37,807 nucleotides of DNA. Origin: Chlamydiales bacterium. GTDB lineage: Bacteria; Chlamydiota; Chlamydiia; Chlamydiales; JBDQID01. The position numbers and the translations under genes were made by a program. Shown here in pieces: positions 1-37,807 of this stretch. The stretch covers positions 1 to 37,807 of the forward strand of contig JBLFWS010000009.1 in the NCBI GenBank assembly GCA_047611865.1, given 5' to 3'. Each line of letters starts with the position of its first letter. Position 1 is the first letter of the stretch. The notes below the pieces were generated by a model, which was given only the letters and a program-made list of their open reading frames with translations, made no database searches and was not told the DNA's origin.

Positions 1-568
1 CTAGATCTTTCAAAAACCTCAGTTTTTTTCCTTGGTCAGCTGAAACAGTTCGTGGGTCTATTTCCATAGCTACTTCGCTGCTAAAGTCTATGGAAAAGGA
101 TTGCTTGATATGATCGAAAAGTTTTTGAAATTGATCTTCTGTTAGTTGTGTCGGGGTGCCACCACCAAAATGGATTTGGCGAACAGTGTGTTCTTTTTTC
201 AAAAGCTTTGTGACGAGGTCAATTTCCTTAATTAAATGATCCACATACTTGTCTTGAATTTGCATATTGCGGTTCAAAGTTACAGAACAGCCGCAAAAAA
301 GGCACATTCTACGACAAAAAGGGATGTGGAAATATAGAGAGAGGTCTTGGGCTACTTTATCAAGTTCCTGGATCTTGTTTATGTAGGACAACTGAGGCAT
401 GGATTCCCATTCAGGAGCTGTAGGATAGCTTGTGTACCTGGGTAGTGGGCTATTGAGTTTTTGCAACAAGTCAATATCCAAGTCAACAGATTGTTCATAG
501 GGTTGACGATAGATATTTTGAAAGCCTTCTTCTTGAAGGGGATTTGCTGGGAACTGGGTATTTGTCAT
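1..568 (-). CDS. hemN: Oxygen-independent coproporphyrinogen III oxidase (radical SAM), 5' part; gene runs off the window start
   Basis: Not in the ORF track. Manual translation from ATG at 568 gives PRYTSYPTAPEW, LYFHIPFCRRMCLFCGC (CxxxCxxC) and IHFGGGTP. Lies directly downstream of hemE. Confidence 0.93.
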   Translation of the reverse strand, partial: MTNTQFPANPLQEEGFQNIYRQPYEQSVDLDIDLLQKLNSPLPRYTSYPTAPEWESMPQLSYINKIQELDKVAQDLSLYFHIPFCRRMCLFCGCSVTLNRNMQIQDKYVDHLIKEIDLVTKLLKKEHTVRQIHFGGGTPTQLTEDQFQKLFDHIKQSFSIDFSSEVAMEIDPRTVSADQGKKLRFLKDL

Positions 569-587
569 GTTAACCCTTGTTTTGGTT

Positions 588-1625
588 TTATACTGTAGTA
601 GGGCAGTAGTTGTATTCTTTAACGCAGTCAACCAGGTATTTTACATTTTCCATGCTCATATCTGGTGAGATTCCATGGCCAAGGTTGCAAATATACCCGG
701 GGTTATCTCGCATTTCATCCAACTGTGCGTAGAGATCTCTTTTGATGATCTCTTTTGGAGCATAAAGCAAAAAGGGGTCTAAGTTGCCCTGTAGAGCAAT
801 ATTTTCTGGGGTGATGGAGCGTACTTTACTCATCTCACAACTCCAGTCTAAACTGATGGCGTGTGGTTTCAGCTCAATGAGTTGTTCAATGAAGCTTGAA
901 CTTCCACGACAAAACAGGATAATTGGTACATTGCTTCCTCTTAATCCTTCCACAATTTGTTTAAGGTAGGGGTAAACAAAGTTGTGAAATTGTGAGGGAC
1001 TCAGGTAATTAGCCCAACTATCAAATATTTGCAAGGTCTGTGCCCCGGCATCAACCTGCATTTGTAGGTAATCAATTATGACGTCGGTTAATTTTTGGAG
1101 AAGGGTGTGGAAGGCTCTTTCGTCATGATAGGCCAATTGACGAGTTTTTTTAAGGTCTCTGCTAGATCGACCCTCTATCATGTAGCTGGCAATTGTGAAG
1201 GGAGCTCCACTGAAGCCGATTAGGGGAATGTTTAATTGAGGGCGCACCAATTTTATGGTTTGAGCCACATAGTCGAGCTTTTCCCGCACATCTATGGTGG
1301 GGAGGTTCTCAATATCACGGACATTCTGTATCGGGCTGTCAATGACAGGTCCCATGCCTTCGGCGAAATCCAGGCCTAAGCCAAGTGCTTCAACGATTAC
1401 GAGTATATCGGAAAACAGAATGGCTGCATCTACTCCTAATAAATCAACAGGCAGGAGAGTAACCTCTGCGGCAAGTTCTGGTTTTCTGAATAGTTCTAGA
1501 AGCCGGTGCTTTTTCCTGAAAGCTTGGTATTGAGGCATATAGCGACCTGCCTGTCGCATCAGCCAAACTGGAGGACGGCCGCTATCATTTTGACAATGTA
1601 AAGCACTTAGAAATAATGGGTCCAT
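588..1625 (-). CDS. hemE: Uroporphyrinogen decarboxylase
   Basis: PPVWLMRQAGRY, AAILFSDIL, IGFSGAPFT, QIFDSW and NLGHG motifs. Confidence 0.97.
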   Translation of the reverse strand: MDPLFLSALHCQNDSGRPPVWLMRQAGRYMPQYQAFRKKHRLLELFRKPELAAEVTLLPVDLLGVDAAILFSDILVIVEALGLGLDFAEGMGPVIDSPIQNVRDIENLPTIDVREKLDYVAQTIKLVRPQLNIPLIGFSGAPFTIASYMIEGRSSRDLKKTRQLAYHDERAFHTLLQKLTDVIIDYLQMQVDAGAQTLQIFDSWANYLSPSQFHNFVYPYLKQIVEGLRGSNVPIILFCRGSSSFIEQLIELKPHAISLDWSCEMSKVRSITPENIALQGNLDPFLLYAPKEIIKRDLYAQLDEMRDNPGYICNLGHGISPDMSMENVKYLVDCVKEYNYCPTTV

Positions 1626-1643
1626 AGGTCTTACTTATGCCTC

Positions 1644-3659
1644 CTATAAGATTCGTTCTAGAATAGATTCGACTGTAAAACCAAATTCTTTTGCGAGGTC
1701 TCCCGCAGGTGCTGAGGCCCCGAAGCCTTCTTGGGCGATGGCAATACCATCCATTCCGATGTATTTGTGCCAGCCAAGCTCTACGCCGGCTTCAATAGAT
1801 ACTCGCTTGCCAAGATCTCCACCAACAACTGTTGATTTGTACTTATCACTTTGATTATCAAATATTTGCCAACAAGGCATAGAAACGACTCGTACATCTT
1901 TACCTATGTTCTCAAGGGCTGCAGTAACTTCAAACGCTAGTGATAGCTCTGATCCGGTTGCAAATAGGGTGAAGTCGGGCTTTTCCTTTTCTTTTTTTAC
2001 GATATAAGCTCCTCGTCCCACTCCTTCAGAAAATGCTACGTCTGTTCCTTGAAGATCAGGTAATTTTTGGCGAGAGAGTGCAAAGGCTGTAGGGCCCTGA
2101 TACTGAAGAGCTGCGATCCATGCCATCTTGACTTCATGATTGTCGGCAGGACGGATGAATTGTAAATTTGGAATGGCGCGCAATGCAGCACAATGCTCAA
2201 CTGGTTGATGTGTCGGACCGTCTTCACCTAGAAAAATTGAGTCATGAGTGAATTGGTAGATCACCTGTTCTTTCATGAGAGCAGAGAGTCTTATTGCATT
2301 TCGCATATAATCTGAAAAGGCAAGGAAAGTTCCACAGAAAGGTGTGATCATTTTAGTTTGTGCAAGTCCTATACTCATAGTGGCCATACAAAATTCTCGC
2401 ACACCATATTTGATGTTCCTACCTGAAAATAGGCCAGGAGCTACGATTCCTTGATCTTTTATCATTGTCATATCAGAGCAGGATAAGTCTGCAGAGCCGC
2501 CATATAATTGGGGGAGTTGAGATGATAGGTAATTGATGACTTCGTTGGATGCGATTCTTCCTGCAAGTGGACTTCCCATTTTAATATTTTTTAAGTCCAT
2601 TTCAAGTGTTTCAGGGAGATACTTGTCCTTCATGCGTTCGTATTCGTGGTAAAGGTCAGGGTTGGCCTCGGCCCATTTGAGGAAAAGTTCTTGCCATTGA
2701 TTTTCGAGAGCTGAGTCGTTCTCCAGTTTTTTGTCGAAAAATGCACGTACAGCTTGAGGAACAAAGAAATCCTTTTCAGATAGTCCGAGCTGTTCTTTTG
2801 TTTTGCTGACTTCCTCTTCTCCTAAAGGAGATCCGTGGACTTTGTGTGTACCTGCTTTATTGGGAGAGCCCTTTCCTATTGTGGTGTGAGTAACAATAAG
2901 GCAGGGTTTTGTTTGGTTTTCACGAGCTTCGTTGCAGATAGCAAAAATAGCTTCGAGGTTGTGGCCGTCAACTTCATATACGTCCCATCCATAGGACTTG
3001 TATCTCATCTTGGTATCTTCAGAACAGGATTCTGAAAGAGGGCCATCAAGGGATATTTGATTGGCATCGTAAAGGACGATGAGGTTGTCAAGGTGTAGGT
3101 GACCAGCCAGAGAGGATGCCTCTGATGTCACTCCTTCCATGATATCTCCGTCTCCTGCAAGAACGAAGACTTTGTTATCGAAAATCTTGTGATCTTCAGT
3201 ATTAAAGCGTGAGGCTAATAGTTTAAGGCCTAGTGCTTGTCCTACGGCATTTCCGTATCCTTGTCCGAGAGGGCCTGTAGTCGTTTCCACCCCGGGAGTT
3301 TCAAAATTTTCTGGATGACCAGGGGTTTTGGAATGTAGTTGCCTAAAGTTTTGGATTTCTTCGAGGGATAAGTCAAAACCGGAAAGATGTAGGCAGGAAT
3401 ACAATAGCATGGATCCGTGTCCAGCAGAAAGAATAAAACGGTCACGATTAGCCCAAGAAGGGCTCTTTGGATTGTGCCTCAGGCCAAAACCATAAAGGTA
3501 TGCCCCAACTTCGGCGCAGCCCATAGGTAGTCCTGGGTGACCAGAGTTAGCCTTTTGAATGGCATCGATAGATAAATGGCGAATGGTATTCGCAACTTTA
3601 CCAAGGATTTTCTTAAGCTCAGGATCCAGAATGGATGTGGTGTCTACTTTTGTTTCCAT
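1644..3659 (-). CDS. tkt: Transketolase
   Basis: ANSGHPGLPMG, RDRFILSAGHGS, GDGDIMEG (TPP binding) and THDSIFLGEDGPTHQPVE. Confidence 0.98.
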   Translation of the reverse strand: METKVDTTSILDPELKKILGKVANTIRHLSIDAIQKANSGHPGLPMGCAEVGAYLYGFGLRHNPKSPSWANRDRFILSAGHGSMLLYSCLHLSGFDLSLEEIQNFRQLHSKTPGHPENFETPGVETTTGPLGQGYGNAVGQALGLKLLASRFNTEDHKIFDNKVFVLAGDGDIMEGVTSEASSLAGHLHLDNLIVLYDANQISLDGPLSESCSEDTKMRYKSYGWDVYEVDGHNLEAIFAICNEARENQTKPCLIVTHTTIGKGSPNKAGTHKVHGSPLGEEEVSKTKEQLGLSEKDFFVPQAVRAFFDKKLENDSALENQWQELFLKWAEANPDLYHEYERMKDKYLPETLEMDLKNIKMGSPLAGRIASNEVINYLSSQLPQLYGGSADLSCSDMTMIKDQGIVAPGLFSGRNIKYGVREFCMATMSIGLAQTKMITPFCGTFLAFSDYMRNAIRLSALMKEQVIYQFTHDSIFLGEDGPTHQPVEHCAALRAIPNLQFIRPADNHEVKMAWIAALQYQGPTAFALSRQKLPDLQGTDVAFSEGVGRGAYIVKKEKEKPDFTLFATGSELSLAFEVTAALENIGKDVRVVSMPCWQIFDNQSDKYKSTVVGGDLGKRVSIEAGVELGWHKYIGMDGIAIAQEGFGASAPAGDLAKEFGFTVESILERIL

Positions 3660-3774
3660 AATACCTAATTACTTTTGATGATGGTAAGAGATTGAGTTGA
3701 TGAAAAGCCTATCTACTAGCGGATTAATCCTGCAAGGAAAAATGCATAAACATGTGTATGTGAGGGTATATGAT

Positions 3775-5388
3775 TTAAGAAATTGTGCTTCTTGAGGTAC
3801 TTTTGACTATTTTCATAATATCACTTATTCGAGAAGTATAAGTATGTTTTTCCATAACGGTCTGGTACCCGTGCTCAGCAATCTCAAGTCTTTTGTCCTC
3901 GTGGTGTAAGTAATATTCAACTATTTCACAAAGATCGCTTAGATCTCTGAAAACGACGAGGTCCTTTCCTACATCGAAAAGTTTTGACAGATCACTTTTG
4001 TAATTACTAAGAAGAAAACCTTTACTTCCAAGGATATCAAAAACTCTTTGAGGGAGACCAGAGTCTACATATGCTCTGATGATATTTAGATTAATTTTGG
4101 AAATACGGAAAATTTTGCTCATTTCTTCGTAGTGTTCTGCATAGCCCATGAATTTGAGATTCTTACCCTGAACTGTTTCCCAAGATTTGTCTCCGTATAC
4201 TTTTACCTCATGTATCTGGGATAGAGACTTAATGATCTTGATTCTTTCTATTTCGTTATATTTTTTTAATAAGAGAAAGGAGAGCTTGTCCTCGGGAGTA
4301 TAAAAATAGTCATCGTTTGACATCCCAAAGGAGGTTTCCATTTCAAATCTTTTGATGAAATGATGATCTATGAGAGACTTGAGGATGTTTTGCTCTCCGG
4401 CCATGCTTTGAGCTTCAAATAGTCTGCTTATATCATTGCGTGTTTGTGTTCTTAAGCGGTTGCTAATTTGGTATTTATTATATTCATTTTCACTGCCAGT
4501 TGTTCCGACAAAGCTGATTTCGGATGCGTATTTTTCATATTCATTTTTTAAAATGGGTATTTTGTTAAACCGATAGGGGTCAACAGCTACGGGCATGTGA
4601 AAAATATTGGTAAAACCCCTTTTTTTCAGGTCCTTTACGATCAGATTTTCGTAAGAAAATATATAAAAATTCTTGTGGTTCAAATTGTCTTGATAAATTC
4701 GTAGGGAAGGGCTGTCCACCAACCATCCGATGTAAGGGATATTTCTCTTTTTACATACGGCAAGAGTGGCGCTACAAAAGTTTATTGAAAATAGATAGTC
4801 GGGTGTTGTTTCGTCAATAATTTCTAACATATGTTCCTCATCGGTAGGTAGTTCGGTGAGGACTTCATAGCCCAGGTCAGTAAAGGCAAGCATGCAATCA
4901 TAAGCAATGGTGGGATGACGTAACATCAGAACTTTTTCTTTTTTTTTCTTTTCTGACGCAAGAAGGTGTTTTATTACATTCGAGTAGAAAACTTGGTCTG
5001 TAATAATAGATTTTCCTTTAACGAGCGAGCTGGAGCGAGTGGGTAGGATGGCATTGAAAACTTCATTTTCAAATAGGAAGTGTACTCTTGGATTACGAAG
5101 AAAAGTCGTATATTCAGGCTGCTTAGAGAGGAAATCCTCGAATATGCGATGTTTTTCAATGACATATACGGGGTGGGAGGTTTTATTTAGGATTTCTTGA
5201 AGTTCATATCCCAATCCGAGGCCAAGGATAACGCAGGTTTTAGAACTGTCTATTTGCGAGATTTTGGCGGAACGCCTTGGTCTATTTTGAGAATATATGT
5301 AGGACCAGGTATTTCCATGTCTCACCTTGCAGGTGTACTCTCCATTTCTTGCTTTCTCGATTACGATTTCTTCATCACTAAAGGTCAT
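3775..5388 (-). CDS. CgeB/DUF3880-type glycosyltransferase (GT-B) with a Maf-like N-terminal segment
   Basis: C-terminal SKINLN...GLPQRVFDILGSKGFLLS...IAEHGYQTVMEKHTY is typical of CgeB/Glyco_trans_1_2. The N-terminal EKARNGEYT...YIYSQNRP...ILGLGLGYEL resembles Maf-family N-termini. Start placed at ATG 5388 after AAGGA (the ORF track extends to TTG 5406). Confidence 0.75.
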   Translation of the reverse strand: MTFSDEEIVIEKARNGEYTCKVRHGNTWSYIYSQNRPRRSAKISQIDSSKTCVILGLGLGYELQEILNKTSHPVYVIEKHRIFEDFLSKQPEYTTFLRNPRVHFLFENEVFNAILPTRSSSLVKGKSIITDQVFYSNVIKHLLASEKKKKEKVLMLRHPTIAYDCMLAFTDLGYEVLTELPTDEEHMLEIIDETTPDYLFSINFCSATLAVCKKRNIPYIGWLVDSPSLRIYQDNLNHKNFYIFSYENLIVKDLKKRGFTNIFHMPVAVDPYRFNKIPILKNEYEKYASEISFVGTTGSENEYNKYQISNRLRTQTRNDISRLFEAQSMAGEQNILKSLIDHHFIKRFEMETSFGMSNDDYFYTPEDKLSFLLLKKYNEIERIKIIKSLSQIHEVKVYGDKSWETVQGKNLKFMGYAEHYEEMSKIFRISKINLNIIRAYVDSGLPQRVFDILGSKGFLLSNYKSDLSKLFDVGKDLVVFRDLSDLCEIVEYYLHHEDKRLEIAEHGYQTVMEKHTYTSRISDIMKIVKSTSRSTIS

Positions 5389-5426
5389 GGGAATTCCTTT
5401 GCGCAATCAATTTGACAAATTAATTA

Positions 5427-5443
5427 TGCATATGTTGTGCCAA
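5427..5443 (-). promoter_or_regulatory. Putative sigma54 (-24/-12) promoter of the glycosyltransferase
   Basis: Minus strand TTGGCACAACATATGCA matches TGGCAC-N5-(T/A)TGCA with exact GG-N10-GC spacing, about 40 nt upstream of the ATG. Confidence 0.6.
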
Positions 5444-5811
5444 TCAGGGTCAAAGGAAAGTATTACTGGAGCACATAAAAGAGTAATGGGAATTATTTTT
5501 TATGTTGTGTCTCAGTGAAATAAAACTTATAAGTTAATAAGGTGGCTTCTTAGGCATTGAGGTTTTTTTCGGCTTATACTGAGCAGGACATAAGCTTTGA
5601 ATTTGTTGAGAGAGATTTTTTGGCTTATTAAGCGCTTAAATTTCAGTATGCTTGAGTCTGAATGTGAGATTTATGCGTTTTAATAGACGGAAAAAGATCG
5701 CTCGCAAAGTTAAATCTTGTGGCTGAGTCCGGTATACAACAAACTAGAGATCTGATAATCTCTTAGGGAGTTAAATCTTAAGATATTTAAAATAAGACTG
5801 ATGAGAGATCT

Positions 5812-8442
5812 ATGCACACACAGGACGTACGCCGTAAGTTTTTGAATTACTTCAAGGAAAAGAATCACACTATTGTAGCATCTGCTCCCGTAGTACCCCA
5901 TGATGACCCGACCCTTCTTTTTAACAACGCAGGGATGAACCAGTTTAAGGACGTTTTTTTGGGGAACAGTGTAAGGGATTATAATCGTGCTACATCTAGT
6001 CAAAAAAGCATTCGTGTTGGAGGGAAGCATAACGACCTCGATAACGTTGGCCACACTCATCGACATCTAACTTTCTTTGAAATGCTTGGGAATTTTTCCT
6101 TCGGAGATTATTTTAAAAAAGAAGCTATTGATTATTCCTGGGAGCTCTCTACTGAAGTTTTTGGCTTTGAAGAAGAAAAAATCTGGGCTACGGTTTTTCG
6201 TGAAGATGACGAAGCTTACGAACTTTGGAAAAAGTACCTGCCAGAAAACAAAATTGTCCGTTTTGATGAAAAAGATAATTTTTGGGCTATGGGAGATACT
6301 GGCCCTTGTGGTCCTTGTTCAGAGTTGCATTATGATCGTGGGGATAAATACGGTTCTGCTACTCACCCTTACGAAGATAGTACGGGGGATCGCTTCCTGG
6401 AGTTTTGGAACTTGGTTTTCATGCAATATAATAAAGATGAATCAGGTGTTTTGACTCCTCTTCCCAACCCTTGTATCGATACAGGAGCTGGTCTGGAGCG
6501 AATTGTAGGCCTTCTTATGGGGGTTGAGTCCGTGTTTCAGACGGATGTACTCCGAAGCCTGATTGCTCAGATCGAAGAAGTCTCGGGCGTAAAGTATGAT
6601 TCTGAAAATAAAGCTATGGCCCCTGCTTTTCACGTAATTGCTGATCACCTTCGCTCTCTTTCTTTTGCCATTGCTGATGGAGCCCAGCCCGGTAATGTTG
6701 ATAGAGGTTATGTGTTGCGAAAGATTCTTAGGCGTGCGGTAAGATATGGACGCACTCTTGGAATGCATGAACCGTTTCTGGCTAAAATTTATCCGCGCCT
6801 ACTTTCCACAATGGGAGAGGATTATCCCGAATTGAAAACAGCTCAAACACGGATTCAGGATCTTCTAACTACTGAGGAAGAGGGTTTTATGCGTACCCTT
6901 CGGCGTGGAGGAAGTCTTCTCTCGGAGATTATTGATTACGCTCGCCGTCACGCCAAGAGAATAAGTGGGGATGATGCTTTTAAACTCAAAGATACTTACG
7001 GCTTTCCCATTGAGGAAATTCTTCTGATAGCCAAAGATTCAGGGCTTCACGTTGATCTAGATCGTTTCGAGGAGCTTGAAAAAGAGGCTAGAGATCGTTC
7101 TAGAAAAGTACATAAATCTACAAAACAGGTGGCCGTAGAGAACTTGTTTGTAGACTACAACAAAGAGAACGGTCCCTGTGAATTTCTTGGTTACGGAAAT
7201 GACATTTGTGAAGCTTCAGTCACAGCTATTGTCGTGGATGGATTGTTTGTCGAAAGTATTGTTGCTGGAAAGAAGGGTATGATTGTTTTGGACAAATCAT
7301 CTTTCTATGCAGAAATGGGTGGTCAGGTTGGAGACACAGGTTTTTTGCAAAGTAGTGAAGGCCTTTTTGATGTTAGAGACTGTCAAGCTCCCTATTCCGG
7401 AGTGATTGCTCATCTGGGAGTTGTGGAAAAAGGGAAACTTTCTTTAGGTGACTCTGTAAGATGCGAAGTAGACGGTAAGAGACGTCAAAAAATTGCGAAT
7501 AATCATACCGCGACACATTTGCTTCATTGGGCTTTACATGAAGTTCTGGGAGAACACATTCGTCAAGCCGGCTCTGTAGTAGACGACCAGCGTTTGAGGT
7601 TTGACTTTAGCCATCATAAAGCTCTTACGTCGGATGAAATTCGTGAAATAGAGAACCTGGTGAATGCAAAGGTACGGGAGAACCGATCTGTAGATTCTTA
7701 TGAGCTTTCCTATGAGGAAGTTCAGGAGAGACAGGATATAAAGCAGTTTTTCGGGGATAAATATGGGGATAAAGTCCGTGTTGTCGATATTGATTATTCC
7801 AAAGAATTATGTGGGGGAATCCATACTTCACAAGTAGGTAACATCGGCTTGTTCCGTATCACGAAGGAAAGTAGTATCGCAGCTGGGATACGCCGTATTG
7901 AAGCAACGTCTGGTTTTGAAGCAGAAATCTTTTCTCGCCAAGGGGAAGATTCCCTTGGATTGTTGGCAGAATTGCTGAAGACACACCCTAATAAATTGAC
8001 TTCAAGAGTTAATAAGCTCTTAGAAGAAAATCACGATCTGACACAGGTAGTGAAGGAGCTGAAAAAAGGGCAGATGGGCGATGTTCTAAATTCTGTTATG
8101 GATAAGCTTGAAATTATTGAGGGTACGCCAATACTCACAGCTATAGTTTCAATGGATGCTGGAGAATTACGCACATTCGCTGGTGTTGTAATGGACAAGA
8201 TGAAATCCGGGGTTCTGGTTCTGGGCACTGCTTCTGACGGGAAATGTAATATTTTGGCAAAAGTAAGTGATGATCTTCAGAATCAGGGGATTAAGGCTAA
8301 TGAAATTATTAAGACCATAGCCCCCATTATCGGTGGTGGTGGCGGAGGAAAATCAGACCTTGCCCAGGCAGGTGGTAAGGCACCAGAAAGATTGTTGGAA
8401 GCCCTTGCAAAAGCACGAGAACTATTTGAGGTAAAGTGTTAA
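5812..8442 (+). CDS. alaS: Alanine--tRNA ligase
   Basis: [34 protein letters not shown], editing-site HTATH and ELCGGIH, C-terminal GGGGGK. Confidence 0.99.
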
Positions 8443-11400
8443 AAGATCTTGTTGCTAGTAAAAAGCTTTTTGCCTTGTGTAAGGCAGTAGAGAAGGAAAA
8501 GACTTTCGTAATGGAGGGCCTTTGGGATTCTCCTAAGGCGGTTTTATCATCCATTGTGCAGGAAGTCACTGGCAAAAATATCTTAATCATTACTGGAAAG
8601 GTGAAAGAAGAGTCTCGTATATTTGATGACTTTCCGATGTTCTATGATGGCCTCGTCGAAGACTTTCCCTCTTGGGAAACTCTACCTTCAGAAAATATTA
8701 CTCCGAGTCCAGATATTGTTGGCGAACGTTACCGAATTTTAAAAAATATTATCGATAGCAAAAAACCGTGCATCCTCATCAGCAGTGTACAAGCCTGTCT
8801 TCAAAAAGTGATCTCTTCCGAGAGACTTAAGTCCTTGTGCATTACTTTGAAAGTGGGAGAAGAAATTTCTTTCAGCAAATTTGTAGACCGTCTTGTAGAG
8901 ATGGGTTATCAACGCAAAGTTGTTGCTGCCGATAAGGGTGAATTTGCTGTTCGTGGTGGAATAGTTGATGTTTTTCCTGTGGGGTCACCAGACCCCATCC
9001 GTGTGGAATTTTGGGGTGATGAAGTTGAGTCCATGCGGCATTATGACCCTATTGGTCAAAAGTCAGTGGAGAAAATCTCGAAGATTGAAATTACCCCATC
9101 ATTGGAAATGGAACTTCTTCAAAATGAGGAAAATCTGTCCACAATTTTAGATTATCTTGGGCCAGAGACAGTAGTTATTTTTGATGATATTGTGGCTATA
9201 GAAGATCGTTATGTGGCACTAGAGGGAATACCCGGGGCCGTTTCGAGATCTTTTAGTAGTTTTCATGAGTTTTTTGATAGCATGGCAGATCTTCAAAAAT
9301 TCTTTTGGACTCATTCGGATGTAGAATCTTTGAGTGAAGTCAAGGTTGAAAGGAATGAAGAAGAGAAAGCTTATTCTTCAAGGTCTTTGTTCCATACGAT
9401 AAATTTCGAAATTTTTGATCGGAAAATTACTGCAAAACGTTGGTATCACCCTTTTCATAGGGTAAGGGAATTTCTCTGTCCGGTGGAATCAGCTTCAGGA
9501 GAGGTTTCAGGAGAGAAACTCCTTGAGTCTATCTCGGGTATATCAAGCAACGGGATGGAGTTAAAGTTTATATGTAGCACGGACTCAGATGAAAATCATC
9601 TAAAGCAGCAGCTTTCTATTTTTGACGTTTCTTTGCCTGAAAAAACAGAATTCAAGAGAGGTTATTTATCCAGTGGCTTTATCCTTGAAGATGTTAAACA
9701 AGCGATTGTTCCTCTTACAGAGTTTACCCGACGATTTAAAATTAGGCGCCAGAAGCAGCGCAGTACTTATCACTCTACTCCTTCTGAGATGCATGAACTG
9801 AAGGAGGGAGACCTGGTAGTTCATATCAATGCGGGTGTAGGAAAGTTTCAAGGAATAGAGCGGCAGAAAGATCACAATAGTGTAGATGCAGAGTTTTTTG
9901 TGATTGAGTACGCCGATAACGCAAAAATGTATGTTCCTTTTTCTCAAGCTCACCTAATTACGAAGTATGTGGGAACAGGGGAAAACACTAACCCGAAACT
10001 TCACGCCCTTGGTAGCAGTCGTTGGAAAAAAACCAGACAACAGACCGAAAAAGCTATTGTAGGCTACGCCTCAAGTCTTCTTCAATTATATGCAGAACGC
10101 AAGCTTAAACGGGGTTTCGTTTATCCCTCAGATAGTGAAGATTGTATTAATTTTGAAAAGGACTTTCCTTTTTTTGAAACTGAAGACCAGCTAGCAGCCA
10201 TTAGTGCCTTAAAGGCGGATATGTATTCAGATAAACCGATGGACCGCCTGGTTTGTGGGGATGTTGGATATGGGAAAACTGAAGTGGCGATGAGAGCTGC
10301 ATTTAAAGCTGTTGTAGACGGGGGGAAGCAGGTCGCTGTTTTGGTACCTACTACTGTTTTGGCTTTGCAGCATTTTGAAACCTTTGTGGAAAGAATGTGG
10401 AACTACCCTGTGAAAATTGGTGTCTTATCCCGTTTTCGCTCTTTCAAAGAAAGCAACGAGACTCTTGAAGGTGTTGCAAATGGTAGTGTTGATATTCTGA
10501 TAGGGACTCATCGCATCATAGGCAAGGACGTAGTTTACAAAGACTTAGGTTTGGTGGTTATCGATGAAGAGCAGCGTTTTGGTGTTAGGGCTAAAGAGTA
10601 TTTAAAGACTCTTAGGGCTTCTGTTGACTGCCTTTCATTGTCAGCAACACCGATTCCAAGAACTCTTTATATGGCTTTACTGGGAGCGCGTGATATGTCA
10701 ACAATTGTTACGCCCCCTCAAGATCGGCTACCTATTAAGACAATCGTTTGTGAATCTGACGATCAGGTTATGAAAAATGCTTTACTTCGTGAATTAACTC
10801 GTGATGGACAAGCCTATGTCATTCATAATCGCGTAGAATCTATCGAAAGGGTAGCCGAAAAAATTCGAAAACTACTTCCTAACGCCAAAGTACTAACGGC
10901 TCATGGGCAAATGAAGGCAGAAGAAATAGATCAAGCCTTTCATGCGTTCAAAAGTGGGAAGATTGATATTCTTGTGGCTACCACAATTGTGGAAAACGGT
11001 ATTGACATACCTAATGCTAATACCATTTTGATAGACCGTGCGGATACATTTGGAGTTGCTGATTTATATCAACTCCGTGGGAGGGTCGGAAGGTGGAATC
11101 GACGTGCATATGCCTATTTTCTTACTCCCCCAAAAAGAGTTATCCCCGCTATCGCAAGAAAACGCCTTGAAGCTATTGTTGAAGCTGGCGGAGGTTATGG
11201 TGGGGGGATGAAGGTGGCAATGCGTGATCTGGAAATCCGAGGGGCTGGAAATATTCTCGGAACAGAACAGTCGGGTCACGTAACTTCCATAGGCTTTCAT
11301 TTTTATTGTAAGCTTCTGAAGCGTACCATTGAAGCGCTCAGGGGAGATCTACCTTCAAAATTATGCGACACGAAGATGGAGTTTTCTTACGATGCCCGGC

Positions 11401-11744
11401 TTCCTGAAGATTATGTAAATGCAACGAGCTTGCGTCTTGAGCTATACCAACGGCTTGGAGAAGCTTTTTCATGGAAGGAAGTAGACAGTATTATGGAGGA
11501 AATTAAGGATCGATTCGGTTCTCCCCCAAAACCTGTCTTGTGGCTCTATCACCTCAATCGTATTCGGGTTTTTGCATCCCGCAATAATATTATGACCATG
11601 AAGATAAATAAAATGTCTCTTCTGGTTGAAGGCCGAGAGAAGGGTTATGCTGTTACGAGGAAAATGTTACTCAATGAAGCAAAGTCTCCAAAAGATTTAG
11701 AAACAAAAGTCTTGGCAGCTTTGAAGAAAAGCTTTAACCTATAG
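8436..11744 (+). CDS. mfd: Transcription-repair coupling factor
   Basis: [14 protein letters not shown], CarD-like [50 protein letters not shown] and a TRCF C-terminus. The GTG start overlaps the alaS end. Confidence 0.98.
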
Positions 11745-11865
11745 CCCCTTTTAAGGTTCTTTTTTCAGTTTTTTGGAAAATAGTTAAAATTTAGGTTGAA
11801 CAGATTCGTACTATTGTGAAAAAAATGACCTTTGAACTTAGAGTAGGACTTTAGGGAGAGAACAA

Positions 11866-12144
11866 ATGCTAGATACAAATCGAAATATGGGTAGGAATCC
11901 AGCTTTGTCTCATGGTCGCATTGAGGGTGCGTTGCGTTCAATGGATGGGCAAGATGGTGGATCCATCGAGCAAATGCACATGATGAAGCAAATGCTTGAA
12001 ATGGATAGGAAATTGCGATCTTTGGAATCGACCTTTGGAACTCTTTATTCGAAAGTAGCCGGGATGAGTCGGACGGTCAAGGGTCTTTCTGAGGAGTGGT
12101 GTCAAGAGGACGAGAGTCTTTGCCACCAAGAAAAAATAGATTAA
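11866..12144 (+). CDS. Small hypothetical protein, probable coiled coil
   Basis: ATG preceded by AGGGAG, fills the gap between mfd and the next gene, heptad-like helix. No family recognised. Confidence 0.6.
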   Translation: MLDTNRNMGRNPALSHGRIEGALRSMDGQDGGSIEQMHMMKQMLEMDRKLRSLESTFGTLYSKVAGMSRTVKGLSEEWCQEDESLCHQEKID

Positions 12145-12219
12145 ACAAACTTAGCTGAAGAGAAAACTGCCGGAAAAGTCAGAACGTGATATGATGGCGG
12201 AAAGTAGATTAGTTGGCTT

Positions 12220-13224
12220 ATGCAAATAGAAAAAAAAGCACTTTATAATTCACTTCGATTGAATTGGCTTCGGGATACGTCCTTTCAGGTAGAACCATGG
12301 CAAGTTGAAGATTACCGTACTGTATCAACAGACGAGCTTTTATCTCGCCTGAGTAAATTTGATATCAGTCTGGATCGCGATAATCTCATTGCCTACGCCG
12401 AGAATTTTGCCTCTCCTGAAGACTTAGCACCTTATTTGGCAAATGACGACTTACCCGCTAGGGAAGCTGACCAGATCTATTTGGTTTCTTTTGAGCTATG
12501 GAGACGCTTTCTCCCCCAAAAACAATCATTGTCTATATTTTGTGACGAGTTGGATTATCAGATACATCAATATGATGAAGGTTTGATAGACGCGGATTCC
12601 TTACAAGATATCATTTCCTACCTAGAAGAAATTCTAGACGAGAACAGTGGCGAGGATGCAGATCCTTCTGAAGTTTTTGAGTCTGTCTCAGTTTGTTGTG
12701 CCCACGATGTAGAAGGCTTTATTTATGATTATATAGCTGGACAAATCGATGAGGAGAATCATCTGTATGCTACTGAGCTTTATGAAAGCTTCCAGGATTA
12801 TATTGGGGATACGGTTTGGTTTGATTTCCTCCGTGCACGCTTAAATGTCCTTGCTGATGTCGGAGAAGCGAATGATATCATCATGGAGATTATTGAAGAT
12901 CAAAACGAAGGTAAAGACTTGGAGCTTTATCTCGAAATTCTTCCCTTTCTCGTACAACATGGGAAGTGGGAGGTCTTCATTAGCGTCTTGAAAGCATGCT
13001 TCCCTCATTTGGAAGTAGAGGAAGACTTTAGGGAGGTTTTGGATCATTGCGTAGATTTTTATACACTTCGTGATAATGAAGAATTCGGACAACCTATTCA
13101 GAAGATCTTAGACAAACGTGAAAGCATAGATCCGGAACAACCTGTATCGATGTCAGACCCGGATATTTCCCTTCTTGCAAAACAGCTTGAGCTGCCCTTT
13201 TTCCTCCCCAGAAAGACTACATAG
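12220..13224 (+). CDS. Acidic hypothetical protein of the type conserved in Chlamydiota
   Basis: 334 aa, D/E-rich. The N-terminal ALYNSLRLNW...VEPWQVEDYR and ELWRR...LSIFCDELD pattern is recalled from chlamydial conserved hypotheticals. Confidence 0.75.
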   Translation: MQIEKKALYNSLRLNWLRDTSFQVEPWQVEDYRTVSTDELLSRLSKFDISLDRDNLIAYAENFASPEDLAPYLANDDLPAREADQIYLVSFELWRRFLPQKQSLSIFCDELDYQIHQYDEGLIDADSLQDIISYLEEILDENSGEDADPSEVFESVSVCCAHDVEGFIYDYIAGQIDEENHLYATELYESFQDYIGDTVWFDFLRARLNVLADVGEANDIIMEIIEDQNEGKDLELYLEILPFLVQHGKWEVFISVLKACFPHLEVEEDFREVLDHCVDFYTLRDNEEFGQPIQKILDKRESIDPEQPVSMSDPDISLLAKQLELPFFLPRKTT

Positions 13225-13238
13225 CTTGTACTTCCAAG

Positions 13239-13262
13239 AGAGCTTGAGAGATCAGGCTCTTG
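13239..13262. terminator. Hairpin between convergent genes (possible terminator)
   Basis: AGAGCTTGA-GAGA-TCAGGCTCT stem-loop. Confidence 0.4.
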
Positions 13263-13311
13263 TCTATCTTAGGAGATGTGCAAAAAGGATACTTTATTCT
13301 TGCACAATTCC

Positions 13312-14061
13312 TTAATCAATGATTTTTATGGGAGTAAAGTTTAGGTAATCACAAGAGGAGAGAACGTATTGAATACCGTTCTTTTCTCCAAAGAGATCCA
13401 GGCCTTTTTTAAGGCTGTGTAGATGTCCAAAAATGCAATAGTCAATATTATGTTCTTCTAGGATAGCTGATGCCTCAGAGTTTATAAGATCAGCTCCTAT
13501 AGGTGGGTAATGGGTTATGGCTATACGGGTTTTGCTTTCAGGATTAAGTCCTTTTAAACTGAGCTGAAGCCGTCCAAGTTCTCTTTCAAAAATTTTACGA
13601 GTTGTGCTTTTATCTTCATCTCTCTCAGAGATAGACGCTCCTTTAACTTCTTTCCATTCGATAAAATCGTTAAAGCTATATTCGTCACTATCCCAAAGTC
13701 TAGACCCTCCAATAGTGATATCGCCCCAGTTGAAGGTATTGTTGTGTATGAAGTGTATGGAAGGGGGCATAATGGCTTGCATCTTCTTAGTAGACGTCCA
13801 CCAATAGTCATGGTTACCACGGAGTAGTACTTTGCTACCTGGAAGGCTGTCAATCCAAGCCAAATCGACCTTTACTTCTTCAAGATGCTTAGCCCAGGAA
13901 ATATCTCCTGCGATAATAACCAGATCATCAGGGGAGATTAACTTTTCCCACTGGTTTTTGATATTTTCTTCATGTGAGGCCCACTCGGGACCGAAAACAT
14001 CCATTTTTTTTCCTGGAACACCAAAAGAAAGGTGTAAATCTGCAATGGCCCAAACTGACAT
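13312..14061 (-). CDS. Calcineurin-like metallophosphoesterase (CT488-like)
   Basis: ADLH, GDISWA, RGNHDYWW, THYPP and GHLH motifs. Start placed at ATG 14061 (MSVWAIADLH). Confidence 0.9.
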   Translation of the reverse strand: MSVWAIADLHLSFGVPGKKMDVFGPEWASHEENIKNQWEKLISPDDLVIIAGDISWAKHLEEVKVDLAWIDSLPGSKVLLRGNHDYWWTSTKKMQAIMPPSIHFIHNNTFNWGDITIGGSRLWDSDEYSFNDFIEWKEVKGASISERDEDKSTTRKIFERELGRLQLSLKGLNPESKTRIAITHYPPIGADLINSEASAILEEHNIDYCIFGHLHSLKKGLDLFGEKNGIQYVLSSCDYLNFTPIKIID

Positions 14062-14085
14062 ATGTATCCTTAGCAAAGCTTAACG

Positions 14086-14127
14086 CATCCCTAAATAAAT
14101 TCAGTTTTTTGAATTTATTTGGGGATG
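14086..14127. repeat. 18-bp inverted repeat in the divergent intergenic region
   Basis: CATCCCTAAATAAATTCA-GTTTTT-TGAATTTATTTGGGGATG (one G-T pair). Confidence 0.8.
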
Positions 14128-14295
14128 GCACAAGCAACTAATTATCTATAAATAGGATGTTTTTGTCTAGAAGGTAGTAGAAGCTATTTCCTTGACTATT
14201 AAAATCGGGAAATGCAATTTTTCTCTGCCTTACCGGAACATTTTTTGAAACTTTAAATTTAAATTTACATTGAAAATTCCCTTATTGAAAAGGAG

Positions 14296-15411
14296 ATGTT
14301 TATGAAGCTAATGTTTAGAGATGCGATTATCAAAGGAAAATCCTTTGGAGCGGAAAAGAATATTCATGGAGAAGTGGTTTTTAATACCGCCATGTCAGGT
14401 TATGTCGAAACATTGACAGACCCTTCTTATTATGGGCAGGTACTTGTTCTTACTTACCCAGTGCAAGGGAATTATGGTGTACCAGATATTAACTTTGAAT
14501 CAGACAGGATTCAGGTCGCAGGTCTTATTGTCTCTCACTACAGTGAAAACCCTAGCCACTATACCCAAAAAAGGTCGCTTGGAGATTGGTTGAAATCTCA
14601 AAATATACCTGCTATGTGTGACGTGGATACTCGTACTCTGACTCGTTATCTCAGAGAGCATGGTACAGCTCCAGCAGATTTACTTTCGAGCGACTATATT
14701 TCTGGTGATGAGATTGTGAAGTTTAAAAGTGAGGACTTTCTTGCAGAGGTCGTCTCTTCGAAGACAGTTCGTTATGGAAAGGGAGAAAGCAAGATTTTGT
14801 TTATTGATACAGGCGCAAAAGAAAATATAGTCCGCTGCCTGGTAAGCCGTGGAGCAAGTGTTATCAAAGCCCCATGGAATACAGACTGGGAAAAGTATTT
14901 ACCTGAAGTCGATGGAGTCTTTATTGCAAATGGTCCTGGTGATCCAATGGAAGCCCTGAGCTTAATTGATAGAGTTCGTGAGATTCTCTATTGCGGACTG
15001 CCCTTTTTTGGGATCTGCTTTGGTAACCAGCTTATTTCCATTGCAGCAGGGGCTCGTACGATAAAAATGAAGTACGGCCACCGCTCTGTAAATCAGCCTG
15101 TTCGTTCTCTTCGTTCAGGTAAATGTTACATCACTAGCCAGAACCATGGCTACGTGGTTCAAAATGAATCTCTTCCCCATGACTGGGAACCTTGGTTTGT
15201 GAATCTTAACGACGGGACAAATGAAGGGATTCGTCATAAGACTAAACCTATCCGCTCAGTTCAGTTTCACCCAGAGGCTAGACCGGGAACAAATGATACA
15301 GCCTTTTTGTTTGACGATTTTCTTACTACGGTCAAGGAAATGAAAAAAGAAAGAAAGGTCTCAGACCATATTGAAAAACTTGAGATGGCTGAAATTGATT
15401 GTGTCGCCTAA
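14296..15411 (+). CDS. carA: Carbamoyl-phosphate synthase small (glutaminase) subunit
   Basis: GEVVFNTAMSGY, LTDPSY, NGPGDP, catalytic GICFGNQ, SQNHGY and QFHPE. RBS AAGGAG. Confidence 0.97.
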   Translation: MFMKLMFRDAIIKGKSFGAEKNIHGEVVFNTAMSGYVETLTDPSYYGQVLVLTYPVQGNYGVPDINFESDRIQVAGLIVSHYSENPSHYTQKRSLGDWLKSQNIPAMCDVDTRTLTRYLREHGTAPADLLSSDYISGDEIVKFKSEDFLAEVVSSKTVRYGKGESKILFIDTGAKENIVRCLVSRGASVIKAPWNTDWEKYLPEVDGVFIANGPGDPMEALSLIDRVREILYCGLPFFGICFGNQLISIAAGARTIKMKYGHRSVNQPVRSLRSGKCYITSQNHGYVVQNESLPHDWEPWFVNLNDGTNEGIRHKTKPIRSVQFHPEARPGTNDTAFLFDDFLTTVKEMKKERKVSDHIEKLEMAEIDCVA

Positions 15412-15503
15412 TAAGACATCGAAAATTTGGAATAGTAACTCAAAAGACAACGAATAGAAAAAATGAAATTTATGAAACAATTGGAATATTTCGGAGATTG
15501 AAT

Positions 15504-18500
15504 ATGACTGTATATCCTGAACCCGACAGCAAGGGTTTGCTAAACAAGTTTCAAGTAAAATCGCGAGTTGTAAAACCAAAAAAAGTTCTCCTTTTAGGTT
15601 CTGGTGCTTTGCGTATCGGACAAGCTGGTGAATTTGATTACTCTGGGTCTCAAGCTCTTAAAGCTATGAGAGAGGAGGGTGTCAGCACGGTTTTAATCAA
15701 TCCTAATATAGCATCTATACAAACTGATGAAGGCTTGGCCGATAAGACATACTTTCTTCCCGTAGAGCCGGATTTTGTTGAAAAGATTATTGAGAAAGAA
15801 GAAATCGACGCGATCTTACTCAGTTTTGGTGGGCAAACAGCTCTTAATTGTGGTCTTGAACTTGAAGAAAAAGGGATTTTTTCTAAACACGGTGTTCGAG
15901 TTATGGGGACTCCTGTTAGCACAATTCGTCTGACGGAAGACCGTCACCTTTTTTCTGAACGACTCGCACAAATTGGAGTGAAAACCGCAAGAAGTAAAGC
16001 TGTTTATAATGTTGCAGACGTAGTCAAGACTGCCAACGAGATAGGTTTTCCTGTGATGATGCGCTCGGGTTTCTCGTTGGGGGGTAAAGGCTCAGGTGTT
16101 GTTCATAATGAAAAGGAATGCCGTCAACTTGCTGAAATTGTTTTTTCTTCCGTACAGCAAATTCTTGTAGAAGAGTGCCTTACAGGGTGGAAGGAAATTG
16201 AGTATGAAGTTGTTCGAGATGGAAGTGACAGTTGTGTCACTATCTGTAACATGGAAAATCTGGATCCAATGGGAGTGCATACGGGAGAGTCAATTGTTGT
16301 TGCTCCATCCCAGACCCTTGATGATTTTGAATATCAGATGTTACGTGATGTAGCGATCAAAACTATTAGGAGTTTAGGGATCATTGGCGAATGTAACATT
16401 CAGTATGCTCTGGATCCTCAATCAAGGGAATATAGAGTAATTGAGGTCAACGCCAGACTATCTCGTTCCTCAGCCCTGGCATCGAAAGCTACAGGCTATC
16501 CTCTTGCTTACGTTGCTGCTAAAATAGCCCTCGGTTATGACATGGCAGACATTCCTAATGCCATTACCAAGGTAACAACTGCGTACTTTGAGCCTGCTCT
16601 TGATTACATAGTATGTAAGATTCCTCGTTGGGATTTAGACAAATTTGACGGTATCGATCAAACTATTGGTACAGAGATGAAGTCCGTTGGAGAAGTCATG
16701 TCTATTGGACGCTCTTTTGCTGAAGTGATTCAGAAAGGGATCCGAATGCTGGAAATTGGCTTTGACGGTGTGGATTCTGGTGCATATGAGGGTGAAGACC
16801 TGAAGAAAGCCATTGCGACGCCTACTCCTAAAAGGATCTTTGCCCTAGCGAAAGGTTTCCAAATGGGAATGTCTGTTGATGAGATATTCGAACTGACCAA
16901 GATCGATCGCTTTTTCCTCTATGAAATTGAACGCATTGTGAAATTAGAAACAGAGCTGAAAGATTCTTGTCTTCAAGACATGGATAAAGGTCGCATGAGG
17001 ACCGTTAAGAAAGCGGGCTTCTCTGATAAAGGGATCGCTAAGTTTCTTAAATCCACTGAAGGGGAAGTACGGCGTCAGAGGCGCATTCTTGGAATTCGAC
17101 CCTTTCTTTCACAAATCGACACCCTGGCAGCGGAATACCCTGCAGAAACAAACTTTCTCTATTTGACGTATACAAATGTTAAGAGTGACGTTCAGCCTAG
17201 TGCAAAGAAGAAAGTGATGATTCTTGGCTCTGGCTGCTATCGAATAGGTGCCAGTGTGGAGTTTGACTGGTGTGGTGTCTCTGCAGTGAAGGCCGCAGAA
17301 GAATTGGGATACGAAGTTATAATGCTTAACTACAATCCTGAAACAGTTTCTACAGATTATGATAACTGTGATCGCTTGGTCTTTGACGAGATCAGCTTGG
17401 AAACTGTCCTTGAAATCTATGACTTCGAAAAGCCTGATGGTTTGATCGTGTCTATGGGTGGGCAGACTCCTAACAATCTCGCATTGAAGTTACACGAGGA
17501 AGATGTTCCTATATTTGGCACTCATCCTACTTCCATTGATAGTGCTGAAGATAGAAATAAGTTTTCAGCCATGCTTGATGAAATTGGTGTGGATCAACCT
17601 CTCTGGGCATCTAGTACGGGCCTTGACTTGACAGAGACGATCGACAATATCGGTGGCTTTCCAGTTCTTGTTCGGCCTTCATATGTGCTTTCAGGAGCAG
17701 CTATGCGTGTTGCTTATAACCATGATGAGCTCACTCATTTTCTGAATAAAGCAACAGACATTTCCTCTGATCATCCTGTTACTATCTCAAAGTTTGAGCA
17801 TGGTGTTCGTGAAGTAGAACTTGATGCGGTGGCGTACAATGGGGAGATAAAGTTATTTGCAATTTCAGAACATATTGAAAATGCTGGTGTCCATTCTGGT
17901 GATGCTACATTGGTGATTCCTCCACAGCGTCTTAATGTCGAAACGATGAAGAGGATTAAGCAAATAAGTGAGCGTATAGCTAGAGCTTTGAATATTACAG
18001 GCCCTTTTAATATTCAATTTTTATGTCTCAAGCACCATGTCATAAAGGTCATCGAGTGTAACTTGCGAGCTTCTCGTAGTTTCCCATTTATTTCCAAAGC
18101 TTTGGGGATTAATTTTATTCGCGAAGCGACGAAGCTAATGCTTTCGGGGAAAATGAGTGAAGGAATCAGACCGAACAACATTTTTGATATTGATTATGTT
18201 GTGACAAAGTCTCCACAGTTTTCTTTTTCCCGTTTAAAAGGAGCTGATCCAAGGCTTGGAGTGGAAATGGCCTCTACTGGAGAAGTAGCTTGTTTTGGTC
18301 GGGATGCAGAGGAGTCATTGCTAGCTTCTATGCTTGCCAGTGGTTTTAAAATTCCTCAAAAAGGCGTGCTTCTTTCTTTGGAAATAGAAGAAGATCGTCC
18401 AAGGTTTGTCCAGGAGGCTAAGCTATTATTGAAGCGTGAGCTAAAACTTTACGCATGCCCGCATACTGCCGAAGCTCTCAAGGTGGCCGGTGTAGAATGT

Positions 18501-18866
18501 CAGGCTGTAGACATCAGTGAAGTCTTAAAAGATGACAGAAAAGAATTGGTAGAGTTCTTGAAGTCAGGGAAAGTCGATATGATCATCAGTATACCTGGCG
18601 CAGCAAGGGTTACTACTACTCAAGAGGGCTATTGGTTGCGTAGGTTGGCAGTAGAACTCGAATTGTCATTTATAACTGATCTATGGCTGGCAAAACGCGC
18701 AGTACTTGCTATGGACATGTACAGTATTTCCGATATAGGAATTACATCTTGGAACAAGTATCTTCAAGCTGACAAACAGCCTCTTTTCGCTCATTCAAAG
18801 CAACTATCCTATCTTGCTGATGATAAGCGAGTAAAAAAAGAAGGAAGAGTACTTACTCACAAGTAA
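15504..18866 (+). CDS. carB: Carbamoyl-phosphate synthase large subunit
   Basis: GSGALRIGQAGEFDYSG, two ATP-grasp halves (EVNARLSRSSALASKATGYP; ECNLRASRS) and an MGS-like C-terminus. Start placed at ATG 15504 after GGAG. Confidence 0.97.
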   Translation: MTVYPEPDSKGLLNKFQVKSRVVKPKKVLLLGSGALRIGQAGEFDYSGSQALKAMREEGVSTVLINPNIASIQTDEGLADKTYFLPVEPDFVEKIIEKEEIDAILLSFGGQTALNCGLELEEKGIFSKHGVRVMGTPVSTIRLTEDRHLFSERLAQIGVKTARSKAVYNVADVVKTANEIGFPVMMRSGFSLGGKGSGVVHNEKECRQLAEIVFSSVQQILVEECLTGWKEIEYEVVRDGSDSCVTICNMENLDPMGVHTGESIVVAPSQTLDDFEYQMLRDVAIKTIRSLGIIGECNIQYALDPQSREYRVIEVNARLSRSSALASKATGYPLAYVAAKIALGYDMADIPNAITKVTTAYFEPALDYIVCKIPRWDLDKFDGIDQTIGTEMKSVGEVMSIGRSFAEVIQKGIRMLEIGFDGVDSGAYEGEDLKKAIATPTPKRIFALAKGFQMGMSVDEIFELTKIDRFFLYEIERIVKLETELKDSCLQDMDKGRMRTVKKAGFSDKGIAKFLKSTEGEVRRQRRILGIRPFLSQIDTLAAEYPAETNFLYLTYTNVKSDVQPSAKKKVMILGSGCYRIGASVEFDWCGVSAVKAAEELGYEVIMLNYNPETVSTDYDNCDRLVFDEISLETVLEIYDFEKPDGLIVSMGGQTPNNLALKLHEEDVPIFGTHPTSIDSAEDRNKFSAMLDEIGVDQPLWASSTGLDLTETIDNIGGFPVLVRPSYVLSGAAMRVAYNHDELTHFLNKATDISSDHPVTISKFEHGVREVELDAVAYNGEIKLFAISEHIENAGVHSGDATLVIPPQRLNVETMKRIKQISERIARALNITGPFNIQFLCLKHHVIKVIECNLRASRSFPFISKALGINFIREATKLMLSGKMSEGIRPNNIFDIDYVVTKSPQFSFSRLKGADPRLGVEMASTGEVACFGRDAEESLLASMLASGFKIPQKGVLLSLEIEEDRPRFVQEAKLLLKRELKLYACPHTAEALKVAGVECQAVDISEVLKDDRKELVEFLKSGKVDMIISIPGAARVTTTQEGYWLRRLAVELELSFITDLWLAKRAVLAMDMYSISDIGITSWNKYLQADKQPLFAHSKQLSYLADDKRVKKEGRVLTHK

Positions 18867-18910
18867 TCTTTTTGAATTTTTCATGGGGATTTCTTTCCAT
18901 GAATCTTAAA

Positions 18911-18950
18911 ACCCTTGGTGATAATAGTGAATTATCACCAAGGGTCTTTT
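18911..18950 (+). terminator. Intrinsic terminator after carB
   Basis: Perfect 15-bp stem ACCCTTGGTGATAAT/ATTATCACCAAGGGT followed by CTTTT. A second small hairpin lies at 18880-18903. Confidence 0.8.
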
Positions 18951-19156
18951 GCTATTAGAAATCATAAAGACCTTTTTAGAGGTCCTTTTAGGACTTCTTT
19001 AGAGACCTTTTTCAAGGAAAATGGATTAGAAAAATTTTAAGATTAAGGTAAAAGTAGTCGCAATTTTGAATGAAAATTCTATTGATTATGATTTTCGAAA
19101 TATCAGATTTTTATCGAACCAATGAAATGACTTTAAGTATCCAAAGGAACTCGAAT

Positions 19157-22100
19157 ATGTTTAAACGAATATTGGTAGCGAATCGAGGGGAAATAGCCTG
19201 TCGAATAATCAAAACCTGCCGCAAATTGAATATAGAATCTATTGCTCTTTACTCTGACGCAGATAGATCGGCACCTCATGTGAGGATGGCAGATCAAGCC
19301 GTTCATCTTGGAAACAGTAATCCGTTAGAAAGTTATCTAAACAGTCAGAAGATTATAGATATTGCAAAAGAGTATAAGGCTGATGCAATTCATCCAGGCT
19401 ATGGATTTTTAAGCGAAGATTTTCAATTTGCTGAAGAATGTGGAAAAAATAATATTACGTTTATAGGGCCTTCTTCACCTTCAATTCAGCAATTTAGCAT
19501 TAAAGAGCGGGCACGTAGATTTGCGGGAAATCTGGATATCCCCATAGTTCCTGGTTCTTCGAACATAGTTTCTTTGCAGGATGCTTTACAGTCTGCTGAG
19601 GAAATCGGATACCCAGTACTGTTGAAATGTTCTGGAGGCGGGGGGGGCATTGGTATGACACTCTGTCAATCTTCCGATGACTTATCCTCAGGATTTGAAA
19701 GTACGAAAAAGGCTGGCAAGACCTTTTTTAACAACGAAGATGTCTTTTTAGAAAAGTACATATCTGAGCCTCACCACATAGAGGTACAAATCTTTGGAGA
19801 TGGGAAAGGGAATATTGCCATTTTAGGAGAAAGAGAGTGCTCTATACAGAGGCGTTATCAGAAAGTTATAGAAGAAACGCCATCTCCCTTTTGCAGTGAG
19901 GACCTTCGCCAACAAATGTATGCTGCAGCCAGAAAATTGGGAGAGGGAGTTGCTTACGAGTCTGCTGGAACAGTAGAATTTCTTGTTGATGAAGAAGAAA
20001 ATACCTTTTACTTTCTGGAAGTCAATACGCGTCTGCAGGTTGAACATACAGTAACGGAACAAGTGAGTGGTATTGATCTTGTAGAGTGGATGATAAGACA
20101 GGCGGCCAAAGAAGAGCTTCATGTAAAAGATTACGTTTATAAAGTGAAAGGGCACTCAATTCAGGCTCGTGTCTATGCTGAAGATCCTTTAAAGAATTTT
20201 CAACCAAGTCCTGGTGTACTAACTGAAGTACAACATCCCAGCTTTCCTTGGCTTCGTATTGACAGTGGTGTGGAAACAGGATTTCAAGTTCCTAGTAATT
20301 ACGATCCCATGCTGGCGAAAATTATCGTACACGGGGAAGACCGAACAGAAGCGGTAAAAAGACTACAAGTGGCTTTGAAAGAGTCACGTTTTGATGGCTG
20401 CCAGACAAACTTGTCTTTTCTTCATCAAATAGTTTCCAGCAAGGCATTTTTATCCGGAAGAACTACCACAAATTTTCTGAAAGATTTAGTTTACGAAGCT
20501 CATCATATTGAAGTAATTGATGGGGGGATCAACTCATCAGTACAGGATTACCCGGGAAGAGCCGGATATTGGGATGTAGGAATACCTCGCTCTGGGCCAA
20601 TGGATCTTTTATCCTTTCGTATAGCAAATCTTCTCGTCGGAAATGCAGAAGGTGTGGCAGCCCTTGAATTTACTTTAGAAGGGCCAACGTTATTATTCCA
20701 TCAGGATACCGTAGTGGCCTTATCAGGGGCTGAGATGGAGGTCACTATTGATGGAGAGCCTGTTGAGTGGTGGAAAGCTATTCGTGTGAGGAAAGGGAAT
20801 GTCCTTACTGTGGGAGGTATATCAGGGGATGGATATAGATCTTATATGGCTGTACATGGAGGCTTGGATCTCCCTGAATATCTGGGTAGTAAGTCAACTT
20901 TTGCTTTAGGAAATATGGGAGGACTAAAAGGGAATACCGTTATTGAAGGGGACATCCTACCTATCCATAAGGAATCCAGACAAGAAGTTGATTTGTTTCA
21001 AAGAGCTTTGCCGAAAGAGTTTCAGCCTGTTTACGGCCGGGAGTGGAAAATTGATGTACTCTACGGGCCACATGGGGCACCTGACTTTTTCACGCAGGAA
21101 GACATAGACATGTTTTTCTCCGCAGCATGGAAAGTACATCACAACTCTAATCGGATGGGTATTCGTTTGATTGGTCCAAAACCTAAATGGGCTAGGCAAG
21201 ATGGAGGAGAAGCGGGCCTACATCCTTCTAACATCCACGATTGTGAATACGCAGTAGGAGCTATTAACTTTACAGGGGACATGCCAATTATTCTCACCCA
21301 TGATGGGCCTAGTTTAGGGGGGTTTGTTTGTCCCGCAACAATCATTCAGGCTGACATGTGGAAGTTGGGGCAGGTAAAACCTAATGATACCATCACTTTT
21401 GTGAAGGTCTCCTATGATGCTGCTATTGCAAAAAAGAAAAAACAGGAAGGTTTTCTTACTAATGTGAAAAACCGGTCTTGGGAGAGAAAAATCTTGCAGG
21501 AGCGAATAAATGAGGGTGGGGTTCTCTATGAACATCCTGGTGATGAGAAGAAGCCTAAGTTCGTGATCCGTATGGCAGGAGACCGTTACGTTTTAATTGA
21601 GTACGGTCCTATGGTTCTGGATCTTGACTTACGATTCAGGATTCATGCTTTAATGGAGTGGCTATCCTCTCATGATGTTGATGGGATACTTGAGATGTCG
21701 CCTGGAGTTCGTTCTGTGCAAATCCGTTATGATAATAAGGTGATCTCCTTGTATCGCTTATTGGATGTGTTGCTGGAAGCGGAAGAAGGCTTGCCTGATA
21801 TAAAAGAGATGGTAGTGAAGTCCAGAGTGGTAAAGCTGCCAATTGCTTTAGATGACCAATGGTGTCGAGCAGCAGTAGATACTTATATGAAGTCAGTACG
21901 AGATACGGCTCCTTACTTACCTGATAACATCGAGTTTATTAAGAGAATTAATGGACTGGGAACATCTGATGAAGTCTTGAAAACAATTTGTGAAGCCGAG
22001 TACCTAGTCCTTGGTCTTGGAGATGTATATCTGGGAGCCCCTTGTGCCGTTCCTCTTGACCCAAGGCATCGTCTGATTACTTCCAAGTACAACCCTGCTC

Positions 22101-22786
22101 GTACCCTTACTCCTGAAGGAGCTGTGGGTATTGGTGGTGCCTATATGTGTATCTACGGTATGGAATCACCAGGTGGTTATCAGTTGGTTGGCAGAACCCT
22201 TCCCATTTGGGATAAGTTCGTCAAAAACTCTAACTTTGTGGATAACAAACCTTGGTTGTTGCGCTTTTTTGACAGGGTTAGCTTCTATCCAGTAAGTGAT
22301 GAAGAGCTTATCGAACTCAGGAACGACTTTAAAAATGGAAAAATCAATCTTAAGATTGAAGAGGGAGACTTCCATTTAAAGGACTATCACGATTTCCTTG
22401 ATGCAAATGCAAAAGATATTGAGCAGTTTCAAACGAAGCAAAAAATAGCCTACCAAACTGAGGTTAAGCTTTGGAAAGAACAAGGTATGATCGGAGGTGG
22501 TGATGAGGTACTCAATCTTATTGGTGATGGAATAGGTCCAAAAGACGAGGTGATCATTCCGGACAATTGCTTCGCAATAAAGGCTAAGTATTGTGGGAAT
22601 ATTTCTGATATTTTAGTCAAAGTTGGAGATAGAGTAGAGCCGCAGCAAACAATAGCTGTTGTAGAGGCCATGAAAATGTTCATGGATATAAAAGCTCAGT
22701 CTGGCGGTGTTGTGAAAGAAGTCATTGGAGAAAAAGGCTCTGTCATTAACCAGGGAGAGATTATCCTTATTGCTGACAAGGGTTAA
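19157..22786 (+). CDS. uca: Urea carboxylase (biotin carboxylase + carboxyltransferase + BCCP)
   Basis: ILVANRGEIA, FLEVNTRLQVEH, QDYPGRAGYWDVG, GGEAGLHPSNIHD, DGPSLGGF, TSKYNPART and C-terminal EAMKM biotin site. Start placed at ATG 19157 after AAGGA. Confidence 0.95.
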   Translation: MFKRILVANRGEIACRIIKTCRKLNIESIALYSDADRSAPHVRMADQAVHLGNSNPLESYLNSQKIIDIAKEYKADAIHPGYGFLSEDFQFAEECGKNNITFIGPSSPSIQQFSIKERARRFAGNLDIPIVPGSSNIVSLQDALQSAEEIGYPVLLKCSGGGGGIGMTLCQSSDDLSSGFESTKKAGKTFFNNEDVFLEKYISEPHHIEVQIFGDGKGNIAILGERECSIQRRYQKVIEETPSPFCSEDLRQQMYAAARKLGEGVAYESAGTVEFLVDEEENTFYFLEVNTRLQVEHTVTEQVSGIDLVEWMIRQAAKEELHVKDYVYKVKGHSIQARVYAEDPLKNFQPSPGVLTEVQHPSFPWLRIDSGVETGFQVPSNYDPMLAKIIVHGEDRTEAVKRLQVALKESRFDGCQTNLSFLHQIVSSKAFLSGRTTTNFLKDLVYEAHHIEVIDGGINSSVQDYPGRAGYWDVGIPRSGPMDLLSFRIANLLVGNAEGVAALEFTLEGPTLLFHQDTVVALSGAEMEVTIDGEPVEWWKAIRVRKGNVLTVGGISGDGYRSYMAVHGGLDLPEYLGSKSTFALGNMGGLKGNTVIEGDILPIHKESRQEVDLFQRALPKEFQPVYGREWKIDVLYGPHGAPDFFTQEDIDMFFSAAWKVHHNSNRMGIRLIGPKPKWARQDGGEAGLHPSNIHDCEYAVGAINFTGDMPIILTHDGPSLGGFVCPATIIQADMWKLGQVKPNDTITFVKVSYDAAIAKKKKQEGFLTNVKNRSWERKILQERINEGGVLYEHPGDEKKPKFVIRMAGDRYVLIEYGPMVLDLDLRFRIHALMEWLSSHDVDGILEMSPGVRSVQIRYDNKVISLYRLLDVLLEAEEGLPDIKEMVVKSRVVKLPIALDDQWCRAAVDTYMKSVRDTAPYLPDNIEFIKRINGLGTSDEVLKTICEAEYLVLGLGDVYLGAPCAVPLDPRHRLITSKYNPARTLTPEGAVGIGGAYMCIYGMESPGGYQLVGRTLPIWDKFVKNSNFVDNKPWLLRFFDRVSFYPVSDEELIELRNDFKNGKINLKIEEGDFHLKDYHDFLDANAKDIEQFQTKQKIAYQTEVKLWKEQGMIGGGDEVLNLIGDGIGPKDEVIIPDNCFAIKAKYCGNISDILVKVGDRVEPQQTIAVVEAMKMFMDIKAQSGGVVKEVIGEKGSVINQGEIILIADKG

Positions 22787-22805
22787 TAAGTTTAGATCGA
22801 TTAGG

Positions 22806-22841
22806 AAAAGGGGGATGGTGTTTGACACTGTCCCCTTTTTT
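22806..22841. terminator. Terminator between convergent uca and MFS genes, probably bidirectional
   Basis: AAAAGGGGGATGGTGT-TTG-ACACTGTCCCCTTTTTT, with A and T tracts on the two flanks. Confidence 0.8.
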
Positions 22842-22898
22842 GTAATTGGCTAGGGCGTGTTTTTCAAAAGCAACACTCAGCTATTTGGAAAACACGGC

Positions 22899-24971
22899 CT
22901 AGATCCTTTGAAGCTCAATAGATCTTCTTTGTGCTTCTATATCATCAACTTCTTCTATTGTCAGGGCACCGTTATTTTGAGCTTCTTCTCTGGTATTTTT
23001 AGGCATAAGGAATTTGTCGCAGAGCAGAGCTGTAGCGGCCAGTGCGGGAAGTAATAGAAATTGATATCCAGTGTCTTCAGTTTCATTTAAGAGGTCTAGG
23101 GCTCCAAGAGCTAGTGCGAGAATGGGGCCACCCATTGCTCCAACACCATTTACAACACCACTGGCAATTCCAAAATTGTTGGAGGCTTCTTCTGCTAACC
23201 AGCTAAATAAACCATAGTTGGCAACACCCATGCCTATCGCTGTTACACCAAGGAAAGGTAATGAAGAGGATAATTCTCTGGAAAAGGTAAGCCCTACACT
23301 TCCTAAGCCTAAAGTGGCCAACCCGATTTTTGTAGCAAGTTCTCCCCGCCTTGCTAAGGGGGTTTTTCCTGTAATGGTCCTGGCAAGGGAGTTAACAATA
23401 GAAAAAATGCCGGTATATGTCAGAGAATCAAATTGAGAGGAGCCCCGTTCAGTGAAGTAGAATGGCAACGTAGCAATGAGTGAAAGGAGTCCACCAAGGC
23501 TTACAACATTGTTAAAAGCTAAAACTGCGACGCTGTTTTTTTCGGAAATACTTAGGGTTTTTAATTTTTCCATTACGGAGCAAATTTCAGTACCAGGAAA
23601 AAGTTCCTGACCAAGCCACAATGAAATCTCTTTGGACTTTTCAGGTGGGATTCCCTTGTTGACTAACTGATGATATATGGAATTATTTAAGTACTTGTGA
23701 GTTAAGCTCGTTCCGAAAAGGGATATTCCAAGCCATATAAAGTAGGCATTACTTAAGCCGATTTGATCTATGGCAACGGCTTGGATGATGTTGGAAATTC
23801 CTGGAGATAGAGTTCCGATCCCTCCTGCAAACCCTTGACGTATTCCTGCTTCGTTAGCTTTTCCTGAACGTGTCGCAATAGAGAATGTTGCGGGAACGAC
23901 AGAAAGGCCTGCACCGGCAACAATTCCTGAAAGTCCCAGGCCAAAGACTTCAAGACTTAGGTCATCTATACTAGCAAGATCTATTTGACTGGTTAAGATT
24001 GCCAAGGAGGCTATGCCAATTGCACTGGTGACTAATAATTGCAATATTGTTTTTCGCCCGCCATAGTTGTCGGCTTGATTGCCAACCCAAAATTGTGCGG
24101 TAGAGCCAACAATTATTGGTGCAGCAGCTAAGGCAAATTTGAGGGGGGTACTTAACAGCTCTGCTTTATTCAAAGCGGCCGCCATTATCCCCGCAGGTGC
24201 AAAACCCGTAGCAAAGGCTAGGGCAGCGGCATTACGGTCTTTTGTAGGGCTTGCTTTGACGTTTAAGATTTTATCTGTGTATTTTCGAAATCTAAAAGGT
24301 ATATCTTTTTTCTTTAAAGTTTTAGCCTTTGTTAGGCTCCATTTGTTAAATATCAATTCATCTAGTTCATCAAAAAGAGAGCAAAAGGAAGGAGGCAAAT
24401 TGCTAAAAAAGCTTTCTGAGCTGTTCAAAGAATTCCAGGCTTTTAGTTCTTCGTATAATTGAGAAAGAAGTGGAGGCAGGCTTAAGTCTTCTTGTAGGAA
24501 TGAGTTTCTTACGTTCTTTACTTCATGCAACTCTTGGAAAAGAGAGTGTAACTTTGTGCTGGTATCGAAATTTTTAGCGATTTGATTGAGGTCGATATTT
24601 TCGATTTCCTGGAAAAAGGAGCTTAAAGCTTCATGAAAATTGAAATCTGATTGATTGATCCCTTGGGAAAGCTTTGAAATGAGTTTTTCCAGATCTTTAA
24701 AATGACATTCTTTGAGAGGATGAAAGCGTTCTTTTAGTTCTATTGGGAACTGTTCTTTAGAACAATTATTCTCACATATGATTTCTAATTGTCGTATAAG
24801 TAGTTCCGAAACTTTCCTTGGGGAGTTAGGAGAAAGGTTTTTTACTGTATCATTGTAAATACTGACAGAGCGCGCTTGAAGATTTCCTGAAGTATTTTGT
24901 AAATTACCGGAACTGTTTTGTGTGTTGGTATTATTATTAATATTGTTGAAATAGTTACAGGGGAAACTCAT
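22899..24971 (-). CDS. MFS transporter (NarK/NNP-like) with a ~240-aa soluble N-terminal extension
   Basis: Many hydrophobic helices after residue ~245, MFS motif A-like GNQADNYGGRK, and G-rich NarK-like segments (QGFAGGIGTLSPG; GIASGVVNGVGAMGG). The N-terminus is N/S/T-rich. Confidence 0.75.
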   Translation of the reverse strand: MSFPCNYFNNINNNTNTQNSSGNLQNTSGNLQARSVSIYNDTVKNLSPNSPRKVSELLIRQLEIICENNCSKEQFPIELKERFHPLKECHFKDLEKLISKLSQGINQSDFNFHEALSSFFQEIENIDLNQIAKNFDTSTKLHSLFQELHEVKNVRNSFLQEDLSLPPLLSQLYEELKAWNSLNSSESFFSNLPPSFCSLFDELDELIFNKWSLTKAKTLKKKDIPFRFRKYTDKILNVKASPTKDRNAAALAFATGFAPAGIMAAALNKAELLSTPLKFALAAAPIIVGSTAQFWVGNQADNYGGRKTILQLLVTSAIGIASLAILTSQIDLASIDDLSLEVFGLGLSGIVAGAGLSVVPATFSIATRSGKANEAGIRQGFAGGIGTLSPGISNIIQAVAIDQIGLSNAYFIWLGISLFGTSLTHKYLNNSIYHQLVNKGIPPEKSKEISLWLGQELFPGTEICSVMEKLKTLSISEKNSVAVLAFNNVVSLGGLLSLIATLPFYFTERGSSQFDSLTYTGIFSIVNSLARTITGKTPLARRGELATKIGLATLGLGSVGLTFSRELSSSLPFLGVTAIGMGVANYGLFSWLAEEASNNFGIASGVVNGVGAMGGPILALALGALDLLNETEDTGYQFLLLPALAATALLCDKFLMPKNTREEAQNNGALTIEEVDDIEAQRRSIELQRI

Positions 24972-25149
24972 GAAGACATCTCCAAAATTTGAATACTTGT
25001 ATACTTTATGGCAAGAAAAGCATTGCTGTCTATTTTTATTTTTGCATAATTCTCGCCTACCCTAAATGTTTGAGAAAGCAATATTAGGGGCTTATTTACT
25101 GGTTTTTGAATACTGCAATTACTGATGAAATTGAATTTAGGAGAGCATT

Positions 25150-25689
25150 ATGATAATGAAAACTGAGATGGTCACAACGCAAGAGCAAGAGCTTAAAAAT
25201 AAGCAAATGAAAGATATAGAAGAGCTGCTGTCTTACAGTGTGCCTCAATCCGAATATTTTCGTATTTTAAATTCACTAGTGGAAATACTGAATAACTACG
25301 AAAATATTTCAGAAGACGATTCCTGGGTGTCCTTTAACAAATGCAAAACAGGAACTGTATACAGAAATATATTATACCATTGCCCTGGAAAAGATAATGA
25401 AGATGTTTTGGTTGTTTTGAAATATGATCATGCAGAAGTAGATTTTCATTATCATAGTGGAGAAGAACATATTCTTGTCTTAGAAGGGTATCAGGAAACC
25501 CTAAACCATGAAAAGTATGATGAGCTTCAACCAGAGCTGTTCAGTAAAATTAAAGATGATCGCTTCAACTACACCCGTGATGATGGAATTGTAGTAAATA
25601 ACGTCGGTACAGGTCATAGCGTAAAAAGTGATCACTGCCTTGTCCTAATTCACTATAAAAAGTTACCTGAATTCCCTTTGTCCCATTGA
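25150..25689 (+). CDS. Cupin-domain protein (ChrR-like cupin fold)
   Basis: HYHSGEEHILVLEG metal motif plus downstream GTGHSV. RBS AGGAGAG. Confidence 0.7.
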   Translation: MIMKTEMVTTQEQELKNKQMKDIEELLSYSVPQSEYFRILNSLVEILNNYENISEDDSWVSFNKCKTGTVYRNILYHCPGKDNEDVLVVLKYDHAEVDFHYHSGEEHILVLEGYQETLNHEKYDELQPELFSKIKDDRFNYTRDDGIVVNNVGTGHSVKSDHCLVLIHYKKLPEFPLSH

Positions 25690-25727
25690 TCAAATCAGGG
25701 GGGAATTCCCCTGGAGTGTGTGTGATT

Positions 25728-26654
25728 ATGCGTGGATTGATTGTAAGTAAAAGCTTGCTTGATTTTTTTGTAGAGCCAGGCACCGAAGGAACGGTTTATA
25801 ATACTTTTTCTCGTTCGTGCAACATGCGTTTCGGGAATAATCTTATAGGAATAGTTTCAGAAGATATTGGTGTTAATCCCTTTAGCATTGTTATTTCGGG
25901 TGATGAATTTTTCTCCTGGAAGAATCGTATTCAAAGAGGCATGAAGGTAGTTTTTTATTCTGATGAAATACGGATTGGTTCAGAGCTATGCTTGGATTTA
26001 CGGACCTCTTCAGTTTGGGATCCCTCTTTTTTATTGGAGCTTGGAAAGGAAAACACCGATAGATCTGTAAACATTCTGACAAACTTGTTCTCGTCTCTAG
26101 AAGGGACACGCCCTGTATTGGATATCACACAAGAGTATTTTCAAAAAGGGTTCTTGTACCAGTTAGTGGAAGACCCATATTGTGAGCCATTCGTTCGTAT
26201 TTTGTGTGTTCTTTTTGAGAAGGAAGAATTTTCTGAGCCTTCTTTTGAGGATGCTATCTGTGGTCTCATTGGATTTGGAAAGGGGTTAACCCCCTCGGGT
26301 GACGACTTTCTATCAGGTTTAGTCGGGATATTAAACATCGCTGATAAAAGAGCTTACCTTAGCCATGATTTAGTAAGTGTGTTGTCAAAACTCAATCGAT
26401 GCCTGGAAGACAGTATTCAATCCAACAAGACGACATTGATAAGTAATATGTTGTTACAATCAGCTCTTAATGGCTGGTTCTCAGAAAAAGTTAGCAATTT
26501 TTTACTGGCCTTGCTTGAACAAAAAAATGACATAAGAAGTCATTTAGATGAGGTTTTGTCAATTGGCCATCATTCTGGATCAGATATCCTCGCGGGGATT
26601 TATACGGGATTTCAATTACTCAACAAAAGGAATACGCTATGCCAAATTCAGTGA
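25728..26654 (+). CDS. DUF2877 protein (YahE / AllH-YlbF family), carbamoyltransferase complex subunit
   Basis: LIGFGKGLTPSGDDFLSG, TTLIS and SIGHHSGSDILAG signature motifs. An alternative TTG start lies at 25686. Confidence 0.9.
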   Translation: MRGLIVSKSLLDFFVEPGTEGTVYNTFSRSCNMRFGNNLIGIVSEDIGVNPFSIVISGDEFFSWKNRIQRGMKVVFYSDEIRIGSELCLDLRTSSVWDPSFLLELGKENTDRSVNILTNLFSSLEGTRPVLDITQEYFQKGFLYQLVEDPYCEPFVRILCVLFEKEEFSEPSFEDAICGLIGFGKGLTPSGDDFLSGLVGILNIADKRAYLSHDLVSVLSKLNRCLEDSIQSNKTTLISNMLLQSALNGWFSEKVSNFLLALLEQKNDIRSHLDEVLSIGHHSGSDILAGIYTGFQLLNKRNTLCQIQ

Positions 26655-28075
26655 TACTTAAAGAAAACACCTATTTCGATTCCATTACTCTTATGTCTAT
26701 CTCAAGTAAAATACAAGGCTTGGACGGTATTACTTCAGTTCAAGTGGCTATGGGCACAGACCATAATAAGATGTTACTGAAAGATGCAGGGATGTGGGAG
26801 GAGGAAGCACAGTCTGCTAGTCCAAATGATTTGTTGATTGCTTTTTCCTCTCGGGCAGGGGATCAAAAAAAGGCGGTATTGGAGCTTATTGATCAATTGT
26901 TGTTTTCCGATAAAGCCGATGAGAGCAGTCAGGGAAATGGGACAAAGGAATTTAAGCGAATTCCTGACGCACTTAAACATAATCCAGACTTAAATTTAGC
27001 CTTGATTTCTGTTCCGGGAGAATATGCTGCCAGAGAAGCAAAACAAGCCTTGGAGCATGGTCTTCATGTGATGATGTTTAGCGATAATGTATCCATCGAT
27101 GATGAGAGGCTGCTGAAAGAGCTGGCTATGGAGAAGGATTTGTTAATGATGGGGCCTGATTGTGGGACAGCAATTATTAATGGAAAGGGACTAGGATTCT
27201 CAAATAAGGTAAAAAAAGGGAATATCGGAATTGTAGGGGCTTCAGGGACAGGTATCCAGGAATCCACTGTTTTGCTAGATCGATTGGGTTTGGGTATCAC
27301 TCATGCGATTGGTACAGGTGGAAGAGATTTAAAAAGAGAAATCGGAGCTTTGACAATGAAGCAGGGCCTTCGTTTGCTGGAAAAGGATCCCCACACTGAA
27401 ATTATAGTTCTTATTTCTAAAACACCAGACAAGGATGTGGCAAGGGACCTTTTAGCTTGCTTACAGTCATTTAACAAACCTGTGGTGGTATGTTTTATGG
27501 GACATTTCGAGAGCCAAGAAGCGGAACGCTTCATTCCAATATTTTCGAACCTTACTGATGCTACTATACATGTTGCTTCTCTATTAAATGTTTCAGCAGA
27601 AATCCTGAGACAGAGTGAAGTAGAAAAGCCCCTTCTTCAAAAATCACAGACAAAAATCTATGGTTTATTTTGTGGAGGTACTCTTTGTTCAGAAGCCGAG
27701 CACATTATTGGGAAATCCCATACCTTTATAGATTTTGGTGATGATGAGTATACAAAAGGCAAGCCCCATCCCATGATAGACCCAAGTACAAGAAATGACG
27801 CTTTTCTTCACTATGCTAAAAAAGATGATGCGGCGGTTCTTTTGTTTGATATCGTTCTTGGTTACGGAAGTCATGAGGACCCTGCGGGGAATCTTGCACC
27901 TGTTATTCGGAAAATACGGCAAGAAAAGGACGTCCTGTTCATCGCATCAGTTTGTGGCACAGAAAGCGATCCTCAAGTTTACTCTCGACAAGTTTCTCAA
28001 CTTAAGGAACTAGGTGTTATTGTGGCCTCAAGTAATGCAAATGCAGCTGAGTTGGCGAAATCAATCATTCAATAA
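26639..28075 (+). CDS. FdrA-family acyl-CoA-synthetase-like protein (YahF / AllF)
   Basis: YFDSITLM, MGTDHNK, LALISVPGEYA, MMFSDNV, MMGPDCGTAII, GASGTGIQE, GTGGRDL, GLFCGGTL and GKPHPMIDP. Confidence 0.93.
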   Translation: MPNSVILKENTYFDSITLMSISSKIQGLDGITSVQVAMGTDHNKMLLKDAGMWEEEAQSASPNDLLIAFSSRAGDQKKAVLELIDQLLFSDKADESSQGNGTKEFKRIPDALKHNPDLNLALISVPGEYAAREAKQALEHGLHVMMFSDNVSIDDERLLKELAMEKDLLMMGPDCGTAIINGKGLGFSNKVKKGNIGIVGASGTGIQESTVLLDRLGLGITHAIGTGGRDLKREIGALTMKQGLRLLEKDPHTEIIVLISKTPDKDVARDLLACLQSFNKPVVVCFMGHFESQEAERFIPIFSNLTDATIHVASLLNVSAEILRQSEVEKPLLQKSQTKIYGLFCGGTLCSEAEHIIGKSHTFIDFGDDEYTKGKPHPMIDPSTRNDAFLHYAKKDDAAVLLFDIVLGYGSHEDPAGNLAPVIRKIRQEKDVLFIASVCGTESDPQVYSRQVSQLKELGVIVASSNANAAELAKSIIQ

Positions 28076-28088
28076 ACGACTAATGAAC

Positions 28089-28291
28089 GGCCTTGTTGTA
28101 TAAATCAAACCACTGAGCCACAGAGATCAGTGAGAAAATATGAGAAAATGAGATAAAGTTCAAAAGACATCGAAAATGCCCTGTTAACGTATTCAGAGTT
28201 GATTTTTCTATTTTTTTATTTCATTTCTCAATTTACTCATACCTCCTCGCTGATCTCTGTGACTCAGTGGTTTAAATTGCGCAACAACGCC
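28089..28291. mobile_element. 203-bp MITE-like element with long imperfect terminal inverted repeats and a 9-bp flanking direct repeat
   Basis: Left GGCCTTGTTGTATAAATCAAACCACTGAGCCACAGAGATCAGTGAG versus right-end reverse complement GGCGTTGTTGCGCAATTTAAACCACTGAGTCACAGAGATCAGCGAG. Flanked by CTAATGAAC (28080-28088) and CTAATGGAC (28292-28300). Confidence 0.75.
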
Positions 28292-28314
28292 CTAATGGAC
28301 AAGGAACAGCAAAA

Positions 28315-29712
28315 ATGACTCTTGATAATGAATTAAAGGTTTTAAACATCGGCAGTCCTTTATTTAAGGAAGCCTTGGAAGAACAGAATGTTTTTACAAC
28401 TCAGCTCAACTGGAAACCCGTTGCCGGTGGCAACCCTGAACTTATTAAAGCCCTGGATAAAGTGCAAAATTCAGATCTTATAGATAAAGCAAATGAGAAA
28501 GCCATTAAAAGACTACTGTCATCAAAGCCAGTTCTTGCTGGAATGGCTTTAGCGGGAGAGGTTATTCCCGATATGACAGCTACAACAATCCTTCATGCGG
28601 GGCCTCCGATAGACTGGGAGAGAATGTCTGGTCCTCTACGTGCTGCGATACTTGGGGCAATGGTATTTGAAGGGCTGGCTGATGATTTGAAGGCTGCTGA
28701 GAAAAGAGTAGAGGCTGGGGATATCACCTTTTCACCCTGTCATGAACATCAAGCAGTGGGGCCAATGGCTGGGGTGACAAGTTACTCGATGCCTGTTTTT
28801 ATAATAGAGAATAAAACTTACCGCAATAAAGCTTTTTGTACTGTTAACGAGGGATTGGGGAAAGTCTTACGCTATGGGGCAAATAGTGAAGAAGTAATTC
28901 GTCGACTACTTTGGATTAAGGAGGTTCTTTATCCTATTTTGAAAGAGGCTATTTCTAACTTAGACGAAATTGATTTGAAGGTTGTGATAGCTCAAGCTTT
29001 GCATATGGGTGATGAAGGCCATAACCGCAATAAAGCAGCGACTTCTCTGATAATCCGTACTCTTTTACCCGGCCTTCTTTCTGTGGATTGTCCTCGAGAT
29101 AAGCTTGTTGAGGTTTTGAAATTTATGAATGGAAATGATCACTTTTTCCTAAACCTTTCAATGCCTACAGCTAAGGTTTGTTTGGATGCGGCAGACAATA
29201 TTGAACACAGTACTATGGTAACCTGTATGGCCAGAAATGGAACAGATTTCGGAATCAGAATTAGTGGTTTAGCAGGCAGATGGTTTACAGGACCTGCAAA
29301 CTTTGTAAAGGGACTTCTATTTCCCGGCTATACAGAGGATGATTGCAATCCTGACATTGGGGATAGTTCAATTACGGAAACCTTTGGTATTGGAGGTTTT
29401 GTCATGGCTGGAGCTCCAGCAATTGTGCAATTTGTTGGGGGCACTTCTGATGATGCCCTGAATTATACAAGGAGTATGTATGATATTACTCTCACACAAA
29501 ATTCGGCATTTTCTATTCCTACGCTAAATTTTAAGGGATCCCCCACGGGAATTGATTTGAGAAAGGTTATTGAATTTAATCAACTTCCAGTAATCAATAC
29601 GGGGATTGCCCACAAGGTTGCAGGGGTTGGAATGGTGGGAGCTGGTGTTGTTTATCCACCCAAAATTTGTTTTGAAGAAGCTTTGAAGGTTTTTGCAGCA
29701 TCTGAGGCCTGA
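28315..29712 (+). CDS. DUF1116 protein (YahG / AllG-YlbE family), carbamoyltransferase complex subunit
   Basis: ILHAGPPI, PCHEHQAVGPMAG, NEGLGKVLRYGA, MGDEGHNRN, MARNGTDFGI, DIGDSSITET and PVINTGIAH. YahG-type N-terminal KVLNIG...WKPVAGGN segment. Confidence 0.93.
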   Translation: MTLDNELKVLNIGSPLFKEALEEQNVFTTQLNWKPVAGGNPELIKALDKVQNSDLIDKANEKAIKRLLSSKPVLAGMALAGEVIPDMTATTILHAGPPIDWERMSGPLRAAILGAMVFEGLADDLKAAEKRVEAGDITFSPCHEHQAVGPMAGVTSYSMPVFIIENKTYRNKAFCTVNEGLGKVLRYGANSEEVIRRLLWIKEVLYPILKEAISNLDEIDLKVVIAQALHMGDEGHNRNKAATSLIIRTLLPGLLSVDCPRDKLVEVLKFMNGNDHFFLNLSMPTAKVCLDAADNIEHSTMVTCMARNGTDFGIRISGLAGRWFTGPANFVKGLLFPGYTEDDCNPDIGDSSITETFGIGGFVMAGAPAIVQFVGGTSDDALNYTRSMYDITLTQNSAFSIPTLNFKGSPTGIDLRKVIEFNQLPVINTGIAHKVAGVGMVGAGVVYPPKICFEEALKVFAASEA

Positions 29713-29722
29713 CAATCTTAAG

Positions 29723-29767
29723 ATAGTTTGGAGTGCTGCAAAAAGAGCACTCCAAATTATATTATTT
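29723..29767 (+). terminator. Terminator-like hairpin after the DUF1116 gene
   Basis: ATAGTTTGGAGTGCT-GCAAAAAG-AGCACTCCAAATTAT followed by an AT-rich tail. Confidence 0.7.
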
Positions 29768-29941
29768 AGGTCGAGTATTAAAATTACAAATGCCCGATTT
29801 TTTGATCTTTTGTGGCATTGACGAAGCCTTCATGAGGAACGAAGTTCCGCTACAGTAATAGCCTAGTTCGAAGTGAGCCCTTGGCGAACGCAGGGCTAGG
29901 AAAGGAACAAGTTGAGGTATTTGAGCGCTGAAAGTGCGACA

Positions 29942-30692
29942 GTGCGCTTGTGATGGTATACGATAAGAGAAGTGAGAGTCCTCTTCAAGAAATGTTGCAA
30001 TCTTGCAGCTGAAAGTAACTGCGTCACCGTGAGGTGGAGAGCAACTGGAAGCGGATATTCAGGCCGTAGGATAACGAACTCGATTCGGTTCAATAACATG
30101 GCGAGTCCCTCTGTCGGACGACGAAGCCTGAAACTCAGTACTCACGATAAGCAACTATCATCGATGAGTGCATGTTATTGGGTGGTTGGAGATGGCATGA
30201 ATAGAAGGTCGTATACAGTAAGCAAGGATACCTTACTCTGAATTGTGACAGAGTAAGGAGTCAGAGCCCGCATAGTACTGAAGATACAGATTGTGTCGAA
30301 AAGTATGGAAACCAAAGCCATACCGAGGGAAGACGGGTAGGAAAGTAGATATTGAAAATATAGAAAGATGGAATCTCGGAGTGACAATATATCTAGACAA
30401 GAGATAGAGAAACAAACCAGATATACAGACAACATAAGGCAAACGAGCAACCTAAGATGTCGCTGGGAATGGGTCGAACCATCAATCTGGATAGACGATA
30501 TGTTGACAGCTCTGGAGACGGAGTGAAAGGTGTATTCTTCGCGAATTTAGGACTCTTCACAATGGAAAAAGCCAGAGTCTTAGAGCTAGCGTGCCGATCC
30601 CGATGAGGAAACTACTAACTGGAGAGCCGTATGCGTTAATAGCGCACGTGCGGTTCGGAGGGAGGGGTGGCGAAATCCATCCCTACCTCTAT
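29942..30692 (+). mobile_element. Group II intron (AGC triad, IIB-like 3' end), 751 nt, with its RT ORF internally deleted
   Basis: 5' GTGCG at 29942. Domain V GAGCCGTATGCGTTAATAGCGCACGTGCGGTTC at 30624-30656. Domain VI with unpaired A30685, 8 nt from the 3' end ...CTACCTCTAT. Removing it restores the host palindrome. Confidence 0.9.
30368..30606 (+). pseudogene. Remnant of the intron-encoded RT/maturase (N- and C-terminal ends fused)
   Basis: ATG 30368 frame gives ...RWEWVEPSIWIDDMLTALE. After a frameshift it reads GVKG joined directly to FFANLGLFTM...CRSR*. These resemble the start and end of bacterial IEPs; no RT domains (YADD) remain. Confidence 0.75.
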
Positions 30693-30964
30693 CAAAAAAG
30701 TCACTAAGTCTTTTTGTGTCGCACTTTCAGCGCTTATAATTACGTGTGGGTCTATTCCTAGCCCTGCGCTCGCTAAGGGCTCACTTCGGACTAGGCTATT
30801 GGTGCGGCGGAACTTCGTTCCTCATGAAGGCTTCGCCTACGCCACAAAACAGCCAGGTGAGTGCGCATCATTAACGGCTTGGCTCGAGTATAAAATTAGG
30901 TGAGTTACAAGCCGATTCAAAAGTAAGACAAAATGCTCCAAAATCAACGTTCCGCTATTTTAAT

Positions 30965-31930
30965 TCACGAACTAGTTCCAATTAGAGTTTTCTCAGGAAC
31001 TTCGACCTTTCCCAAAAGTAGTCCTAGTATTGCCATGCGCACGTAAACACCATTTTTTGCTTGCTTGAAGTATTTTGCTCTTGGATCAGAGTCAATTTCT
31101 GTATGGATTTCGTTGATACGTGGGAGGGGATGCATAATGCAAAGGTCCAGTTTTGCATTTCTTAGTATTTCATTGTTTACTTGGTAGCGATCTCTGACCT
31201 GTAAGTAGGTCTTTTCATCTTCAAACCTTTCTCCTTGAACTCTGGTTACATACAAAACATCTAAATCTTCGATGGCAGCTTCTAAGTCACTGACTTCGTC
31301 AACACGATGACCCTCCGATCGGAGCTTATCGACGATGTGAGCAGGCATTTTTAAGCTGGGATGGGAAATGAAAACAAAGTGTATAGGGAAGAGATTTAAA
31401 AGGCTGCACAGAGAATGAACTGTACGGCCGAATTTTAAGTCACCGAGTAGACCAATTTTAAGATTTTCGAGCTTTCCTTTTTCTCTAGAGATTGTGTAGA
31501 GATCTAGGAGGGCTTGGGATGGGTGCTGATTGGGACCATCACCTGCATTTATTACTGGTACATCTGATGTACTGGATAGTTTGTCTACTGAAAATGGGTC
31601 TGGGTGTCTTGTAACGATGATATCAGCATATCCGCTAATGACTTTTCCCATATCTTCAAGGGTCTCCCCTTTCATTGCTGAGGTGGAACCTCCACTCTCA
31701 ACTGTGATAACACTTCCTCCAAGTTTAGTCATGGCTGTTTCAAAAGAAAGCCGAGTACGGGTACTCGGCTCAAAAAACAGTGTGGCTAAGATCTTCCCCT
31801 TTAAAAGAGGAAGATCGATACCCTTGGAAATATTATCCTCAACATATTTTGATGCATTCAAAATCAGGTTTATGTCGTTAAGACCTAACTCATCTGTTGA
31901 TAAGAGATGCTGAGAATTCAATTGGGTCAC
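30965..31930 (-). CDS. pyrB: Aspartate carbamoyltransferase catalytic subunit
   Basis: FFEPSTRTRLSF, KGETLED, NAGDG..HPSQALLD, GDLKFGRTVHSL, TRVQGERF and MHPLPR. Confidence 0.95.
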   Translation of the reverse strand: MTQLNSQHLLSTDELGLNDINLILNASKYVEDNISKGIDLPLLKGKILATLFFEPSTRTRLSFETAMTKLGGSVITVESGGSTSAMKGETLEDMGKVISGYADIIVTRHPDPFSVDKLSSTSDVPVINAGDGPNQHPSQALLDLYTISREKGKLENLKIGLLGDLKFGRTVHSLCSLLNLFPIHFVFISHPSLKMPAHIVDKLRSEGHRVDEVSDLEAAIEDLDVLYVTRVQGERFEDEKTYLQVRDRYQVNNEILRNAKLDLCIMHPLPRINEIHTEIDSDPRAKYFKQAKNGVYVRMAILGLLLGKVEVPEKTLIGTSS

Positions 31931-31950
31931 GGGTAGCCTATATTGTTAAG

Positions 31951-33510
31951 TTAGACAGAAGCGAGCTCTTCTTTCTTTCTAAGTACGGAATTAACAGCCT
32001 CTTTTAATGAGCCACCATCAAGAACGAGTCTTACGATCTCAGCAGTTTCATTTCTGGCTGTATCTATCCTGTTGTCAATATCAGCGATATGGTGACTTTG
32101 ATCACTAAGTTCGCTGTACATGGCTTCGATCATTCTTTCAACTTCTACGGGAGAAGTACCGCCAAGAGAGTTGTATTTTTCAATGACCTGCTCAGGATTA
32201 AGAACTCTGTCGAGGTCCGCTTCATTTATAACAATATCCTTATCAGCAAGGAGTTCCTGGGTTCTCTTATAGTCGGTAAAGTTCTTACCTTCTTCTACAA
32301 GTTCACCGACTACGTATCCCACGATTCTGTGGCATAGTCTGAAAGGGATGTTGTGGTCACGAACCAGATAGTTTGCAAGCTCTGTAGCGGCAGCAAAGTT
32401 TTGGTTGACGAGTTCTTTTGTACGATCTTTGTTAATTTTGATAGTTTCTATCACACACTGGATGACTTGCAATGTTTCGTTAGCAAGAGCTAGAGCTTCT
32501 ACCAAAGTTGTTTTGTCTTCGTGGTAGTCTCTGTTGTATCCACTGGGAAGACCTTTGATTGTGGTAAGCATTGCCATCAAGATACCGTACATTTTTCCGG
32601 TACGTCCACGTACGAGCTCTAGAACGCCAGGGTTTTTCTTTTGAGGCATCATGGAGCTGCCCATTGCAAGGCTGTCATCAAGAACCATAGTTCTGAACTC
32701 ATGGGTGATGCCATAAATGACTTCTTCGGCAATACGTGAAAGCGTGGAGAAGAGGATAGCAAGGGAGCTGATAGTTTGAAGGTTGTAATCTCTAGCTGTT
32801 ACAGCATCTAAACAATGTTCTTGTACTTTTTCAAAACCTAGTAGACGAGTGGTCAACTTGCGGTCAATGGGAAAAGAAGTTCCAGTTAATGCACCAGCAC
32901 CTAATGGATTTGTATCTGTTACTTTATAAGACGCAGATAGTCTTTCAAGATCCCTGAGGAAGATAGCGGCATAATGAGTAAACCAGTAAGCGACTGTCAT
33001 TGGCTGTGCATGTTGGGTGTGTGTATACCCTGGCATGATAGCTGTTGTATCTTCTTTGGAACGATCCAGGAGAGCTTTGATAACTTTGGACAGAGACTTT
33101 TTTACTTCTAATAGCTTGTCGCGGGAGTAAAGCTTTGTGTCTAGAACAACCTGATCATTTCTTGATCGGCAAGTGTGCATTCTTCCACCATTTTCGATGC
33201 CGACGGTATCGATGACAAATCTTTCAACGTTCATATGAACATCTTCTTCTGCCATGCCGAGATCCCAAGTGCCTTCTGAGAAGTCTTTCTTAATTTTTTG
33301 AAGGGCTTCGAGAATCTTACGGGAGTGATCTTCTTTGATAATACCTGTATAGCCGAGCATGATGCTGTGGGCTTCACTTCCCCAAATATCCTGATAAAAC
33401 ATATTGCGGTCGACAGTTACAGATTCGCTATACTGCTTTCCAATGGGATTGGTGCCTTTCTTAAATCTACTTGCCCAAAGTTGCTGTTTGCCTAGTTCTG
33501 TATCACTCAT
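31951..33510 (-). CDS. argH: Argininosuccinate lyase
   Basis: EDVHMNVE, HTCRSRNDQV, MPGYTHTQHAQP, GSSMMPQKKNP and KGLPSGYNRD. Start placed at ATG 33510 after AAGGAG. Confidence 0.95.
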   Translation of the reverse strand: MSDTELGKQQLWASRFKKGTNPIGKQYSESVTVDRNMFYQDIWGSEAHSIMLGYTGIIKEDHSRKILEALQKIKKDFSEGTWDLGMAEEDVHMNVERFVIDTVGIENGGRMHTCRSRNDQVVLDTKLYSRDKLLEVKKSLSKVIKALLDRSKEDTTAIMPGYTHTQHAQPMTVAYWFTHYAAIFLRDLERLSASYKVTDTNPLGAGALTGTSFPIDRKLTTRLLGFEKVQEHCLDAVTARDYNLQTISSLAILFSTLSRIAEEVIYGITHEFRTMVLDDSLAMGSSMMPQKKNPGVLELVRGRTGKMYGILMAMLTTIKGLPSGYNRDYHEDKTTLVEALALANETLQVIQCVIETIKINKDRTKELVNQNFAAATELANYLVRDHNIPFRLCHRIVGYVVGELVEEGKNFTDYKRTQELLADKDIVINEADLDRVLNPEQVIEKYNSLGGTSPVEVERMIEAMYSELSDQSHHIADIDNRIDTARNETAEIVRLVLDGGSLKEAVNSVLRKKEELASV

Positions 33511-33684
33511 GGTCAACACTCCTTTTAAATATTCGTTTGAGTAGTGAAAATTTCGAGTAGTTTAGAGGGTGGTCGTAAGTATAACATTGCTTGTCGAAGC
33601 CACCCTAAAACATTACTTGCTCGATTCTAGAGATTTTTGTGTTTTTTGACTGTGTTAGAGGTCAGAAAAATACAAGGCGTCAAC

Positions 33685-34716
33685 CTACAGTAAACGTTTA
33701 ATTTCTGCAAGCTGCCTCTGGATGCCATCTTCGGGCTCTTCTTGAACATCATTGATATGCTCTATGATCTCCTTGATAGGAGCATTTCTTGCAGCATAAA
33801 AATGAAGGCTTGGAGCCCCTATTTCTCTAAGACGGATGCATTGCTCTATGCACCATTCTATACCGACTTTTCGGACGTCTTCTTTGCTGTCCTTGAACTT
33901 TTCCACACGTGAACGAAGCTCAGGGGGTAATCTACAGGAGAATATTTTTGGAAGAGCATCCAGATGTCGGTAAATTGTTAAAGGTTTTATACCAGGAATA
34001 ATAGGTTGTTTGATTCCTTTTGCTTCAGCTAAATCCAGAAACTTTTCATATAAATCGCAATCGAAAAACATCTGGCTAATGAAGTAGTCGGCACCTTGGT
34101 CGGCTTTCTTTTTTAACCACTCCAAGTCGATATTATCCGTACCTCTATCGGGATGTCCCTCAGGATAACATGCCGCCCCCACTTCAAAATCCATGGGTTT
34201 TCCTGTGAGGACACCACAGTACTTTCCTTCTCTGAGTTGAACGATTTGGTTGATCAACTCATAAGCAAAGTGATGGCCACCAGGCGATTGTTTGAAAGGG
34301 AGAATGTTTCCACAAGGTTCCCTAGAGCCGTCCCCGCGTAAAGCAAGGACATTGGTGACTCCAAGACAAGCAAGCTCATGGAGGAAATCTTCCGTATCAT
34401 AACGAGAGAATCCTGTACAGATTAGGTGAGGTACAGGAAATATCTTATATTTTGCATAGCGTTCAAGAATAGCTCCAGCCATTCCGGAAGTTCCTGGGTG
34501 GAGCCTCTGGTATAAGGCAAAGCGATCCCCCTCAGACTCTACATAATCGACAATTCTGGGTGAATGGTAAGTGATATCAATGAACTTGATCCCCAGCTTG
34601 GCCAGGGGATCGAGTGTTTTAAAGATATCTTCTCTCGTATAGCCTATTTTTGGAGGCTCTATTTCAATGGAGATGGTTTTACCATCTCCATTTTTAAGGC
34701 AGTTGAGGACGCTCAT
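33685..34716 (-). CDS. metF: Methylenetetrahydrofolate reductase
   Basis: SIEIEPPK, VPHLIC, LALRGD, AACYPEGHP, GADYFISQMFFD, PIIPGIKP and LHFY. ATG 34716 abuts the upstream stop. Confidence 0.9.
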   Translation of the reverse strand: MSVLNCLKNGDGKTISIEIEPPKIGYTREDIFKTLDPLAKLGIKFIDITYHSPRIVDYVESEGDRFALYQRLHPGTSGMAGAILERYAKYKIFPVPHLICTGFSRYDTEDFLHELACLGVTNVLALRGDGSREPCGNILPFKQSPGGHHFAYELINQIVQLREGKYCGVLTGKPMDFEVGAACYPEGHPDRGTDNIDLEWLKKKADQGADYFISQMFFDCDLYEKFLDLAEAKGIKQPIIPGIKPLTIYRHLDALPKIFSCRLPPELRSRVEKFKDSKEDVRKVGIEWCIEQCIRLREIGAPSLHFYAARNAPIKEIIEHINDVQEEPEDGIQRQLAEIKRLL

Positions 34717-34717
34717 C

Positions 34718-35923
34718 TTACCCTCGGCGTGCGAGTTCAGCACCTTTGACTAACAGATCGAAAATATCCACAGTTCTCTGGAGAGAGACTTGTCTTAAAC
34801 CGCAATCTGGAGCCACATATATCAGGGAAGGATCTTTAAGAATTTCAGCTGATAAGAGAATACGGTCTCTTACTTCTTCTGGAGTTTCTAAAAGACCTTT
34901 AGTTTGCCTCTCGAGAGTGATATCCACAACTCCAACACCGAGCTCGAATTTTCTTTCGGGATGATATTTAGCGAAAACATTAAGGTCTTCTCGGTACTGG
35001 TCTCCGTTAGCGAGCTCCAAAGAGAAGTGGTTGACGTTTTCATTCAATTTAAGGACATGAGGAAAAAGTAACTCATAGCCACTCTTATCGATAAGAGAAA
35101 CTCTTTTGGGATAACAGATATGGAGGCTGAATTTAATGTTATCGAAGCCTTCTGTAACCGCATTGATGCCATCTACCATGATCGGGAGGTGCAGTAGATC
35201 AATAGTGGCAGAAGGAATATCGAGCTGAATGAAATTCGCTCCGATTTCTACCAATGCTTCTACTTGTGGTCTGATGACATTTTTAGCAATGGCTAAAGTC
35301 AATGCACGCTTTGATTCATAACGAAGTTTTTGAGGATCTTGATCAAATTCTTTTTTGTATTTTTCAATAAAAAAGCGGTTACCGGTCATGTTGGCGATCA
35401 TGTATGGATCGTCAAGAGGTACCTTGATCGTAGTTTTTGCGTTTTGTTTGACAAATTCCAACTCCTTAACTTCAGGCATATTTGCCTTATCTAAATTGAG
35501 TTGAGGGGTGTCAGAACAAATGGATGCGAGCCAGCTATCGGGTCCTCGGGAGCGAAGCATTTCGGGATAATCTTCGAAGCCTTCGACTTGTTTTGCACAG
35601 TGGCGGTACATTTCTGATCGTCTGGCTTCTCCGTCGTAAACGTAGTCCAAGCCTGTGGCTTCCTGGAGCTTTAGGTTTAGAAGAGCATTAAAGTCAGCTA
35701 CTTGTTTTCTTTCTTCGGGGGTAAGCTTACGCTTGTCTTTTCTTTGACCGAGGAGGAGTTGTACTACATCCTTACTATCAATTTGAGCTCTGCTAGCAAA
35801 GGTCTTTACTTGTTCCAGATCATCATCAGAAACAGGATTATCAGCATTTCCTTGAAAGGCTTTGACTCGTGCATGTAACTTGGGCATGCTGCCGACTTCA
35901 TATACAGGGAACAGTTTAGACAT
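34718..35923 (-). CDS. Cobalamin-independent methionine synthase, catalytic (Zn-binding) half
   Basis: EVGSMPK, DGEARR, Zn ligands HIC, ELAN and APDCGLR. ATG 35923 overlaps the upstream stop. Confidence 0.85.
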   Translation of the reverse strand: MSKLFPVYEVGSMPKLHARVKAFQGNADNPVSDDDLEQVKTFASRAQIDSKDVVQLLLGQRKDKRKLTPEERKQVADFNALLNLKLQEATGLDYVYDGEARRSEMYRHCAKQVEGFEDYPEMLRSRGPDSWLASICSDTPQLNLDKANMPEVKELEFVKQNAKTTIKVPLDDPYMIANMTGNRFFIEKYKKEFDQDPQKLRYESKRALTLAIAKNVIRPQVEALVEIGANFIQLDIPSATIDLLHLPIMVDGINAVTEGFDNIKFSLHICYPKRVSLIDKSGYELLFPHVLKLNENVNHFSLELANGDQYREDLNVFAKYHPERKFELGVGVVDITLERQTKGLLETPEEVRDRILLSAEILKDPSLIYVAPDCGLRQVSLQRTVDIFDLLVKGAELARRG

Positions 35924-36896
35924 TTTTTTCAAAGCCTCTCTTTACTTCTTCTAATATTGACAATTTATCATGACCCAAAGTCCACCCGATGAATTCAAGG
36001 CCTGTATTTGGAGTTAGCCATATTTGCTTGGCATCAGTATTGTCTGAAACTTTTTGGAGTTTCTGAATGATATCTTTAGGATCTTCCATGGCCGGTGTTC
36101 TTGAGTTAATCAGGCCGAGGGCGATTTCTTTTCCAGAAAACTTGTGTTTCAGAATATCACTCATGCGAGTCTCTGTGCAGTCAATGCCTATGCAATCTAC
36201 AGGGAGTTCTTCGAAGACTGATAGAAGAGGGCCGGCATCTCCAAAATAGGTGTGAAGGCTTATGGTGGCGCCTTGGATTTTACCTATTTCGTTTATGCCT
36301 TCTTTGAGAAGTTCAATATCTTCTTTTTTGACAGAGTCCAGAGATTGTTTCATAACAATTGTTGGTTCGTCAAATTGGATACGGGTGAAGCCTTTTTTAA
36401 CGAGATTTTTAGCTTCTTCACGTAATAATTTTGCTAAGTCTCTGATAGCCTCTGAATCATTTTGGTATCCTGACACATCCGATAGCTTCAGCAGCGTATA
36501 GGGTGAGGGAAGGATAGCCATAGCGGATTTATTTTGAATGAGACGGTTACTGTGTATGTATTTTTCAAGGAAGCTACCTACTTTATCTTTCAGAGGCCCT
36601 TGAATTTGAGGTCTTATATAAAAGACATTATTGTTAAACCAATTTTCTTGTGGACCAGAACTTACTCCCTCAACATTTTCTGTGATAGGTTGTAGTAAGT
36701 CATAAAAGCTATATTGTGGGTCAACAATAAAGGAAAATCCTTTGTTTTCCTGAGTCTCTATTAGAGACAAACTGTCTTGCTCAATTTGTTCGAGGACTGC
36801 TTGATGTGTGCCACGTCCTCTTTTCGCTTCGTTGCGAGCCTTGTAGAGCTTTTTGGAAGTTCCACAAGCTCCTGTTATGTAAACCCCTAGTTTCAC
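35916..36896 (-). CDS. MetE N-terminal-like (non-catalytic) half of a split methionine synthase
   Basis: WFNNNVFYIRPQI, LPSPYTL, IQFDEP, LHTYFGD, GLINSRTPAME and PNTGLEF. The Zn cysteines are absent. GTG start with AGGTG RBS. Confidence 0.8.
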   Translation of the reverse strand: MKLGVYITGACGTSKKLYKARNEAKRGRGTHQAVLEQIEQDSLSLIETQENKGFSFIVDPQYSFYDLLQPITENVEGVSSGPQENWFNNNVFYIRPQIQGPLKDKVGSFLEKYIHSNRLIQNKSAMAILPSPYTLLKLSDVSGYQNDSEAIRDLAKLLREEAKNLVKKGFTRIQFDEPTIVMKQSLDSVKKEDIELLKEGINEIGKIQGATISLHTYFGDAGPLLSVFEELPVDCIGIDCTETRMSDILKHKFSGKEIALGLINSRTPAMEDPKDIIQKLQKVSDNTDAKQIWLTPNTGLEFIGWTLGHDKLSILEEVKRGFEKNV

Positions 36897-37320
36897 GGTT
36901 TCACCTTTTGTGTAGATTTATGCCGGCCTTTATCCCTTTAAGGATCGTGGGACGACAGAGGTCAGTAAAATTTTAATAGTTTGGACACTAACATGTTCGG
37001 GAATAATGCTGTATTAAAATTTGGATTTTTCTAAGCTTGGAGACTGGTAAAAATAATTAGTGGTTTTTTGTGGGTTTTGACTCTCTTTCTTCAACAAGTC
37101 AAGCTTAGGAGGATTATACGGAAAAGGAAGAAGATAAAACGCTACTCATCGTAGGTTACGATCTTGTCTTTTGATTGAGAATTGGAGATGGTTCAGAAGG
37201 AGGATTTTTTAGGTAACAAAAAGGGTTGTGGGATCATGCCGTTAGAATATGTCTAATTGCCAAAATTGCGAAGGCTAAATCGAGAAAAGTAAAGCTATGC
37301 TTAAGCTACCTGTTCTTGAA

Positions 37321-37604
37321 GTATTGGAGAGGTGCCACTACCGCGGAACGAAATGTGTATCGTTCATCCCCTGAGCTAGAGCACAGGGCTATTTGGAGAC
37401 AGAGCCACTACCGTGGCTATTAGGAGTTATCCATAGCCGGCTTATTCAAATTAGCTAATAATGGGATAATTTTATTTCTTTGTTGGACAGGGTGTATAGG
37501 TGATTTCTTCTTAAGGCCACGGTAGTGGTCTTCCCTCTTGATATCCCCGTGCTTTAGCTCGGGGATAGGAAAAAAAGATTCTGTGCCACGGTAGGGTACA
37601 ATAC
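37321..37604. repeat. REP-like inverted-repeat element built from three paired motifs
   Basis: CCACTACCG(C/T)GG twice and ATCCCCTGAGCTAGAGCACAGGGCTAT on the left, mirrored by GCCACGGTAGTGG, ATATCCCCGTGCTTTAGCTCGGGGAT and GCCACGGTAGGG on the right. Confidence 0.75.
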
Positions 37605-37607
37605 ACC

Positions 37608-37807
37608 CACATAGGTTACAAAAAGCTCACTCACATAGGTAACACTATTCACTCACATGGGTAACACTTAAACTTATTTTAAAAATTTGTGATGCTTTTG
37701 GAATTAGCAGAAAAACAGGCCATAAATGGTTAAAGCGATATCAAGAAGGCGGGAAAACCCAGCTCTTAGACAGGAGCAGAAGACCGCTGGCTCGACCTGG
37801 AGACACC
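37608..37807 (+). mobile_element. IS481-family element remnant: left-end repeats plus a 5'-truncated transposase HTH, running off the window
   Basis: Three CACAT(A/G)GGT(T/A)ACA repeats at 37608, 37632 and 37654. The frame from 37685 reads ICDAFGISRKTGHKWLKRYQEGG...DRSRRP, with no in-frame ATG close upstream. Confidence 0.75.

Follow-up and report, generated by a model that had tools for sequence, protein, structure and literature searches.

Closest described systems

E. coli AllF-AllG-AllH with AllK (Kim & Kim 2024) is built from the same three protein families as the gene trio studied here (FdrA, PF00549/PF02629; PF06545; PF11392). The passages on the enzyme in PMC11326118 give the reaction of AllFGH as oxalurate + Pi <-> oxamate + carbamoyl phosphate (CP) and report in vitro assays of OXTCase in the synthetic direction, with Km values for CP and oxamate; AllFGH is the only family member with an assayed activity. 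The chemistry proposed for our locus is the same, namely the phosphorolysis of an N-acylurea to CP. However, the genes are ordered H-F-G instead of F-G-H and preceded by a coupled cupin gene, their neighbour encodes a urea carboxylase (uca), and neither carbamate kinase nor allantoin genes were found in the genome. The closest named relative is E. coli YahE-YahF-YahG, an uncharacterised paralogue that shares the order DUF2877-FdrA-DUF1116 with our locus, whereas homologues of YahI (carbamate kinase-like) and of the amidohydrolase YahJ were not found in the genome.

Two further systems touch on allophanate. With the urea amidolyase of K. lactis (3VA7, 5I8I) the locus shares a full-length carboxylase of urea-type signature, including the catalytic Asp, the urea-specific Asn and the biotin motif, but an amidase-family allophanate hydrolase was found neither in the window nor in the genome. 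The sections of PMC12625717 on biuret place allFGHK next to the gene of biuret hydrolase (biuH), an allophanate producer, in ammonia-oxidising archaea and comammox Nitrospira. According to these sections the biuH loci contain carbamate kinase and, in bacteria, atzF as well; the trio is read there as oxalurate-degrading and, in contrast to our locus, the loci they describe involve no urea carboxylase.

In the uncultured environmental chlamydia-like bacterium analysed here, uca and the trio may form a route from urea to CP. We use the term window for the whole stretch of 37,807 nucleotides that was analysed.

Gene content and origin of the locus

The original prediction had listed carA-carB, uca, an MFS transporter gene, a cupin gene, DUF2877-FdrA-DUF1116, pyrB and argH, and every one of them was found where it had been placed. 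The gene order is no assembly artefact; contigs from the run of a different study, which carried no flag as a potential source of this DNA, span carB-uca-MFS-cupin-AllH-AllF with 0-1 differences. The genome assembly is 95.5% complete and consists of 272 contigs, which leaves 4.5% unassembled, and the search controls were positive in 12-13 of 14 genomes.

The genes carA (14296..15411, + strand; TIGR01368, 415 bits) and carB (15399..18866, + strand; TIGR01369, 1428 bits) encode the small and large subunits of carbamoyl-phosphate synthase, both above the equivalog cut-offs, and the true start of carB is probably later than the listed TTG. They are the second copy in the genome, the other one being located on contig C39 in an operon carA-carB-pyrC-pyrD-pyrE-pyrF. 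Identity to the C39 copy amounts to 73% for the window carA and 78-79% for the window carB, compared to 42-53% between the latter and the full-length carB of relatives. Both genomic copies have kept the motifs GICFGNQ and FHPE, which we take to be the glutaminase catalytic triad (Cys, His/Glu) of the enzyme. The left native flank is a metallophosphoesterase gene (13312..14076, - strand; PF00149) with 52% identity to the gene following pyrF in the pyr operon of a relative (G006). On the other side of the locus we find pyrB for aspartate carbamoyltransferase (30965..31930, - strand; TIGR00670, 356 bits) and argH for argininosuccinate lyase (31951..33519, - strand; TIGR00838, 505 bits), the latter counted here as a neighbour gene of the island.

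In related chlamydiae carAB adjoins pyrB without any uca or trio, an adjacency that represents the ancestral pyrimidine operon of the chlamydiae. The genes uca, MFS and cupin-AllH-AllF-AllG are foreign; they were horizontally acquired and inserted into the ancestral carAB-pyrB locus. The resulting island is real, rare among the retrieved relatives and nearly unique in its phylum; uca was found in none of 40 relatives and the MFS gene in none of 20. The cluster had originally been presented as the context of a pathway, which stands only in part: the genes do cluster, but the presence of carAB and pyrB reflects the insertion site, and a strong terminator-like hairpin (18911-18945), whose stem measures 15 bp, lies between carB and uca. 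As carAB and pyrB are ancestral, their adjacency to uca and the trio is no evidence of coupling, and the ancestral adjacency and the hairpin together leave the CP genes without context support. In a genome search with PF00185 the single match was pyrB, so that no further OTCace-family gene and hence no argF was found; a search of the genome for argG gave nothing either. There are two CarAB copies for one known CP consumer, and it is therefore not obvious why a third source would be needed.

The trio could also work in the synthetic direction and transfer CP from the adjacent second CarAB to an amide or carbamate acceptor, yielding a ureide (allophanate, biuret-like or other) that is perhaps exported by the MFS transporter. 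This would agree with the adjacent CP producer, with the absence of carbamate kinase, the consumer that draws the E. coli reaction towards catabolism, and with the direction of the in vitro OXTCase assays in the passages cited above. We nevertheless consider it very improbable: CarAB is there by ancestry and behind the terminator-like hairpin, there is no apparent use for the product, and allophanate is already formed by the urea carboxylase with consumption of ATP.

Urea carboxylase and the fate of allophanate

The gene uca (19070..22786, + strand) encodes a full-length BC-CT-BCCP protein. Its match to TIGR02712 spans positions 1-1199 of 1201 and scores 1723 bits, above the equivalog cut-off of 1304. 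The biotin carboxylase, carboxyltransferase and BCCP domains were all detected in Pfam and the biotin motif EAMKM is present (K1202). When aligned to 3VA7/5I8I, Asn733 (GAINFTGD) corresponds to N1330 of K. lactis and Asp985 (GLGDV) to D1584, and the 13 closest uca relatives have Asn at the same position. The relevant parts of PMC11410670 and PMC12186494 describe a screen in which the residues at K. lactis positions 1330 (Asn vs Asp) and 1584 separate urea from guanidine carboxylases, and by this signature the carboxylase is of the urea type. A guanidine carboxylase pathway was rejected, with Asn733 in place of Asp and no genome match for PF09347 (DUF1989, CgdAB). No riboswitch in the window, of guanidine or other type, reached the Rfam gathering score.

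Urea carboxylase genes normally adjoin the gene of their hydrolase. No allophanate hydrolase gene occurs in the 37.8 kb of uninterrupted sequence that surround uca, as had been noted for the window, and the genome-wide check agrees: neither TIGR02713 nor the amidase family model PF01425 gave any match in the 95.5%-complete genome, window included. It seems that gatA is genuinely absent and not just unassembled, because gatB is missing along with it and the genome encodes a GlnRS with a fused YqeY domain.

The original prediction depends on the usual alternatives being missing beyond the window as well, and the searches of the 95.5%-complete assembly agree with this. No urease was found in the genome. 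Carbamate kinase is absent from the window and was not found in the whole assembly (0 genome matches for TIGR00746 and no tblastn hit at 1e-3 for E. coli YahI and AllK), and the genome likewise gave no tblastn hit to E. coli AllC, AllD and AllE at this threshold. Given that no urease, carbamate kinase, DUF1989/CgdAB or AllC/AllD/AllE were found, oxalurate has no internal source. An internal source of urea is provided by an agmatinase, which is encoded in the genome and scores above its cut-off.

Trio subunits, cupin and transporter

The MFS transporter gene (22899..24971, - strand; PF07690) has an N-terminal extension of ~250 aa, only generic MFS matches in the Atlas and a 65% paralogue on contig C127. 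The trio operon starts with a 179-aa ORF (25150..25689, + strand) whose stop overlaps the allH start. It had been labelled a cupin, a name that the predicted fold and the metal motif bear out. No Pfam match was above its cut-off, with cupin models scoring below theirs, but the AF2 model (pLDDT 90.5) has two helices ahead of a cupin domain and Foldseek matches it to metal cupins with an E of 1e-5, all of them generic cupins with a TM of 0.4-0.5. The protein also contains the conserved HxHxxxE...GTGH (His/His/Glu/His metal motif), and by its predicted fold it is a small metal-type cupin. It is very rare: a search of 1.84 billion representatives gave 7 matches at E<=0.001.

The three following genes show the AllFGH/YahEFG-type composition of adjacent genes for an FdrA-like (PF02629 + PF00549), a DUF1116 and a DUF2877 protein. 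The DUF2877 or AllH-YahE-like subunit (25686..26654, + strand; PF11392, 87 bits) carries the motif GxGxGLTPSGDDF, which is invariant in the alignment. For the FdrA or AllF-YahF-like subunit (26639..28075, + strand; NF004760, 504 bits) the identities are 43% (E. coli YahF) and 39% (AllF), and for the DUF1116 or AllG-YahG-like subunit (28315..29712, + strand; PF06545, 328 bits) 52% to YahG and 44% to AllG. The window AllG falls in a well-supported clade of 20 rows. In other family members 153 columns reach a conservation of at least 90%, and the window AllG agrees with them in 152. Judged by its residues, it gives no sign of an altered active site or of a shift in the conserved core.

The cupin, alone or together with the trio, might itself be a new allophanate-degrading enzyme (a hydrolase or decarboxylase), with the trio acting on its product or as a scaffold. 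Among the cupins there are enzymes of the amidohydrolase type that act in ureide metabolism, for example ureidoglycine aminohydrolase, and the overlap with allH, the intact metal-binding motif and the great rarity of the protein point the same way. However, the structural matches are to generic cupins only and nothing indicates co-occurrence with uca elsewhere, which makes this explanation highly improbable in our view.

Proposed route from urea to carbamoyl phosphate

The most economical, though unproven, reading of the locus is that urea is converted via allophanate to CP by the trio, and we put it forward tentatively. Urea would be supplied by agmatinase or by import and would be carboxylated with ATP to allophanate by the urea carboxylase. 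Allophanate is an N-acylurea like oxalurate, and the trio would cleave it with phosphate to CP and carbamate, thereby replacing the missing allophanate hydrolase. CP would then pass to PyrB, its sole recognised consumer in the genome, and carbamate would decay to CO2 and NH3, to be recaptured by glutamine synthetase and CarAB. On chemical grounds the route is disfavoured by carbamate being a poorer leaving group than oxamate, and it assigns no role to the cupin. What holds of the original idea is that the genome searches found no alternative enzymes and that the carboxylase has the urea-type signature, whereas context and linkage support it less than had been argued.

Gene neighbourhoods of related trios

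Clusters in Chloroflexota, Bacillota and other phyla contain the same trio (AllG 50-64% identity) and are presumably also ureide-to-CP modules. We compared the window with 160 loci, the retrievable loci of more distant AllG relatives. A cyclase-family hydrolase gene (PF04199) follows AllG in 126 of them and in 9 of 9 annotated loci, and xanthine-dehydrogenase-type (molybdenum hydroxylase) subunits occur in 5 of the 9. The AllG clade of the window differs from these loci in being without the cyclase gene after AllG: the window has neither cyclase nor hydroxylase, and the clade member L101 likewise lacks the cyclase gene. Carbamate kinase had been taken for the usual partner of allFGH/yahEFG, which does not hold, as it is present in only 1 of the 160 loci.

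The linkage of uca and trio is rare among the retrieved relatives. None of the 160 loci has uca, but the third-best AllG relative (P0004, 71%) and the fourth-best uca relative (P0125, 58%) are singletons, each on one Logan contig. Both contigs have the identical length of 45,367 bp, and therefore one further metagenome contig of 45 kb very probably carries both relatives.

These neighbourhoods bear on a different substrate for the trio. It may act on another N-acylurea (oxalurate, ureidomalonate or carboxybiuret) that is imported by the MFS transporter or made with the cupin, and yield CP for PyrB, with uca acquired independently and its product disposed of in another way. In the passages cited at the outset the one characterised member acts on oxalurate, family members beside ring-opening hydrolases and molybdenum hydroxylases suggest varied ureide substrates, the conserved core of AllG is unchanged, and the foreign MFS and cupin genes adjoin the trio. 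On the other hand, the allophanate of a urea-type carboxylase would be left without a consumer, no ureide-making enzyme was found (AllC/D/E and the cyclase homologue are absent) and uca and trio are probably together on the second contig. We regard another substrate as rather unlikely.

Mobile repeats at the locus

A MITE-like repeat with terminal inverted repeats (28100..28285) is inserted between allF and allG; it has a 90% copy on contig C69 and end-fragments on 14 further contigs, and the run assemblies break at it. A second terminator-like hairpin follows allG (29723-29760). Between this hairpin and pyrB lies a 976-bp multi-copy element (29838..30813) with inverted ends of ~100 bp and a match to group II intron domain V (RF00029, 30622-30692).

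With two multi-copy mobile repeats in and beside the trio operon, the adjacency of uca and trio could be meaningless. In that case the mobile elements would have gathered unrelated foreign genes, and allophanate would either decay spontaneously or be disposed of enzymatically, by a hydrolase encoded in the unassembled 4.5% or by an enzyme that escaped recognition. The assembly in 272 contigs and the missing uca linkage in the 160 loci are consistent with this, as is the division of uca, MFS gene and operon into separate transcription units by the strand change and the hairpins. Against it, the hydrolase gene, the usual neighbour of uca, is missing from the 37.8 kb around it, the whole amidase family is missing with gatCAB replaced, and the probable second co-occurrence involves the very closest relatives of the two proteins. 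We judge it unlikely that the adjacency means nothing.

The 976-bp element has copies on many contigs and a depth of 130-225, compared to 8-14 for its flanks. It varies in the population: on contigs without the repeat AllG is joined directly to pyrB, and in two runs the joint connects 29837 to 30814.

The island within a native carAB-pyrB locus

The genome assembly comprises 3.59 Mb in 272 contigs (95.5% complete, 2.5% contaminated) and the window is one entire contig. An ORF listing and family scans recovered every gene named in the original prediction in its expected place: carA and carB, a full-length urea carboxylase gene, uca (TIGR02712, 1723 bits against a cut-off of 1304), an MFS transporter gene on the strand opposite to uca, a 179-aa ORF followed by the DUF2877 (AllH), FdrA-like (AllF) and DUF1116 (AllG) genes of a YahEFG/AllFGH-type transcarbamylase (the trio), a 1.25 kb stretch without a long ORF between allG and pyrB, and pyrB and argH on the minus strand. 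Contigs from another study's run, one not flagged as a potential origin of the window's DNA, tile the region with 0 to 1 differences, spanning carB-uca-MFS-cupin-AllH-AllF, where the cupin is the 179-aa ORF. In contigs that lack a 976-bp high-copy element AllG is joined straight to pyrB. The assembly of the window is sound, and the observation of this gene cluster is confirmed.

We compared this arrangement with related genomes. Neither an AllG-like gene nor uca was found in the 40 relatives of the same order, where accC was the sole match to uca. Among 400 other Chlamydiota genomes there was one AllG-like match, a degraded pseudogene fragment standing alone, with no FdrA, AllH or uca gene near it. 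The MFS gene was found in 0 of 20 relatives, and the cupin has 7 matches at E ≤ 0.001 among 1.84 billion representative proteins. This scarcity among relatives and in the databases indicates that uca, the MFS transporter, the cupin and the trio are all foreign to the lineage.

The flanking genes have a different history. In the relatives the order is carA-carB-(~1 kb)-pyrB-pyrC-pyrD-pyrE-pyrF: two genomes (G007 and G010) show the complete carA-to-pyrF order on one strand, a short contig of another (G020) carries carB-pyrB-pyrC, and in G006 a metallophosphoesterase gene homologous to that of the window comes after pyrB to pyrF. carAB and pyrB are thus native to the lineage. In the present genome the ancestral operon is split over two loci, contig C39 (13768-22018) and the window (13312-31930). 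At the first, carA-carB-pyrC-pyrD-pyrE-pyrF run without pyrB; at the second lie the phosphoesterase, pyrB and another carAB copy, and the foreign genes sit between this carB and pyrB. carAB was retained at both loci (78% identity) and each other operon gene once. The CarB copies share 78-79% identity, compared with 42-53% to full-length carB of the relatives and 61% to a fragment from the sole genome of the same family. As they are closer to each other than to the relatives, the duplication of carAB is specific to this lineage. We also considered an ammonia-specific CarA that had lost its catalytic Cys, which was ruled out by intact glutaminase motifs in both CarA copies.

Since carAB-pyrB is ancestral, its clustering with uca and the trio reflects the landing site of the island. 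Strong terminator-like hairpins were found after carB and after allG. The clustering with carAB and pyrB had been offered as functional context for the island; with an ancestral operon and a hairpin behind carB it cannot be counted as such.

The carboxylase and the fate of its product

A review (PMC12186494) gives guanidine carboxylase as the predicted identity of roughly three quarters of annotated urea carboxylases, with Asp in place of Asn at one active-site position. A published screen (PMC11410670) sets the discriminating position at K. lactis residue 1330 and also names an Asp conserved at 1584. In the window's enzyme, as aligned to the K. lactis structures and by its motif positions, these residues are Asn733 and Asp985, and the biotin motif is EAMKM. 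The enzyme shares the Asn type with its 13 closest relatives, and the best 120 uca matches divide into 90 Asn and 30 Asp. We found no DUF1989 (CgdAB) gene in the genome and no riboswitch in the window. Given this signature and these absences, the product of the carboxylase should be allophanate. Its substrate, urea, is probably produced within the cell, as an agmatinase scored above its cut-off in the genome; an arginase-like gene fell below its own. Glutamine synthetase is present as well. The window's pyrB is the only OTCace-family gene found in the genome, and neither argG nor ornithine carbamoyltransferase was found in the assembly, though argH (window 31951-33519) is present.

To our knowledge there are only two routes of urea breakdown, by urease or by urea carboxylase with allophanate hydrolase. 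Both free all of the nitrogen as ammonia. The lack of an allophanate hydrolase, first noted for the window, extends to the whole assembly, with 0 matches to the model and 0 to the amidase family. Genome-wide searches likewise found no urease alpha subunit, no carbamate kinase, no homologue of AllC, AllD or AllE of the allantoin pathway and no homologue of E. coli YahJ. The amidase result needed a control because gatA is present in 20 of 20 relatives, and in this genome neither gatA nor gatB was found. The sole gatB-like match falls in a 785-aa protein (C16 31890-34244, minus strand), in a C-terminal domain of the YqeY type. The protein bears the class I aminoacyl-tRNA synthetase signature, and from this motif, judged by eye, we took it as GlnRS. 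The absence of both genes together with this GlnRS-YqeY-type fusion suggests that gatCAB was replaced and is not hidden in an assembly gap. This points to direct charging in place of the amidotransferase route, a switch that is unusual in this order.

The transcarbamylase family and its gene contexts

The YahEFG/AllFGH transcarbamylase family was recognised only in 2024. The trio is nearer to E. coli YahEFG, with 43% identity in the F subunit, 52% in the G subunit and the same gene order, than to AllFGH, with 39% and 44%. AllFGH is the sole assayed member and catalyses oxalurate + phosphate <-> oxamate + carbamoyl phosphate, as stated in PMC11326118.

For the gene contexts we surveyed 160 retrieved loci with AllG relatives at 50-64% identity; as many of these loci are short, all counts are lower bounds. 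At E ≤ 1e-8 and coverage ≥ 0.4, uca, carAB, the MFS gene, the cupin and pyrB were each found in 0 of 160 within the retrieved DNA. Carbamate kinase, which the original prediction had regarded as the usual partner of this family, occurred in only one locus at the same thresholds and is therefore not such a partner. A cyclase-family (PF04199) gene was found in 126 and an isochorismatase in 10 (coverage ≥ 0.5). We called 113 ORFs in ten loci, of which 73 in nine loci were annotated. All nine annotated loci have the cyclase gene directly 3' of AllG, five have xanthine-dehydrogenase-type subunits, two an isochorismatase and one an amino-acid-kinase-family gene. The two isochorismatases could not be assigned as biuret hydrolase, since they carry no NCBIfam name. 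AllG relatives were also encountered in 194 plasmid records, and uca was absent from both of the contexts that we examined, a lone Vibrio gene and a cluster on plasmid pSR8 of Aminobacter sp. SR38 (L190, 9031-22843). The latter reads hypothetical-fdrA-DUF1116-ring-opening amidohydrolase-carbamate kinase (arcC)-amidohydrolase-BMP/ABC transporter-DUF2877. This plasmid is conjugative, and its trio genes adjoin a barbiturase/cyanuric-acid-hydrolase-type enzyme. In nitrifiers allFGHK stands beside biuret hydrolase, and the authors read this as oxalurate degradation (PMC12625717). With ring-opening-type neighbours across the loci, the family looks like a general module for ureides released by ring opening, and the substrate of the window's trio may accordingly be another ureide.

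We computed a FastTree phylogeny of AllG from 87 rows of 205 sequences (P0001-P0045, two E. coli proteins and 40 random loci). The window's AllG belongs to a 20-row clade (local support 99%) that takes in all matches of 64-87% identity, including those source-labelled Patiriisocius and Marinamargulisbacteria. In L101, the only clade member whose DNA was examined, FdrA-AllG is followed by unrelated genes without a cyclase, as in the window. Two further homologues probably connect this branch with the carboxylase. P0004, the third-best AllG match (71%), and P0125, the fourth-best uca match (58% over the carboxyltransferase part), are both singletons, each on one Logan contig of 45,367 bp. Very probably this is the same contig, which would give one independent case of uca and AllG travelling together. 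P0245, a cupin homologue on 8 contigs of up to 16,152 bp, could not be linked to P0011, an AllG homologue likewise on 8 contigs, of up to 17,184 bp. When scanned for specificity switches, AllG of the clade departed from 1 of the 153 columns with ≥90% conservation elsewhere, compared to 0 and 1 for control clades. A change of substrate, if there is one, is therefore not recorded in the AllG core. AllH is far more variable, at 20-26% identity.

The 179-aa ORF had no Pfam match above the cut-off. Its predicted fold is a cupin behind two helices (pLDDT 90.5; Foldseek matches to metal cupins), and the motif HxHxxxE...GTGH is kept in its few homologues. Successive overlaps, of its stop with the allH start and of allH with allF, make the cupin the first gene of the trio operon.

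A candidate route from urea to carbamoyl phosphate

Phosphorolysis by the trio, in which allophanate and phosphate would yield carbamoyl phosphate and carbamate to feed PyrB, is tentatively the most economical reading: allophanate should be made, no enzyme for it was seen, the co-acquired family phosphorolyses the closest analogue and the pair probably recurs once. The predicted path is partly supported: it gains from the urea-type carboxylase and from the failure to find alternative enzymes, and loses from the rare linkage and from a carAB/pyrB context that cannot be counted. The rarity of the uca-trio linkage counts against phosphorolysis, as does the fact that 4.5% of the genome is unassembled; the neighbourhood may be accidental and accompanied by an unseen allophanate hydrolase, a view opposed by the empty amidase search and its gatCAB control. 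The cupin has no role in the scheme, which also counts against it; a cupin-based allophanate enzyme is an unlikely alternative, with the kept metal motif and the overlap with allH in its favour. A last point against the scheme is that two CarAB copies already supply the single known consumer of carbamoyl phosphate. Operation of the trio in the synthetic direction is likewise an unlikely alternative.

Taking phosphorolysis one step further, cupin-AllH-AllF-AllG would constitute an allophanate phosphorylase (allophanate:phosphate carbamoyltransferase) which with uca converts urea to carbamoyl phosphate at 1 ATP per urea, an assignment that we consider rather unlikely as it stands. If it is true, the first carbamoyl group would skip free ammonia, glutamine and CarAB, so that the energy-rich group is saved and pyrimidine synthesis is fed directly. 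Urea assimilation would thereby gain a third route next to those of urease and urea amidolyase, and allophanate would be the first physiological substrate for the YahEFG branch of the family, whose widespread enzymes could be suggested to be general N-acylurea phosphorylases. It would also show urea recycling by a host-associated chlamydia-like bacterium, the urea being its own or possibly the host's. Full-text literature searches yielded no proposal of allophanate phosphorolysis or of a link between uca and AllFGH; the closest was the work on allFGHK and biuret hydrolase in nitrifiers (PMC12625717).

Transporter copies, mobile repeats and other genes

Matches to the MFS transporter in the Atlas were generic only with respect to its substrate. 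Contig C127 (7499-9490, plus strand) carries a second copy of this unusually long transporter with 64-65% identity, which was not found in 20 relatives, and also bears a piece of the 976-bp element.

In the window that element occupies 29838-30813, with inverted ends of ~100 bp and a match to group II intron domain V at 30622-30692. Its read depth is 130-225, compared to 8-14 in the flanks, and copies occur at many contig ends. In some contigs from two runs it is missing and 29837 is joined to 30814. These features suggest a non-autonomous mobile element, variable within the population. A MITE-like insertion of ~186 bp with terminal inverted repeats lies between allF and allG (28100-28285); there is a 90% copy on contig C69 and end-fragments on 14 further contigs. 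Public assemblies break at this insertion, which may affect the expression of allG.

Among the remaining genes, a 334-aa ORF (12220-13224, plus strand) matches neither Pfam nor NCBIfam and has no genomic paralogue. Two adjoining, overlapping ORFs of 404 and 326 aa (34718-36896, minus strand) both match domains of cobalamin-independent methionine synthase. The pair adjoins metF and represents either a split MetE or two MetE-like proteins.

Follow-up and report, generated by a model that had tools for sequence, protein, structure and literature searches.

The window analysed here, a stretch of 37,807 nucleotides from a Chlamydiales bacterium, carries a 751-nt group II intron (29942..30692, +), and this copy very probably belongs to a young multi-copy family of an environmental chlamydial genome that has lost most of its open reading frame, inserts beside small hairpins as IIC introns do, prefers the G-rich strand and relies on an RT acting in trans. 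That the window copy is a genuine group II intron is confirmed by its domains V and VI (DV and DVI), the covariation of its exon-binding sequence EBS1 and the further copies in the genome, which go beyond chance. It starts with GTGCG (GUGCG) and ends with CTAT, has the GUGYG 5' end of group II introns and a bulged DVI adenosine 7-8 nt from the 3' end, and its domain I carries an exon-binding loop; the sister copies are 756 nt long. The Rfam model RF00029 for DV/DVI is matched end to end at 30622-30692 (46.1 bits, gathering score 40; model positions 1-77 of 77), which bears out the ribozyme ends, DV and DVI recognised in a preliminary description that was made from the sequence alone. The Rfam search proposed there thus succeeded for Intron_gpII and failed for the D1-D4 models, which gave zero matches in the window even at E up to 10. 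The fold of domain I, which the same description had wanted confirmed, is conserved: an RNAalifold prediction for domains I-II from seven sequences has 61 pairs, 37 of them with compensatory changes. Of 227 columns without variation among three full-length relatives, the window copy preserves 183, at an overall identity of about 65%. The minimum free energy fold of the whole intron has z = -2.70 (20 shuffles), a value of little use for group II architecture. The features of the window copy and its surroundings are collected in Table 1.

Table 1. Features of the intron copy and of the palindromic repeat around it (positions in the window).
Feature	Position	Strand	Remarks
Palindrome left arm (5' exon)	29808..29941	+	~291-nt repeat element; inverted repeats; paralogous copies elsewhere in the genome
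Mini hairpin	29925..29937	+	GCGC-TGAAA-GTGC; directly upstream of the insertion, at the IIA/IIB IBS2 position
IBS1	29937..29941	+	CGACA, complementary to EBS1 UGUCG
Private A	29971..29971	+	G in 9/9 other copies; public runs read G
Private 5-nt deletion	30032..30033	+	GGTGG present in 8/8 other copies covering the site
EBS1	30112..30117	+	UGUCG(G); terminal loop of GGC-GAG...CGAA-GCC, a conserved hairpin of domain I; pairs with the 5' exon over 5-6 bp
N-terminal IEP relic	30368..30533	+	First ~50 codons; ORF 30368-30526; frameshift near the end (…WEWVEPSIWIDDMLTALE-GVKG)
C-terminal IEP relic	30534..30606	+	Last ~24 codons; FFANLGLFTMEKARVLELACRSR, then stop
Domain V	30624..30656	+	33 nt; AGC triad 30625-30627; AC bulge; terminal loop not a GNRA tetraloop
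Domain VI	30657..30692	+	Bulged branch-point A 30685; private C>T close to the 3' end retains pairing as G-U
Palindrome apex, start of 3' exon	30693..30716	+	First base C, candidate IBS3
Palindrome right arm	30717..30849	-	Same hairpin and CGACA^C target on the minus strand, empty (caret, insertion point)

The window copy lies between an AllG-family gene (28315-29712, +) and a convergently oriented carbamoyltransferase gene (30965-31930, -). Directly 3' of the AllG-family stop there is a 19-nt inverted repeat (window 29719-29764) that looks like the terminator of this gene. Because the putative terminator is located upstream of the palindrome, the intron would be transcribed only via read-through or from an unknown promoter.

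The intron does not encode an intact IEP. The earlier reading that the gene had collapsed to about its first 50 and last 25 codons agrees with the matches to the IEP termini of relatives. With the full-length IEP of genome G267 as the tblastn query, 30389-30514 corresponds to residues 14-46 and 30466-30603 to residues 412-449 (46% identity), and in sister copies residues 427-449 are matched at 74% identity. The N-terminal relic matches the relatives' RWNWVE..IWT..ML.AL.NGVKG.KWFS, with the frameshift just before GVKG, and the C-terminal relic corresponds to their WPN.YFANLGLFTME...ACRSR. A scan at the level of the phylum Chlamydiota found matches in 14 of 400 scored genomes, the source genome (G000) counted. 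Full-length relatives are present in other Chlamydiota, with lengths of 1850 nt (G078), 1845 nt (G267) and about 1845 nt (L050). The IEPs of G078 and G267 contain RVT_1 and GIIM domains and are recognised as group II RT/maturases, and a domain scan of both found no nuclease domain.

The relatives have neighbours of their own. The G267 relative (L045, contig G267:C238) comes after a hairpin, immediately 5' of a HEARO RNA (105-339, minus strand; RF02033, 85.5 bits, gathering score 83). The G078 relative follows a hairpin at a distance of 5 nt, just 3' of a TnpB-like ORF (Cas12f1-like TNB domain, 1.8e-17). Given these neighbours, the landing sites of two relatives are hairpins of IS200/IS605-type elements. 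At about 150-236 of G102:C6 (L048), two near-identical hairpins, ATCGCGGAAGCGAT and GTCGCGGAAGCGAC, are found about 65 nt apart upstream of a decayed relative, and they may represent another hairpin repeat family that serves as a landing site.

The window copy itself is probably inactive for both splicing and mobility, judging from lesions in conserved helices of domain I. The private A at 29971 disrupts a conserved hairpin, whose loop-closing G-C pair is lost (pair 30/40 is GC in six sequences and AC in one). The deleted GGTGG, which is also read in high-depth contigs of four public runs, belongs to a segment that corresponds to the epsilon-prime junction in the alignment with the Rfam model D1D4-3, and after its deletion one of two stacked conserved helices cannot form. 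Six further substitutions are private to the window copy.

Other copies, for which the preliminary description had proposed a BLASTN search, are numerous. The intron has 19 BLAST matches in the genome, among them 10 5' junctions and 9 3' junctions, mostly located at contig ends. Identity to the window copy is 93-98%, and several sister copies at contig ends match each other exactly over their overlap. In three public DNA runs the intron contigs have 12.5-14.6x the depth of flanking single-copy contigs, and single contigs of 292-367 nt reach about 13x flank depth in public runs; contig depth is not a copy number, and our figure of about a dozen copies is based on the end counts and the depth taken together. 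All five copies that cover the breakpoint of the ORF deletion (C9, C97, C127, C20, C270), at five different loci, have it in common, and therefore the intron spread after the gene had been lost. The fragment on C86 retains about eight additional IEP residues (DHKAWPNA) on the upstream side of the breakpoint, evidence that a longer form once existed in the lineage. The repeats that flank the introns are only 73-91% identical to those of the window, which indicates that the intron burst is much younger than the repeats. Some copies are damaged: the one on C97 lacks intron positions 266-426, and those on C20, C86, C127 and C271 are fragments. The C97 copy (C97:5766-6354, minus strand) is 589 nt long, its missing part comprises domains II and III and the end of domain I, and it is found at a proper target with both junctions intact. 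Other internal intron deletions of about 167 nt are present in the public runs.

The junctions define a simple target. All ten 5' junctions end in CGACA or CGGCA, nine of the ten have a clear 4-5-bp hairpin just upstream (read by eye; weak at the C20 fragment), and all nine 3' junctions have C at +1. The mini hairpin that had been reported just upstream of the site in the window is indeed present. Positions -7 to -13 vary between the target families used by near-identical introns, which argues that there is no IBS2. The flanks fall into at least three unrelated families. The first (F1) is the palindrome family of the window, and the second (F2) is another palindrome family (C61, C153, C83, C254 / C127, C86); in both, the intron is inserted where the long stem meets the apical loop. 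The intron on C66 is placed at the outer mini-hairpin of an F1-like repeat. Other flanks are those of the 5' fragment on C20, which is outside palindromes and has the weak hairpin, and the 3' flanks on C139 and C66. The earlier proposal that the intron targets a repeated palindrome is right in that the window copy sits in one. The target is the small hairpin together with CGRCA^C, a module common to at least two palindrome families, and not the palindrome as such.

The exon pairing is supported by covariation. The stem pairs of the EBS1 hairpin covary in the seven-sequence alignment, and the hairpin aligns to the corresponding one of D1D4-3. In five relatives the EBS1 has changed together with the end of the 5' exon: AGCCUC with GAGGCU in G267 (6/6 pairs), AGCCUU with AAAGCU in L050 (5/6), CAUCUC with GAGGUU in G078 (5/6), CUGUCG with CGAGAG in G102 (5/6) and ACCUAC with GUAUGU in G175 (5/6). 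There is thus one mismatch each in four of the five cases, and the chance of five or more pairs out of six is about 3% per case by our own arithmetic. In all five relatives with a 5' junction, a hairpin is found upstream whose end is 4-7 nt from the site. The covariation of EBS1 and IBS1, which extends over six lineages, and the conserved hairpin support the candidate EBS1, TGTC(G) at 30112-30116, of the preliminary description. The confirmation it had also envisaged for EBS3 did not follow: seven alignment columns covary with the +1 base and none can be assigned, 30185 and 30208 of the window being positionally the most plausible candidates.

The genome contains further occurrences of the target module. 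A repeat that is never occupied, AAAAAAATGTGAGCACCAGCAGGTGCGGCA^CTCACTCAG, carries the hairpin and CGGCA^C; its copies are at C7:39277, C15:7044, C46:734, C52:15799, C96:12690, C103:6635, C126:8958, C268:3050 and C205:5183, and eight of these nine are on the G-rich strand, so that the repeat itself is strand-biased. A connection of the target hairpin to IS200/IS605-type transposases was considered and dropped for the source genome: Y1_Tnp has five matches there at four loci, no GCGRCAC is found within 700 nt of Y1_Tnp, and a search of the genome for a TnpB-type domain gave no match.

The palindrome in the window has outer arms of 95 nt that are 89% complementary (29808-29902 with 30755-30849) and inner arms that match at 18 of 18 positions (29924-29941 with 30717-30734). 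Excision of 29942-30692 had been predicted to give GCGACA^CAAAAA, and this junction exists in the empty paralogous elements at C16:20417-20730, C4:21331-21641, C40:21342-21513 and C253:72-366. On their left side these elements read ...GTG(C/T)GACA or ...GTCCGACA, followed by ^CAAAAA, and on their right side ...TTTT(T)G followed by TGTCG(C/G)AC, or, in C253, ...TTTTCTG followed by TGTCGGAC. The same target is also present and empty on the minus strand of the right arm of the window's palindrome (30717^30716), as had been described. An empty allele of the window's own site was not found, since no contig joins 29941 to 30693 in four public runs and the other joints belong to other repeat copies. 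The genome has eight instances of the exact F1 motif. An intron follows the motif in four of them, the remaining four being the empty arms that face an intron within the same element, and either arm type of the palindrome can be occupied. The right arm of the otherwise empty element on C40 contains a second, internally palindromic repeat of about 490 nt (C40:21514-22006), which is also present on C39, C64, C191, C12 and others. The source genome thus holds several families of long palindromic repeats that are nested in one another.

These palindromes offer a site on both strands, and in nearly every case the occupied arm is the one with the target on the G-rich strand. At all ten 5' junctions the sense strand of the intron is the G-rich strand (one-sided binomial, 0.001). 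The same applies to 15 of 16 contigs; only the 3' fragment on C127 deviates, where the skew is weak (-0.034). As a rule, the G-rich strand is the template of lagging-strand synthesis; contig GC skew serves here as no more than a proxy for the direction of replication. A census by regular expression of the hairpin followed by CGRCA^C gave 41 sites, of which five are occupied, all on the G-rich strand, 25 are empty on the G-rich strand and 11 are empty on the C-rich strand. Many good target sites are therefore unoccupied. The association with the strand is not significant in this census (Fisher, p = 0.30), because candidate sites as such are more frequent on the G-rich strand, and the census is a poor test as the expression misses imperfect stems. 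Class C introns are reported to insert preferentially into the lagging-strand template (PMC8919778), and introns whose IEP lacks the endonuclease are described as priming from replication forks (PMC4424553). Endonuclease-less introns primed in this way would be expected to show such a distribution, with all ten 5' junctions on the G-rich strand.

Taken together, these data suggest the following history. The ancestor would have been a retroelement of about 1.85 kb that encoded an endonuclease-less RT/maturase, as the full-length relatives surviving in other Chlamydiota do. A single deletion may then have left about 50 N-terminal and 24 C-terminal codons, and the resulting 756-nt derivative would have retrohomed to about a dozen sites. 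For recognition, EBS1 UGUCG is proposed to pair with CGRCA at the end of the 5' exon, next to a C as the first base of the 3' exon, and the small DNA hairpin immediately upstream would replace the pairing with IBS2. As the target module is found at the stem/loop boundary of long palindromes, most copies are near a palindrome apex. The intron would enter the arm whose target is on the G-rich strand, by the skew rule the lagging-strand template, presumably by reverse splicing into single-stranded DNA at replication forks with the nascent strand as the primer. Strand-specific insertion accounts for only one arm of each palindrome being occupied.

It is less straightforward to say which class the family belongs to. 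It could simply be a divergent member of the bacterial class C (IIC) whose ribozyme is not unusual, which we consider quite possible while leaning slightly against it. The IEPs of the relatives are closest to IIC enzymes among solved RTs (6ar1 1.1e-66, 7uim 8e-65; IIB T.el4h 1.2e-49; IIA LtrA 6.3e-46). Their domain I aligns to D1D4-3 over the GUGA hairpin and the GG.GAG...CGAA.CC hairpin of EBS1, at 26.0 and 23.7 bits and thus below the gathering score of 32; we take RF02001 to be the IIC-type D1-D4 model of Rfam. In addition, the targeting of hairpins, the IEP devoid of an endonuclease and the small ribozyme speak for class C. Domain I and the IEPs together indicate a IIC-like lineage and not an unrelated convergence. 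Against ordinary membership are the scores below the threshold, the missing match in the window and several features of the ribozyme itself. The features listed for class C include CGC in place of AGC, a distal DV stem 2 bp shorter than in IIA/IIB, an 11-nt epsilon-prime bulge with AGGAA, an IBS1-EBS1 pairing of 3-4 bp, and, without EBS2/IBS2, a stem-loop at the IBS2 position with insertion after terminators or inverted repeats (PMC1702495). The family, however, has AGC in the window copy and in 4/4 lineages aligned. Its DV of 33 nt fits RF00029 over the full length; the distal stem is 4-5 bp long. At the place of AGGAA, cmscan aligns the model's UCUGAAGGAA to GGUGGGGAGCAA in G267, and the sister copies have GGGUGGAGAGCAA. 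The EBS1 pairing is 5-6 bp here and 5-6 of 6 in the five relatives. The hairpin in place of IBS2 is shared with class C, being weak only at the C20 fragment and alike in all five relatives. The earlier characterisation as IIC-like yet with an AGC triad is thereby upheld, with the upstream hairpin, the short IBS1 and no conserved IBS2 on the one side and AGC on the other. Judged by sequence, the family seems to work like a IIC intron, and membership of class C is not established.

The source of the RT is the other point on which readings differ. RVT_1 and tblastn searches found no cognate IEP in the assembly, which is 95.5% complete. RVT_1 matches are present only on C18 and C28, are 31-37% identical to the IEPs of the relatives and each have a stop or a frameshift, and tblastn adds an RT-like fragment on C79 (33% identity over residues 69-160). 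The one on C18 (26387-27714) is a frameshifted group II RT of a different lineage inside an intron that matches the Rfam model D1D4-6 at 123.5 bits; the one on C28 (164-1198), also a group II RT of a different lineage, has an in-frame TAA. The lack of an intact IEP in the window and of a cognate one in the assembly agrees with the view that the intron is non-autonomous, whereas the full-length, RT-encoding relative that a BLASTN search of the genome had been hoped to reveal did not turn up, only relics and broken RTs. An RT/maturase would thus be needed in trans for mobility, a step that we infer because the assembly holds no cognate gene. In a public run, the contig across the deletion breakpoint has a depth of 849.8 compared with 869.4 and 834.5, essentially the full depth of the intron, which leaves little room for a full-length copy. 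Nevertheless, given that public-run contigs drop rare variants and that the assembly has no contig under 3058 nt, a full-length copy may exist unassembled.

The missing gene and the full-depth breakpoint contig could also mean that the expansion has ended and that every copy, the near-identical ones included, is now immobile and decaying after loss of the helper RT, in line with the damage to the window copy and to those on C97, C20, C86, C127 and C271. We regard this as possible but rather doubtful, because most copies appear identical over hundreds of bases, so that the burst must be very recent, and because a unique IEP segment of 1.1 kb between repeats would fall under the 3-kb contig floor. 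It is highly improbable that a single insertion into a palindromic repeat was multiplied at the DNA level by transposition or duplication of the repeat: most copies are in repeats that are themselves multi-copy and nested and the genome has Y1-type transposase genes, but the flanks of the intron belong to three or more unrelated families, one copy sits at the outer hairpin of a different element, and the intron occupies either arm type and is more conserved than its flanks (with discordant intron and flank trees already suggested). Elements without the intron are present as well, and the Y1 transposase genes have no hairpin motif beside them.

The preferred reading, a young family mobilised in trans, has some implications. 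Tentatively, and as an unlikely extension, the family might be an unclassified lineage that combines domain I and targeting of the IIC type with a DV and a full EBS1 of the IIA/IIB type, and whose about 13 ORF-less copies have no cognate RT. If so, the lineage would be a living intermediate between IIB-like and IIC introns, and the many copies without a cognate RT would imply either a very recent loss of the helper or mobilisation by a non-cognate RT. The palindromes provide a natural test of strand-specific insertion, since each presents the same site on both strands. Hairpin-forming repeats can serve as safe landing pads, and such landing pads break short-read assemblies, with most copies ending up at contig ends.

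Targeting of hairpins, proliferation of ORF-less introns and strand bias are each already known; new is their combination, in a chlamydial host, of a ribozyme that fails IIC-defining features with palindromic repeats as landing pads and no helper in view. In the open-access literature, we found no report of group II intron families in Chlamydiota and none of hairpin targeting outside class C except that of group IIB introns in integron attC sites (Sonbol and Siam 2021, PMC7923331). Hairpin-guided targeting has been described for class C only, and the family does the same without several IIC features. The attC introns are assigned to CL1 or class E, are single or truncated copies and, according to their authors, a role of upstream structure has not been reported for IIB. 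They share with the present family non-IIC ribozyme features and a palindromic, hairpin-forming target; here, however, a hairpin is found before the site across the whole lineage, and domain I resembles that of IIC introns.

The closest parallel for the way of spreading are the ORF-less TeI3 introns of Thermosynechococcus elongatus, described as mobilised by TeI4 IEPs (Mohr et al. 2010, PMC2882425). The accounts agree in one ORF deletion with identical breakpoints, N- and C-terminal remnants, a frameshifted remnant and later proliferation, and the breakpoint common to 5/5 copies and CGRCA at 10/10 5' junctions are what such a spread would give. TeI3/TeI4 differ in being IIB (CL) introns with an endonuclease-containing IEP, sequence-specific homing sites and helper IEPs in the genome (PMC2882425), whereas here no related IEP-encoding intron was found in the same genome, no helper being in sight, and the target is a structure plus 5 nt. 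With class C, as described for B.h.I1 and IIC-attC introns (PMC1702495, PMC4424553), the family shares the hairpin at the IBS2 position without EBS2/IBS2, the short IBS1 with a single +1 base, the small ribozyme, intergenic sites, an endonuclease-less IEP (in the relatives from Chlamydiota), the bias for the lagging-strand template, the architecture of domain I and the closest solved RTs. In contrast to class C as reported, it has AGC, a 33-nt DV that fits the general model, an EBS1 of 5-6 bp, no AGGAA and no ORF, and it uses the stem/loop boundary of long palindromes in place of terminators and attC sites.
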